A stretch of DNA of 63,826 nt, counting the filler, from Reclinomonas americana ATCC 50394 (Eukaryota): NCBI GenBank assembly GCA_048213135.1. It is 20 parts of 20 records of this genome, joined end to end, with 100 filler letters (N's around TTAATTAATTAA, not from the genome) between each part and the next. Parts side by side here need not be neighbours in the genome. Positions count along the whole stretch, not along the records: positions 17,207 to 20,672 come from AFZH01021446.1; 19 more parts are not named here. One strand, written 5' to 3'. A program made the position numbers and the translations under genes. Numbering within the stretch: the first letter of the stretch is position 1; the number at the start of each line of letters is the position of its first letter. Of the stretch, positions 1 through 63,826 are shown piece after piece. Under the pieces are notes generated by a model that did not search any database, was not told the origin of the DNA, and was given only the letters and a program-made list of their open reading frames with translations.

Positions 1-61
<61 letters not shown>

Positions 62-69
<8 letters not shown>

Positions 70-1694
70 ACGAATTCGAGCTTTTTACTGCGAGAACTTA
101 CTCGCGATTCAAATTTTCCAACTTGGCCCAACTTGACCCCAACTGCTCTTCTGGAGACATGACTGTTGTGTACAACCGACACGAGCTCGTGGCGAGTCTG
201 CAGTTGCTTGTAAGTCAGTTCCATTTGGTGTCCGTCATGACACTGTGATGAAAGTGGAACACGCATGCACAGGGCAGTGATGCCAGTCCAGTGGCTTCAG
301 AGGAGGAACAATTCCGGCATGTGAGGGACGTGGCGCAAGTAACTCTCTCCTCGATGCTGGACTCGGATGCGCAGTACTCAGTGGCGAATCTCGCTGAGGC
401 ATTTGTTGCACATGTCGCATTTTGCCTCGCCGATCTGGAAATCGACTATGAAGCGCACGAGGACCGTCGTGTCGCGCGTGTGAGTGACAACGTGCTATGC
501 TGTACATGTGCGTGTAGAACAACGGTACCATGAAACATGTATGGTGTCGCAGCGCATACGCGGCGACGGCGCCGGTGAAGTTGACCGATTTCTGCGGTGC
601 AAGTGTGGCAGGTGGAAACAAGTCGCGACCATGCCCGGCCACTGCTGTGACCAGGCTGTACGGTTCTGTCTCTTGATGTACGAAAAGCTCGTTGCGTGGC
701 TCACGTGCTGCTGCTGGGCTCTAGTCTGTGTCTTTCGCTTATGCCTGCGCGTGCGATGTGCAGCACTTTCCGTACTTCAGACCTTGTGTGGCCCAATACA
801 TGAGCACGGAGCCGCCAGAAGGATCTAGCGACTGGGACGCGGAACGACATGTACCTCATGCTCCTATGGCACATTGCGCCGCCGTTGCAGCAGCTGACGA
901 CGGACGGATCCTCATCGCTGATCCAGGGATGAATGCATTCACCATTCTCGAACTCGGGGACTCCGAAGATGTATGCAGCGTTCTGTTTCCTGCTGTGTTC
1001 CGCGTACCCACACTTCTTGCCACAGAGCACGGCGGTCGTAAATCTTCCCGGAGAAGGTACCGGTTATGTCCTTGCGGCGAGCTTCGGCATCAATGCTGGC
1101 AAACGAAGTGCCGTTCGCCTTGCTGAGAAGCGACGCAGTACGGCATGGTACAGGCTGCCGCTCGACGGCAGCGGCACCGCGCACTGCTTGGATACAACTT
1201 CATTGCAAGCTATCGACCGCAACGTGCTAGTATCGAAGTCCTGGTGCCTACTTGCAAATCGGGTGCGCGCGGTGCCGCACTCGAGTTACCATTGGTCCGC
1301 CAGAGCGCTCGAGAACACTGTTCCGGAACTGGAGCCGACCCGCCGTGGCCACGATGATGCGTCTTCCTCCGGGAGCTCGAGCAGCCAGCTATCGGTGGCG
1401 ATCGAACTCTCGGTGGCACTTAAGTTTGACGACGAACGGAAGACAGTCACGTTTTCCATTGGCCCATGTTCTCGTCCTATACGCCCTGGTAGTGATCCTG
1501 CAGCTGAAGCCGAGCGCCTTGCTCTTGAAGCCGAACGCCGTGCTCGTGAAGTCGCGTTCACCCCCGCGACTGACCACGATGCCAAAACGTTTGTGACGAA
1601 CTGCGACGGTCTGCTGGACACGTACGCGAAGCACTCTGCATTTGCCGGTCATCACCAGACAATCCGTAGAGTGATTCGATACGTTGCCATGTAA
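62..1694 (+). CDS. Multi-exon hypothetical protein, 5'-partial
   Basis: Open segments join by GT-AG introns (e.g. CTT|GTAAGT...ACAG|GGC, exon resuming at 273) and end in the ORF with stop at 1694. No family recognised. Confidence 0.4.
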
Positions 1695-1804
1695 TTATAA
1701 ACACACGTTGCATTTAGTGATCACATCGCAACTTGCCAGCAGGCCTTTCACTATTCGTTGATCTTGAGTCCTCAGCAACTCACACCTTTTATTCATTCAA
1801 CAAC

Positions 1805-2990
1805 TCAAAAATACGCTCGGAACAACTCTGCCGACTTGACATTGCTGTTGTACACGAGAGGGGCCAGCTCGGCGCCGAGTGTCGTCAACATGGTGACAAT
1901 GTCTTCAGGATTGCCGTACTGCGACTTGTGCTGCGATGCACGTGATGAGAGGCGGGTGGGATTAGAATACAGTTCTGCGAAAAAATGTCGGCGACGCACC
2001 ATTTGGAAGGCCTTGATCTTGGCCTGGAGCACCGACGAGATGTCCACGTAGTGCGTGGCACCGACAACAAAGTCCCACATATAATACTACCCACAGGGAA
2101 TATCAGTCTGTGTCACCATCAAATGCACGCCTTGCGCGTTCACACACACCTCGGCCTGCACCGGTGGCTTCGGACCGGCGTCGGGGAACAAGCGTGCGAC
2201 ACCAGCATCAAACTGCGCATCGAGCGTGCGCTGCCCTACACACTGGTGGTCCGGGTGGTAGCCGAGATCGCCCCACCCAGCCGACGGTCGCAGCGTGAAC
2301 TCGGGGAACGGATACCACGACATGATGGCGGCCGGCGCCAGCGTGCGAATGATGCGCACCAACTGCTCCCGCAGCACTTCCTCGGGAATGCTCGTCGCCA
2401 TGCCGTCCTCGTAGTCCAGCATGATCACATTGGACGACGGCACGCCCAGCACCGCCGCCGCACTCAGCGCTTCCGCAGAACGCAACACGGCGATCTGCGG
2501 GCTCGTCATGTTGGCGCAAATGGAGCTCTTGTGGTGTGAAGGAAAGTGGGGTGTGCGAGTCAGAGAGATTGCGCGAGGGAAAGGCAAGGAAAGTGATGCG
2601 GGGACAGACCGAGCAGCCCTTGTCGCCGTTCGTGACAATGACAAAGTACACCTCGGTGCCCTGCTGCGTGAGGAGCTTGACGAGGCCACCGGCACTCGCC
2701 TCAATGTCGTCGGGGTGCGCCGAGATCATCAGCACGCGCTTGCCACCGGCCCATCGAGAAATGTTTAGCGGTTGTGGGGCGTCGCCACCGATGGGTGATG
2801 ACGAGGAGGAGGAGGAGGAGGAGGAGGAGGAGGAAGGAGTGTTGAGCTGGAGGCCGCAGGCGGTGATTGCCGCGAGGGTGAGGCAGAGGGTGGCGATGAG
2901 GAGGCGATGGTGCTGCGAGAGGGGAGAGGGGGGAAGGGGTGAAAGGGGGAAGGGAGAGTGAGGAGAAGTGTGTGACTGGCGCCGGTCCAT
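1805..2990 (-). CDS. PIG-L/LmbE-family (MshB/BshB-like) N-deacetylase, probably secreted
   Basis: Motifs VLMISAHPDDIE, VTNGDKG, LDYEDG, YHPDH and HKSQY. Three GT-AG introns restore the frame. A hydrophobic N-terminal stretch precedes a poly-Ser linker. Start codon uncertain. Confidence 0.85.
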
Positions 2991-3009
2991 ACTTGAGTGC
3001 CCGCAGGTC

Positions 3010-3960
3010 AGCACAGGTGTGCGGGAGGGTGCAAAAGATTGCGGAAGAGTACAGGAATGAGGATAAGTGTGCGGAAAGTGTGCAATTGTGAGTGCGTATC
3101 AACATCTGAGAACAAGCACATCGCGTGCAGTGTGTAGAATTGTGCAGAAGTGTGCACGAGAGTGCACGAGAGTGCAGAAAGTTTTGTTGGAGAAAAATGA
3201 GTGTATCTGAAGTAAAGTGTGCGGAAAGTGTGTGATTGTGAGTGCGTATGCATGTCAGGGCACAGAAAGGTGTGTGGAAGAGTGCAGAAATGTGCAGAGG
3301 AGTGCACGAGAGAGCAGAAGGTTGCGTTCGAGAAATGAGTGTATCTAAAGAAAAGTGTGTGGAAAGTGTGCGATTGTGAGTGCGTATACATGTCAGGATA
3401 CAAGCAAGTCACGTACTGTGTGCAGAAGAGTGTAGAAGTGTGCAGAAGATTGCAGAAGTGTGCAGAAGTGTGCGCGAGAGAGCAGAAGGTTGCGTTCGAG
3501 AAATGAGTGTGTCAAGGGAAAAGTGTGCGGAAAGTGTGTGATTGTGAGTGCACATCCATGCCAATATACAAACAGGTCACCTGCAGTGTGCAAAAGGGTG
3601 CAGAAGTGTGCAGAAGTGTGCAGAAGTGTGCAGGAGTATGCAGAAGGTTGCGTTCGAGAAATGAGTGTGTCAGTGTGCGGAAAGTGTGCGATTGTGAGCG
3701 CGTAAGAACGCCTCGGCACAAGCAGGCCACTTACAATGTGCAGAAGAGTGCAGAAGTGTGCAACAAAGCGCACAAGTCAAGCGCGGGACAAGCCAAATCG
3801 CACTCACTCCCTCTCTCACTCCCTCTCACTCACTCACTCACTCACTCTCTCACACACACACTCACACACACCAAGTCACTTACAGTGTACAGAAGAGTGC
3901 AGAAGTGTGCAGAAGTGTGCAACAAAGCGAAGCGCGGGACAAGCCAAATCGCACTCACTC
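3010..3960. repeat. Degenerate minisatellite array (GTGCAGAAGT units within ~170-bp higher-order repeats)
   Basis: Recurrent GTGCAGAAGT, GAAGGTTGCGTTCGAGAAATGAGTGT (near 3317, 3485, 3643) and GGAAAGTGTG(C/T)GATTGTGAG blocks. Confidence 0.8.
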
Positions 3961-4131
3961 ACTCACTCACTCACTCTCACACTCACTCACTCACTCACTC
4001 TCTCTCTCTCTCTCGCGCACCACACACACACTGCACTCACCATTCTCACTATATAAGTCGGAGAAATAATCCACTTGATCGACTCTTTACAGTATTTACT
4101 TGCTTGTTTTCTGAGAGAGAGAGAGAGAGAA

Positions 4132-4475
4132 ATGACGACCGAGTTTCAACTGGTACCACTGGAGGAGCCGGAGGTGATTGAGTGCAAGGAGGCCTTTGCA
4201 CTCTTTGATCGGTGAGAGTGTGTGTGTGAGAGAGTATGAGTGAGTGAGCGCGCGGAGAAAACAAAGAGTGGCAGTGATGTGTCTCAACCACGAACCGCCA
4301 TGTCGCACACTCACACTGACACACGCGCACGCACAGAGAGAGTGAGAGAGTAAGAGAGAGATGACGAGGAAGAGAGAGTGAGATGAGAGAAGAGTGTGAG
4401 AAGGAGAGGGAGTGTGAGAAGGGGAGGGAGTAATTGTGTGCAGACTCTTCTTCTCTCACTCACTCTCTCACACAC

Positions 4476-4517
<42 letters not shown>

Positions 4518-4589
4518 CGCAGCCTTTGGGCGTCCATAGGCGTCGCCTTTATCATGTTTCCCCCTTCACTCTCCCACTTCTCTCTCTCG

Positions 4590-4622
<33 letters not shown>

Positions 4623-6641
4623 TGCACTCTTTCACACACACATCACGAGAACAGAAGTGGTGAACACAATGCACTCTCTTCCTTTTTCCTTCTCACACTC
4701 TCACTTCTTCTTCTTCTGGTTCTTGCTCATACTCTTCTCCTTCTGCTTCCCATCCTCCTTCATCTCCTTCTTCTTCTCCTCTCCTCCTCCTCCTCCTCCT
4801 TCTTCTTCTGGTTCTTGCTCATTCTCTTCTCCTTCTGCTTCCCATACTCCTTCATCTCCTTCATCTCCTTCTCCTTCTCCTTTATCTTCTTCTTTTTCTT
4901 CCTCCTCCTCTTCCTCTTCCTCTTCCTCCTCCTCCTCCTCTCTCCCCTCCTCCCTCCACTTCCTCTTCTTATCTTCTTTTGTTTTCTGCAGTGACGCGGA
5001 CGGTTTCATTTCCATTGACGATTTGGCGATTGTGATGCGATCGTTGGGAACGGCGCCGACGACGGATGAGCTCAAGAAGTTCTGCACGGTGAGTGGTTGG
5101 TTGCAGGTTGAGCGCGTGCTTTGCTCGTTTGTTATCTCTGTGTGTGTTTGTTCGCGAGTGAGGAACCGTCAACCGGTCCTTGCTTTGTCTTTTGTACCGT
5201 TCCTGATGGATTGGCTTTCCCGTCCTCATGCTCTGTGTTTCGGCATGCCTATCTTTTCCGTCTCTCTCTTGTTCGTTCTTACTCTTCTGCCGTCCATCCG
5301 CTTCCTCTCGTTCCGCGTTGATGTACTGCGCCATCCTCATGCCTGCGTTTCGGCATACCACTCTTTCTCTTGCTCGCTTACTCGCCCGCACCCGCTACAT
5401 TTCTCGACTCCCTCTCGTTTTCCGAAACTGTACCATCCTCATGCATGTGTTTCGGCGTTCCACTCTTTCTTTTGCTCACTTGCTCGCTCGCGCTCCCTGC
5501 ATTCCTCGATTCCCTCTCGTTTGTCGTGTGCTTGTCATGATTACGCTATCCTCATGCTTTGTATGTCGGCATGCCTTTCATTTCCTTCGCCCTCTCTTGC
5601 TCGTTTTTACTCTTCTGCCTTCCTCCCATCCTCTCGTTTCCCGTAACTGCGCCATCCTCATGCGTTGTGTTTCAGCATGCCACTCTTTCTCTTCGTCACT
5701 CTCGTGCTCACACGCACTCCTGTTCTTCCTGCCTTCCCCCACATCCTCTCGTTTCCCGTAACTGCGTGTCTCTCTTTCTCTTCGTCATTCTCTTGCTCAC
5801 GTGCCCTCATTCTCTTCCTACATTCCTCCACTCCTCTCGTTTGTCGCGTTCGTGTCACTCCTGCGATGCTGTTTCTCGCTTCCTGTGAACTTCTTCTCCG
5901 TTTCCTCATTGGCGCTGTGGCTGCGCCGTCCCCGTGTTTCCCTTCTTGTTCTCCTTCGTGCCTGCACGCTTTCGCTGCCTCTCGTTTTCACGTTGATGCT
6001 GCGGCTGCGCCGACACACGCTTCTTTTTCGCGTCTTTGTGCACTTCCTTGTGCATTGCTCCTGCTGTGGTTCTCTGCCGCGATCATCTTTGGTACGCGAG
6101 TCAGTTCCCGCGTTTCATCCGTGGCTTTGCGATTGCTTGTATCTTGCTTGCCCTCCCATCCTTCCCTCCTTCCCTCCCTTCCCCCCTCTCCCCATCACTC
6201 ATCTCACTTTCCCTCCCACAGGAAAACCAAACGATTCGCGATCGCGGCCTCGTCTCCTTTGACGAGTTCCTGCTGCTGATGCGGTGAGCTCTCCTCCCCC
6301 CACCACCCCCTTCCCTTCCCTTCCCCACCTCACCCACTGCCACCCACCAGGTACAAGCTCAGCGAGGTGGAGAGCGACGACTACATTGTCGAGGCCTTCC
6401 GGCATCTGGACTCGGAGAACAGTGGCTACTGCTCCTCGGCCGAGATTCGTCACATTTTCAAGAACATTGGCGACAAGATGACCGACGCCGAGGTGCATTC
6501 CCCCACACACGATTACCTCCACACACTTACGCACTCTTCTCACCCCGCGCACACGCACAGATCGACGACATGTTCCAGGAGGCCGGCGTCGAGGGCAGCC
6601 TCGTCAGCTTTGAGGAGTTCATGCGCATGATGAGCCGATAA
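4132..6641 (+). CDS. Calmodulin-like EF-hand protein, 5 exons
   Basis: Spliced product MTTEFQ...KEAFALFDR|DADGFISIDDL...SLG...VSFDEFLLLMR|YK...EAFRHLDSENSGY...IGDKMTDAE|IDDMFQEA...SFEEFMRMMSR*. All four introns are GT-AG. The EF loops are partly degenerate. Confidence 0.9.
5225..5830. repeat. Intronic degenerate tandem repeat (~105 bp unit)
   Basis: Repeated CCATCCTCATGC...TTTCGGC...CACTCTTTCT...CCTCTCGTTT blocks inside intron 2 of the calmodulin-like gene. Confidence 0.65.
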
Positions 6642-6845
6642 GCAGCCGCCTCTCCCCTGCAACAACACACACACACACACTTTTTGTTCCCCCGTGATGA
6701 TCGTCTACCTCTGCTCCCCACACGCGCGACAAGTGCGGAGAGAGTGAGAGAGGAGACACGAAATGTACACATACTCCTGTCAGATCCAATCAATAGACGG
6801 CAAAACATGACCGGTTTTTGCTTGTTTGTGTTGCGCGCGCGTGTC

Positions 6846-7937
6846 ATGAGCTTCATTCACTCGTACGAGGGCCAGTTTGGCGGTGCCTCTGGTGAGTGTA
6901 ATGAGTAACACACACACTCTCACTCTCTCTCTCACTGACCTGCNNNNNNNNNNNNNNNNNNNNNNNNNNNNNNNNNNNNNNNNNNNNTTAATTAATTAAN
7001 NNNNNNNNNNNNNNNNNNNNNNNNNNNNNNNNNNNNNNNNNNNCTTCCCTCCCTTCCCTTCCCCACCCTTCTCCGTGACATCTCAGGGGCGACTCGTGGT
7101 TCTCGCAATGCGGCGACGCCAACGTACAAGACCTCTCGGTGCCTCGCGTTCTCTTTGAGGACGAGAAAGTACTCCTTGTTCGCTCTGGTACGTCCATACT
7201 CATTGCGATCCCCACCTGTGTCCTCCGCCGCTCACCTCGCAATGTGCAGGCGACTTCCACTCCACCGTGCTGACGCAGGACGCCAGCGGTGCGCGACACG
7301 TCTATGGCTGGGGCCGCAACGGTTCGAGCAAGCGAGTCGGCGTCGATGCCACCGACGCCGTACTCACTGTGCCGCACCGCATCCGCGCGCTGCATCCCGA
7401 CGACGTCGAAGACTTTGCGTGTGGCGATTTCATCAGCGCAGCCGTCGTCAGTGCGTCAACACTATCGTGAGTTCTCGCGATGACTCGACGCTAATCGTGT
7501 GTGTGTTCACAAGGGGGTCGAGTGGTGGTGTGGGGCGATCAACTAAAGTACGGCCCGACGACTCCCGTCGACATTGGCGGCATTCCACGCAGTGTGCAAA
7601 TCACCCATGTTGCGTGCGGTGGCGGGCACATGCTGGCGCTGTCCACCGAGGGTGAAGTGTACTCGGCCGGCAAGGGCATGTACGGTGAGTACGCTTCACA
7701 TCCCTCGTGCTAGCGGATGGACATGAATCTCACGAGCTGCGCATTGGTGCAGGGCGCCTCGGCAACGGTGGAACGCACGATCAGGAGGAATTCGAGCCGA
7801 TTGTGGACCTACGGCCCTACCGCGTCACGCAAGTCGCCTGCGGTCTGTGGAACTCGGCATGTGTCACCGAGGACGGCGTTGTGTTTGTGTGGGGCAAGCA
7901 GTCGTCGCCGAGTGCCGCCACACCTGGGCGCAAGTAA
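6846..7937 (+). CDS. RCC1-repeat protein (contains a gap)
   Basis: RCC1 motifs HVYGWGRN, VACGGGHMLALSTEGEVYSAG and GRLG...VACGLWNSACVTEDGVVFVWG, joined by GT-AG introns. Confidence 0.85.
6944..7043. other. Assembly gap spacer N44-TTAATTAATTAA-N44 (first of 19)
   Basis: Identical 100-bp spacer carrying stops in all six frames. Others start near 10918, 14419, 17107, 20673, 23139, 29963, 34011, 36317, 37872, 39520, 41147, 42917, 45379, 46609, 49894, 54183, 60419 and 62445. Confidence 0.97.
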
Positions 7938-8072
7938 TTTTTTTGCGTTGATTTTTGTCGAGTAATCGAATGACAACAACCACATGCCACATACACTGTT
8001 TTGACGGCCGAAAAGAAGGGAGACAAGGAAAACATCACACAGATAAATCAACACAACAAGAGAAACGGCGGC

Positions 8073-10746
8073 TTACTTGGAGGTGCCGACGGCAGACGAC
8101 GCAAACACATTGGCGCTCTGCGCGATGGTGAACGCAGCGCTGTTCGACACGGCCGGTGACATGGAAACCACACGAGCGGGTGGGGCGGCGGGAGGCGGGG
8201 ACATGGGTACAGCCGGCGGTGTCATTGGCATGTCGGAGGAGGCAGACATGGCCGGGTCGCGTAATGGAGAGCGCACGGCGTCTTCGTCGAGACGCACTTG
8301 CTCGCGCACGAATTCCTCCAGGGGAGGGAGGCGGATGGGTGGCTGCGGAGGGGGGAAAGGGGGAGGGAGGGGGGAGATGACAAGGGAGAGAGAAAGTTGG
8401 ATCAATAAGAGGAAGGCGAAGTGGCAGGAAAATGCAGGAGAGTCAAAGGAAGATGAAGCGGCGGACAGATGATGAAAGACGGAGAGCAAAGAGGAATGAG
8501 CGAGGAGGAAGAATGCAAGAAAAGTGAACGGAGGATACAACCAGAGAAGAGAGAAGGAGAGCACTCAGCAATCAGAAACACGGAGGATACGAGAGACGAA
8601 GACGGAGAAGAAACAGAAGCTGCAAGATGGTGAGAAGGGCGAATGGGAACCAAGGAGGATACGAGAGACAAAGCAGAAACCTGACGAGGAATCAGAGAGT
8701 GGCAAGATGGCGAGTAGGGCGGATTAAAGAGCGAACGAGAAACGATGAGGGATGCAAGAAAATGCGAGGGAGAGAGAATGCAGGAAGAAGAAAGTCGGTG
8801 AACGAAGACGAAGGGAGAGTGTAAGCAATGAAGGAGGGAAAGGAGGATGATTGCAAGTGTGAGGCAGACGAAAAACGAGGGGAGCAAAGAGGAACGGGAA
8901 ATGAGAGATGCAAAAGTGAGAGAAACAGGATGGATAGAAGAAAACGGAGAGAGTTGAGCAATGAAAATATCGTGGGAGAAACAGGTGAGAGGATGAGATA
9001 GTGAAGTAAGATGAGGATGTTGAGCATACAGAGTAAGAAGTGTACAGAAACTCCGCCAACCTCAGTCTCCCTCTCTATCTCTTACTCTCTGCCGTGCTTG
9101 CCCCGTCCCTCCCCTCACGCGCACTTCTACGCCGCACAACTCGCTCTGTCCTGTAACAAGTCACTCTCGTTCATGGTTTCTCTCCCTTTCGCACGTTCGC
9201 TGATGCAACTCCCACTACAACTCTACGACTACCTCCCTATCTCTTCTGCAGACAACAAAATGCACGCCAATGAAACCTGCAAGCTCCTGTGGCCAGTCTT
9301 TCAGAGAGCACAATAACATAATCTACAAGAAGCTGCGCTTCTTCACGCACTCCTCCCTTCACCCATTCCCTCGAACTCATTCACCTTAAATCCCTGCCCG
9401 CTTCCCATTGCTCTTCCTCCCTCCCCCTTCCCTCTTCCCTCTTGCCCCCCCTTCTTTTTCCCCCTTCGCCCCTTCCCTCTTCCCCTTCGCCTTCCTCCCT
9501 TCCCCCTTTTCCTCTTCCCCTCTCTCCCTTCCCTCTTCCCCTTTCCCCCTTTTCCTCTTCCCTCTTGCCCCCCTTCCCCTTTTCCCCCTTCGCCCCTTCG
9601 CCCCTTCCCCCTTCATCCCCTCTCCCTTCCCCTTGATCCCCCACCACACCTCCATGCCAACAACATTGCCGAGTCCAAATCGCAAAAACTGCAGCGCAAT
9701 TACCCAGCGATCGCGCACCGCCTTGTCCTCGCACCGCACGTCCAGCGTACGATCATTTGTTACCACACTGAAGCACAGGTCGTTGTCTGGCGAGCGCATG
9801 TCAAACTACGGCGGTCAACGCACACCAATCCGACCGCCACCATACTCAACTCCTCGGGTTGCCGACCAGCGCATCGACACTCTTGAGCGCTTGCGTCTGA
9901 ATGCCCGGCAAAATCGCGCAGATCTGAGCAAGCTTAATATCGCTGCGCAGCTTGTTTGGCTCACTGCCCCACTGTGCGAGAGAGGGCGGAGGGAACAAGT
10001 GAGATTGCAGCTTCCTTCTCGTACCTCTTCTGCCGCCCACCATCACTGCCATCTTTGCCCCTTCTCACCTTGCTGCTTCTCTCACTGCCTCTCCTCTCCA
10101 TCATTATCCCTTCTCTTATTCTGCCCTCTATACGCACCTGCAGCGCCGTGCGCTCCTTGGAGATGGCAAAGAAGCGGGAATGCGGTGAGCCGCCATGGAA
10201 AATGTACTTCATCATGCGCGATCCCTGCTGCGCAAACAACACCGACTCCTCGCTGCGCTTCCGCACACGATCCTCACGCTCCGCCTCCAGTCGACGCTGC
10301 ACTATAGTGAGGTCGAATTTCACTCCTCACCCTCTCTCCACAAGCACGCAACTCGCATCGCCTCCCGACTCTCCTCGGCCTTGCGCCGCCGCCGCTCCTC
10401 CGCCTCCCGTCGCATCCTCTCCAGCTCCTCTAACCTCCGCCGATCCGCCTCCTCTCGCTTCCTTCTCTCCTCCTCCTCCTCACGCCGCCTCTGCGCCTCG
10501 TCCTCCACACGTCGCCGCTCCTCCTCCTCCTCGCGCACACGCTTGCTCTCGCGCGTCTGGCCGACCAGCTTGAGCACATTGCCGAGCTCCTGCATCCACT
10601 GCGCCTTCTCGCTTACTGCATCGGCCTCCAGTGACATGGCGTGCCCGTCAATGAACACAAACTCGAAGCCGCAGGAGGAGTGGTCGTCGGCTCCGCGGAC
10701 GCTGCCCACGTCGAGGAGGTTGATTTGTTCAATGTAGGAGGCATCC
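8073..10746 (-). CDS. Protein with two PH-like domains, an E/R-rich coiled coil and a Pro-rich tail; 5'-partial
   Basis: PH C-terminal helices LEADAVSEKAQWMQEL and TLDVRCEDKAVRDRWVIAL; PLC-type PH start GSRMMKY...HSRFF; REEEEERRR tract; exons join in frame. Confidence 0.75.
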
Positions 10747-11042
10747 TATGGGGAGGGGAAGGGAGGGGGAAGGGAAGGGGAAGGGAGTGAGTGGGGGAGT
10801 GAGTAGGGGAGTGACTGAGTGAGGGAGTGAGGGTGAGGGAGTGAGAGTGGGGGAGTGAGTGGGGGAGTGAGTGGGGGAGTGAGTGGGGGAGTGAGTGGGG
10901 GAGTGAGTGGGGGAGTGNNNNNNNNNNNNNNNNNNNNNNNNNNNNNNNNNNNNNNNNNNNNTTAATTAATTAANNNNNNNNNNNNNNNNNNNNNNNNNNN
11001 NNNNNNNNNNNNNNNNNACACACACACACCTTTTCGTCATTC

Positions 11043-12146
11043 ATGTCCACTGCTTCTCGCCCTATCTTCCACCTCCAGCGTGTGCTGAAGGGACACACTC
11101 GTACGGTGATCTCTGTCGCCGTCACTCCCGATGGCCAGCGCGTTGTGAGTGGGAGTATCGATAATACTGTGCGCGTGTGGTCACTGGCGAGTGGCGAGGA
11201 GGTGCACCGAATGGAGGGGCACACTTGTACGGCGAACTCAGTCACCGTCACACCCTCCGATGGGCAGTTCGCTGTCAGCGGGAGTGTCGACAAAACAGTG
11301 AGAAAGTGGTCACTGGCGAGTGGGGAGGAAGTGCTGCGATTGGAGGGGCACACAGATGCGGTAAACTCAATCGTCGTCACTCCTGATGGTCAGCATGTGG
11401 TGAGCGGCAGTGACGACAAGACTTTGCGCTTGTGTTCCGTGGCTGGCAACAAAAGAGCGCGTCGGTTGAAGGGACATACTAGCTGCGTGCTGTGTGTCGC
11501 CGTCACTCCCGACGGGCAGCATGTTGTCAGCGGGAGTCAGGACGAGACACTACATGTGTGGTCACTGGCAACTGCACAAGAAGTACGACGGTTGGTGGGG
11601 CATACCGATTGTGTGCGCTCTGTGGCCGTCACTCCGGATGGTCAGCACATCGTTAGTGGGAGTTACGACAAGACCGTGCGTGTGTGGTCGCTGGTAAGCG
11701 GTAAAGAAGTGCGACGGCTCTAGGGACACGACCATGCGGTGAACTCAGTCGCGATCACTCCCGATGGTCAGTATATAGTCAGTGGGAGTGTGGATATGAC
11801 GGTGCGACTGTGGTCGCTGGCGAGTGGTGAAGAGGTGCAACGCTTGGAGGGACACACTGACTGGGTGCGGTCTGTCGCCGTCACTTCCGATGGTCAGCGC
11901 ATCGTCAGTGGCAGTTGGGACAGAACGATCCGAGTGTGGTCCACTCCATGCGGCCTCGCTCGGCAAGAGCTCTCCACAGCGCGCTCGGCAATGCTGGCAG
12001 TGCGTGAGATAATGCAGCCGCAGCAGCAGGAAGAGGAAGAACCGGACTCGCGATGCCTGCCTGAGATGGTGTTGCGCTGCTTCATTGTCGAGGAGGCGGC
12101 CGTCGTCATGCACCGATCCTTCGCCGACCCCGAGATGTATCTGTGA
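11043..12146 (+). pseudogene. Intronless WD40 gene, copy A, with in-frame TAG at 11721-11723
   Basis: About 7 GH...VTPDG...SGS.D.TVRVW repeats. TAG replaces the GAG (Glu) of the RLEGH motif, and the frame continues to the shared tail. Confidence 0.8.
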
Positions 12147-12472
12147 GGCACATGGTGCGGGAGGCTTGAGACGTTAACTTCTGAGAAGTATCCTCTTCCC
12201 TCCCTCTCTCCTATACTGTCTCCGGTTGCTAGAGTTGAATCGCAGAAAGTGTATTCTTCGTTGTTGCTTATACGAGTGAAGTTTTTCATGCAACATTTGG
12301 GATTAAGCTCTCCGTTCTCCCCTCACCATCACTGCCTCTTGTTCAACCACTCACTGCACACACAGACTGACAAGGGCGTGCTCCGGAAACGTCGGAAGAC
12401 GACGTCGCACGCAAATTTGTGTCATCCATTTTTTCTGCCTTCTACGCACACGCACACACTCTCTCTCAAGCC

Positions 12473-13597
12473 ATGTCCACTGCTTCTCGCCCTTTCTTCC
12501 ACCTCCAGCGTGTGCTGAAGGGACACAATGAGAGGGTTTTCTGTGTCGCCGTCACTCCCGATGGTCAGCATGTTGTCAGTGGGAGTGCTGATGGTACAGC
12601 TCGGGTATGGTCCTTGGCCAGTGGAGAACAAGTGCGTCTGCCGGGGGGACACACTGACTGGGTGTGCTCTGTCGCTGTCACACCCGATGGGCAGTTCGCT
12701 GTCAGCGGGAGTGTCGACAAGACTGTGATGTGGTCACTGGCGAGTGGCGACGAAGTGCTGCGATTGAAGGGACACACGCATGCGGTGAACTCGGTCGTCG
12801 TCACTCCTGATGGTCAATGCGTGGTGAGCGGCAGTGACGACAAGACTTTGCGCGTGTGCTCCATGGCTGGCAACAAGAAAGCGCGTCGGTTGAAGGGACA
12901 TACTAGCTGTGTGCTCTGTGTCGCCGTCACTCCCGATGGCCAGCATGTTGTCAGCGGGAGTGAGGACAAGACACTACGCGTGTGGTCATTGGCGAGTGGA
13001 AAACTTGTGCGACGGTTGGTGGGGCATACCGATTGTGTGCACTCTGTGGTCGTCACTCCCGATGGTCAGGAGCTGCATCCTGTCACATTCACCGTCGGGT
13101 CAAAACTAATTAGTGGGAGTTACGACAAGACCGTGCGAGTGTGGTCACTGGCGAGTGGGAAAGAAGTGCGACGGCTGGAGGACACAGATTGGGTGCTGGG
13201 TGTCGCCATCACTCCCAATGGTCAGTATATAGTCAGTGGGAGTGTGGATATGACGGTGCGACTGTGGTCTCTGGCGAGTGGCGAAGAGGTGCAACGCTTG
13301 GAGGGACACACTGACTGGGTGTGGTCTGTCGCCGTCACTCCCGATGGCCAGCACATCGTCAGCGGCAGTGATGACAAGACTATTCATGTGTGGTCCACTG
13401 CATGCGGTCTCTCTCAGCTGGAACTCTTCACTGCGCGCTCGGTAATGGAGGCAGTGCGTGAGATGATGCAGCCGCAGCAGGAAGACGAAGAGCCGGACTC
13501 GCGATGCCTGCCTGAGATGGTGCTATGATGCTTCATTGTTGAGGAGGCGGCCGTAGTGGTGCACCGATCCTTCGCCGACCCGGAGATGTATATGTGA
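12473..13597 (+). pseudogene. Intronless WD40 gene, copy B, with TGA at 13526-13528 inside the conserved tail
   Basis: EMVL*CFIVEE versus EMVLRCFIVEE in paralogs; small in-frame deletions; a foreign in-frame insert (ELHPVTFTVGSKL) near 13070-13108. Confidence 0.8.
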
Positions 13598-14027
13598 GGC
13601 ACATGGTGCGAGAGATGCGCTCTTCCCCTCTTCTCGTTCTCCTTCCTTCTTCGCCTGTTCGCTGCTAATTTGTGTCTCTCTTGAGCGAATGCAAGTACCG
13701 CAAAATTAATTGAGCGACACAAGCAGAGAAGCTTTCCACTCATCCCTTGCATGCATCCAGAGATACCTTTCCGTTCAGTCACATACCAATCAGGAAACGT
13801 GCACTCGGACGTCGACTTCGTGAGAGAAGAGGACATTCGTTCCTCAATCTCGCAGCACACGATCCTGCACCCAAGTGCACTGCCTCCAATCACGCACACA
13901 CTGCACATAATTTGCCCTCCATCTCTCAATCGCGCACGCACTGCACACATTTTGCCCCCAATCACGCGACCTCTCCGTCACGCACACATCCATCTCTCTC
14001 CCTTCCCCCTTTATTTCTCTCAAGCCC

Positions 14028-14758
14028 ATGTCCTCTCCTCCCCGCCCAATCCTCCTCTGCCACCGCGTGCTGGAGGGCTTCGCCATGACATCTGCTGCCT
14101 TCACCCCCGACGGTCAATTCGTCGTCACTGGGAGTTGGTACGGAACAGTGCGTGTGTGGTGCGTGGCGAGTGGAGAAGTGGTGCGACGGCTGGAGGCACA
14201 CTACTATCCGGTGAGCTCTGTCGCCGTCACTCCCGACGGGCAGTTCGCCATCAGCGGCTGTGCCGACAAGTTTGTTCGCGTGTGGTCGCTGGCGAGTGGG
14301 AAAGAGGTGCGACGGTTGGAGGGGCACACCGAAGCGGTGAAATCTTTCACCGTCACCCCCGACAGCCTGCACGTGGTGAGCGCGAGCGAGGACAAGACCG
14401 TCTGTGTGTACTCCATTGNNNNNNNNNNNNNNNNNNNNNNNNNNNNNNNNNNNNNNNNNNNNTTAATTAATTAANNNNNNNNNNNNNNNNNNNNNNNNNN
14501 NNNNNNNNNNNNNNNNNNAGTTCGAGTGGAGATGCCACAGTTCGAGTGTGGTCGACGCCGTGCGGTTTTGCGCAGCAGGAGCTTCTCGCGGCGCGGTCGG
14601 CAATGGAGGCAGTACGGGATATGATGCAGCAGCGACAGGAGGAAGAGGAAGAGCCGGACTCCCGATGCCTGCCAGAGATGGTGTTGCGCTGCTTCATTGT
14701 CGAGGAGGCGGCCGTGGTGGTGCATCGAATGCTGGCCGACCCCAAGATGCACCTGTGA
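14028..14758 (+). CDS. Intronless WD40 gene, copy C (interrupted by a gap)
   Basis: Same MSSPPRPILLC start, WD repeats and DSRCLPEMVLRCFIVEEA tail on either side of the gap at 14419-14518. Confidence 0.75.
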
Positions 14759-14957
14759 GCCGAGCTGCAGCTGTGTTTTCTTCCACCTCTCTCCTTCTCC
14801 TCTCCTTCATCTCTCCTGCTCTTTGTCTCCAGTAAGTCTTCTGTATTCTGTGTTGCTCTTCTGCGTGTTTTTGTTGCCTCTCAGTTGTTGATTGCATTCG
14901 AATCTTCCGATATCCTTCCATGTTTATCATCCAGTGCATATTGGCGTCACACGAGTT

Positions 14958-16899
14958 TTATTTCGTTGGTAACACGACAAACGAGCAAAAGAAAATCGCT
15001 TTGCCACCACGTGCAGGCAAAGATTGGATAAGCATGACGGGAACAATGACACTAGGAAGCTCAATGGGCCTCTTGCGCATCAGCGTCCGGTAATAGTCAA
15101 GCCGGTACACCGTGCGCTCCGTAGTCAGCATGTACTGGACAAGGGGCAGCCCCTTGTGCAGTGTCATGCGGTTGGCGGCAAAGACCCGCGCATACGCAGC
15201 CCGCAATGGCCCGTCATCAAACTCTGCCATGTACATGTCGTCGACTGCGATCTGTAGGTGCTCGCGCTCGATCTCCAGCTCACATAGCCGCCTGAACTGA
15301 TCCAAGACGTTCTTCACCTGGCGGTATCGCGTTGCGTTCTCGGAACACCAGGCATGTAAGTCTGGGGCGGCGCGGGCGCAGTCAAAGATTTTGAGGTAGG
15401 TGGCAAGCTCGTCGTCGCCAAAGAACGGCTCGTAGTAGGTCGCAATGTGGGCGTCGACGCGCGCCTGGTACGCCTCCGAGTTTTTCGTTTCGCCCAGTGT
15501 CGTGTTCGGTCTCGGGATCCACGTAAAGGTGACGCCGCCGACGAACGAGTCGATCATCGCCGCCACGGCCATGGCGGAGACCGAGCGGTTCGAGTGGTAG
15601 ATGAGCGAGGCAGCGGGGATGGAGGTGGGCATCCAGGCGGCGAATTTCCCAAAATCGGTCAGCGCACCGCCGGCGCCGTCACCATCGAATACTCCGCGGT
15701 TCGTCAGTACAGCTCGCACCCTCGCGATCCGGCGGAATCCGTCCTCAATAACCAGTACATCGACGGGGTTGATGCTGGCACGCACAAGCCGGATGATGGG
15801 CAGGGCAATGCTAGTGCGGTCCATCATATTGTCGCGAACTTGTCGACAGCACTCCTCGTCAAAAACCTCTCTCGCACACATGCGCACCACCGTGCCGTTG
15901 CACACACGTCCGCATCGTCCGGCCCGCTGGTTCGCCTCGGCCTCCGTCACTGGCACTGTCACCAGCTGCAGCTGGAGCCCGCTCAAAGTGCTATTGATAT
16001 CGGCTGCTCGCGGAATCCGGCCACGTGTCGATGACACCGTCGACGGGGATGGTGACGCTGCTCTCGATACAATTGGTGGCCACGACAATAAAAGGGCGCA
16101 CGCCCTCCGCACGCGACAGATTGTGCACGGCATCCCTCTCCTCCTCGCTGAGACTGGAATAGCAACGGAGGACATCATGCGTCTCCCGGAACTTCTCCGA
16201 TTGCGAGAGAAATGTGGCAATGGTGTCGGCTGCCTCAGTCCCATCGACAAACACCAGCCAGCGCAGACTCCCCGCCTCCACGTGGACGGCAAGCTCCCGC
16301 TCGACACTGCGCATCACATCGACTGCCGAGCTGATCTTTTGAATGTCGTCGACGTAGTGGATTGTCTTGCTGAACGGGCTGACCGCATGATCCATGCGTA
16401 CGTGCTTCACAGCGTCGGCATCGCGGAACAGTGACTGAATGAAGGTGTGGTCGGGCGTCGCCGTCATGAGCACGAGGCGGTGTGCGCGTCGGCCGCGGGC
16501 CATGACCATCAGGAAGAATGCCGTGTCGGAATCCTGGGCATGACACTCGTCGCAGATGACGATGTGCTCCACTAAACTGTCGGCAGACAGCGCCCACTGG
16601 AGAATGGTGCCCGTTGTCGCATAGGTCAGCCGAGAGCCGTGCTCGAGTTCGCCAGGCTCGTAGGTGTGGTTGTACGCGTAGGTAGCCGACTTGCACAAGA
16701 CCTGCTTGACGTTCTTGACACCCGCGATGGTCGGGATGCACACCGTCACACGCTTGTCGGGAAACCGCTCGGCAAGGTGTGGCGGCACACGCAAGGTCTT
16801 GCCCGACCCCGTCGCAGCCTCGACGAGCACAACATCAAACCTGTTGACAGCCTCGGCAATCTCGTCCAGATACGGCTCGATTGTCGCAGCCGACTGCAT
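14958..16899 (-). pseudogene. DExH-box (DEAH/HrpA-like SF2) RNA helicase with a +1 frameshift near 16023; no clear introns
   Basis: Motifs AATGSGKT, ICDECH, MTAT, ATNCIESSVTIP, QRAGRCGR and HA2-like LTDFGKFAAWMP. Skipping one base at 16023 restores VIDTG. Could also be a sequencing error or a 34-nt intron. Confidence 0.8.
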
Positions 16900-17206
16900 T
16901 GCCCTCCTCTCTCTCTCCCTCTCTCGCGGGTGGTGGGTCCTTTTGTGTGTATTCAACCGCGGCTATGGACCTCGACCTGCACTGGAACTCGATGAGACGC
17001 GTCAAGTTTCAATCCAAGCAGGTTTCTGATGCACCTGTCTTCGACGACAACTAGAAATTGTATTACAGCAGTGCAGAGAGGGAGGGAGGGAGGGAGGGAG
17101 GGAGGGNNNNNNNNNNNNNNNNNNNNNNNNNNNNNNNNNNNNNNNNNNNNTTAATTAATTAANNNNNNNNNNNNNNNNNNNNNNNNNNNNNNNNNNNNNN
17201 NNNNNN

Positions 17207-17241
<35 letters not shown>

Positions 17242-17457
17242 CAAGAAGAGAACTGAGTTGAGAATGCCAGCACGTCCCCTCTATGCTCACACTCGAACGC
17301 GTACCCCTAAAACCCACTCAGTGCTCACTGACCAGCATGTGCGTGCTTCGGAATGCTGGCGATACGTCGGTGTCGATGCAGGACAACACAATTAGTGCTC
17401 TCTCTCTCTGTATTGCATCTCACACTCTCCCACTCTCACACTCTCACTTTGCGATCC

Positions 17458-18543
17458 ATGTCCACTCCTTCTCGCCCTATCCTCCTCTGCCAGCACGTCT
17501 TGAAGGGACACGCCTGGGCGGTGATCTCTGTCGCCATCACTCCCGATGGGCAGCATGTGGTGAGTGGTAGCGCTGATGAAACAGTGCGCGTATGGTCACT
17601 GGCGAGTGGCAAGGAGGTGCAGCGAATGGATTCGCACACTGACGAGGTGAACTCAGTCGCCGTCACTCCCGATGGTCAGTTCGCTGTCAGCGGGAGTGAT
17701 GATGAAACAGTGAGGGTGTGGTCGATGGCGACAGGAGAAGAAGTGCAACGGTTGGAGGGACACACGAAAAAAGTTTACTGTGTTGCTGTCTCTCCAGACG
17801 GGCAACTCATCGTGAGCGCGAGTGACGATATGACTGTGCGAGTGTGGTCGCTGGCGAGTGAAAGGGAAGTGCGCCGGTTCGAGGGGCACATGTACTCAGT
17901 CACCGTCACTCCCGATGGCCAGTATGTAGTGGGCGGGGGTGGGGACAAGACAGTGCGAGTGTGGTCTCTGGCGAAAGGCGAGGAAGTGCGACGATTGGAG
18001 GGGCATACGGACTGGGTGGTGTCTGTCGCCGTCACTCCCGATGGCCAGCATGTTGTGAGTGGGAGTTATGACAACACAGTGCGTGTGTGGTCACTGGCAA
18101 GTGGAGAACAAGTGAGACGGCTGGAGCACACAGCTTGGGTGTCTTGTGTCGCCGTCACTCCCAATGGTCAGTTCGTTGTCAGTGGCAGTGAGGATAAGAC
18201 TGTGCGTGTGTGGTCTCTGGCGAGTGGCAAAGAGGTGCAAGGGTTGGAGGGTCACACTGAGGGCGTGGAGTGTGTCGCCGTCTCTCCTGACGGTCAGCAC
18301 ATTGTGAGCTCGAGTGGCCACAGTGACAAGACGATCCGCGTGTGGTCCACTCCATGCGGCCTCGCTCGGCAAGAGCTCCACACAGCGCGCTCGGCGATGC
18401 TGGCTGTTCAAGAGATGCAACAACAACTGGATGAAGTGCCGAACTCTCGATGCTTGCCAGAGATGGTGTTGCGTTGCTTCATTGTCGAGGAGGCCGAGGT
18501 CGTGGAGTATCGCATGCTCGTCGACCCCGGGATGCATCTGTGA
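17458..18543 (+). CDS. Intronless WD40 gene, copy D (intact)
   Basis: Uninterrupted ORF with about 7 WD repeats and the shared tail. Confidence 0.9.
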   Translation: MSTPSRPILLCQHVLKGHAWAVISVAITPDGQHVVSGSADETVRVWSLASGKEVQRMDSHTDEVNSVAVTPDGQFAVSGSDDETVRVWSMATGEEVQRLEGHTKKVYCVAVSPDGQLIVSASDDMTVRVWSLASEREVRRFEGHMYSVTVTPDGQYVVGGGGDKTVRVWSLAKGEEVRRLEGHTDWVVSVAVTPDGQHVVSGSYDNTVRVWSLASGEQVRRLEHTAWVSCVAVTPNGQFVVSGSEDKTVRVWSLASGKEVQGLEGHTEGVECVAVSPDGQHIVSSSGHSDKTIRVWSTPCGLARQELHTARSAMLAVQEMQQQLDEVPNSRCLPEMVLRCFIVEEAEVVEYRMLVDPGMHL

Positions 18544-18818
18544 GCCATTCGATTCAGCTGTGTTTCGTTCTTCATCTTCTTCCCCAGCGTCGACGTCTTC
18601 TGTGTTGTTGCCTGTTGTAATTCCTCTCTTCCGTACAGTAAACCAGGAAGTGCTCATACAAGCGCAAGCTCTCCCCATCTCCTTTCGCAATTACAGTATC
18701 TGCACCATCGCGCTGCACTCACTGAGCAGCAAGTTCGTGCCTTGGCAACGTCGGCAGGCAGACAGGACACCCAATTTCCCTCGCTCTCCTGCCCTCACAC
18801 TCTCTCTCTTTGTGACCC

Positions 18819-19898
18819 ATGTCCACTCCTTCTCGCCCTATCCTCCTCTGCCAGCACGTCTTGAAGGGACACGCCCGGGCGGTGACCTCTGTCGCCATCA
18901 CTCTCGATTGTCAACGCATCATCAGTGGTAGCACCGACAAAACAGTGCGTGTGTGGTCACTGGCGAGTGGCAAGGAGGTGCAGCGAATGGATTCGCACAC
19001 TGACGAGGTGAACTCAGTCGCCGTCACTCCCGATGGTCAGTTCGTTGTCAGCGGGAGTGATGATGAAACAGTGAGGGTGTGGTCCATGGCGACAGGAGAA
19101 GAAGTGCAACGGTTGGAGGGACACACGAAAAAAGTTCACTGTGTTGCTGTCTCTCCAGACGGGCAACTCATCGTGAGCGCGAGTGCCGACAAGACAGTAC
19201 GAATGTGGTCGCTGGCGAGTGGAAGAGAAGTACGACGGTTGGAGGGGCGCATGTTCTCAGTCGCCGTCACTCCCGATGGCCAGTATGTAGTGGGCGGGGG
19301 TGTAGACAAGACGGTGCGAGTGTGGTCTCTGGCGAGTGGCGAGGAGGTGCGAAGGCTGCAGGGTCATGCTGGCTGGGTGATGTCTGTCGCCATCACCGCC
19401 GACAGTCAGTTCATCGTTAGTGCGAGTTACGACAACACAGTGCGTGCATGGTCGCTGGCAAGTGGAGAACAAGTAAGTCAGCTGGAGCACACAGCTTGGG
19501 TGTCTTATGTCGCCGTCACTCCCAATGGGCAGTTCGTTGTCACTGGGAGCTTGGACAAGACCGTGCGCGTGTGGTCTCTGGCGAGTGGCAAAGAGGTGCA
19601 ACAGTTGGAGGGTCACACTGAGGGCGTGCAGTGTGTCGTCGTCTCTCCCGACGGTCAGCACATTGTGAGCTCGAGTGGCCACAGTGAGAAGCTTGAGACG
19701 ATCCGCGTGTGGTCCACTCCATGCGGCCTCGCTCGGCAAGAGCTCTTCGAAGCGCACTCGGCGACGCTGGTTGTTCAGGAGATGCAACAACAACTGGAGG
19801 AAGGGCCGAACTCTCGATGCCTGCCAGAGATGGTGCTGCGCTGTTTCATTGTCGAGGAGGCCGAAGTTGTGGTGCGTCGATCGTTTGCCGATCTGTGA
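18819..19898 (+). CDS. Intronless WD40 gene, copy E (recent duplicate of D)
   Basis: 359-aa ORF with long stretches near-identical to copy D; the tail is 4 aa shorter. Confidence 0.9.
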   Translation: MSTPSRPILLCQHVLKGHARAVTSVAITLDCQRIISGSTDKTVRVWSLASGKEVQRMDSHTDEVNSVAVTPDGQFVVSGSDDETVRVWSMATGEEVQRLEGHTKKVHCVAVSPDGQLIVSASADKTVRMWSLASGREVRRLEGRMFSVAVTPDGQYVVGGGVDKTVRVWSLASGEEVRRLQGHAGWVMSVAITADSQFIVSASYDNTVRAWSLASGEQVSQLEHTAWVSYVAVTPNGQFVVTGSLDKTVRVWSLASGKEVQQLEGHTEGVQCVVVSPDGQHIVSSSGHSEKLETIRVWSTPCGLARQELFEAHSATLVVQEMQQQLEEGPNSRCLPEMVLRCFIVEEAEVVVRRSFADL

Positions 19899-20182
19899 CC
19901 CGGTTGCTGCGGAAGGCTGGAGTCTGCACGCTTCAATAGTTACTCTCCTCTCCTTTGTACTTCTCCTTCTTCTTCATGTCAAGTGGTTGACCCGGGCCCC
20001 GAGATGCGTCCTGTGAGCCTTGATCTCCTTATCGTCTTCTCCGATCGCTTATTGAGGGCTTAGTTAACTATAAAGTATGTTTCTCTGTTGCCGTTCTTTT
20101 GTTGGAAGGGCGGCAGACAACGTCAAAACAATGTGTCCTCTCACGTCCTCCTGCCGCGATCCTTTCCGCTTTTCACGACAGA

Positions 20183-20626
20183 ATGGGTCGCAAGAAGCAC
20201 TACTGCGGTGAGTAAGCCCCTCCAACTTTGCATGAGCAGTGTGTGTGTCCGTGCGTGCGCTTTTGTGTGCCTCTTTGCGCGCGTTAGTTTGTCATGTCAT
20301 GTCGCCTTCTCACTCACTCACTCACTCACACGCGTGTGTGTGCTGCAACGTGCACAGAGTACTGCGACATTTTTCTCACACAGGTACTGTCTTGTGTAAT
20401 GCGCGCGCGTTTGTGTGTGTGTTTGTGAGCGATTGACTGACTTGTGTGCATCATCCAGTTCCGACTGGCCTCCCTGTCTCTCTCTGTGTGTGTCTATTGT
20501 GTGTGTGACTGACTGTGTGTTGTGTGTGTGAAACAGTGACTCGCCGGCTGCGCGGCGGCAGCACATGAAGGGATGGAAGCACAAGGGTAAGGATCAAGAG
20601 TGATGGGGCAAGTTTGTGAGAGTTGT

Positions 20627-20672
<46 letters not shown>

Positions 20673-21638
20673 NNNNNNNNNNNNNNNNNNNNNNNNNNNN
20701 NNNNNNNNNNNNNNNNTTAATTAATTAANNNNNNNNNNNNNNNNNNNNNNNNNNNNNNNNNNNNNNNNNNNNCCCTCTCCCTCTCCCTCTCCCTCTCCCT
20801 CTCCCTCTCCCTCTTCCCTCTCTTCCAATCTCCCTATCCCTCTCCTTCTCCCCCTCCTCCCTGTCCCTTTCCCTGCTTTCTCACCCTCCCCCTCTCCACA
20901 GTCAACGTGCGCGCCTACTACAGCCAGTTCCTGCCCGCGCAGGGAGCCCTGGCTGCGCGCGCGCTGCAAAACTTTGACGCGCAAGCTGGTGAGTCAAGAA
21001 TGTCCTTTTTCTGCTACTTCTTCTTCTTCTTCATCCCTCTCACCCACCTCTCGCTCTCTCGTGAACAGGTCGTGGAATGATGGGTGGTCCGCCCGGCGGC
21101 ATGCCTCCGCGCCCACCATACGGTGCATCCGTTGTCGTCTAGCTTCCCTCTTTTTTCTGTAATTCCCCTCCCCACTCACTCGTGATGGTGCACGCAGGCG
21201 GTCCCCCGCCACCGGGCATGGGGTACGGTTCATCCATGCCGCCGCCACCGCCACCGCCGTTGGGCAGCGGAATGGGCGCAGTGGGCATGGGCGGCCCTCC
21301 GGGATACCCGCGTCCGGGAATGCCCTACCCGCCGCCACCGCCGCCTGGAATGGTGCGTTGATCGTGAATGTTGTTGACATGTATCTGTTCTTCTCACATC
21401 TCGTCCAGGCTGGCATGCCGCCCATTCCACCTCGACCGCCGGGTGCGCCGTGGCCACCAATGGGCATGCCTATGCCACCATTCCCGCCCGGCGCAGGTGC
21501 TCCGCCGCCGCCGCCGCCTCCTCAGCAAATGCGCAGCGCGTCGAATAGCCACGGTGACGCACCGGGTGAGTAATGTGCTGGAATAGTTAGTGTTGTTGTT
21601 TTTTTGTTGCTCACGGTCCTGGTGCTGCAGGTCTGTAA
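20183..21638 (+). CDS. SNRPC: U1 snRNP protein C
   Basis: Spliced product [43 protein letters not shown] matches the U1-C zinc finger ([20 protein letters not shown]...KH...NV..YY), followed by a Pro/Gly/Met-rich tail. Requires the complex intron at 20383-20536. Confidence 0.92.
20383..20536 (+). other. Putative [D1,2] spliceosomal twin intron (stwintron) in U1-C
   Basis: Internal intron 20384-20458 (GTACTG...CTGAC...CCAG). Its removal joins G20383 to TTCCG, giving the donor GTTCCG of an external intron ending CTGAC...ACAG at 20536. The product CA|T GAC restores the conserved His-Asp. Confidence 0.8.
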
Positions 21639-21671
21639 AGCGCACACTGGCAACAGCGAATGTTTGTCTGT

Positions 21672-21704
<33 letters not shown>

Positions 21705-21953
21705 CGCAGTGTTGGGGGTGGGAACGAGGTCGCAGAAACGTGTTGAAGAAAATGTACCGCGGAATACTGTGTAAGTATTAGGGAATGACTTTGCGCATAC
21801 GAGAGAGGAGTCCTGGAGGACGTTCACTGTAACAATCACCACAGGTGTGTGGCGAGGGGAGAGAGGGAGGCAAAAAGTAATTGACAAGAGGAGAGGGGAG
21901 AGAGCGAGGCAGAAAAATTAGCAGAAAAGCTCGATCCGGATTCTAGGGAAATG

Positions 21954-24900
21954 TCACTGACGCGGTTTGGAGACCGGCAGCAGTATAGCAGCCGATTGCG
22001 CAGCGGAGGAGGCCATTGTGGAGATGCGATTGTCTGCTGCAGCTGTGTCCACCACCACCACCGCCGCGTCGTCGTTTTCGCCGGCTTCGTCCGAGGCAGT
22101 TGCCGGTCTCTTGGCGACGACCTTCTTGCGCAGAATCTTCTTCTTCACCAGCTGCGGACACATGAATGCAGTGTGAGAACGCAATCATGGAACAGAGCAG
22201 CAATAGCAGAAGTCTGCGAACCTTCTTCCTGGGACCGCCAGTGGAACTCGACGCAGCGCCTCCGGCAGCATCGTCGGCTGTCGCCGGCGCGTCGTACACT
22301 TCAGTGATGGTGTGTGTCGTCGTCGTCGTCGTCTCCGTGGTCTCGCCGTTAACAAAGGTCGAGTGGAGCGTCGTCTCTTCGTTGAGTACCACGGGCGGCG
22401 TGTCGAGGCCAGTGAGCGAACCGTCGGAGAGGAGGTGCGAGGCTGTGGAAGACACTGGAGACGAAGTGGAGTGCGGATCGTTGGACAAGGTCGGTACGCC
22501 GAGTCGAGCGTTGTAGTCGAAGGCGTCAGAGAATTGCATGCCGGTGCCACGAAGTGAACTGCCGCGGAGTGGGGTGCCCATCACTGGTTTGCCAAGGGAT
22601 GGCGAAGAAGGAGAGAGATGTAAAATGTTAGCCATTTGTGAAAGTCGCTGTGAAATGGAGCTTTCATTCTCTCTCTTTGACTCTCTTCCTCTCTTTTGAC
22701 TCATCTCGTGTCTTCTCCTACGCACACTCGCCCTCGCTCTCTATCTATCTCTTTTTGTCTTGGCTCCTCTCTACCTTTCTCTCCCTCTCCCTCTCTATCT
22801 CTCCCTTTCTCTCTCTCTATCTCTCTCGCATGACACAATCTCTTGTCACTGCCACACTGACGCACTGTCCTGCATTCACGAAATCTTCGTCTTCCCTCGC
22901 TCCTGTGCTCCGTCAACGTCTTCCCTTTCCCCCTCTCCCACCTCCCATCACCGTCTCTGGTCACCCGTCTTCTATCATTCCCTGTTCTCCTTCCAGTACA
23001 ATCTTCCACTTCCCTCTCCCTCTCCCTCTCCCATCTCCCGTCCTCTCTCCATTCTGGTTCACATCTTCTCTTCCCTCTCTCCTCTCTTCTCCCTCTCTCC
23101 GCTTCCTGTCCTCTCCCTCTCCCTCTCCCTCTCCCTCTNNNNNNNNNNNNNNNNNNNNNNNNNNNNNNNNNNNNNNNNNNNNTTAATTAATTAANNNNNN
23201 NNNNNNNNNNNNNNNNNNNNNNNNNNNNNNNNNNNNNNGCATGAGTCACAGACAATAGGGCGATGTGCTCACCTTGGCTCGCATGTTGCGCAGTGCACGA
23301 GCGCGCTGATCCTCCAACGAGGAGGATGCCGACGCCGCCGATTCCTCCACATTGACGGGCAGAGTCGGGCGCGCCACTGATAGTGGCAATGGATCGGGCG
23401 TCTCCAAATCTGCAGTCGGCGTGAACGGCGTCGACGCGGTGGAACTCACTGACAGATTCCCCGGGCTCCATCCATCGACCGGAGCAGCCACATGGGCGGC
23501 ATTCGCATGCGGCAAATCCTCTCCACGCGTGCTCTCCGAGACGGGCTCGACTATTGCCGTCGTCACTGTCGTCGTCGTCAGCGTGGTCGTGGTGGTAGTC
23601 GTCGTCGTGCTGCTACTGCTGCTGCTGCTGTTGGTCGCGGTGTCTGTGGATCGCGACGACACTGTTTGCACGGGGGCAGCGGATTCGACCGGCCGCACCA
23701 CTGCCCGCGGCTCGTGATGCGTGTCGTCGTCTGGTGTGGCAAATGAACGACTTTGTACAAGAGGCATCACCGTGGCGGCTGTTGCTGCTGATGGTGGAGA
23801 GGCGGCATGTCGACGGACGCTGCCCACTAATGGCGGCGGCTCGACGTGGTCGTGGGTGTTGTTGTGGTGATGACCGTTGGTCGTGTCACTCAGTGCAGTG
23901 GCAAGAGGCGACGATGCAGTCGACCAGGACATGGGCGACGCAGCACCACCCGTGTGGCTGCCGTCCTCACTTGTGGCTGTGGATTCGTCGCCAGCTGAGA
24001 GAGACAAAGGTGTGAGCGGGTGAACAATATCGACCACATCATCAAGGTCGCCAAGCAAGACTCACCAGAGGGTCGTCGCCGGGCCAACTGCTCCAGCTGT
24101 GCACCCGCAGCAGCGTGCGATGCGCGGATTTGCGTGGACCTCGGCGCGCCGCGCAGTACCACACCTCCGTACGGCGCCTCGTCCGTGTCATCGTCGACCA
24201 TTGGCCGTGCTTGCGCGCCTGGCGGCATCCGCACACGGCCCTCGGCAGCATAACCGCCAGCCAGCAGCATCGTACCGATGCGCTTCACCTCGGGATCCAC
24301 ATCGCGCGTCACCAGACGCCGCACAGCCTCTAGAACACCACTGTCCGCCACATCCATTCCGTAATACTCCTTGACTGCGAAACACACGATAAGAAAGAGA
24401 GAGGGAACGGGGACAAGGAGCATGAGACAGACGCAACTGTCTGGTTGCAGCACCGACATGAGCACCATCAGCACCGAGGTCATTGGTTGCATGGTGTCGG
24501 GCGCATTGTCCCACTCGTCGACGAACGAGCGTGAAATGTCGAGACCGTGAGACAAGACAAATTCCTCGCGGTGCGACACGTGCTCTGCGCACGCACACAC
24601 AATCAGCGCCAGAAAAACGAAAAGCAGCAAAAGAGAGGAAAGAAAAAAGTGGCAAAAGCATACAAGCACTGGGGCTTCCCAAGTGGTCCCCCACCCTAGT
24701 ACTGACCCAGCTGAACGCGGCTTAACTTCACAGATCGGACGGGATGTGGTGTTTTCCGCGTCATGTGGCCGTATGCGACCACTTAAGGGAAAGAGTGCAC
24801 GGGGGGATTGCAGGGAGAGGGCAACAGAAGAGAAATGGACGGAAAGAAGGCCAAGAGGGATGAATGCTGCTCACCCTGATGGAATGTGGAAGAGGTAAAT

Positions 24901-27134
24901 AGACACGAGATGGTCACAGCAAGCGAACAAAGACAACGCTATGACAGTACACGAGAGAGAGTGAGAGAGAGATAGAGAGAGAGCAAGGGAAGGAGAAGAG
25001 AGACAGACAGACAGAAGAGGAAGAGGGAGAGAAGGGAGAGAGAACAGCACCCCATTCTTCCGAAATTTTCCTCGATGCTGCAAGATTCCCTCACCTTCTG
25101 CCAACGCCCCGATCGCCTCCAGCAAGTCTGTCAACTCTGACGGCCACTCACTGGAGCCCCCCGGATGACTCCGCATGAGCTCATCCCATCGCCTGATAAA
25201 GTACGTCACTGTGCAGAAGCCCTCCAGAAACTCGACACTCTCGCCGTTTCCTGCGCATCGTGTCAGCTCCTCTGCACCCTTGCCTTTCCGCTCGACAAAC
25301 GACGCAACGAAGGACGGCTTCGGTGAGTGCGCGGACGGCTGCCTCGGCCACCGGTCGGTGCTCCTCATTCACCGGGCGCACAAGACGCAGCAATTCCTCA
25401 AGACCACGGCGATTGCGCAAACGGTCTTGATTTGGTGTGTGATCTAATAACAGCAAGAGAGAGGGAGGGAGGGAGGCACGTGAGCTGCGAAATGAATGCA
25501 TCCAGTGAAACGCAGCAACGCACCTTGTACGGCGGCGCGGATCAAATGCAGTGCCACCAGCGTGTCCCACTTGGGTTTCTGGCGCGGCTTTGTGCGACTC
25601 AACATCTCCGAGGTCACGTTGCCGCCGGTCGAGGGACTCGCGGCCACACGTGGTGATGTACTGTTGCATGGCAAGAGGTGTAAGACGGAAGCGCGGACGT
25701 GGGAGAGCACCGAGTTGAGAGTGAAACGCAACGTCGTTGCCGCATGCGCACGTGTCCTCGCACCACCACGACGCGTGAGCGGAAAGGCGGATGCATCGGC
25801 GGAGCGCGACACCGGCAGCGTGTACTTTAGGAACAGCTTCGAAATGGCCCACCGCAGGCCACCCGACGTGCAGAAAATGTCTTGATTCACCGAGCACGCT
25901 GCACACACAAGCAAGTGAGCAATTCCCCTCCCTCCATCACCGCACGAGATTCATGCCCGTCGCCACCGCACCATCCATGGAGTAGTTCAAGCAATTGGCA
26001 CACAATAACCGAATGAGCTTGGTGACATGCGCCTGTGGCCGGCACAAAAAGTCCACCAGCTGCTCCGTGATCTGACTCGACGCCACCGCATGCCTCGCCG
26101 CGGGACCTGCACACACACACAAGCGCGCTAAGAACACCACCGCCACCACATCGTCGTCATTGCCACAGAAACGCAACACGTCAACAACAAGTGACTAAGC
26201 AGCATCAGCGCCTCGCCCAGCGGCTGCGGCTCACGCACACGCTCCAGCACCGTATGCAACAAGCCGTATCCATCGGTCAACGCCAGCAGATCGTCGCACA
26301 CGCACTGATCGCCACGACGGTTGCGTTGCGCGTGTTCGTACGAGTCTGGGCCCGGGGGAAGGGGTGTTTTAGCAAATCAAATGATCCGATGATGATGATG
26401 AATTGGTGGTGAAGGGGGGGAGTGGGGAGGGGGAAGGGGAGAGAGGGAGAGTGGGGAGGGGGAAGGGGAGAGAGGGAGAGTGCGGAGAGAGAGAGGGAGG
26501 GGGGGGAGAGTGCGGAGAGTGAGTGCGGAGTGTACATGTGAGTGCGTGTGCATGCGGAGTGCTTCGTGAGGGAGCTGAGTGCGTGAGAGAGTGAGAGAGA
26601 GAGAGAGTGAGAGAGAGCGGAATGCGCAAGAGAGTGTGCAAGAGAGTGTGAGAGAGAGAGAGAGAGAGCGGAGTGTGCAAGAAAGAGTGACAGCGTGTGA
26701 CAGCTTCACAAAGAGCGTGAGAGTGTGTATGTGTAAGACCGAGTGTGTACGTGAATACATGCAGATGTCATGATGAGTCGCGAGAGCACGCGCAAACTTG
26801 TGCGTGTGCGCGTGACATCTCTCTCTCGTCGGCCATGTCACACTCACCATACACGACACGCAGCTGCGCGAGCTGCCGCGTCATCTCCACGCTAGTCTCC
26901 GGCTTGTGCACGCGCTTTTCCTTGACCAGACGCCGCAACTGCAATCCACCACTCAGCAGAGCAAGAGGCAGAGAGTGATGAGAGCAGGAAGAGAGAGGTA
27001 ACTGTGTTCTTGATGGCTAGCATCTGCGTGACTGCGTCGAGCTCCTCGGGTGAGTACGCGTGCTGTGTCTGCAGGTTGTGCAGGGTCTGCTCCGCGTGCT
27101 CACGCGACTGCTTGGCGCCCGCTGATTGCCCCAT
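21954..27134 (-). CDS. Large multi-exon protein with ARM/HEAT-like helical repeats and a Ser/Thr-rich low-complexity C-terminus
   Basis: MGQSAG start; ARM-like segments NQDIFCTSGGLRWAI and NQDRLRNRRGLEELLRLV; more than 10 in-frame GT-AG junctions. Continuity across the gap at 23139 is assumed. Confidence 0.6.
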
Positions 27135-27194
27135 TGCGGAAGAACGAAGTGCGTGACAGGACACAGACGGACGGAGAGCAATCACAAATAAAAC

Positions 27195-27301
27195 ATGTTT
27201 CGCAAGTGCGTTGAGTGTGTGTCTGTGTGAGAGTGAGAGAGTGTGTGTGCAGAGAGAGAGATTGAGTGGTTGTGTGTGCGAGAGAGAGTGTGCGTGTGTG
27301 C

Positions 27302-27338
<37 letters not shown>

Positions 27339-27495
27339 GTGAGTATGTGACAAAGAGTGTGTGTGTATGTATGTGAGAGAGAGTGTGTGTGTGTGTGCGT
27401 GCGTGCAAGAGGCGTGGAAGTGAGAGAGAGAGTGTGTGTGTGAGAGAGAGAGAGAGATTGAGTGGCTCTGTGTGTGTGTGTGCAAGAGGCGTGGA

Positions 27496-27557
<62 letters not shown>

Positions 27558-29449
27558 AGTGGCTCTGTATGTGCAAGTGTGTCTCTCATTGTTTTGTGTG
27601 TTTGTTTGTTATAGGTTGAGTGAGGAGACTCTTGGCAACGCGAGTCTTGCCAAGGGCTCTGCGCAGAAAGCTGTGCGACGACGCTTGGTGGAGATGTATC
27701 CGCTGCTGGAGGAGTACGTGGAGGAGCTGATTCCGAAAAAGGCGCAGTTGACGATTGCCAAGTGGTGTGTGTGTGTGGGAAGGGGGGTGAGAGAGTTGAT
27801 GTTGAATGCAGGACGTCTTCTCTTGCTCTGTTGATTCCTCTATGCGCCAGCAAGCTCAGTGGGTCTCTCTTCTCTCCCTTGTGTTTCATTTCCACTTCTC
27901 GTCGCACAACCCCTCCTCTGCAATGTCTTTCCTTGTGTGTTTTACTTCTCTACTGAGTCTCTTCTGGCATCGATACCATTGCGCTCCATTCACGTCTTTC
28001 TTTCTCTCATTCTTTCACATCCACCGCGACCCACCAACCCTCTCTCATCATGTCATTCTTGCTGAGTGCGGCGTTCGTTTTTTTCTGTCGAGTACTCTTC
28101 CTGCCTTGTCTCTCCTCGCATCGATACCATTGCGCTCCATTCACGTCTTTCTTTCTCTCATTCCTTCATCCAGCTTTTCTCACCAACTCTCCTTCTCCGT
28201 GTCTTTCCTTTGTAGTGGTCGCCTTGCGTCTCGTTTGTCTTGCTTCCTGTCTTACCTCTCCTTGCATCGATATCTTCGCGTGTCTTTCAGGGTCGTTTCG
28301 TTTCCTCATCTCTCGAGCTCGTTTGTTCTTGTGTGGAGCGCATTGCATCTCGTCTCTTCCTGCCTTCCCTGCCCCCATTGCGCTTCATCCAGGGCCATTT
28401 CATTTCATCTTCTGTCCGTCTTGTCTCTTTCCTTCGCATTGCATCTCGTCTGTCCCTTGCTGCCTTCTCTGTCCATGTGCCTCTCCCGTTGCGCTTCATC
28501 CAGGGTCATTTCATTTCCTCTCTCAATTCAGCTTTTCTCACCAACCCTCCCTCTCGATGTCCCTGTGTGTGTTCTGTCTCTTGCTATTCCTGCCTTCTCC
28601 TTCTTCGCATTGATACCACTGCGCCTCATTCTGGGTCATCCCTCCAGCCCATCTCCTTTCTTGTTTGAAGTTTGTCTTGCATCTCTTCTGTCCCTTGATT
28701 CTCTTTTCCCTGCTCTCTTTCTCTCTCTGTCTCTGTCTCTCTCTCTCTCTCTCTCCATCTCTATCTCTCTCTCCCATCTCTCTAACCTTCCTTCCTCCCT
28801 TCCTCTTCCTCCCTCCCTTCCTCCCTTCCTTCTTCCTCCCTTCCTCCCTTCCTCCCTCCCTCCCTTCCTCCCTTCCTCCCTTCCTCCCTTCCTCCCTTCC
28901 TCCCTTCCCCTCACCCTCCCTCACCCTCCCTCACCCTTGACAGTTTCCAACACTGGTCCCTTGTGGTCATCGACGGCGTTCCCATGTTCTTCCAGAACCG
29001 CGACGGCGATGTGTTCCCCACACTTCGCGTGCTCCACAAGTGTTGCGTTTCTCATCCCTCCCACTTCTCCTTTTCTCTCCCTCACTCACCACTCCACCGA
29101 CAGACCCCTTCATGATGCCGCACATGCAAGCGGATCGCGGTGCGGTGAGGCACATTCTGAACGGCGCACCGCTGCTGTGCCCGGGTCTGACCTCCAAGGG
29201 CGGCGCCATGGACGACGTGCCGGCCGGCGTGCCCGTGGCCATCATGATCGAGGGCAAGCGCCACGCGCTGGCTGTCGGCCTCACCGTGCTGTCCACCGAG
29301 GACATGTTGCGTTTTGTTTTGTTTTTTATTCATCCTTCCATGTTGCCACTCACCTCGCGCCGTGTCGCAGTCGGAAAGTGAACCGCGACACAGCCGTCGA
29401 GGTGTACCACACGCTCAACGACGGCCTGTGGAACATGAAGAAGTTGTGA
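27195..29449 (+). CDS. MCTS1: MCT-1/Tma20 PUA-domain translation reinitiation factor
   Basis: MFRK|LSEE...KGSAQKAVRRRLVEMYP...FFQNRDGDVFPTLRVLHKYPF...ADRGAVRHILNGAPLLCPGLTSKG...EGKRHALAVG...HTLNDGLW; four introns. Confidence 0.93.
27960..28630. repeat. Intronic degenerate repeats in MCT-1 intron 2
   Basis: GCATCGATACCATTGCGCTCCATTCACGTCTTTCTTTCTCTCATT occurs twice (near 27967 and 28118); TTGCGCTTCATCCAGGG(C/T)CATTTCATTT occurs twice. Confidence 0.6.
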
Positions 29450-29649
29450 GAGTACGAAGACGACAACGAATGGCAATCAGTATAGAATGTTGGGAAAACG
29501 CATGCGAGGCACAAGGGGCGATCGCCGATATGTGTGTGTGAGCATGATCGCCGATATTATCGAACACACAATGCGTTCTCCGATCGGTCGGTGCTCGCTC
29601 TCTCCCACTCCGCAGTCTTTGCACCAGAGAAAGAGCAACGCACATTCAC

Positions 29650-29962
29650 ATGGGTTGCTGCAGTGGACTTCCGTACGACGAATCCGTCGACCTCTCTGGC
29701 AAGACTGTGATTGTCACTGGTGTGTCATGGATGCATACGTGCATGATGATCGCTGCATTCTCACTGTCCAACACAGGTGCCAACACGGGCATTGGCCTGG
29801 AGACAGCACGCGACCTGGCCAGGATGAAGGCACAGCATGTGGTACGCATGTTGACTGAAGACACACAACACCTATCAATCTCATTTTGTGTGTCAGATTT
29901 TGGCCTGTCGCAGTGAAGAGCGCACGGCGCCTGTTGTCGCTCAACTCCGTGAAGGTACGTGC
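29650..29962 (+). CDS. Retinol-dehydrogenase-like SDR, 3'-truncated by a gap
   Basis: DLSGKTVIVTG|ANTGIGLETARDLA...V|ILACRSEER; the MGCC start suggests N-terminal acylation. Confidence 0.85.
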
Positions 29963-30097
29963 NNNNNNNNNNNNNNNNNNNNNNNNNNNNNNNNNNNNNN
30001 NNNNNNTTAATTAATTAANNNNNNNNNNNNNNNNNNNNNNNNNNNNNNNNNNNNNNNNNNNNCTAGATCACGGCGCCCCCAACCCCTCCGACACGCC

Positions 30098-31134
30098 ATG
30101 ACACTGCGCGTCTTTGATCCCTCCGATGCCCAAGGCTTCCTCGACACCTGTGCTGCCTTTTTCGAGGCCAAAGGCGCCATGTGCGACATGATCTATGGCC
30201 TCGGTGCGTGTTGCATCCTCGCGTGTTCGGAACACATGACACTCATCCCGTCCGCTCAGTGCGACAACTCTGCGACCAGCAGGCCGCCGAAGCCAGCGGA
30301 ATGCCTGCGCCTGTGGTGCTCCACCGCGGCCCGCCATTCCTCTCCTGCGCTGTGGACGAGTCGAGCGGCGAAGTGGTTGCATGCGCCGTGCGCACGCCGC
30401 CCTTCCGTCTCCTTGTCTCGTGCGACTGGGAGCTGCATGAGGAGGTGTTGGAGGCGCTGGCCGCACACTGCGCTGCGCACATGCCCGACCTCGACAGCAT
30501 TCACGGAACCGTGGAGAGTGCGCATGCTTTCAAGAGCGCATTCATCAGCCAGGTGTCGCGCAAACACGGCAAGCAGACTTTCTGGCGCACGCAGCAAACC
30601 GACCTGCTGCTGTACTGCGTCGATCAGGCGTCGTTGGTGGCGCCGGTGCCGAGGGGCGATGACACGTATCGCTTGCGGCAAGTGGAGATTGGTCGCGACG
30701 AGGCGGTCACCGAGGAGTGGATTGCGGGTTTCACCTCGGAACTGAGTCTGCACGATCCGGTGACGCCCAAGGAGCGCGCGGCAGTGGCGCTGCGTGGTGA
30801 ACGACCGACCTTTGTGCGCGAACGCCTCTTGCAGCCGGCCGAGGACGACGTGTGGGAGCCGTGTTGCATGGTGTCGGTGGGTGCGTTGGTGCCGGGCGGC
30901 AAGAGCGCGCGCATCACCATGGTGTACACACCGCCGGAGAAGCGACGACAGGGACACGCTGCTGCCACCGTGTACGAAGTGGTGCGGCGTGAGTTCGAGC
31001 TGTACGCCCCGGCGCGTCGCTACATCACTCTGTTCGCCGACGCCGACTACGAGGCCTCCAACGCCGTGTACCAGTCGATTGGCTTCAAGCAGCTGGCCGA
31101 GTTTGTCGATTTCACAATGCACAACCTTGGTTGA
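30098..31134 (+). CDS. GNAT-family acetyltransferase (bacterial-type predicted acetyltransferase), one intron
   Basis: ARITMVYTPPEKRRQGHAAATV and LFADADYEASNAVYQSIGF; a G|GTGCGT...CAG intron joins the two ORFs. Confidence 0.85.
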
Positions 31135-31270
31135 CGCTGACGGCGACAAGTAAACAGCGGTGTAGGGATGTGCATTATTCTTCGTCTTTCTGTCCGCGTG
31201 CTGGCACAAGTCGCCAGAGTTCACAGCACACTCCTCCTCTCTCGATACACAATTTGTGACTTGTCTTCGT

Positions 31271-32486
31271 TCAGAGTCGCTTCAGACTGCACGAGGAGCA
31301 TGGGGAAAAGAGCGTGTTAGTCGCGGAAGGTTCGTGCAGAGAGGCACATGGCCATCGCCACACACCTCTTCTTTGCATTCTGCTTCTTCTTGTCCACTGT
31401 TTGCTTGTTCTTCTTTGGTGACATGACTGTTGGCGAGAGAGGTTAGTCAACAAAGGAACCACACCTTGGCGGAATCTGCGGGACGCAACTCGACGACCCG
31501 GGCACCGAGTCAGCCGCTGGATCGGCACCATCATCGTCCAACGCACCCGCCGCCGCCCCCGACGCACTCGCACCCTTCTCCCCAGCACCCCCGTAGATAC
31601 TGGTGTACATGCGTGCCCGTGAGGCGTACTCCTCGTAATCCTCCAGCAGCAACTTGCCAGCCTCCTCGTTCAACGCACTCTGCGCCAACGAACATGAGAA
31701 GCAGACGCCAAAGCACAGAAGCCGCATGGACATCACACACCTCCGGATTCGGCGCAATCAGCAAACAGCGAATGACCATCAGCACATGCTCGAGACCCAT
31801 AGTGGCCCTCCAGTCCTGCAGTCGCTTTCATGAGCCACGCTCTCTCTTGTCCATTGTGCTCACGCAGACAGAGAAACGCACCTTCTTCAGCGTGTTGACA
31901 CAGATCTCGCCATTGCGTCCGACATTAGGATGGAAGATCTTGGTCACCACGTAGCCTGTCATGATTGTGAGAGACAGAGGAGTAGCAGCAGTTATGAGAA
32001 AGCACAACGCACCTTTTGGTGGCGACTGCGGGAAGTCAGAGCTCAGCACAAGCCTGATCCGGAACGCACCTCCCACATACGGAGTGCCCTCTGTACGAGT
32101 AATGGCACGCGTCAGACATCAATGATCACACACACAGACAACACCCCTTCCCCCCTCCGTCTCTCTCTCTCTCTCTCCTCCCACACGCAGGAGCAGCGCT
32201 CACCAGGTCCCTCAATCTCGGCCTCGATCTCTGTGAAATCCTCCTCGTTGACAAAGACCTTGACGCCCTCTGGTGGCGACGTGGCCAGCGCGAGCAGCTC
32301 GCGGGCCACTGCACGCAGCACGTTGGGCGCAATGTTCTCGTGGGAGGACGAGGCGGAGCCGGCGGCTGCCGAGGAGGAGGTGACACTGGTGGTTGTTGTG
32401 GAGGTGGTCGATGCCTGTGCAACAGTGAAGCAGTGAGGAAGGGAGGGGTGAGGGAGTGAAGATCAAGTGAAGGACGCACGCACCAT
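31271..32486 (-). CDS. UBE2S: Ubiquitin-conjugating enzyme E2 S
   Basis: [15 protein letters not shown]...PPEG...GTPY.GG.F...FPQSPPKG...[23 protein letters not shown]...[19 protein letters not shown] and the characteristic KKSLKRL* C-terminus. Confidence 0.95.
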
Positions 32487-33105
32487 GCTTGTTGAGTGGT
32501 TGTGAGAGGTTGTCTGCGCGTGCGTGCTAACTTGGGCGTATCGGATCAAAATAACGGTCGGAATTTGTCGGACGACGCGACGCCAACCTTTCACTCGGGC
32601 ACAAAACAAGCAACAGCTGTCTCGATGACCAAGTCAAAGCGTATCCAAGAATCAACACAAACACCAGTCTTCAGAGCAGCGGCAGCAGGTTTCTTGTGTG
32701 TGTTCGCTCTCGCAATCGGAGCTTCGAACAAGTCGAGAACTGCAATCTTCGCCGCATAAGAGTGGTTAAACAGTGACGCACTTGCATCGTATGATTACCG
32801 TCTTGCATGCCTACCCGAGACGAATTCAGAGACGCTTTGCGCGAAGTGAGAAAGCCGTTTCTAGCAGTTCCGCCAAGTTTTTACTTCCTCTTGTTTCGTA
32901 ATAAAAGACTCTCACGCCTGTTTTTGTTGCTACCTTTTCTTCTCCTTTCTCTTTCTCAGTTGGTGGGACGGACACACACGCACACACATAATAAAAAAAA
33001 CAAACGAAAAAAAAAAGCACCCACCGCACAGACACGCCCCTTCGCAATCCAAAGGGCTGCTGGCGATCCAAATCACACACATCATCTTTCTAGAAGTTGC
33101 GTTGC

Positions 33106-33940
33106 TCACGTCCGTGTTGGTGACATGGCATCTCGCTCGTCGCGCAGCAGCGCCGGCTCGCTGTCGGCAGCGTTGGGCGAAAACGCCTCCGCACGTCGCT
33201 TCTCTGCCCGCTGCTTCTCCTGGAACTCCAACTCGGTGCGCACAATCTGCTCAATCGACGACTGCTGCGCCTTCCATCCGAGCACACGCTGGGCGCGGGA
33301 GGGGTCGCAAAACACCGCCTCCACGTCGCCTGGTCGCCGCGGCCCGCGCACCACATCCACGGGGCGGCCAGTGACCACCTCCGCCGCCTTGATGACCTCC
33401 TTCACTGTGAGACCCTCGCCGGTGCCGAGATTGAAGGGCAGCGATTCGCCACTCGGTCCGCTGCGCAGCATCCAATCCAGTCCGAGCACATGCGCATTCG
33501 CCACATCCATTGGGTGCAAATAGTCACGCACACACGACCCGTCGCGGGTGGCATAGTCCTCCCCAAACAGACTGAACGGTTTGTGCTCCAGTGCACAGCG
33601 CAGCACAATCGGCACCAAGTGCAACATGCAGTTGCGGTCTCCCAGCGAGTACTCCGGTGTCGCGCCGGCCACGTTGAAGAAGCGGAAGATGCAGTACTGG
33701 AAGCCGTGCACCTGGCGGTACTTGTCGAGGACTGTTTGTGATTGGGGAAGGGACGTGGTAAGCAATCTACTCCTTGTGACATGCAATCTCCCTCCCTCCG
33801 GCCTCGCACACACACAAACACTCTCCCTCCTCCCTCTGCAACACATAGTCCTCGTCTCCCAAGACAATGCACGATCCGGATCTTCTTTGCAAGAGAGAGT
33901 ACAGCAGAGTACGAGAGTGAATTGAGACTGAATTGAGACT

Positions 33941-34010
<70 letters not shown>

Positions 34011-34215
34011 NNNNNNNNNNNNNNNNNNNNNNNNNNNNNNNNNNNNNNNNNNNNTTAATTAATTAANNNNNNNNNNNNNNNNNNNNNNNNNNNNNNNNNN
34101 NNNNNNNNNNGTGACTGCCAATATATCCGGCGCCTCCAGTGACCAGCACGGTTGGTCGCGCGGCGGTCGGAAGCGAGTCTACACTCGAGGCACTTGAGCG
34201 GCGATCGTCAAACAT
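33106..34215 (-). CDS. galE: UDP-glucose 4-epimerase (middle in a gap)
   Basis: VLVTGGAGYIGSH; FRFFNVAGA; FGEDYATRDGSCVRDYLHPMDVANAH; FNLGTGEG; RRPGD. Confidence 0.9.
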
Positions 34216-34676
34216 GCTGGAAAAAGTGAGCAAGAGTGTGAGTGAGTGAGAGTCGGTGTGACGATCATGTGCGCGATCACACGCACTTTTTTTCCTCCTG
34301 GTGAAGAGTGGAGTTGGGTGGGGGGTAGGCGGGAGCGGGGGGATAACGAGGAGCTGGTGGGAGCTGGTGGGAGAGAGAGAGTGAAAGAAGGTGGCGACTT
34401 TCGCTCCACTTTGCTCCGATGATTGTGTGAATGTCAACCGACTGACTACGATTTTCGAACGAACGGCTTCTCGCCTCTCTCTCTCTTCAGCTCCACTGCC
34501 ACCGCCTCTCTCTCTCTCCTCTCCTCTGTGTGTTGCACCACTGCCTCCAGAGTGTGCGTGTCGAACTGTGTGTGTGTACGTGCAGGCACGCCCGGGCGAG
34601 GACAACGGTTCATGCAACTCTCGTTGTATTTTTCCGAGCCGTTTCTCGATGAGACAAATAAAAATTGCGAAGATCA

Positions 34677-36316
34677 TCACTGCGACACTTGCTTCTGCAG
34701 TTCCTCGTACGCCGCCGACCACGCATGCAGGTCCTGTATATGCGCACGAGTGAGATGTACACACTTCCTCATCGTCGTCGTCGTCGTCGTCGAAACGCAA
34801 CTGTGGTGGCCGTGCGCAGCGACTCCTCCAGCTGCGTGCACGAGGCCTCGAGCTCGGCAATGCGGGCGTTGGCGGTGGCGTCGCCAGTCTCCTTCTCCGA
34901 TTTGAGCTCGTCGTAGGCCAGCGCCCACGAGCCCAGATCCTGCAAATATTCGCGTGAGTTTCAGCCACATGCCGTCCCACTTCCCCCAGTTGTGTGTCTC
35001 ACCTCGTTGGCTTTCGACAATTCCGCCTTCACCGACTCCAGCTCCTCCTTGGTGGCGCGCAACTCCTCCACCAACGCCGGGTCAATGACGGGTGCGGGTG
35101 GCGGGGCGCTCACCGCTCCAGACGCCGCCGTCGTCGCCTTCAGTGTCTCGTCCAGCTTCGCGAGCATGCATGTCAGGAAAATAAAAACACACAAGAATCG
35201 CCACAATGCGGTATTCGCACCTCGGCATAGGCCTCCGACCACCCAACAATGTCGTCGCGTGCGCGCTCCAGATCCGCCTGCAGCGACTCGGCACGCGCTT
35301 CGGCGGCCTCCATGCGCGCTGTCAGTGCCTTCAGCTGCGCTTCGGTGGCATCCAGCGTCACACGTGCCGTCTGCGCGCGCATCTCGGCCGCGTCGCGTGC
35401 CGCGCTGAGCGCCGCCAACTGCTCGGTGGCATCGGCGGCTGCGGCAGCCTGTTGTACCTCGGCACGCACGCTGCTCACTTCAGCCTCCAGTCGTGCAATG
35501 GTGGCCTCGTGACGCGCACAATCCGCCACAGCGTGCTCCTTCTCGACCATGATGCGGTCACGCTCCTGCGACGAGTGATGAGGGGGGATGAAGAGGGAGG
35601 GAGGGGAAAAAATGAGTGACAATACGTACCTTCCACACGCTGTCCAACTTTGCCTCCAGCGTCGCCAGTTGCTGCTGCAGGGCCGCCGACTCTTCTTGTT
35701 GTGATGCATGCTGTGGCGAAGCGTGAGAAGTGGAGAGTTGGACAGAACATACCCAGCATCACGTACCGCCTGCAGCGTCGCCACGTGCGCCTGTTCACGT
35801 GCAAGGTGGCCCTGCAGTTGTTGGACTTGCGACACCAGCACGTCTTTGCCCGCCTGCAATTCAGCCGCTTGCTGTACTCCCACAAAGAAAACATCAGCGA
35901 AACGCATGTGCAGCAGATGGGAAAAGGGGGTGCACGAACCGATCGCAGCGCTTGCGTGTCACGCTCGAGGCCAGCGATGCGAGTGGTGGCCTCGTGCAGC
36001 TGCGTGCGCAGTCGATTCTCCTCCTCGCGCGACACAGCCGCCACCGATGAGGCCTCGCTCTGCTTCTTGGCCACCTCGGCTTCCAGGGCACGGAAAATTG
36101 CGCGCTGCTGTTCACACGCCGCCGTCTCCGCCGCCTTCTCCTCCTTCTTCTTGTTGACCTCGGCCTCGATCAGGCGGTAGATTGTGCGCAGCGAGTCGCA
36201 CTCCTGTGAGGGGCGTAAGAGGCAAGGATGACGACTGGCGTGATCCGCCATTGTTTCGCACCTTGGTGAGCATCTGGCGTGTTTGCTCCAGCGTGGCCAC
36301 ATCCCCCGCCGCTGCC
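34677..36316 (-). CDS. Long coiled-coil protein, 5'-partial
   Basis: A/E/Q/L-rich heptad exons joined in frame; stop at 34677. Confidence 0.75.
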
Positions 36317-36438
36317 NNNNNNNNNNNNNNNNNNNNNNNNNNNNNNNNNNNNNNNNNNNNTTAATTAATTAANNNNNNNNNNNNNNNNNNNNNNNNNNNN
36401 NNNNNNNNNNNNNNNNTTCGCTCTCCACTCTCCGTCTC

Positions 36439-37333
36439 ATGCGAGCGACTGCACAGCGGGCGCACGACGAAATCATTCAGTGGCTGAATCGCAGTTTGGC
36501 GGCGTATCGCATGCAAGTGGGCTTGCTGGCCGAAGGTGCTTCTCTAATCCCTCCTCGTCTCCTGCTGACGCCGCGTGCACTCAACACCTCGCACAAATGT
36601 AGAGGGATCGGTGGGCCTGTCGCGTGAGTTGCGCGATGGTCGCGTGCTGTGTGGCCTAGTGCATCGCTTCTACTCGGACTCGGCGCTGCAGCTGTCGTCG
36701 GTGTTCACGCAGCCGCGCCTGCCGAAGCACTGCTTGCATAATCTACGCATGGCGGTCGATGCGTTGTCGTTTGTGCGCCATCCCATGTTCCTCACGGCCG
36801 ACGATTTTTACAATGTCAGCGAGGAGGTTGCGTGCTTTTGTTTGTCGTCGTGACGCCTACCATTGCCTCACTGTCGTCTCTTGTGTAGCACGCCGGCTTT
36901 GTGCTCGTGCAAATGCATGTGCTGCGCAACCGTTTGCGATACCTCGACAATTCATGGGACGACGGCGACGGTGAGCGCTACATTTTCGCAGGCCGACACA
37001 ATCGACTCCTCATTCTCACCGAGTGCAAGCAAGCACAGATTTGGGCGAGCGGCTACTGATGGCGGACTCGCCGGTGTTTTCCCGAACGCGCCAGACTGAA
37101 GCGGTTCCGTGTTGCCTCTGTCTTCCTTCGAGGTTTTCCGCCCGTCTGTTGGCTGATTTATCGCAATAGGTGACGCTGGCGGACGGACTGCGGCTGGATG
37201 TGGAGACGGCCGACCGCATCGCAGATGAGCTGTCACGCATGGCGGACGACGGCGAGATCATTGATGTGGACCCAGATCGCCAGCACTCGCCATTGCAGGT
37301 GCCGCCACAGCTGCAGGATGAGGCCGCGGAGCT

Positions 37334-37365
<32 letters not shown>

Positions 37366-38469
37366 TGGATCGTGGCAACGGTACGGCTCGTCGACCATTC
37401 ACCGTTGGCTCGGTGCAGTCGAACAGCAGTACCGCGTCACTGGGCAGCTCGTCGACCTCGTCCACTCGTCTGTTGACGGTGGAGCAGGAGGACGCACTGA
37501 TTGAGAGGTATCAGCGAACGCTGCAGTCGCGGCGCGACTCGCTCGGTGGCTCCATGCGCGGCAGCGTCGGGCCGCTGCGCTTCAGTGACTTGCACGGTGC
37601 ATTTGGTGGCGCGCGCGGTGCCGGTTCGCCCACGTCGCCCACATCGCCCTCCTCCTCGCGGCGCAAGTCGTCGCCGAGTCGCAGGCGTGTGCAGGCCGAC
37701 GCCTCGTTCGGACCCGAGGTGCGCATGAAGGGCAGTTTTGAGCAGGAGCGTGAAGAGGAGGAGGGTGAGGAGGAGGTGGTGCTGCGCTTCGGGCGTGTCG
37801 GCTACCGTTACCGCAAGCTGCCGGTGGAGCAAGTGCAGCGAGGCACCGGCACTCTTGCTGTTGCGTTGTTTNNNNNNNNNNNNNNNNNNNNNNNNNNNNN
37901 NNNNNNNNNNNNNNNTTAATTAATTAANNNNNNNNNNNNNNNNNNNNNNNNNNNNNNNNNNNNNNNNNNNNTGTCATGAACGGCTTCATGCGCACCATTA
38001 CGCGGCAGGACTGGCTCTACGTGTCGCAGTTCCTCAGTCTGCACCTCGTGCAAGTGTCACCCGTGTTCTCCGATGGCGAGCTGTTCCCGCGTCCGAGTTA
38101 CATGCTGGTGGCGCGTCAGGACGACGAGCAGCACGAGTCGTTGTACTGCGAACTGACCCCGAATCAGCGCCAATGTTGCGTTCCCTCCTTGGTAGGGTAG
38201 ATAGAGAAAAGAATACAAAGTTTGATTGCTAACGCCCGTTCCTTTTTTTTTGTGTTGCAGACTTGGAGACGGTGCGCGCCGACTTTTACACGTGCGACGA
38301 CGCCACAGGTCGTGAATTCGACGCCACCACGTTTTTGCCGACCGACGGTCGCGGCGAGCAACTGCAACGCATGGGCCCCTCTGGCTACCGCCTGCTGCTC
38401 ACCGATGAGATGACCACGCCGTGTGTGCCGTTTGCAGTGCCACTGGCCAGAGCTATTTTGACGAAGTGA
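36439..38469 (+). CDS. Calponin-homology (CH) domain protein (contains a gap)
   Basis: EIIQWLNR...LRDGRVLCGLVH...NLRMAVDAL...FLTADDFY matches the CH pattern. Low-complexity middle. Joining of the post-gap exons is assumed. Confidence 0.65.
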
Positions 38470-38498
38470 ATGCGCAAAGGAGTTGTACAACAACGACA

Positions 38499-39373
38499 AC
38501 AACAACAACATTACTAATCCAAACAGCAACACAGCTGCATGATTATCACCAACCAGTCTTGAGAGAGTACCAGAAACTCAGATATTTCGGAAAAAAGCGA
38601 GAAAAAGTCGAGATGGAAGTTTCCTTTCCAGCAAACAGGCAACAGCTGTCTTGACGATCATGTATCCGAGACATCAACACAATCAGCAGTCTCGAGGGCA
38701 GAAGTACAGTTTGATGGTGCATGAATTGTTGTTGTCGCTGGCAAAATTCTGCATTGTTCGAATTCCGTACTCGCGATCGGACCGTGGCCATGGCCATTGA
38801 GAACTGCAGTCTGCCGACAAAAGCTCCGAAGGTCAATTGCCGACAAGTACGACTGGACAGAAGGGCAATATTCCATCTTTCTGCTGCTGTGAACGTGGAG
38901 CAAAAACAAAAACGTTGGACAAACAGAAAAAGAAAAAAGAATTCACGAACAATTCAATGCAAAGTGGCTGATCTGACGCCGGATTAATGATGGAGCAACG
39001 AATGCAACACATGCTACTGCTAGCCTCTAAACCCCCTGCTCGTGTACACGATCCACCATCTAGTCCGCCGACACGAAACGTGTCCGCCGATATTCACGCG
39101 AATTCGAAAAAATCGAACACGAACATGCGCAGCCGCCACTTGCACCGCTGCCGCCACTGCTACACACCCAGCACAGAACCACACACCACCATCCGCACAC
39201 CACCGCAACCAAACAGAAAGCCAACGTTGACATTACGGCATCTCGACTGTTTCTCACGGTAACCTTTCTCACTTTTTTCGAATTCGTTGATGTCTCAGTT
39301 TCTGGCCAGGTGCTCTCTCAAGATGGTAGACTATCACGCAGCTGTGTTGCCATTTGGATTGGTGTTGTTGTTT
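38499..39373. mobile_element. Non-coding element bounded by ~120-bp imperfect inverted repeats (MITE/foldback-like)
   Basis: 38499-38615 (AACAACA..AATCCAAACAGCAACACAGCTGCATGAT...TCTTGAGAGAG..CCAGAAACTCAGA...AAAAAAGCGAGAAA..AGTCGAGATG) matches the reverse complement of ~39239-39373. Confidence 0.55.
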
Positions 39374-39735
39374 GAAATTCCGATTTCCGCGAAAAAACTC
39401 ATTTGTCCCTCCGGTTGAGCGCGAGCCGCGCCGAATTGTCACGGTGTGAAGAATCGATGAGTGGTGGTGCGCGTCCACCGCAACACACAAGCGTGGTATT
39501 ACCAGGCAGCGCCGGGCCTNNNNNNNNNNNNNNNNNNNNNNNNNNNNNNNNNNNNNNNNNNNNTTAATTAATTAANNNNNNNNNNNNNNNNNNNNNNNNN
39601 NNNNNNNNNNNNNNNNNNNTCTTTCGCCGCGCGCGTCGTGTGCTTTTCGTGTGCAGGTCATTGTTGCGTCGTGTGCTGCGTCGTGTGTGCATGCGCGCGC
39701 GTGTGTGTGTTTTGTTTAACCGTGCGTGTGTGCAG

Positions 39736-41284
39736 TCTGCCGCTCAACTTGTGGAGACAGTTTCAGCGACCTGCCAAGTTGCTGTTCACACAACTCTCTC
39801 TCTCTCTCACACACACCCCCTCTCGCTCACTATGTGGCCTCTGTCTCTTGCGTGCAGCGTGTACTTCCTGCTCATTGCGATTCTGACATCGTTCCCGTCG
39901 GTTTCGCAAGTGGGTCCCGCGTCGTCCATTGCACCACTCGTGTTTGTGTTGGCGGTGACTGCGCTGAAGGATGGCATTGAGGACTGGGTGCGTCCACTCT
40001 CTTTCTCTCTCTCAAAAGGCGTGCGCACACACGCTGATATCTCGCTTTCCCCCCGCGCGCGCGCGTGTGTGTGTGAGCAGAAGCGACATCGTTTGGACAA
40101 GGCTGTGAACAATCGCGTGGTGGAGGTGTGGCGAGAGAAGCACTGGGAGCGCATTGTGTGGCAGGAGGTGTGTGTGGTGCACACAATCGTCTGCGCGGAG
40201 GAATGTGTGTCCAATCACACCCACTCACTCTCTTTTCTCTCTCGCTGTGCGTGTCAGTTGAAACTCGGTGATGTGGTTCGCATTCGACGCGACGAGAAGG
40301 TGCCGGCCGACGTGCTGGCGTTTGGCTCGTCGGATCGTGGTGGCATCTCGTATGTCGACACGGCCGATCTCGATGGCGAAACGAACTTGAAACGCAAGGA
40401 TTCCTTTGTGATGACCCGCACGCTGCAGCCGGACCAGCAGGCGAGCTTCCAGGGTGCGTTGATTCGATCTTTTCTCATTTTTTGTGTGTCTGTGCGCGCG
40501 TGGAGAGCAAGATGTCCCTGGTGATGTGTGCGAGAGGGAGAGAGATGGAGAGAAGCGGGGTGATGATTGTCATGTTTGCCGATTCTTTTGTTCGAGTTCG
40601 ATGGCGTTTGATCATGTTGACGGTGATTGTGACCTTGCGACGACATGCGCGCAGGCTTCATCAAGTGCGAGTTGCCGAATCGTGATCTGCGCAAGTTCGA
40701 CTCCGCCTTTTATCGCTCGTACCCGGCGACCCAAGTCGGCGAATCGATCTCCATCAACAATCTCTTGCTCCGAGTTTCGTCCCGAGCGGAAGAACTGTCC
40801 GCCACACGCGCTCTTTCTCTTCTCACTTATTTGCTGTCTCTTGTGATACCAGGAATGCGTGCTGCGCAACACGGAGTGGGTGATTGGCGTGGCGTGCTAC
40901 ACGGGCGCCGACTCGAAGATTGCCCGACAGAACGCCACTGGCAAGGTGCGCCACAAGCTCGGCAAGATCGACAGGGCGATGAACTTGCTCGTCGGCTCCG
41001 TCTTTGGCTACCTCCTGCTGTGTGTCATTATCTGCACGATTGCTGGCGCCGCGTGGGGAGTTGCGTCATTGTTTTTTCTATCCCTCTCGCTCTTGCCCGC
41101 GTTGCTAATGATCCGCGTGCAGTACCAAAACTCGAAGAACACCTTTNNNNNNNNNNNNNNNNNNNNNNNNNNNNNNNNNNNNNNNNNNNNTTAATTAATT
41201 AANNNNNNNNNNNNNNNNNNNNNNNNNNNNNNNNNNNNNNNNNNNNGCCCGTCGACTTCCTCCTCCCTCCCTCCCTCCCTCTCG

Positions 41285-41343
<59 letters not shown>

Positions 41344-42916
41344 TCCCTTCTCTTCCTCCTTCCCTCCTCTCTTCCCTTCCCTTCTCTTCCCTTCCCTTCT
41401 CTTCCCTTCCCTTCTCTTCCCTTCTCTTCCCTTCTCTTCTCTTCCCTTCCCTTCCCTTGCTCACCCCATTCTTGTCTGCGAGCGCAGAAGGGCTTCAATT
41501 TCCGCGACACCTCGCTGATGAACGGCAACTGGGTCCGCCTGCCGCACCCCGAAGTCATCGAGCACTACATGTACATGCTGGCGCTGTGCAACGATGTGCT
41601 GGTGGAGCGCGACCAGGAAAACCCCGATCCCAACGAGTACTCGTACAAGGCGTCGTCGCCTGATGAGCTGGCGTTGGTGATTGCCGGCAAGAAGTTTGGC
41701 TTCATTCTGCGAGTTTCGTTGCTCCCTCCCCTTCATTCTCTTTTGTTTCGTTCGCTGCTGCTCAATTTTCTCTCTGTTGTCTGTAGGCGGCCGACGATCA
41801 GACCAAGACGCTGGAGCGCCTGGACACGCGCGAGATGCAGACGTTCCAGTTGTTGCAGAGCTTCGAGTTCGACTCGGATCGCAAGCGACAGTCTGTCATT
41901 CTGCGCCACCCTCGCACCGGTGCCATTATTCTGTACGTCAAGGGCGCCGACTCCATTGTCATGTCGCGTTTGCACCCGACGTCGCCGTTTGTGGCCGAGA
42001 CACAAAGTCGCCTCGATGTTGCGTTCTCTTCACATCGTTTTATCGATGTGCACTGTTTTGACCTGCTTGTGCACACTCACAGCAATTCGCCAACGACGGT
42101 CTGCGTACGCTTGCCCTCGCCATGAAGGAAATCCCCGCGCCTGTGTACGAGGAGTGGTTCCAGCGGCTGCAGGTTGCCAAGTCCGCCACCGAAGGCCGTG
42201 ATGCCAAGGTTTGTCGATGTCGCGTGTGGCAGCTTGCGAGTCGTGCTCACACAGCGTCTTCACACTAGGTGGGCGCACTGGCCAACGAGATCGAACAAGG
42301 TCTCTTCCTGGTCGGTGCGACGGCCATTGAGGACAAGCTGCAAGAGGGCGTGCCCGACGCCATTGCCACCATGCAACGCGCCAACCTGCGCATCTGGATT
42401 CTCACGGGGTAATTCGACTCACTCTTGTCGTTATTGGTGTCGTGTGGAGTAATGCAGCTCAACCGTCACTTGTGCTCTCTCTCCCTTCTCCCACTCCCGC
42501 GCAGCGACAAGTGGGACACGGCCATCAACATTGGTCATGCCTGCTCGTTGCTGAATGATCAGATGAAGCAGCTGGAGATTCAGATGCCCAAGGAGACCAA
42601 TCACCCCCTGGTGCAGAAGACTCGTGGTGCAAGCAGGGCTGCCCGGGAGCACGAGGAACGCGTGTACGTGCACGAAATTATTAAGCGTGCAGCAATTCAC
42701 GCACGCGACTTGAGGAAGGTGAGCATCAAAATCTCTGTCCACTTATCTCTCACTCGTTGCTTTGCTTTCTCAACCAACTCTCATCTCGGGTGCAGATGAA
42801 CGAGCCGTACAGCGTCGTCATTGACGGCGAGTCGCTGACGTACGCACTGGCCACCTCGGAGCAGTTCCCTACGCGTGAACTTTTCCGTGAGGTGGGCATG
42901 GGCAGCAAGGCTGTGG
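39736..42916 (+). CDS. P4-type ATPase (phospholipid flippase), partial and gapped
   Basis: [85 protein letters not shown]. Confidence 0.95.
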
Positions 42917-43029
42917 NNNNNNNNNNNNNNNNNNNNNNNNNNNNNNNNNNNNNNNNNNNNTTAATTAATTAANNNNNNNNNNNNNNNNNNNNNNNNNNNN
43001 NNNNNNNNNNNNNNNNGTGTCGTTTGTTG

Positions 43030-43101
<72 letters not shown>

Positions 43102-43510
43102 TACTCCCCTTTTTCTGCTGTTTCTTCATTTTTTCATTGCGGCATCATCCTGTGTTAGTGTCTGTGTCTGTGTCTGTCAGTATGTATGTGTGTCTCAACA
43201 CTCTGTATACATCTCCGCATGTATGGTACCGTCTCTTGCTGCTGATGGGTTTGCTGGTGGTGGCCGCGCTCTGGAACGTGTTTGGGTGTGTGCGACAAGT
43301 GCCAAGTGCGGGGAAGCACCGGGGGGAATTTGTGCGTGTGGTGTGTTTCTTCCGCCGGCACTGCGTCTCCGCACCCCTTACGATTTTCTCTCTTTTCTTT
43401 TTAATGGCGTGTGCTCACACGGCGGCTGTCAAATGAATGCAAGTGCATGTGTTTGGGAAGGAGAGAGATAAGAGCGAGAAAGAGAAAAAGGATAAATTGG
43501 GCGAATAGCA

Positions 43511-44738
43511 TTACGGTCGCAAGCGACGCAGCTCGCCCTTCTCCGCATCAGCTGCCTCCTCAGCCGCGGAGTCCTGCAGCACCCAGCGCCACAGCGCACC
43601 GGCACCAATGGCACCGATCGCAGGTCCGAGCCAGTAAATCCACCAGCCGGTCCACGACACGGCGACGAGAGCCGGGCCAAAGGAGCGCGCGGGGTTCATG
43701 CTGGCGCCCGACACCCAGGCACCGGCAAACACATTGGCGGCGACCACAGCGCCGACACTCTGCACCGGAGAAGCAGCAGCGTTGAGAAGAGAGACAACTG
43801 CATGCGTGTGACAGTGCATTCCACCGCGCCAACGCAACGACAGGGACCAGCTTCTTGAAGGCGGGATTCTTGGTGACCAGGAGCACCGACAGCAGCAGCG
43901 TGAACGTGAGGAAGATCTCCGTCACCAGCGCGGTGCCTTGCGAGACCGCCGGCCCAGGAACCGTCGAGCCGCACTTCTCATCAAGAGCGCCCGGCAGCAC
44001 CAACAGCAGCACGCAGCCAATGATCGCTGCAGGACAGTGAGCGAGTGCCACTCGCTCATTCTCCACAAGCGGCCACTCACTCACCACCGAGGCACTCGGC
44101 AATAATGTAAAACACCGCACGCAGATACGAGTGCGGGAAGCGCCCGGCCACAATGTGCGCCAGCACGTTGGCGGGGTTGATGAATGCACCCGACACGTGC
44201 GCAAACGTAAACACAATGAAACCAACGGCCAAACCGTTGACGCCCGCCGCCGCAATCAGCCGGCCAATGGCATTCGCATCGCCTTGGCTGTCGGAATAAT
44301 TATCATCATCAGCATGCTCTCTGTTGCACACACACACTCTCTCTCGTTGTCTCACCGCAGTGACGGGTTGCCAGTCACTATTGAATGCGCATGTGAGTCA
44401 GTGCGTGTGTGAGAGAGAGAGAGAGAGTCGATAATGCACAGTGCGGCTCACCAATGGTCGTGTATCCAATGAGCGACAGCAAGCTGCATCAGCAAGGCGT
44501 CATCACACCACTCAGTTCGTTCTCTCTTTTACATAAGACGCAACAACATAGTTCCGAGGAACTCGCCCACCATCTGCCGCACAAACGCGCGCACACCACC
44601 CTCATCGCTATACAAAATGCGACTGAGTGCGCTCTTCCGCGTGCTCGTCGCACCGCCCGCGTGATTGACGCTGCTGACACCAGAGGCGGTCGTGGAGCTC
44701 GGCTCGTCGAGAGTGCTGTAGCCACCGCGGCCCGCCAT
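43511..44738 (-). CDS. Aquaporin (MIP family)
   Basis: [34 protein letters not shown] and WIYWLGP; five introns. Confidence 0.93.
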
Positions 44739-44824
44739 CTCAACAAAGGTCGATATCGATGATCGATGGTAATTTCATCCCGTCATTCACAGATTCATCG
44801 TCTTTGTGCAACGCAAACGCAGTG

Positions 44825-45857
44825 ATGGAGGTCGACGAAGAGGCGCCGACTGCGCACAGCGACACGCGACCAAAGCGCGGCAAGCAGAAGCGCATGGATA
44901 ACAAGGCATGCGCGTGTTGTGTGCGCTTGTGTGTGTCTTCTGTGTTTTCATGCTCATCGTCTTTTGCGCGCAGCCTTGGGACACTGAGGATGTCGACAAG
45001 TGGAAGATTGAGCCGTTCAAGGAGGTGCGGGGGAAGAAAGAGTGGCGCGCGTGTTGGTGATGTGAATGTGCACATGGCTCACTCTCTCCTTTTTCTTGTT
45101 GTTGTTGTTGTTGCGCAGGGCGACATGAAGGCGCCGCTGTTGGAGGAGAGCTCGTTTGCGACGCTGTTTCCCGCGTACAGGGAAAAGTACTTGCGCGAGG
45201 TTTGTGACTGCTGGCGAGTGTGATGCACAGAGTTGCTGACGTGTGCTTGCTTAGTCGTGGCCGGAGATCACTCGACGACTGGAGCAGTACGGCATTGGGT
45301 GTGAGCTGAATCTGGTGGAAGTTGCGTTGGCATTTGGGAAACAGCACAGGTGGTGTGTGACGATGCTGATGCCAGCAANNNNNNNNNNNNNNNNNNNNNN
45401 NNNNNNNNNNNNNNNNNNNNNNTTAATTAATTAANNNNNNNNNNNNNNNNNNNNNNNNNNNNNNNNNNNNNNNNNNNNCGAGGTGAGTGCGCGATGGGGA
45501 TGTTTCGTGGTGGCTCACGTTGCTGAGAATGGGATGAATTGCAGGAACGGAAGAAGGCGTTTGTGCCTCCGGTGGAGAAGCACAAGCAGAAGAAGTCGTC
45601 GACGGAGGCGCAGTCAGCAGCCGCCGGCGCTTCGCGGGCTGGGGCGGTGCCAAAGGCGCAGGAAATGTCGGTGCATGACCTGAGCAAGAGATTCAAGGAG
45701 AAGGAGGCGGTGAGTGGCGATTTGGGAGAAGGAGGTGACAGTGGAGTCTAACTAGCGTCTCTTGCAGACTCGGAAGACGAAGAGACCGCGCGAGGACGAC
45801 GCAACAGAGTATGTGGCAGATGCTCCGCAGCTGAAGCGGCGAAACAGTAAGAAGTGA
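44825..45857 (+). CDS. KRR1: KRR1 small-subunit processome component (middle in a gap)
   Basis: KPWDTEDVDKWKIEPF, LLEESSFATLFPAYREKYLRE, ELNLVE, and C-terminal ERKKAFVPP. Confidence 0.92.
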
Positions 45858-46037
45858 GTGAACACATGCTTGTTGTTAAGACGGGAAGGGGAGTCGCGCG
45901 AGATGCAGTGGTTAGAGAGACACATCTGCACACCCAGGTTCGCCCACGTCTGAGACGGTCTTAGCAGGCTCGTACACTGGCTTTAGGCACGTGTAAACTC
46001 TGTGGGTGACATGACCCTTGACGAGACAAGAGACTTT

Positions 46038-46190
46038 CTCCACCAACAGTGCGGCTTTTTGCGAGCTGGAGTGTGGCTATGACGGCGTTTGTGTTGCAAT
46101 TGGATTACGACGGCGAATTGATGCAACGGTGGAGGGTGCGGACGAGCCGGAGATGGTGCTGTGGGCGTTCATTGCGGGAGAGGCATACGA
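46038..46190 (+). pseudogene. Degenerate relic of the WD40-family C-terminal tail
   Basis: STNSAAFCELECGYDGVCVAIGL...EPEMVLWAFIAGEA aligns by eye with STPVGLARCEVDAAREALQVVQEM...LPEMVLRCFIVEEA; CCGGAGATGGTGCTG is shared at DNA level. Confidence 0.55.
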
Positions 46191-46440
46191 ACAACAACAA
46201 CAACAACAATTCATTCACCAACAAACAAGCAACAGCTGTCTTGATGACCAAGTTCAACCGTATCCAAAAGGAAAGCATGATGAAGGCACGGTTCTCGTTG
46301 TTGAAATGAATGAATTCTGTTTGGGATACTTTGATCAAGACAGAGAAGTAAAGGCAGCAGTGCTACTTGCATTCTTGAACTGCAAACAACTTCCAGCAGC
46401 TTCGATCCTGCATCCGTAGGACACCTTATCTCCGTCTTTA

Positions 46441-47382
46441 ATGTCGAGCGAAGCACCTCCTCTCTTCCTGTGCCAACACGTGCTGGAGGGTCACACTGGA
46501 GGAGTATGGGCGATCGCCCTCACTCCCGACGGGCAACACATTGTGAGCGGTGGCTTCGACGACACTGGTCGTGTGTGGTCACTGACGAGTGGAGAAGAGG
46601 TGTTACGGNNNNNNNNNNNNNNNNNNNNNNNNNNNNNNNNNNNNNNNNNNNNTTAATTAATTAANNNNNNNNNNNNNNNNNNNNNNNNNNNNNNNNNNNN
46701 NNNNNNNNTGCGACGACTGACGGGACACGCGCATGCGGTGACATGCGTTGCCGTCACTCCCGATGGTCAGCATGTGGTGAGTGGAGGCTTTGATAACATG
46801 GTGCGTGTGTGGTCACTGGCGAGTGGCGAGGCGGTGCGGCAGTTGGCCGGACATGATGCAGGAGTGTGTTCCGTCACTGCTACGCCCGACTGCCGGCACA
46901 TCGTGAGCGGTGGCCACGACAATGCCGTGCGTGTGTGGTCACTGGCGAGCGGAGAAGAAGTGCAACGGTTGGAGGGACACACAGAGGAGGTGTGCTCGGT
47001 GGCTGTCACTCACGATGGGCGACATATTGTGAGCGGGAGTGACGACAAAACAGTGCGAGTGTGGTCGCTGGCGACCGGAGAGGAATTGTGTCGGCTGGAG
47101 GGACACACCGACGCGGTGGGGACTCTCGCCGTGACACGCGATGGCCAGCACGTAGTGAGCGGGAGCCTTGACGCGACTGTGCGAGTGTGGAGCACCCCCG
47201 TCGGTCTCGCTCGTTGTGAGGTCGATGCAGCACGCGAGGCATTGCAGGTCGTCCAGGAGATGCAGCGAAAGAAGGATCCGGACTCACGATGTCTGCCAGA
47301 GATGGTGCTGCGGTGCTTCATTGTGGAGGAGGCTGGTGTTGTGATGTATCGATGCCTCACAGATCCCGAACTTTGTCTGTGA
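46441..47382 (+). CDS. Intronless WD40 gene, copy F (contains a gap)
   Basis: MSSEAPPLFLCQHVLEGH start, WD repeats and the shared tail. Confidence 0.8.
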
Positions 47383-47692
47383 GACTGGATGCAAGGAGAG
47401 TGAAGTCTATCCTCGTGCGCTTTGTCTTCTTCCTCATTTTCGCTGTCGCCGCTGCTGTTGCTGCAGCTCCAATGATCGTTGTCTTTCTATCTCTCTCGGC
47501 ATGCTGAAGTGAATGGATTCTGTTTCGGCACTCGACGACAGAGAAGGCATGCTGCAGCGTGCCTCTTGAGCTCTTGTCACTCTTTACGAACTACGAACTC
47601 TCCCAACCAGCCGAGTCCACCATGGCGCAGCAGCTTCGACGTCGATCCCGTATCGATGGGACCTCCACACTTCATTCCTCGATCCACCTTCA

Positions 47693-48787
47693 ATGGCAAG
47701 CGCTTCTCGCCCTCACTTCCTCCTCTGCCAGCACGTGCAAGAGGGACACACTGGAGGGGCTTTGTGTGCCACTGTCACTCGTGATGGCCAGCACATTGTG
47801 AGTGGAGGCGTCGACCGGACGATTCGTGTGTGGTCGCTCGCGAGTGGAGAAGAGGTGCTGTGCTTGAGGGGGCACTTTAATCTCGTGAATGCTGTCGCCG
47901 TGTCTCCGAATAACGAACACCTGGTGAGTGGGAGCACAGACAACACCGTGCGAGTGTGGTCGCTGGTCAGCGGAGGAGAATTGAGGCAGTTGAGGGGACA
48001 CACTGCGTTGGTGTGGACCGTTGCCGTCTCTCCTGATGGCCATCACGCTGCGAGTGGGAGCATTGACAGGACAGTACGTGTGTGGTCCCTGGTGACTGGT
48101 GAAGAAGTGATACGGTTGAAAGGGCACACTGGTGCAGTGCGTTCTGTCGCCTTCACTACCGACGGTCTGCGTGTTGTGAGTGGTGCTTATGACGGTACCG
48201 TGCGTGTGTGGTCGTTGGTGAGCGGCAATGCAGAGCAACTGCTACGAGGACACACTGGTGGGGTGCTGTGTGTCGCTGTCTCACCCGACGGTCAGCACCT
48301 TGCAAGTGGTGGCGGCTCTGGTGATCTGACAGTGCGCGTGTGGTCACTGGCGAGTGGAGCAGAGGTGCGGCAGTTTGCGGGACACTCTGCTGCGGTGTGG
48401 TCTGTTGCCTTCACCATCGACGGCCATTACGTCGTGAGTGGAAGTGATGACAAGACCGTGTGTGTGTGGTCTGTGGAGAGTGGCGCCGAAGTGCAGCGGC
48501 TGGAGGGACACACGTACCGTGTGCAATCTGTCTCCGTCACCCTCGACGGCCAGCACATTGTGAGTGCAGATAAGTCGGTACGAGTGTGGTGCACACCCGT
48601 CGGTCTTGCGCAACGTGAGCTTGAGAAGGCACGCGAGGCACTGCACGTTGTCCAGGAGATGCAACACGACAGCGGTGAAGAGGTGGACTCACGATGTCTG
48701 CCGGAGATGGTGCTGCGGTGCTTCATTGTTGAAGAGGCTGGGGTTGTGGTGTATCGATGCCTCACCGATCCCGAACTTTGTCTGTGA
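47693..48787 (+). CDS. Intronless WD40 gene, copy G (intact)
   Basis: 364-aa ORF with about 7 repeats and the shared tail. Confidence 0.9.
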   Translation: MASASRPHFLLCQHVQEGHTGGALCATVTRDGQHIVSGGVDRTIRVWSLASGEEVLCLRGHFNLVNAVAVSPNNEHLVSGSTDNTVRVWSLVSGGELRQLRGHTALVWTVAVSPDGHHAASGSIDRTVRVWSLVTGEEVIRLKGHTGAVRSVAFTTDGLRVVSGAYDGTVRVWSLVSGNAEQLLRGHTGGVLCVAVSPDGQHLASGGGSGDLTVRVWSLASGAEVRQFAGHSAAVWSVAFTIDGHYVVSGSDDKTVCVWSVESGAEVQRLEGHTYRVQSVSVTLDGQHIVSADKSVRVWCTPVGLAQRELEKAREALHVVQEMQHDSGEEVDSRCLPEMVLRCFIVEEAGVVVYRCLTDPELCL

Positions 48788-49069
48788 AGATGGTTTGCGG
48801 AGAGTGACGCCTGTGCTCGTTCTCGCCCTTTTTTCTTCCTCATTCTCGATGTCGACGCTGCTGTTGCTCCGCTTTGATCGTTGTCATATTACCTTTCTCG
48901 CTCTCGATCTCTTGCTCATTTCCTGTGAGCTGAAATGAATGCATTCTGTTTCGGAACTCGACGGCAGAGACGCCATGCTGCGCTGCGCTTCTTGAGCTCT
49001 ATCTTGCCAAGTCCATCACGGTTAGCTTCGAGACGTTGATCCCAGGACACTTTTCTCCCTTCTCCGCAA

Positions 49070-49893
49070 ATGTCGAGCCCTGCTCGCCCACTCTTCCTCT
49101 CCCGGCATGTGCTGGAGGGCCACACTGGAGGAGTGCTGTGTGTCACTGTCACTCCCGATGGTCTGCACGCGGTGAGTGGGAGCGTGGACAAGACCGTGCG
49201 GGTGTGGTCACTGGCGAGTGGGAAAGAAGTACGTCGGTTGGAGGGCAACAGAAGCATGGTGCAGCGTGTCACCGTCACTGCCGATGGCCACGACATTGCG
49301 AGTAGAGATGATGACAAGGTCGTGCGAGTGTGGTCTCTGGCAAGTGGAGAACAGAAACAGCAAGTGGACAAGCGCACTGGTGCAGCGCTATTCGCCGCCG
49401 TCACTCCCGACGGTCAGTTCACTGTGAGTGGGATGCATAATGGAACCGTGTGCGTGTGCTCCGTCGCAAGTGGAACTGAGGTGCGACGATGGAGGGCGCA
49501 CGCTCAGTACGTGCGATCTGTCGCCGTCACGCCCGACGGCCAGCACGTTGTCAGCGGGAGTGATGACCAGACGGTGTGCGTGTGGTCACTGGCGAGTGGC
49601 GAGGAGGTGCGACGACTGGAGGGGCACACTGGGTACGTGTTGTCGGTCGCCGTTGCCCCCGACGGGCAGCACGTCGTGAGTGCGAGTTGGGACATGACCG
49701 TGCGAGTGTGGTCGCTGGCCACAGGCCACGAGGTGCACCGACTAGAGGGACACACAGACCGGCTCTTTTCCGTGGCCATCACCCCCGACGGTCAGCACGT
49801 TGTCAGCGGCAGCTTCGACAAGACAGTGCGCGTCTGGTCCACGCCGTGCGGTCTTGCACGGTGTGAGCTCGACCACGCACGCGCAGCGTTGCA
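49070..49893 (+). CDS. Intronless WD40 gene, copy H (3' end in a gap)
   Basis: WD repeats followed by STPCGLARCELDHARAAL, the start of the shared tail. Confidence 0.85.
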
Positions 49894-50164
49894 NNNNNNN
49901 NNNNNNNNNNNNNNNNNNNNNNNNNNNNNNNNNNNNNTTAATTAATTAANNNNNNNNNNNNNNNNNNNNNNNNNNNNNNNNNNNNNNNNNNNNGTCTCTC
50001 GAGCTCCCCCCTCTCTCCATTGTCCTCCCTCTCTCCCTCCCTTCCCCCTTGCCCTCCCTTCCCTCCACACCCACTTGCCCCATAATTTCTCTGTTTTCAT
50101 TCCTTTCCTGTGTATTCACCACCTACTTCCCCTTTTTTTTCACAAACCCCTCCCTTCTCCTCTC

Positions 50165-53100
50165 TCACGCCGGGATGCCAATCGCCACCCACGTCACATA
50201 CGTCTCCTCCACACCTCCCCCACTGCTCGCCGTCACCGTCATCTGCCCGTACGCTCCACTCGCCGCGCTGCCTTGCGATGGAACCACATCTGTCGGCAGA
50301 ATCGACGGATTGACCTGCGATGCACCAGTGCCGGTTGTCTTCCATCCGCGCAAGAACGCGGCGGTGTGGAAATCATTCTGCTTTAACCCGCGGGTTGATT
50401 GACGGCTGATGAGGGTGACCACCAGCGGCGCGTTTCCCACGAGCGTGCTCTCTGCAACATGACGGTGATCCAGGTCAGTAATCGTCAACTGCCTGCTAAT
50501 CTCCGCAGACAAACTCACCTCCCGAAACCATCACGTAGCCACTGGAATTGTCACGCGGCACCAGCCGCGATCCCACCAGCATGGAGCGCAGCTCCAACGC
50601 CTGCACGCGACTATCGCCGCGCACCGTCATCAACACCTGCGAGGTGGCAGCGGCCACATCACCGACAGCCACCTCAAAGTTGTCGCTGCGCGCCGTGCCA
50701 CTCGGATCGAGTCGAATGGACCGCACACCCGTCAGCGCCAGCGCAATCGACGGAATCTCATCAAACCCGAACGCATGGGCATTCACCATTTCCTGCTCAC
50801 ACAGCCGCGCGGTTGCGATGAATGAGTCCAGCGACCATACACAGGTCTGCTTGCATCAACAAACCGTGGTGAAATTCTTGTCGGTGGCCAGGCTCAGCCA
50901 CTCATTGGCAGCTTTCTGACGCGGCAACTCGTTGTCGTGGGTGTACGTCGCGGCAGGGTCCGCGTACATGGCGATGAAATCTGCGACGTAGGTCGTGAGT
51001 TTCATGGAAGTGTGCATGAGAACTAAATCGATCTCACGAAACTGGTAATGAGCGAGTCAAACTGCGCAGTGCCGAGTGCCGAGCACTGTACCGTCAGCAT
51101 AAAATTGGTGACCGACGGCCTCGCGCAGCGAATGTCAGTGTCGCCCTCAATCGTATTGGAGAGAGCGGAGATGCCAAAGAGCACAGTGGGAATCGCCGGG
51201 AACGATTGCACAAAGCGGTGCGTGATCTCCACGGAGCGAGTGCCAGTGCCAGTGCTCATCTGTCGCACAATCAGGAAGCAAACGTCAGCATGCAAGCCGT
51301 GGACACCATGTGATCGAAAATGCCATGCTATCCAACCCGCTCCTCTGTCCCTCCTCTCTGTTTCACACATAAACTCTCTGACTCACCCACTTGTTGTTGT
51401 TTATCTCATCAACAGCACCTCAACATTTCCTTTCTGTCCCCCACCTCCTCTCCTCGCACGCACAGTTGACCTTCAAAGTCGACCTCCTCTATGTCACTCA
51501 TCTGTTGAATCCCCAAGCACACACTCCCAAAAGTCTCAGCCATTCCCCCTCCTCAACTCTTCCACTCCTGTCACCCACAATTCGTCCCCTCATGCGGTGC
51601 ATTCACATCACACAGGGGAACAACTAATCTTTTCCTCTCCCCAGTCGGTCTCTCACTCTCGTAGGACACGAACAATCTCCACTGATGCCCTCCTCCTATC
51701 TCACTCCTCCTTCTTACCGTCGTCACACAATACCACAAATATTGACAACCTGTCCTTCCTCTCTTCTCCCTCCAACCTCTCTCTCGCATACAGAATCAAC
51801 CTCCATTGACAGCGCTCGCTTTGTAACCCTCTCGATGGCATCCAATCCACACACTACCACAACCTATTCTATCCCTATCCCCCTCTGACTTGCGACACAC
51901 ACAGCCTCCACAGTGCACTTCTTACTGTTACTATCTCGCCAATGCATTCTCATCCACACTGCCACAAGGTATCAATTCCCTTCCCACGTCTGATGATCCT
52001 CTTTTACCACACGCACTGCCTCCACGGAACACTTCTCATTGTTACTATCTCTGCAATGCATTCTCATCCACACTAACATAAGAAGGTATCAATTCCCTTC
52101 ACACGTCTGATGATCCTCCCTTGCCACACACACAAGCAGCCTCCGCAGACATTCTCCTCTTTTCTCCTCTCTCCAATACATTCCCATGTGTACACCCTCA
52201 ACCGCAACCAATCCGCTCCATCCCTCCTCTGTCGATTCTCACTGTCACACGCATATATTTCCACAGACATTCTTCTCCTCTCCCTTGCATCCATCCACAC
52301 ACATACTTAATCAACGTATCATTTTCTTCCCCATCGGGCGATTGCTGTCACACACACATTTTCACAGACATTCTTCTCCTCTCCCTTGCATCCATCCACA
52401 TTACCTACCACGACAACTCGTTTCCCTCCCCCCTCCTGCATTTCTTCGCATGCCACACACAATCTCCCTCGAACTGACTTTCCTTTGATTCTCTCTTCCT
52501 TGCATCCATGCACACACTGTCGACCACGACTCATCCTTTACATCCCCCCTCTGACGATCTTCTCTCGCCATCCAATCCCCACTGACACACTTCTGTCTGT
52601 TTCTCTCTCCTTCACATCCCCATCAACACACTCACTGCCGCAACCAATCCGTCTCCTTTTCTCCTCCTTCTCCTTTCCATTCTTGGCACTCTCATTCACC
52701 TATTCATCCCCAGACGGTCCTCTCCTTCGTCACAAATTCTCCACAGACACACTTCTCCTCGTTACACTCCCCAACGCGTTCCCATCCACATACTTTCAAA
52801 GCTAATCTGTTCCCTTTCTCCCTTCTGCCTTTCCCTCTTTTGTAATGCACACAAACTCAACAGATATTCTTCAGTCTGTTTCTCTCTCCCTTGCTTTCCC
52901 ATCAATACACTTCCACCCTCTGTCACTTCCTCGCAAAAAATGCCTCCAAAACCCCCCTTCTCCTCGACTCACTTCCCTCCCTCCCCTTCCCACCTAACCT
53001 CTCTTCTCCTCGTCTCACATCCTTCCACATCGCCCATTATCTTCCCTACTCCTTGTCTTCACTCCCTCCTCCCCTTCCCTCTTTACCTCCTTCCCTCTTT

Positions 53101-56100
53101 ACCCCCCTTCCCTCTTTACCCGCCTTCCCTCTGCACCTTCCTTCCCTTTAATCCTCCCTTACCTCTTCAACCCCTTCCCTCTTTACATCCTTCCCTCTTC
53201 ACCTCCCTTCCCTCGTCACCTCCCTTCCCTCTTCACCACGCAACAATTGTCCCCGCCTGGTTGGCCACCACCGACGACGTCTGCACCAGCATACCCGAGG
53301 TAACACGAATGTCGCTGTTCGACACCGCCTTGTACGTCGCCCCTGGAGTGGTTGCCACACAGAATGTGGCATACACCGCCTTGGAGCTCGTGAGCTGCAC
53401 TTTGAACTGTCCACAGCCGCCAGCAACAGATCCATAGAAGCATGACGACGCATCAAAGACGCCGTCCTGGAAGGCCGTAAGCGCAAGGGCCGCTGACGAG
53501 AGAGAGATACGCAAAGAGGGTGAACCGTGAGTACAGATCTCCTCCACCCACCGCCCGCGCAAAATCTTATCATTCTCAGCACTCACCCGAAGCCGGACCA
53601 TTGCAGTCGGATCCAGCGTCGACCACCTTGAAACGAGTACAATTCGACAGCGTGCGTGATGGCGAATGCAACACCAGCGTAGTTGGTACACCGAGAGGCA
53701 GAGACTTTGGAGAAATGAAGCCGACATCGGGGTCGGTGACGGTCGTGATGGTCAATTGCACACCGAGAGGCACATACGAGCCGTCTTGGAAGCTGTGAGG
53801 AGAAATGTCGTCAGTGGAATAGTCGATGGTGGTGAAACGTCATTAGATCAATCGCATTCTCTCTTATCCTTCCACTGTTCTCGTTGAACATGAAGGAGAA
53901 TGACAAAAAGTCTCACTCATTTGCGCATGCAGTCTCTCACTGTCAGTTGCCTACTGTTCCTCAGCCCTCGTGCCTCTCGCAACCGCCCTCTCATTCACAT
54001 CCTTCCACGTCTCTCGCACAAACAGAAGATCTACTTCGTGGCTCACCTACCTCTCCCGCTTTACTTCATCTCTCCTCCCGGCACCCACTGCTTTGTTCTT
54101 TCTGCCTCACATCCTCCACTCTCACGCCCTTTCTCAACACCATTTCCCCTCGCCCATATCTCTCTCAACGGCAATACCCTCTNNNNNNNNNNNNNNNNNN
54201 NNNNNNNNNNNNNNNNNNNNNNNNNNTTAATTAATTAANNNNNNNNNNNNNNNNNNNNNNNNNNNNNNNNNNNNNNNNNNNNACATCCTCCACTCTCACG
54301 CCCTTCTCAACACCATTTCCCCTCGCCCATATCTCTCTCAACGGCAATACCTCTCTCTCTCCCCTGTCTCTCTTTCTTCACCGTCGTTCCTCCCTTTCCC
54401 CATCTCCCCCTCCCCTCCTCCCTCTCTCTTTCTCCCCCTCCCCTCCCTTTCCCACTTCCCCTCCCCTCCTTTTCCCTCTTTCCCTCCGCAACACACCGAC
54501 CACAAATTTGATACGTGCCAGGTGGATCCAGCGTGCACGAGGCGAGTGAGACCGCAGAAATGGTGGAAACCGTGGCCGTAATACGCGTCGGCGACACCGC
54601 ACTGACCACAAAGGCAGCCGCCCGCAAGTCCATCGACGAACAGTCGGTGGCGAGTGAAAGGAAGAATGCCAGTGGTGCGCCTCCAGGTGTGACTGGATTA
54701 CTGCCATTGGCGGCACTTGTAGCCAGCAACGGGAAGTCACCGCCCGACAGGACCACAGTTTGCGACTTGATGCCCTGAGATATGGAAGGCGCGGAAGTGC
54801 TCTTGACACGATCTGCATACTCACCTCGTAAGAAGAAAAGGAAGTAAACTTGACAGCAAAATATCTCCAGCAGGAACGCAACAAATGGATACAGACGCCA
54901 TGCTGAAGTAGCCTGCCAGGTCAGTGGACGACAGGCACAACTGCTGCTTGGTTGGTGTTGGCTCTCCAGTCGTGTCGAATGTCCATGTGATGGTATAGGT
55001 CGTGCCATCAGACGCGATGTTGAAGCCGCTAATGATGGTGGCCACATTTCCGCGGCAGTCGGCGTTCTTAAACAGTGTAAATGACGGTGTGGCAAAGGGG
55101 AACGAGGCCACTGGCACCGTCAGCACCACCACTTGTCCGGACAAACCGACGCGAAGACCGATTGTGCTAGATGTTGTTGCGCCAGTGACTACGGACAGAT
55201 GCAGGAGAATGAGAAGGATGATGGATGTGAGCATGACATGCTGGGTGACCGCACCCATAGTCGTTGTGTTGCCGATTGTCACCGTGTACGACGACGCCAC
55301 AGTTGGGAATGAAAATGTTGGCAACGGCACTGCCGAAAAACACAAGCACATGAGCAACTCATTTCGATCTCTGCACTCTTCGCACTCTCCACTCGTACTC
55401 ACAGACTGTAAGTTGACCACCGGCGACGACAGTAAACGATCCGACGCCACCAAACTGAATGCTGTAATACACAGTGTGAGTGAAAGGAATACATTCACGC
55501 TGGCTCAAGCTCGCTTCTCGCAGAGAGTAAGAGAAAGGAAAACGAGCTTTTGACCAAAAGAAACCACCGAAGACGACCAAGAATTCTCATTCAATCGATG
55601 CAAATGTCTCCAGTCTACAAACTCCATCCACTATCCTCTGCAATACGGGGCTCCATTCTAATGTAATCTCGTGCATCTCGCTCAACATACATGCTTTCAT
55701 CCACAGTGTCTCTCTGGCCACATGATGCATGTTACAACTCACTCATTCTGTTCACCGTTGCTTCCACATTCCTCATCCCGTCACCTCCTTTTCCTCCCTG
55801 CCAGCTGAGCTGGTCTCACTCTCTCGCCCTCGCTCACTAGCTCACATATACACACTGTCACACTGCACAAGTTCTCGCACACGGAAACAACCGTACATTC
55901 TCATTGGTCCCAGTTTCTATTCTCCCCTATAGCTACTCATCTCTCACCTCCTCTTTTCTCTCTCTCTTCTTCCCCTCTCCTTTCTCTTACATTCCATTAT
56001 CTCCTCTCATCTTTCCTCTCATCCCCTCTCTCATACATTCTCCTCTTTTCCTCTCTTCCCTTCTCCTTTCTTCCCTTCTCCTTTCTTCCCTTCTCCTTTC

Positions 56101-59100
56101 TTCCCTTCTTCTTTCTTCCCTTCTTCTTCTCTCTTCTCCTCCCGTCTCCTCTCCTTCCTCTTCTCTCTTCCCTTCCCTTTCCCTCTCCCTCTCCTCCCTT
56201 CCCCCCCTCTCTTCTTATCTCCTGCCTTCCCTTCACGCCCTTCTCTTCTCTTCCCCCCTTTCCCTTCTCCTCCCCACTCACCACACATAGAATGATCCAA
56301 CTGGAACGGAATTCTCCGCAGTCGTCGCCACGACGACCTCACGAGCCGACGCCACGCCGCCAAACGACTGCGCTGCGAGACGATAGGCAGTCGCCCCCGA
56401 ACACGTTCCAGAGGGCATCAGCTGCACATTATCCGATGCCAACAGACCGTGACCGGTGACAGTCAGCAGTGCGCCAGCCAGCTGACCGGTGATGGTGGAA
56501 GGAGTGAAAGCATCGGCACTCGACACTGATCACACAAGCACGGTGAGCGAACGGAAGCCGCAGTGTTTCCAAATACGGACAGGAAGCTGTTTGCATACCG
56601 ACTACGAGAGCCGAATTCGGGACCATGACGTACGGGTAACCGAGTGTGCCCACAAAGTGGTAGCTGTTGGGCACGAATGGTGAGCAATAAACAGTGGAGA
56701 CACATAAAGCAAATTCATGGATTGAGATAGACGACTGACCAGACAGCATAGTAGCCACTCGGAAGGAAACTCGTGTCCAGCGTCACAATCTTTTGCAACC
56801 CACCAGCCACTGACGTCGACGTGAGCGAGTACGATGTGGCAGTGTCGCAAGACACGAAAACACTTGTGCCCAAGAAGAGCGCGGCGGTATCGGCCTGCTG
56901 CAAACCGGCACCGGTGATCGTTATGTGCACACCAGCAGTCTCCGCGACGATGGTTGCCGGACTGTACCCGGTAACTACCAGCGGAGTCACTGGTCGACAA
57001 GTGCATGAGCAACGACGTGGAAACGTTCATGATGCACGATGCGCGGCATCAACGTACCAACAGAAATTTCAGTCGTGCCGACTTTAGAGTATGCGCCTCC
57101 CGTCGGGTACGTCAGTTGAATGCTGCGACGGGATATCAACGATGAGCACAGCAAATACGATGACAAGTAAATGAGTAGCGCAGATGGGGGATGCAAGAGC
57201 ACGAATAAACGTGCCATGGCAAGATGGCACACAAACACTGCACCAATTCTGCTTCTCTGAAAGCACCCGAGGTGAAATAGAGAAGATAGAAAGTACAAAC
57301 AAAGGGCGTCTGCGCCGACAAAGATCGTAAAGAATTGAGCGTAGAGAGACAGCCCAGCGCTACTCCAAAACGAACCACACAGAGTAGGTGCCATTAGTGA
57401 GACTGGTATCTGGTGTGAATGCCGTCTTCAACCGCGCTCCTGCCACGCCAGCTGTTGCAGCACTCGGAGTCAAAGGGAACTGCGGACTGCCGCTGCAAGT
57501 CGTCCCAGACACCAGCTTGACCGCATCGGCCGCAAGCAGGCCGTGCCCCGTAATGGTAATCACTAGATTGGCGGTTCCAGAGAAGGTCGTGTCTGGTGAG
57601 AAAGCATCGGCCGTCTCGACTGTTTATCAGCAGCGCAGGAAAATGCAACCCACGAAGAAATGTAAGGCAGCACAATCAATACCATGGAGACCGTGATATG
57701 AACGTACCAGCAGTAATCGTGCCGCCAGAGACCGCCACATAGCCGGTGGTGTAGCTGAACTGAATGCTGGGAGAGGAGAAATTGTTGAGAGAAGAGGAAG
57801 AAGAGAGGATACCATGCAGTGCGCATGAGACTAGAAACGCGCATCCACTAACCAAATAGTGTAGGGGCCCGCCGGAATGGTGAGACCAGGAGTGGAAACC
57901 GTTAAAACTCGCGCACCCGCTGACCCGCTAAATGAGCCCGTTGACAGGCTGTACGTTGTACCCGCGCAGCCGACACCGGCAGCAAGTTGCACAGAATCGG
58001 AGTTGGCAAGGCCGTGGCCAGTAACGGAAATCAACTCGCCACTGGTCTCGGAGCGAATCGATGAAGGAGTGAAGGAGTCGCCGCTTGCACCTGTGGTAAC
58101 GGAGAAAATGAAATGCGGGATAGATGCGGGGAGACAACAAAGGGGACAAGGCAACAACGAGAAAACGGTGGACGCAATGTGTGTGAACGCACCAACTTCC
58201 AATGCACTGCCGACACTGACAAGACTGCCGGCAGCGTCGTACTGATAGCTGTGAGAGTTCAGCAAAAACGAGTGAGCAAAACAGAGCAAGACACAATCAC
58301 ATTCAACCATACCACACAGTGTAAAATCCCGCAGCGATCGCAGTGCTTGACGTGGTGAAGCGAACCGTGCGCGCTCCGGCGCTTCCACCGACAGTGCCAG
58401 TTGTCAACGTGAACGAAGTCGAACCACCACACGTTGCACCCAATACAAGTCGCACAGCATCTGTGTTTGACAAAGCGCGTCCAGTTACTGTCACGGCTTC
58501 GCCAGTCGTCTCTGCAGTGATCTTCGACGGCGAGTATGACGTTGCCGATTTGGCTGTAATGGAGCGCACAACCAGTTAGCGGAATGGAACTAAAACTAGA
58601 CCTTGAATCAAGAAAACAGTACGCAACAGACGGTCAGTGCTCCCGTCAGCGCCACAAACGACCCAGTGTTGTTGTACTTGTAGCTGTTCCATGCACATGA
58701 CGTAAGTCGTACAGCAGAAAATCGCGTAAAAGAGAATCACTTTGTAAAAACAACAAGCACGCCAGCTCAATCCCTCCACACCTCATCCCATCTCATCTCC
58801 ACACACACACACACTCACCACACCACATACGATCCAGCCGGCGTCAGATTCACATTCGCCGCAGTGCCAACCACAGTCCGCGCTCCCGCAACACCTCCCG
58901 CCGATCCCACAGCCAGATCGTACGTCGTCGCTCCGCCACACGAAGCACCGAGCACCAGACGAATCGCATCCGCCGTCGTCAATCCACGTCCAGTCACCGT
59001 GATCGTCTGTCCACTCGTCTCCGCCACAATCGAACTCGGCGAGAATGACTCCGCCAGTTTGTCTGCAAAAGAGGGAGGAGAGAAAACGAAAGAAAAACGA

Positions 59101-61425
59101 AGGGGAGAGGGGAGAAGTGGAGACGCATACAAGTTAGATCCTTCGACATGTACAACTTCAAACACACTAACTCTCTCGCACTCTCATTCTCTCTCTCTCT
59201 CTCTCAGACACACACAAATTCTTCTCTCTCTCACACACACACACATTCATTCTCTCTCCACAGAATCACTCAACTGACATTCAAAAGCGTCGATGTCACT
59301 TGCACATATGCCCCCGTGCCGTTGAACCGATAGCTGCACGGTTGTCATCGCACACACATTAAATCTGTGACAAGCCGACTTTCTTCTCAGCAACACCAAT
59401 GCGGATAGCGAAAGACGAACCACACAGAGCACTGTCCCGCCGGCGTCAGATTCACATCACTCGTCGTCACCGTCAATGTCCATGCACCCGGTGATCCTCC
59501 GCGCGCTCCACTCGTCATGCTGTACGACGGCGATCCAGAGCAACCAGATCCAGACACAAGCTTCACATCGTCACTGGCCGTGAGACCATGGCCGGTCACC
59601 GTCACACTCTGTCCAGTCGTCTCACTCGTGATGCTCGCCGGCGTGAACGAGTCCGCAGACGGTACTACACACACACACACATGAACCAAAACAAACAACA
59701 ATATAATACCCAAATGAGTCGCAACCCTGCACCAGATCACACACACCCATGGACGCACACACGCACCGATAGCCAACACGCCAGGCACTTGCAGCCACAC
59801 CCCAGCTTGAGCACCTCCAAAGTGAATGCTGTGCGACACAAACAACACGCAACAATCAGTGCATGGAGAAAAAGGAGCGTACCTCATAGGGAACACTCTT
59901 CCTCTCTTCACCACTGTCCGTCATTCTCTCACTCACTCTTTCTACAACATGCAATGTTCTCACTTGACAGACAGCACGCTTCTTATTGCGCCTCCCCAAC
60001 TCGTGCTCCAAAAAAAACATGACACGCACCACACCCAGTACGATCCAACACCAAGCGACGTGCTCGTGGTTTGTCGAATCGTCGTCAGACCATCGACCGC
60101 CGTCGAAACAAGCGCCAGTACAGTGCCAGCACCCGTACACGCTCCCGCACTCTGCACTTGCACCACATCTGCATTCGACAGACCACTGCCACTCACAGTC
60201 ACTTGCACGCCACTCGTCTCCGCAATGATGCTGCTCGGTGAGAAGCTCGTCACTGCAATGACGCACCAATGTCAGCAACACAAGACACATACGATCGAAT
60301 ACTCATCACCGCGGAGACACACAGACCTGCGGCCACGAGCAACGAAGTACTGCCGACTTGCACAGGCGTGCCCACTCCACCGTACAAGTAACTGAACAAA
60401 AAACAAATCAAACACACANNNNNNNNNNNNNNNNNNNNNNNNNNNNNNNNNNNNNNNNNNNNTTAATTAATTAANNNNNNNNNNNNNNNNNNNNNNNNNN
60501 NNNNNNNNNNNNNNNNNNATGACGGCGACCCAGAGCACCCAGTTCCAGAAACAAGTTTCACGTCGTCACTGGCCGTGAGACCATGGCCAGTCACCGTCAC
60601 ACTCTGACCCGTCGTCTCACTCGTGATGCTCGCCGGTGTGTACGAGTCCGCAGACGGTACTGTACACACACAAACACACACACATAAACCAAAGCAAACA
60701 ACAACAATAATACTCAAAATGAGTCGCAACCCTGCACCAGATCACAGACACCCATGGAAGCACACACACGCACCGACAGCCAACACGCCAGGCACTTGCA
60801 ACCACACCCCAGCTTGAGCACCCCCAAAGTGAATGCTGTGCGACACAAACAACATGCAACAATCAGTGCATGGAGAAAAAGGAGCGTACCTCATAGGGAA
60901 CACTCTTCCTCTCTTCCCCACTGTCCGCTATTCTCTCACTCACTCTTTCTACAACATGCAATGTTCTCACTTGACAGACAGCACGCTTCTTACTGTCGCC
61001 TCCAAAAAGAAACTTGTGCTCACAAAAAAATATGACACGCACCACACCCAATACGATCCAACACCAAGCGACGTGCTCGTCGTTTGTCGAATCGTCGTCA
61101 GACCATCGACCGCCGTCGAAACAAGCGCCAGTACAGTACCAGCACCCGTACACGCTCCTGCACTCTGCACTTGCACCACATCCGCATCCGATAGACCGCT
61201 GCCACTCACAGTCACTTGCACGCCACTCGTCTCCGCAATGATGCTGCTCGGTGAGAAGCTCGTCACTGCAATGACGCACCAATGTCAGCAACACAGGACA
61301 CAGACGATCGAATACTCATCACCGCGGAGACACACAGACCTGCGGCCACGAGCAACGAAGTACTGCCGACTTGCACAGGCGTACCCACTCCACCGTACAA
61401 GTAGCTGAACATAAACAAAAGACAC

Positions 61426-61460
<35 letters not shown>

Positions 61461-63826
61461 CAACAATGTCATCAGCAAGAAAACACACAAACATCCTGCA
61501 TCACGAGTCATAGTTCACAAACCACACAAGATACGATCCACCAGCAAGACTGCCGTCGCCGGTCGACACTGTCAGTGTGCGCGCTCCAGCCGATCCACCC
61601 ACTGCTCCGCTCGTCATGTTGTACGTCGTCGTGCCAGTCGTACACGTGCCGCCGCCGCCAGACACCAATCGTACAACGTCAATCGCAGTCAGTGCTCGAC
61701 CAGTCACCGTCACCGTCTGTCCGGCTGTACTTGCACCGATTGCAGCTGGAGAGAACGACTCCGCCAGCTTGGCTGCAGTCCGATTCACAAGACAGAGAGA
61801 CAAAATGAGCCACAAAAATGAAACACAATAAAACAACATGACAACATAAAGACTACTACAAAGAAACAGTACGCAACAAACGGTCAGTGCTCCCGTCAGC
61901 GCCACAAACGACCCAGTGTTGTCGTACTTGTAGCTGTTCCATGCACAACACGTCAGTCGAAACAGTAGAAAATCTCATAAAAGAGAATCACCTTGCAAAG
62001 ACCATAGAAAACAACAACAGGCACGCCAGCCCAATCCCTCCACACCGCATCCCATCTCATCTCCACACACACACACACTCACCACACCACGTACGATCCA
62101 GCCGGTGTCAGATTCACATTCACCGCAGTGCCAACCACAGTCCGCGCTCCCGCAACACCTCCCGCCGATCCCACAGCCAGATCGTACGTCGTCGCTCCGC
62201 CACACGAAGCACCGAGCACCAGACGAATCGCATCGGCCGTCGTCAAACCACGTCCAGTCACCGTGATCGTCTGTCCACTCGTCTCCGCCACGATCGCACT
62301 TGGCGAGAATGACTCCGCCAGTTTGCCTAAAAAAAAAAAGAATCAGAAATAAAGGAAACAGTGGCGGTGCAGCAGCGCATCCAGTTTGCAAGTACCCTCT
62401 CCCTCTCCCTCTCCCTCTCCCTCCCTCTCTCCCTCCATATTATGNNNNNNNNNNNNNNNNNNNNNNNNNNNNNNNNNNNNNNNNNNNNTTAATTAATTAA
62501 NNNNNNNNNNNNNNNNNNNNNNNNNNNNNNNNNNNNNNNNNNNNGCCCACTGAAGAATCTCCAATGTACAGAATCCGTCGCACTTCGTCCAGATACAGAT
62601 TGCGCGGATCCACAAACTTGGCAGAGGTTGCGGCACCCACAATGAACCCACTGGTATTCTGGCCCACAAGAGTGCCAAGCTGCACCGGACTCGCCGCCAA
62701 GTCCAGCTGCCTAACCTTGCGTCCGCTCGTCGATCCCACGTACAGCTTGCTGACTGACAGATCGAGAGCGAGCCCGGCGGGTTCGTTGAATGTTGGTGTG
62801 GTGGTTGAACAGTCGCCATCGGCGCCGCCAGAAGTACCGTATTGACCACACAGCAGGGTGATGGACGAGCCGTCGACATTCACACGCCTGCCACAAAAAA
62901 AAAAATATAAGATAAAGCCATACGAGTTACCCATAACACCGCAACTGCCGAATTGGCGGCATACACCGACAAGTGAAATAGCTCCTCACTGATACAAAGC
63001 ACAAATACTGCTCAACGAACTCGCACCAAAACAAGATCACATGTCCACTCCCCACCTCAGAAACTACTGGTCTACTACAACAAATCTACTCGCTGCGCGA
63101 TACCTCACCTTACAGTATGCTTGTTGAACTCGGAAAAGTAAAGCACCTGGTTGCCCACGTCGTACACCACACTGTAGATGAAGTCTGGAGCAGGCGTCGC
63201 ACTGCTGCTCGTGACCAACGATGTCGTGTAGCCAGTTGACGACACTCGTCGTAGTGCGTTGTTTGATGTCTGCGATAACAGACAAGTGAGTTCACAGTGA
63301 CGAGAATAGCCAACATCCAACAACCAAGCAGATGTGACGACAACAAGGAGGATTTAAGGCCCGAAAGCGACACGATGCAAGGCCCGAAAGCGACACGATG
63401 CAAGGCCACGGGAGGACGGCAAGACAGGAACGAAGGGTGTACATCGTAAATATAGATGTGTGTGCAGAAAGAGAGAGAGAGAGAGAGAGAAGAAAAAAAG
63501 AAGACAAGCCCATTGTCTCACGCACGTCAGCAACGAAAAGTGTGCTCGACTCTAGATCAATAGCAAGGCCTCGTGGACTGCACAGGCGCACAAAACAATA
63601 TCAACATCATGTCAGATACACGACATCAAAAGCGACAGCAATCTCAGAATCACAAAATTCACACGAACCTGTTGAATCGCGCCGTAGACGCCGCACCATC
63701 CACCAATGCTCCAGTCGCTCCACACACGCCAGCAAATGTCGAAACCATGCCCGATGACACGTCGATGAATCGAATACAGTTGTTGCTGCGCGAGAGCAAC
63801 GACACGCATTGGAAGGAAGGAGAGGG
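50165..63826 (-). CDS. Giant extracellular protein: NHL-like repeats, at least 12 IPT/TIG-like repeats and H-type-lectin-like C-terminal domain(s); 5'-partial
   Basis: NHL-like PRGLAIDLESSTLFVAD and PAGLALDLSVSKLYVG; repeats of SF.P.SI.AET.G..ITVTG.GL...D.V.LV....C.G...G.Y.VC; H-lectin-like MSTGTGTRSV....F...FPAIPTVLFGISAL. Single-gene continuity across three gaps is inferred. Confidence 0.65.

What the first reader, a model, noticed from the sequence alone, without database searches (positions are those of the whole stretch)
10352..61877. Abundant second class of 5' splice sites, H|GTTGCGT, shifted one nucleotide from the normal G|GTGCGT donor
Seen: 20 inferred introns begin with exactly GTTGCGT (+ strand 29042, 29306, 36827, 38175, 41060, 42018, 45321; - strand 10352, 24437, 25308, 25732, 26177, 31489, 34801, 43838, 44544, 53244, 54882, 58627, 61877). 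Variants are GTTTCGT (40774, 41713, 51042), GTTGCTG (39778) and GTTCCGT (37104). In 19 of the 20, the last exon base is not G, whereas GTGCGT/GTGAGT/GTGTGT/GTACGT donors mostly follow G (exceptions exist, e.g. MCT-1 intron 1). Several are fixed by conserved protein sequence or frame (MCT-1 LHKYPF, flippase LDQFAN, UBE2S). A few (e.g. 25732, 41060) are in-frame and less certain. GTTGCGT aligns with G|GTGCGT slid by one base, moving the usual +5 G to +6. Established: shifted or bulged U1 pairing at GTT-type atypical donors is known but rare in humans. Inference: this lineage uses a two-register donor code routinely, implying an altered U1/U6 snRNA or U1-C, or variant snRNAs.
Basis: partly seen in the sequence, partly recalled or inferred. 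Interest (0 to 1): 0.88.

Follow-up and report, generated by a model that had tools for sequence, protein, structure and literature searches.

The report
Abundant one-base-shifted splice donor class
In this unidentified protist about a quarter of the introns start with GTTGCGT after a non-G base, which is the usual G|GTGCGT start signal slid by one base, so a way of reading splice sites that is a rarity in humans seems to be routine here.

Summary
Confirmed. All 20 listed coordinates carry GTTGCGT (34 copies in the window against 11.3 +/- 3.4 in shuffles), and 19 of 20 follow a non-G base.

Nine GTT-type donors (6 GTTGCGT, 2 GTTTCGT, 1 GTTGCTG) are fixed to the base by gap-free homology: a transcript-like flippase relative, human MCT-1, a fragmentary relative, and Pfam profile continuity. 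Two (45321, 53244) cannot be resolved.

A gene finder told only GT...AG chose GTTGCGT as its commonest donor (9 of 121, 0.5 expected). An unsupervised mixture split donors into GTGcGT (~70%) and GTTGCGT (~30%).

Base -1 is G in 2 of 25 GTT-type donors against 31 of 45 GTNNGT donors (p = 8e-7). That is below the 35% expected from codon position and matches the -2 profile of ordinary donors. A one-base shift predicts this; a bulged U does not.

The 3' halves are alike and there is no introner-like similarity. No RNA data, genome or snRNA gene could be reached, so the snRNA part is untested. Seven literature searches found no description of this class.

The parts
29042..29103 (+). GTT-class intron (T|GTTGCGT, 62 nt, phase 1) in the MCT-1 gene
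   Evidence: Pre-PUA profile 54-84 of 86 ends at the exon end and the PUA profile starts in the next exon. Human MCTS1 alignment. Sequence.
29306..29370 (+). GTT-class intron (T|GTTGCGT, 65 nt, phase 2) in the MCT-1 gene
   Evidence: Homology to human MCTS1 runs to ...STED at the donor. The split codon gives I and then RKVN....
36827..36888 (+). GTT-class intron with G at -1 (GAG|GTTGCGT, 62 nt), CH-domain gene: the exception
   Evidence: Gene model. Read-through hits a stop. CH profile 27-92 of 109 ends near the donor. An in-frame GTCAGC donor 12 nt upstream is not excluded.
37104..37169 (+). Variant GTT-class intron with G at -1 (GCG|GTTCCGT, 66 nt)
   Evidence: Gene model only.
38175..38260 (+). 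GTT-class intron (T|GTTGCGT, 86 nt, phase 1)
   Evidence: Gene model, with the best acceptor score in the set. No homologue was tested.
39778..39857 (+). Variant GTT-class intron (A|GTTGCTG, 80 nt), P4-ATPase gene
   Evidence: P0001 aligns ...QFHRPAN|VYFL... without a gap across the junction.
40774..40852 (+). Variant GTT-class intron (A|GTTTCGT, 79 nt), P4-ATPase gene
   Evidence: P0001 aligns ...NLILR|ECQLRNT... gap-free.
41060..41122 (+). GTT-class intron (A|GTTGCGT, 63 nt, in frame, no stop), P4-ATPase gene
   Evidence: The P0001 alignment to this exon stops exactly at the donor and P0001 has no counterpart of the 21 intron-encoded residues (my reading of its sequence; the next exon, 8 codons before the contig ends, got no alignment of its own).
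41713..41786 (+). Variant GTT-class intron (A|GTTTCGT, 74 nt), P4-ATPase gene
   Evidence: P0001 aligns ...GFQLR|SADES... gap-free.
42018..42082 (+). GTT-class intron (T|GTTGCGT, 65 nt), P4-ATPase gene
   Evidence: P0001 aligns ...QALD|IFAQEGLRTL... gap-free, with a frame change.
45321..45327 (+). GTTGCGT after A; intron status unresolved
   Evidence: The contig ends at 45378, before any acceptor.
10297..10352 (-). GTT-class intron (A|GTTGCGT, 56 nt, phase 0) in a charged coiled-coil-like ORF
   Evidence: Read: CTCAC branch, CAG acceptor, length not a multiple of 3, open frames on both sides. Not called by my model.
24375..24437 (-). GTT-class intron (A|GTTGCGT, 63 nt, in frame, no stop)
   Evidence: Gene model. 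The fragment P0003 stops being alignable at this point.
25251..25308 (-). GTT-class intron (C|GTTGCGT, 58 nt, phase 1)
   Evidence: P0003 aligns on both sides with equal spacing.
25661..25732 (-). GTT-class intron (C|GTTGCGT, 72 nt)
   Evidence: Gene model only.
26107..26177 (-). GTT-class intron (T|GTTGCGT, 71 nt)
   Evidence: Gene model only.
31427..31489 (-). GTT-class intron (A|GTTGCGT, 63 nt, phase 1) in the UBE2S-like gene
   Evidence: There is a stop inside the intron in frame. Splicing leads to a lysine-rich tail ending LKRL. The other five donors of the gene all follow G.
34734..34801 (-). GTT-class intron (A|GTTGCGT, 68 nt)
   Evidence: Gene model.
43760..43838 (-). GTT-class intron (C|GTTGCGT, 79 nt), aquaporin gene
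   Evidence: MIP profile 100-154 in the upstream exon and 167-220 in the downstream exon. Sequence.
44484..44544 (-). GTT-class intron (T|GTTGCGT, 61 nt, phase 2), aquaporin gene
   Evidence: Read-through hits a stop after 6 codons. Splicing gives ...EFLGTM-F-LLSLIG. The first exon gave no Pfam hit.
50981..51042 (-). Variant GTT-class intron (A|GTTTCGT, 62 nt)
   Evidence: Gene model only.
53238..53244 (-). GTTGCGT after T; intron status unresolved
   Evidence: Followed by purine-rich repeats. The model's acceptor is weak (score 1.6, 545 nt).
54813..54882 (-). GTT-class intron (T|GTTGCGT, 70 nt)
   Evidence: Gene model.
58554..58627 (-). GTT-class intron (T|GTTGCGT, 74 nt), paralogue A
   Evidence: Aligned with paralogue B, the upstream exon is nearly identical (2 mismatches seen) and the three indels (12, 4, 15 nt) lie only between GTTGCGT and CAG.
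61773..61877 (-). GTT-class intron (T|GTTGCGT, 105 nt), paralogue B
   Evidence: Same alignment and gene model.

Best explanation
These are ordinary short GT-AG spliceosomal introns whose 5' end comes in two forms of one recognition motif, G-K-U-G-C-G-U (K = G or U).

Inferred mechanism:
- The early recognition step is probably the 5' end of U1 snRNA, with the G...GU spacing later read by U6. It binds this motif in one fixed register.
- Cleavage happens in front of the first GU inside the motif.
- With K = G the motif reads G|GUGCGU, the ordinary class, and its first G is the last exon base.
- With K = U it reads |GUUGCGU, so the intron starts one base earlier and the last exon base occupies the slot that is -2 in ordinary donors.

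This is the shifted U1 register known from rare human sites, used here constitutively for roughly a quarter of introns.

Shown: the two classes, their exact boundaries, the -1 rule and the identical 3' halves. Inferred: that U1/U6 pairing is what sets the register.
For: (1) Exact boundaries. Nine GTT-type donors are fixed by gap-free homology.

(2) The class emerges without being asked for. In the donor-blind pass GTTGCGT was chosen 9 times among 121 introns against 0.50 expected (p = 2.5e-9), and the GTTNC class 15 times against 2.0 expected. Expectation-maximisation (EM) from random seeds gives GTGcGT at about 0.7 and GTTGCGT at about 0.3.

(3) The -1 rule. G at -1 is 0 of 9 against 9 of 9 in the anchored set (p = 4.1e-5), 2 of 25 against 31 of 45 in the curated set (p = 7.6e-7), and 2 of 26 against 40 of 67 among all 137 model introns (p = 4.4e-6). 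The model never used exon bases.

(4) Shift signature. GTT-class -1 is T11 A9 C3 G2. Ordinary-class -2 is A14 T14 C12 G5. G share does not differ (p = 1.0). G at -1 is depleted below the 35% expected from codon position (p = 0.002).

(5) GTT alone does not define the class. G|GTTTGT (42209), G|GTTAGT (57852) and G|GTTCGT (35939) keep G at +5 and follow G. What co-varies with -1 is whether the G-U pair sits at +5/+6 or at +6/+7.

(6) Same 3' machinery. Branch motif (CTCAC commonest in both), branch distance (22 against 19 and 24.5), pyrimidine share and CAG acceptors do not differ.

(7) The shifted register is an established mechanism (PMC4856993, passages read).
Against: - No RNA evidence and no snRNA sequence of this organism.
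- With the standard U1 5' end the nearest-neighbour model finds almost no pairing for the GTT class in any register (0.5 to -1.8 kcal/mol against -6.3 for the ordinary class). A plain shift on a standard U1 therefore looks too weak by itself.
- With G at -1 a bulged-U pairing would be more stable (-8.5), yet G is avoided. Stability of U1 pairing does not explain that avoidance.
- Positions downstream of the motif do not mirror the shift: ordinary +7 is G-rich, GTT-class +8 is T-rich.
- +5 C is nearly fixed in the GTT class, whereas the matching +4 of ordinary donors is C 19, A 17, T 12. The classes are therefore not a pure slide.
- Counts come from one 64-kb window. Most of the ordinary-class set rests on my own gene model, which makes errors (a false intron at 32069; intron 40454 split in two).
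Confidence: 0.5

Rival explanations
1. A dedicated or altered snRNA. The lineage has a U1 whose 5' end has changed, or a second U1 variant complementary to GUUGCGU, and this reads the GTT class in its own normal register. The ordinary class would be read by the other copy, or by the same RNA with one mismatch.
For: The standard U1 end pairs with the GTT class at -1.8 kcal/mol or weaker. A hypothetical ACGCAAC end gives -10.3 to -11.9 for the GTT class and -7.5 for the ordinary class. An ACGUACC end gives -12.2 and -4.2 to -5.6. Co-evolved U1 5' ends are reported for Entamoeba and Mastigamoeba (preprint 10.1101/2022.06.08.495308, abstract and section 15 read). The near-fixed C at +5 of the GTT class fits pairing with a G in the snRNA.
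Against: Nothing was observed directly. The window holds no snRNA and no genome is held. Thecamonas and Mamiellales prefer C at +4 yet keep a standard U1 (same preprint, section 16). This rival does not by itself explain why the GTT-class -1 copies the ordinary-class -2. It is not exclusive of the shifted-register reading.
Confidence: 0.25
2. Ordinary exon-side against intron-side compensation, as in the two major 5' splice-site classes (U5-type AG//GU against U6-type //GURAG; LUC7 left- and right-handed sites). GTT donors would simply be intron-strong sites that need no G at -1, with no change of register.
For: An anticorrelation between -1 G and a strong intron-side consensus is exactly what is seen. 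Such classes are described in PMC9803359, PMC11732430 and PMC11842720 (search listing and start of abstracts only).
Against: In the GTT class the G-U pair sits at +6/+7, not +5/+6. G at -1 is depleted below background (2 of 25 against 35% expected, p = 0.002) rather than merely relaxed. GTT donors that keep G at +5 follow G.
Confidence: 0.08
3. Bulged-nucleotide register. U1 pairs as with ordinary donors and one of the two U at +2/+3 bulges out.
For: Bulge +3 (or +2) registers are validated in human cells (PMC4856993, passages read). With a G5-type U1 and G at -1 this is the most stable predicted pairing (-8.5).
Against: This register keeps -1 opposite U1 C9, so it predicts G at -1 as often as in ordinary donors. 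Observed is 2 of 25 against 31 of 45 (p = 7.6e-7).
Confidence: 0.07
4. A second, minor-spliceosome-like system. GTT introns would be transformed U12-type introns read by a U11-like RNA.
For: A long, rigid donor motif and no G preference at -1 are traits of U12-type introns (recalled background).
Against: Branch motif, branch distance, pyrimidine share and acceptor do not differ from ordinary introns. The U12 donor motif RTATCCTT occurs once in the window and not at these sites. The 3' comparison leans on a model that scores all acceptors alike.
Confidence: 0.05
5. Artefact or mobile element: misplaced boundaries, or copies of an introner-like element that share a 5' end.
For: Most of the 20 sites had only been inferred by eye. 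Two are in frame without a stop (41060, 24437).
Against: Nine boundaries are fixed by homology. After removing the donor heptamer and the last 8 nt, only one pair among the 93 introns involves a GTT-class intron at E <= 0.01: 39778 against 44451, a low-complexity stretch. The others are repeats or paralogues of the ordinary class.
Confidence: 0.03

Closest known systems
Shifted-register 5' splice sites of human genes (Roca and Krainer 2009, as summarised in PMC4856993)
   Same: GUU-type donors in which all base pairs to the U1 5' end are moved by one position, while cleavage stays at the GU. The G at +1 takes the place of the usual -1 G.
   Different: In humans all validated non-canonical registers together cover 3119 of 201,541 sites, or 1.5% (PMC4856993, Discussion passage). 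Here the class makes up about 25-30% of introns, has its own rigid consensus, and shows active avoidance of G at -1. Pairing to U1 is not shown here.
Two major 5' splice-site classes (U5 loop 1 against U6 ACAGA box; LUC7 left- and right-handed sites): PMC9803359, PMC11732430, PMC11842720 (listing and abstract starts seen)
   Same: A split consensus in which exon-side strength (G at -1) and intron-side strength exclude each other.
   Different: Those classes keep the G at +5 in one register. Here the intron-side consensus is displaced by one base.
Co-evolved U1 snRNA and donor sites in Archamoebae (preprint 10.1101/2022.06.08.495308; abstract and sections 15-16 read)
   Same: Lineage-wide atypical donors: GUU-type in Entamoeba, and C at +4 in Mastigamoeba, Thecamonas and Mamiellales. 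In two of these cases a matching change in the U1 5' end is reported.
   Different: Each of those lineages has one consensus. Here two coexist within the same genes (5 of 11 donors of one flippase gene).
U12-type (minor) introns
   Same: A second, rigid donor motif without G preference at -1.
   Different: No RTATCCTT donor, no distinct branch site or branch distance, and a far higher share of introns.

Membership tests
U2-type GT-AG spliceosomal introns | GT at the 5' end, AG at the 3' end, and a branch-like YTNAY 10-45 nt before the acceptor | tested here: met
   All 17 hand-placed introns. In the curated GTT class, acceptors are CAG 22 and TAG 3 of 25, with CTCAC the commonest branch motif.
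U2-type GT-AG spliceosomal introns | Removal restores a protein that aligns with relatives without a gap | tested here: met
   Nine GTT-type and nine ordinary donors.
U2-type GT-AG spliceosomal introns | Spliced junctions seen in RNA of this organism | not testable with these tools
   No RNA run was listed.
Shifted-register 5' splice sites | More complementarity to the U1 5' end when slid by one base than in the normal register | tested here: inconclusive
   Standard U1: no stable duplex in either register. U1 with G at position 5: the shifted register is the predicted one, -4.2 to -5.6. The organism's own U1 is unknown.
Shifted-register 5' splice sites | Exon-side preferences move with the register (-1 behaves like the normal -2) | tested here: met
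   G in 2 of 25 at -1 against 5 of 45 at -2 of ordinary donors (p = 1.0), and against 31 of 45 at their -1 (p = 7.6e-7).
Shifted-register 5' splice sites | Rescue by suppressor U1 only in the shifted register | not testable with these tools
   Bench experiment.
Bulge +2/+3 register sites | -1 still faces U1 C9, so G at -1 is as frequent as in normal donors | tested here: not met
   2 of 25 against 31 of 45.
U12-type introns | RTATCCTT donor, and a TCCTTAAC-like branch close to the acceptor | tested here: not met
   One donor-motif match in the window, at 14910 and not at these sites. Branch motif and distance are as in ordinary introns.
Introner-like elements | Sequence similarity between copies beyond the splice signals | tested here: not met
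   blastn-short among 93 introns: only one pair involves a GTT-class intron, and that match is low-complexity.
Two major 5' splice-site classes (U5-type / U6-type) | Anticorrelation of -1 G with intron-side consensus, with +5 G in the same register | tested here: inconclusive
   The anticorrelation is met. The same-register condition is not met, because the G sits at +6.

The most novel reading that the evidence does not exclude
This deep-branching, unnamed protist lineage runs a genuine dual-register splice code. One recognition motif, GKUGCGU, is read in a fixed register, cleavage goes to the first GU, and G is forbidden just upstream. This would be made possible by a changed U1 5' end (G at position 5 or a second U1 variant) and by a U6/Prp8 active site that tolerates an extra base between the cleavage site and the ACAGA pairing. 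If so, about a quarter of all its introns depend on a mechanism that other eukaryotes use only by exception.
Probability: 0.3. Interest if true: 0.82.

Novelty: new variant of a known kind. Interest (0 to 1): 0.68.

Why it matters
How the spliceosome fixes the cleavage site to the base, and how far U1 binding and cleavage can be uncoupled, is known mostly from a few hundred odd human sites and from engineered minigenes.

An organism in which thousands of natural introns would use the one-base-shifted form, side by side with the normal form in the same genes, would be a natural experiment on several points:
- register choice;
- the hand-over from U1 to U6;
- the role of the exon-end G;
- co-evolution of snRNAs with splice sites.

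There is also a practical side. Gene finders trained on a single donor matrix will misplace about a quarter of the donors in such genomes and so shift reading frames.

Tried and rejected
**RNA and genome access**
- RNA evidence: no RNA holder listed for window 23239-29962.
- Whole genome: none held.
- Earlier notes of the scan: none for this genome, its look-alikes or the motif.
- snRNAs in the window: Rfam at gathering level gives only 5S rRNA. At E <= 1 there are 24 matches, none an snRNA; the microRNA rows lie on dinucleotide repeats and are far below threshold.

**Taxon**
- The protein atlas gave no taxa.
- The cluster look-up gave no names.
- The WD40 search listed only generic WD40 proteins.
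- The search with P0001 shows one unnamed relative at 52% and named proteins only at 42% identity or less, from plants, a jakobid and dictyostelids.
- Diplonemids were considered and dropped: their donors are (G)/GTATG (PMC12621601, section 5 read).

**Relatives' DNA**
- Metagenome scan with P0001: 104 pattern matches, none confirmed.
- Metagenome scan with one flippase exon: 5 loci at 38-39% identity over the poorly conserved part only. I judged them unrelated and did not follow them.

**Other searches**
- The HMMER library search for the gene at 23.9-24.6 kb gave 2 weak hits. P0002 is a repeat protein of no use; P0003 was useful.
- The first flippase word search gave a single hit.

**My own methods**
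- A first spliced-ORF finder using codon scores alone failed. It joined paralogues and chose wrong acceptors. Picking acceptors by codon score alone also failed.
- The exhaustive GT...AG enumeration was too permissive: 12,732 candidates.

**Literature**
- Motif strings, shifted register (48), Thecamonas/U1 (67), apusomonad introns (73) and two major classes (78) turned up no paper describing an abundant GTTGCGT donor class.
- Subscription journals and supplements were not seen.

Full report
**What the window is.** It is eukaryotic DNA of about 55% G+C. It is stitched from about 20 small contigs by 100-base linkers (44 N, a 12-base stop linker, 44 N). No whole genome is held for it, no RNA run was listed, and the scan has no earlier notes on it.
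- Pfam finds ordinary eukaryotic genes: a P4-ATPase flippase, MCT-1, an aquaporin, RCC1 repeats, a PIG-L enzyme, an epimerase, a CH-domain protein and many WD40 paralogues. There is also a UBE2S-like E2.
- Genes are cut into exons of about 70-250 bases by introns of about 55-110 bases. These have a CTNAY branch motif and a CAG acceptor.
- The nearest named relatives of the flippase are only 42% identical or less, and come from plants, a jakobid and dictyostelids alike. The organism belongs to a poorly sampled lineage that I could not name.

**The observation.**
- GTTGCGT occurs 34 times against 11.3 +/- 3.4 in shuffles.
- All 20 coordinates and the five variants are correct.
- The base before the 20 sites is T 10, A 6, C 3, G 1.

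**Are they intron starts, and exactly there?** The best evidence comes from P0001, a 1326-residue flippase found with one exon. It lies on contigs of about 4.5 kb, which is the length of an mRNA, and is 50-63% identical to the window's exons.
- Its alignment to the window breaks exactly at the proposed junctions and continues without a gap at 39778 (A|GTTGCTG), 40774 and 41713 (A|GTTTCGT) and 42018 (T|GTTGCGT).
- At 41060 (A|GTTGCGT, 63 nt) the alignment to the exon stops exactly at the donor, and P0001 shows no counterpart of the 21 residues that reading through would add. The 8-codon exon that follows, cut by the contig end, got no alignment of its own.
- The other six donors of the same gene are G|GTGCGT (twice), G|GTGTGT, G|GTTTGT, G|GTAATT and G|GTGAGC. 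So 5 of 11 donors of one gene are of the GTT type.

Other genes give further support.
- In MCT-1, the middle exon aligns with human MCTS1 up to the donor at 29306 and from just after the acceptor of the 29042 intron. The Pre-PUA profile (positions 54-84 of 86) ends at the exon end before 29042.
- A fragmentary relative, P0003, supports 25308 with equal spacing on both sides.
- In the aquaporin gene the MIP profile runs 39-99, 100-154 and 167-220 in three successive exons. This fixes 44084 (G|GTGAGT) and 43838 (C|GTTGCGT).
- In the UBE2S-like gene the UQ_con profile runs 39-63, 67-87 and 91-114 over three exons whose donors are G|GTGCGT. Its only GTT-class intron (31489) contains an in-frame stop and must be removed to reach the lysine-rich tail.
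- Two tandem paralogues carry the same GTT-class intron. Their alignment shows a nearly identical upstream exon (two mismatches), three indels confined to the stretch between GTTGCGT and CAG, and no indel in the downstream exon.

Sites 45321 and 53244 cannot be judged.

**Does the class emerge without being looked for?** I wrote a small spliced-ORF finder that uses codon log-odds, an acceptor and branch score, and a length prior.
- In its first pass any GT could serve as a donor with equal score.
- Among the 121 introns it chose, GTTGCGT was the commonest heptamer: 9 observed, 0.50 expected from the 34 copies among 8284 GT sites (p = 2.5e-9). GTTTCGT came next (3 against 0.13).
- That pass recovered 9 of my 17 hand-placed introns exactly.
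- An expectation-maximisation (EM) mixture of two position matrices, started from random seeds, converged in every round on GTGcGT (weight about 0.7) and GTTGCGT (about 0.3).
- The acceptor matrix had been trained on 17 introns of which 11 are GTT-type. That could not teach the model a donor, but it should be kept in mind.
- The final model predicts 137 introns and recovers 14 of the 17. It also makes errors: introns inside intron-less WD40 genes, a false intron at 32069 inside a UBE2S exon, the 201-nt intron at 40454 split in two, and MCT-1 lost to an antisense chain.

**The -1 rule.** Exon bases were never part of the model.

| Set | GTT-type donors with G at -1 | Ordinary donors with G at -1 | p |
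|---|---|---|---|
| All 137 predicted introns | 2 of 26 | 40 of 67 (GTNNGT) | 4.4e-6 |
| Curated set | 2 of 25 | 31 of 45 (GTNNGT) | 7.6e-7 |
| Homology-anchored donors | 0 of 9 | 9 of 9 | 4.1e-5 |
| Donor-blind pass | 2 of 15 | 19 of 24 (GTNNGT) | not computed |

- Among all 137, the 44 donors of other types have G at -1 in 21.
- The curated set keeps 14 of 23 chains. I dropped the WD40, helicase and antisense chains, the weak chains at 14519-14755, 20901-22513 and 30095-31113, and the chain 50168-53836. I also removed three introns I knew to be wrong and added four placed by hand.

Two further points matter.
- G at -1 of the GTT class is below the 35% expected from the codon positions involved (p = 0.002). 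This is avoidance, not mere relaxation.
- The -1 profile of the GTT class (T11 A9 C3 G2) resembles the -2 profile of ordinary donors (A14 T14 C12 G5; G share p = 1.0).

Donors that begin GTT but keep G at +5 and T at +6 (42209, 57852, 35939, 50864) follow G. What goes with the exon base is therefore the position of the G-U pair, not the T at +3.

**What it is not.**
- The 3' halves of the two classes are the same. CTCAC is the commonest branch motif in both. The median branch-to-acceptor distance is 22 against 19 and 24.5. Pyrimidine share is 0.62 against 0.61 and 0.58. The acceptor is CAG in 22 of 25 against 36 of 43. No test is significant.
- The U12 donor motif occurs once in the window, elsewhere.
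- GTT-class introns share no sequence beyond the signals, so they are not copies of a mobile intron. Their median length is 68 against 79 for ordinary introns.

**How it most likely works.**
- Written from the G that precedes the UGCGU core, both classes are one motif, G-K-U-G-C-G-U. Ordinary donors have K = G and are cut after the first G. GTT donors have K = U and are cut before it. In each case the cut is in front of the first GU.
- This is what the shifted U1 register of Roca and Krainer does in a few human genes: all pairs to U1 move by one position while cleavage stays at the GU (PMC4856993, introduction and figure legend read).
- It explains the -1 rule, because the last exon base now sits in the slot that is -2 in ordinary donors.
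- It is contradicted by none of my counts. The alternative of a bulged U at +2/+3 keeps -1 opposite U1 C9 and predicts G there, which is rejected.

I rate the shifted-register reading at 0.5 because the RNA partner is unseen.
- With the standard U1 5' end, the nearest-neighbour model gives -6.3 kcal/mol for the ordinary consensus but only 0.5 to -1.8 for the GTT class.
- With G at U1 position 5, as in the Mastigamoeba candidate of preprint 10.1101/2022.06.08.495308, the values are -12.2 and -4.2 to -5.6, and the predicted pairing of the GTT class is the shifted one.

So either the lineage's U1 has changed, or there is a second U1, or proteins carry much of the recognition.

The near-fixed C at +5 and the avoidance of G at -1 are not explained by duplex stability. 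A G at -1 would even stabilise a bulged pairing (-8.5). One inference is that a GG step lets the two C of U1 slip into the other register and spoils the hand-over. This is conjecture.

U6 must also accept one extra base between the cut and its pairing with the G-U pair. Nothing here tests that.

**Comparison with what is known.**
- In humans, all validated non-canonical registers together cover 1.5% of donors (PMC4856993, Discussion passage).
- Lineages with one transformed consensus, with or without a matching U1, are known: Entamoeba, Mastigamoeba, Thecamonas and Mamiellales (preprint, abstract and sections 15-16).
- The split of donors into exon-strong and intron-strong classes is known (PMC9803359, PMC11732430, PMC11842720; listing and abstract starts only), but within one register.
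- I found no report of two donor consensuses one base apart coexisting at comparable frequency. Subscription journals, supplements and any genome paper of this unnamed organism were not seen.

I therefore file it as a new variant of a known kind. It remains open that the organism's own genome paper already shows it.

**Verdict.**
- The two-register description is supported.
- The snRNA explanation is open.
- Limits: one 64-kb window, no RNA, an ordinary-class set that leans on my own gene model, and one paralogue pair counted twice among the 25.

Noticed in passing
window 24657-24776 (-), inside the intron 24585-25094 (-): A full-length 5S rRNA gene (103 bits, model positions 1-120) lies on the sense strand inside a 510-nt intron of a protein-coding gene. 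That gene's other introns are 58-80 nt. The intron's donor is G|GTGAGG.
   Followed up: partly
window 6944-7043 and 18 further places: The window is not one molecule. About 20 contigs of 1.5-6.7 kb are joined by 44 N + TTAATTAATTAA + 44 N, so neighbouring genes across a linker need not be neighbours in the genome.
   Followed up: yes
window 41060-41122 (+), 24375-24437 (-), 31427-31489 (-): Three GTT-class introns are exactly 63 nt long. Two of them (41060, 24437) are in frame and free of stops, so retaining them would insert 21 residues rather than break the protein.
   Followed up: no
window 11019-14417, 17332-19895, 46711-49891 (+): At least seven intron-poor WD40 paralogues share an N-terminal ...LLCQHVLKGH... 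and a C-terminal ...CLPEMVLRCFIVEEA... stretch that looks like an F-box placed at the end. One copy carries a sense-strand GTTGCGT inside that coding stretch, at 18468.
   Followed up: no
window 14961-16962 (-): Two long overlapping open frames. One has DEAD/Helicase_C and a weak flavivirus-type DEAD match (E = 1.7e-4). The other, 451 residues, has no family. This is possibly one lineage-specific or virus-derived helicase gene.
   Followed up: no
window 54526-60417 and 60559-62300 (-): Tandem paralogues of an intron-dense gene of unknown family, with 23 and 6 predicted introns. Several introns are still 87-97% identical between copies, e.g. 60322/61335 and 58818/62082.
   Followed up: partly
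P0003 residues 161-186 against window 24437 (-): The only relative found for this gene stops aligning exactly at the GTT-class donor and then runs on for 26 hydrophobic residues. This would happen if that record were translated from genomic DNA through an intron at the same position.
   Followed up: no
window 3321, 3489, 3647 (+): Three GTTGCGT copies, all preceded by G and spaced 168 and 158 bases apart, lie in a repetitive stretch with low-complexity open frames. They are not intron starts in my model.
   Followed up: no

Follow-up and report, generated by a model that had tools for sequence, protein, structure and literature searches.

The stretch of DNA analysed here, referred to as the window, comprises 63,826 nt of the Reclinomonas americana ATCC 50394 assembly (GCA_048213135.1) and carries an eight-exon gene (20183-21638, plus strand) that is assigned to the splicing factor U1-C (Table 1). 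Its conceptual product is 185 amino acids long. In this translation, C8, C11, H26 and H32 form an N-terminal zinc finger of the C-X2-C...H-X5-H type that includes LTHDSP, and exons 4 to 8 encode VNVRAYYSQF... followed by a Pro/Gly/Met-rich tail. The frame used for exon 2 is the sole one with the C-X2-C spacing of the zinc finger.

Table 1. Coordinates of the features discussed, counted along the whole window
Feature	Position	Strand	Description
U1-C exon 1	20183..20207	+	ATG at 20183; MGRKKHYC plus the first base of the next codon
U1-C intron 1	20208..20357	+	150 nt, GTGAGT...CACAG, ordinary
U1-C exon 2	20358..20382	+	..E YCDIFLT plus CA of a His codon; ends ...CTC ACA CA
G1 of proposed external donor	20383	+	Also position -1 of the internal donor; base kept in the frameshifted product
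Proposed internal intron	20384..20458	+	75 nt; donor CAG/GTACTG, branch motif ACTGAC 20436-41, acceptor CAG 20456-58
Rest of proposed external intron	20459..20536	+	79 nt with G20383; branch motif ACTGAC 20508-13, acceptor CAG 20534-36
Alternative in-frame donors for intron 2	GT 20389, 20413, 20419, 20425; GC 20401, 20407	+	All pair with AG 20536
U1-C exon 3	20537..20586	+	Begins T GAC TCG CCG; T completes the His codon; ends with G
U1-C intron 3	20587..20901	+	GTAAGG...CACAG; crosses scaffold gap 20673-20772, apparent length only
U1-C exons 4-8	20902-20988, 21069-21122, 21198-21352, 21409-21565, 21631-21638 (including stop)	+	
U1-C introns 4-7	Between exons 4 to 8	+	GT-AG; 80, 75, 56 and 65 nt
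CH-domain gene donors	37074-37169	+	GTGTTT 37074 and GTTCCG 37104, 30 nt apart, common acceptor, both stop-free
P4-ATPase gene	39737-42915	+	Over two contigs
Aquaporin (MIP) gene	44288-44452	-	Apparent micro-exon 44357-44378
WD40 ORFs	11019-14417, 17332-19898, 46711-49891	+	Pfam WD40
Tandemly repeated gene unit	56314-62396	-	Near-identical introns, e.g. 58684-58821 and 61934-62085; 59829-60032 and 60836-61045
Single dispersed 5S rRNA gene	24657-24776	-	Rfam RF00001, 103 bits; among protein-coding genes

Exon 3 alone matches the Pfam family zf-U1 (PF06220) over profile positions 15/16-31 with E-values of 2.3e-4 and 3.8e-4; its score of 21.3 bits lies below the cut-off of 22, the query being a fragment of 22 residues. 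It also aligns with residues 15-32 of human U1-C, HDSPSVRKTHCSGRKHKE (PDB 2vrd, 4pjo and 3cw1; E 0.58 to 0.9). A His is therefore expected immediately before DSP. The gene is identified as U1-C from its translated sequence: from the exon 3 match, from the spacing of C8, C11, H26 and H32 and, in part, from comparison with the known sequences of U1-C proteins. A search for longer proteins returned no relatives of exon 7, and among the matches listed for a degenerate exon 2 pattern in metagenomes there was one unrelated contig lacking a U1-C context.

Several other features of the window were recorded. Its 19 gaps (e.g. 20673-20772 and 34011-34110) are identical 100-nt linkers consisting of N44, TTAATTAATTAA and N44. 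Genes run across these linkers, including U1-C within intron 3 and a P4-ATPase gene spread over two contigs, while residues about 17 to 148 of a GalE gene are missing in a gap. The best protein relatives of the GalE fragment are 43-47% identical and mostly bacterial or unassigned; the one relative obtained for the P4-ATPase fragment is 54-62% identical. A helicase fragment matched generic helicase clusters only. Eight long intron-poor ORFs are made up of WD40 repeats, with Pfam E-values as low as 1e-85, and together occupy about 7.4 kb of the window. The minus strand carries a tandemly repeated gene unit, for whose exons no Pfam families were found, and a lone 5S rRNA gene.

Six of the seven U1-C introns are GT-AG, with the donors GTGAGT (three times), GTAAGG, GTGCAT and GTGCGT. 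The remaining one, intron 2, runs GG...AG. Spliceosomes barely accept GG in place of GU at the beginning of an intron. The conserved LTH/DSP junction demands the removal of exactly 20383-20536 (154 nt; a slash marks the splice junction throughout), which joins CA to T, restores the His before DSP and leaves the frame open across five more exons. The downstream frame is open only when 20383-20536 has been removed upstream. In the assembly, bases 20383-20389 read GGTACTG, where a complete internal donor comes immediately after a leading G.

The interior of this intron contains two complete sets of splicing signals, as the earlier note on this locus had described; its coordinates, exon ends, GGTACTG start and two CTGAC/CAG sets were all recovered on the sequence. 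CTGAC occurs within 20383-20536 only at 20437 and 20509, and the sole internal YAG/T is the CAG at 20456-58, followed by TTCCGAC. The spacer between ACTGAC and CAG is 14 nt in the internal set and 20 nt in the external set, and the donor-to-branch spacers of the two halves are 46 and 44 nt. At 75 and 79 nt, both halves are close to the local median intron length of 73 nt and above the 42-nt U2 minimum. Excision of the internal half would rebuild the donor ACA/G+TTCCGAC, i.e. GTTCCG.

Such a layout corresponds to a stwintron of the [D1,2] type, a nested spliceosomal intron in which an internal intron disrupts the donor of an external one, and this is the interpretation of U1-C intron 2 that we consider probable, if by no wide measure, from the sequence. 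It would include three premises: a genuine GG in the DNA, splicing in two steps and a given order of these steps. Since introns here are short (median about 73 nt), pairing of splice sites probably takes place across the intron. The donor CAG/GTACTG (GT at 20384-85) would then pair first with the nearest 3' site, namely ACTGAC and the CAG at 20458. The first ligation would join G20383 to T20459 and so create a new donor, CA/GTTCCGAC. This donor would in turn be spliced to the second ACTGAC/CAG set at 20536, giving CA/T (His) and LTHDSP. The two-step route proposed in the earlier note is the only GT-AG path to LTHDSP, and at the level of sequence its signals, spacings and lengths all fit.

Whether a donor such as GTTCCG is credible depends on the donor repertoire of this genome. 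Introns were collected with a small self-trained gene finder that did not score splice sites, and were filtered on acceptor-side features and on the need to keep the frame. Out of 51 candidates, 40 were left after removal of the U1-C locus and of those introns that the frame does not demand; together with the six other U1-C introns they make a set of 46. Two versions of the gene finder were set aside: a first codon model, which yielded too few introns, and a version iterated with a position weight matrix (PWM), in which genes were over-split (214 introns, with many exons of 1-20 nt) or the model drifted. The median length of 45 inferred introns is 73 nt, with quartiles at 65 and 100 nt.

Homology support for unusual donors comes from an alignment of the P4-ATPase gene with P0095, the single relative found for it in the database. 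Spliced segments of the gene are 61.6% identical to this protein over 284 columns (E 3.7e-114) and 52.9% identical over 155 columns. All nine junctions are plain GT-AG, and the donors are GTTTCG (twice), GTTGCG, GTTGCT, GTTTGT, GTGCGT (twice), GTGTGT and GTAATT. GTT-class donors thus open five of nine homology-supported introns, and three of these five have the form GTTNCG. In the inferred set, GTTGCG is the commonest donor (6 of 46 introns, although it makes up only 65 of the 8288 GT hexamers of the window, or 0.78%), and GTTGCG(T), GTTTCG and GTGCGT are as frequent in the window as GTGAGT. Introns that begin with GTTGCGT resemble each other only in their first seven bases, which points to a shared donor consensus rather than to a family of mobile introns or introners. 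Judged from these sequences, GTT-class donors are real in this genome. GTTCCG itself differs by one base from GTTTCG and from GTTGCG, both of which have homology support. The papers returned by a literature search for GTTGCG/GUUGCG donors were all unrelated.

GTTCCG was also said to open an ordinary intron at 37104, in a gene with a CH domain. This is possible, but it is only one of two in-phase options, and the coding score of the segment between the two candidate donors is slightly below zero (-1.0 bits).

PWMs built on the intron set were used to score the candidate sites. The inner donor CAG/GTACTGTC reaches 4.25 bits (39th percentile of leave-one-out true donors) and the outer donor ACA/GTTCCGAC 2.81 bits (22nd percentile). 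The donor PWM separates poorly in this genome: ranked among all GT sites, the outer donor is only at the 47th percentile. Of the two acceptors, the inner one is weak at 3.38 bits, which places it at the 15th percentile of true acceptors and the 88th of all AG sites, while the outer one is strong (8.36 bits; 72nd percentile of true acceptors). This imbalance would favour the unproductive one-step route from the inner donor to the outer acceptor.

The main competing explanation is an error of assembly or sequencing. With one true G, intron 2 would be an ordinary 153-nt GT-AG intron (ACA/GTACTG...CAG/T) and its internal signals would be coincidental. Room for such an error is left by the draft state of the window, a scaffold in which 100-nt linkers join about 20 contigs of 2-6 kb, and by the position of the site, some 290 nt away from the end of a contig. 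The length of the intron is compatible with it as well. The earlier note had considered the intron to be about twice the length of the short introns here, which holds against the median of 73 nt; however, ordinary introns of 140-250 nt occur (8 of 45 are at least 140 nt), among them the 150-nt intron 1 of U1-C. Intron 1 is similar in length to the candidate twin and has no usable internal YAG/T. In addition, chance alone produces a nested-like site in 4-6% of shuffles. Against an extra G, about 10.5 kb of coding sequence supported by Pfam or homology in the window is free of frameshifts, and all nine P4-ATPase junctions are clean, indicating that indel errors are infrequent here. The error would have to strike one particular base, and to coincide with a branch motif, a suitable spacing, halves of median length and a GTTNCG donor typical of this genome, a combination found in 1 of 5000 shuffles. 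The single-G donor ACA/GTACTGTC also scores only 2.28 bits (13th percentile of leave-one-out true donors), whereas the second G turns ACA/GTA into CAG/GTA at 4.25 bits, a difference that was counted in favour of the nested intron. Overall, an erroneous G appears unlikely, though it is an alternative to be taken seriously.

The shuffles preserved the dinucleotides of the intron core, and a nested-like site was defined as a YAG/T with CTRAY 8-40 nt upstream and halves of at least 45 nt. Sites of this kind appeared in 294 of 5000 shuffles (5.9%), and in 200 of 5000 when the outer donor was required to reach a PWM score of at least 2.81. Only one shuffle in 5000 had a GTTNCG outer donor, a class that was picked after the data had been seen. 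Among 12 other inferred introns of at least 100 nt, one contains a nested-like site, with a donor score of 0.04.

A second alternative accepts both Gs and has no functional mRNA made in two steps: the gene could be a recently disabled allele or paralogue, or a single cut could be made at CA/GG, producing a true GG-AG intron. Apparent GG-AG introns are annotated elsewhere at low frequency. For instance, Table 1 of a Ganoderma lingzhi annotation lists 20 of them (0.0217% of introns; PMC11590231), whereas Drosophila release 6.04 has 0 (PMC4528330). The entries in these two sources resemble U1-C intron 2 in the apparent GG...AG borders; however, they are counts given without a mechanism, and the U1-C intron has a specific two-step canonical route. 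A true GG-AG intron would leave the internal site without explanation, and a disabled copy sits poorly with the state of the gene, in which the downstream exons, with the four sequenced introns among them, are all undamaged and in frame. We regard this alternative as improbable.

It is also conceivable, though very improbable, that both Gs are real and that intron 2 is removed in one splice from another canonical donor, or by way of a micro-exon, with Gln and extra residues taking the place of His17. Enumeration of all GT/GC...AG pairs that keep exons 2 and 3 in frame and stop-free returned four GT and two GC donors. Two of these, GTGAGC at 20425 (4.7 bits) and GTGTGT at 20413 (4.8 bits), outscore both donors of the proposed stwintron, and micro-exons appear to exist in this genome, as in the 22-nt exon of the MIP gene. 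However, all six donors would insert Gln and 2, 5, 7, 9, 11 or 14 residues between the Cys and His pairs, so that the His preceding DSP in human U1-C and the conserved spacing would both be lost. The micro-exon variant likewise starts from CAG and hence encodes Gln. Under either variant, the formation of a His codon from CA and T at the conserved place would be a coincidence, with a chance of roughly 1 in 32 judging by base composition.

The nested intron of the [D1,2] type can be compared most directly with the stwintrons of ascomycete fungi. In the literature searched, reports of stwintrons concern ascomycete fungi only, as far as titles and abstracts indicate, and protein searches with the present host gave no close relatives, fungal or other. 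The donor repertoire is unlike the fungal consensus, and a non-fungal host, as supposed in the earlier note, is plausible. The fungal [D1,2] search model, as described in PMC9024468, requires G at +5 and admits donors of the form GTNNGN, in 24 hexamers (model A). Several elements of this model are present at 20383-20536, namely the leading G, DYTRAY 4-20 nt before HAG/T, the external set and the spacers. The donor hexamers depart from it, with GTACTG and G+TTCCG both lacking G5. G at +5 is equally absent from four of nine P4-ATPase donors and from one of the six other U1-C donors, so the fungal donor rule does not transfer to this genome.

Model A with its 24 hexamers found 0 sites in the window, the U1-C intron included. 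When the donors were relaxed to GTNNNN, five start positions were found, one of which is 20383. Of the other four, one lies inside a WD40 coding ORF and one is the aquaporin micro-exon; none appears to need a nested model. This apparent 22-nt exon of the MIP gene, read by eye, lies between canonical introns (GTGAGC... and GTGAGA...) and, while matching the relaxed [D1,2] motif, resolves canonically. The first intron of the MIP gene also starts GTTGCGTC. A separate screen of the window for further [D1,2] cases, in which coding flanks of 20 codons were required, returned no case that begins with G and one that begins with T; this screen is blind to the U1-C case itself, whose exon 2 is only 25 nt long.

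Stwintrons described from Pezizomycotina (Hypoxylon sp. CO27-5, Xylariaceae; PMC12403724) share with the U1-C candidate a 5' G placed ahead of a full donor, a rebuilt G/T donor, two branch/acceptor sets, spacers within the published ranges and short constituent introns. According to the same source, they also share a frameshifted product, predicted for U1-C, that retains one G when distal sites are used. The U1-C candidate differs from them in that its donors lack G at +5, in the unusual donor repertoire of its host (GTTGCG, GTTTCG), and in that it has neither a terminal inverted repeat nor a stable fold. No masking or bridging RNA structure was found in 20358-20560 (fold z = +1.3; 183 of 200 shuffles were at least as stable). 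It also has no sister copies in the window. An origin of the two halves by tandem duplication was considered and rejected, as their likeness is no better than that to other TG-rich introns. Their global alignment score of 15 was reached by 1 of 500 mononucleotide shuffles, and their local score is 21.5 against 21.0 with intron 1, with nothing convincing beyond shared TG repeats.

Stepwise removal of introns is also seen in recursive splicing. Ratchet points, or zero-length exons, occur in long introns of Drosophila and vertebrates and carry AG/GT. They are comparable to the U1-C candidate in that removal is stepwise and a 5' splice site is regenerated after the first ligation. However, a ratchet point has the whole GT downstream of the internal acceptor, whereas the U1-C site reads AG/TT and takes its G from the last retained upstream base. 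The internal site, CAG/TTCCGA, deviates from the ratchet-point motif YAG/GTRAGT. Moreover, ratchet points serve very long introns, and U1-C intron 2 is 154 nt long.

A nested intron at this position could fail in two ways. If the inner donor were spliced directly to the outer acceptor, one G would be kept and the junction would read CAG TGA, a stop that the earlier note had predicted for a direct splice of 20384-20536 and that translation bears out. If the second step failed, a stop would follow after 19 codons. Both routes would be unproductive by-products, as distinct from a demonstrated control device. The poison outcome put forward in the earlier note is not peculiar to this locus. For [D1,2] stwintrons of the Xylariales in general, use of the distal sites has been shown experimentally to be an alternative missplice that keeps one intronic G and shifts the frame, as reported in PMC12403724. 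Particular to U1-C is that the retained G gives an immediate TGA.

The earlier note had further suggested that U1-C regulates itself through this intron. In its full form, this would be a non-fungal [D1,2] intron, with donors lacking +5 G, in the gene for a protein with a stabilising effect on U1 at weak 5' splice sites, where the balance between two-step and one-step splicing would set U1-C dosage through mRNA decay. We consider this highly improbable. Both routes begin at the same donor, so the choice between them is a choice of 3' site. The step most plausibly in need of U1-C would be the weak rebuilt donor, and low U1-C would thus lower productive mRNA further; the logic of the proposal would point to positive and not to homeostatic feedback. 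A partial parallel exists in the cross-regulation of U1C and U1-70K by alternative splicing, described in PMC3798272. The two are alike in that the level of a U1 snRNP protein is tied to an unproductive splice choice. In the account given there, however, the circuit has experimental proof, operates in human cells and targets U1-70K by way of a cassette or an alternative splice choice, whereas self-regulation of U1-C is conjecture. A regulatory role would be of interest if true, and is at present unsupported.

For genome annotation, the locus serves as a warning, as an essential splicing factor would come out truncated or distorted from any gene finder that allows GT-AG introns only. If real, U1-C intron 2 would plausibly represent a known type of intron in a new host lineage, with atypical donors. 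Should the GG and the splicing intermediate prove true, nested spliceosomal introns would extend beyond the ascomycetes, and the nested layout would work with a very different donor repertoire. This would also bear on the origin of such introns and on one-nucleotide intron shifts.
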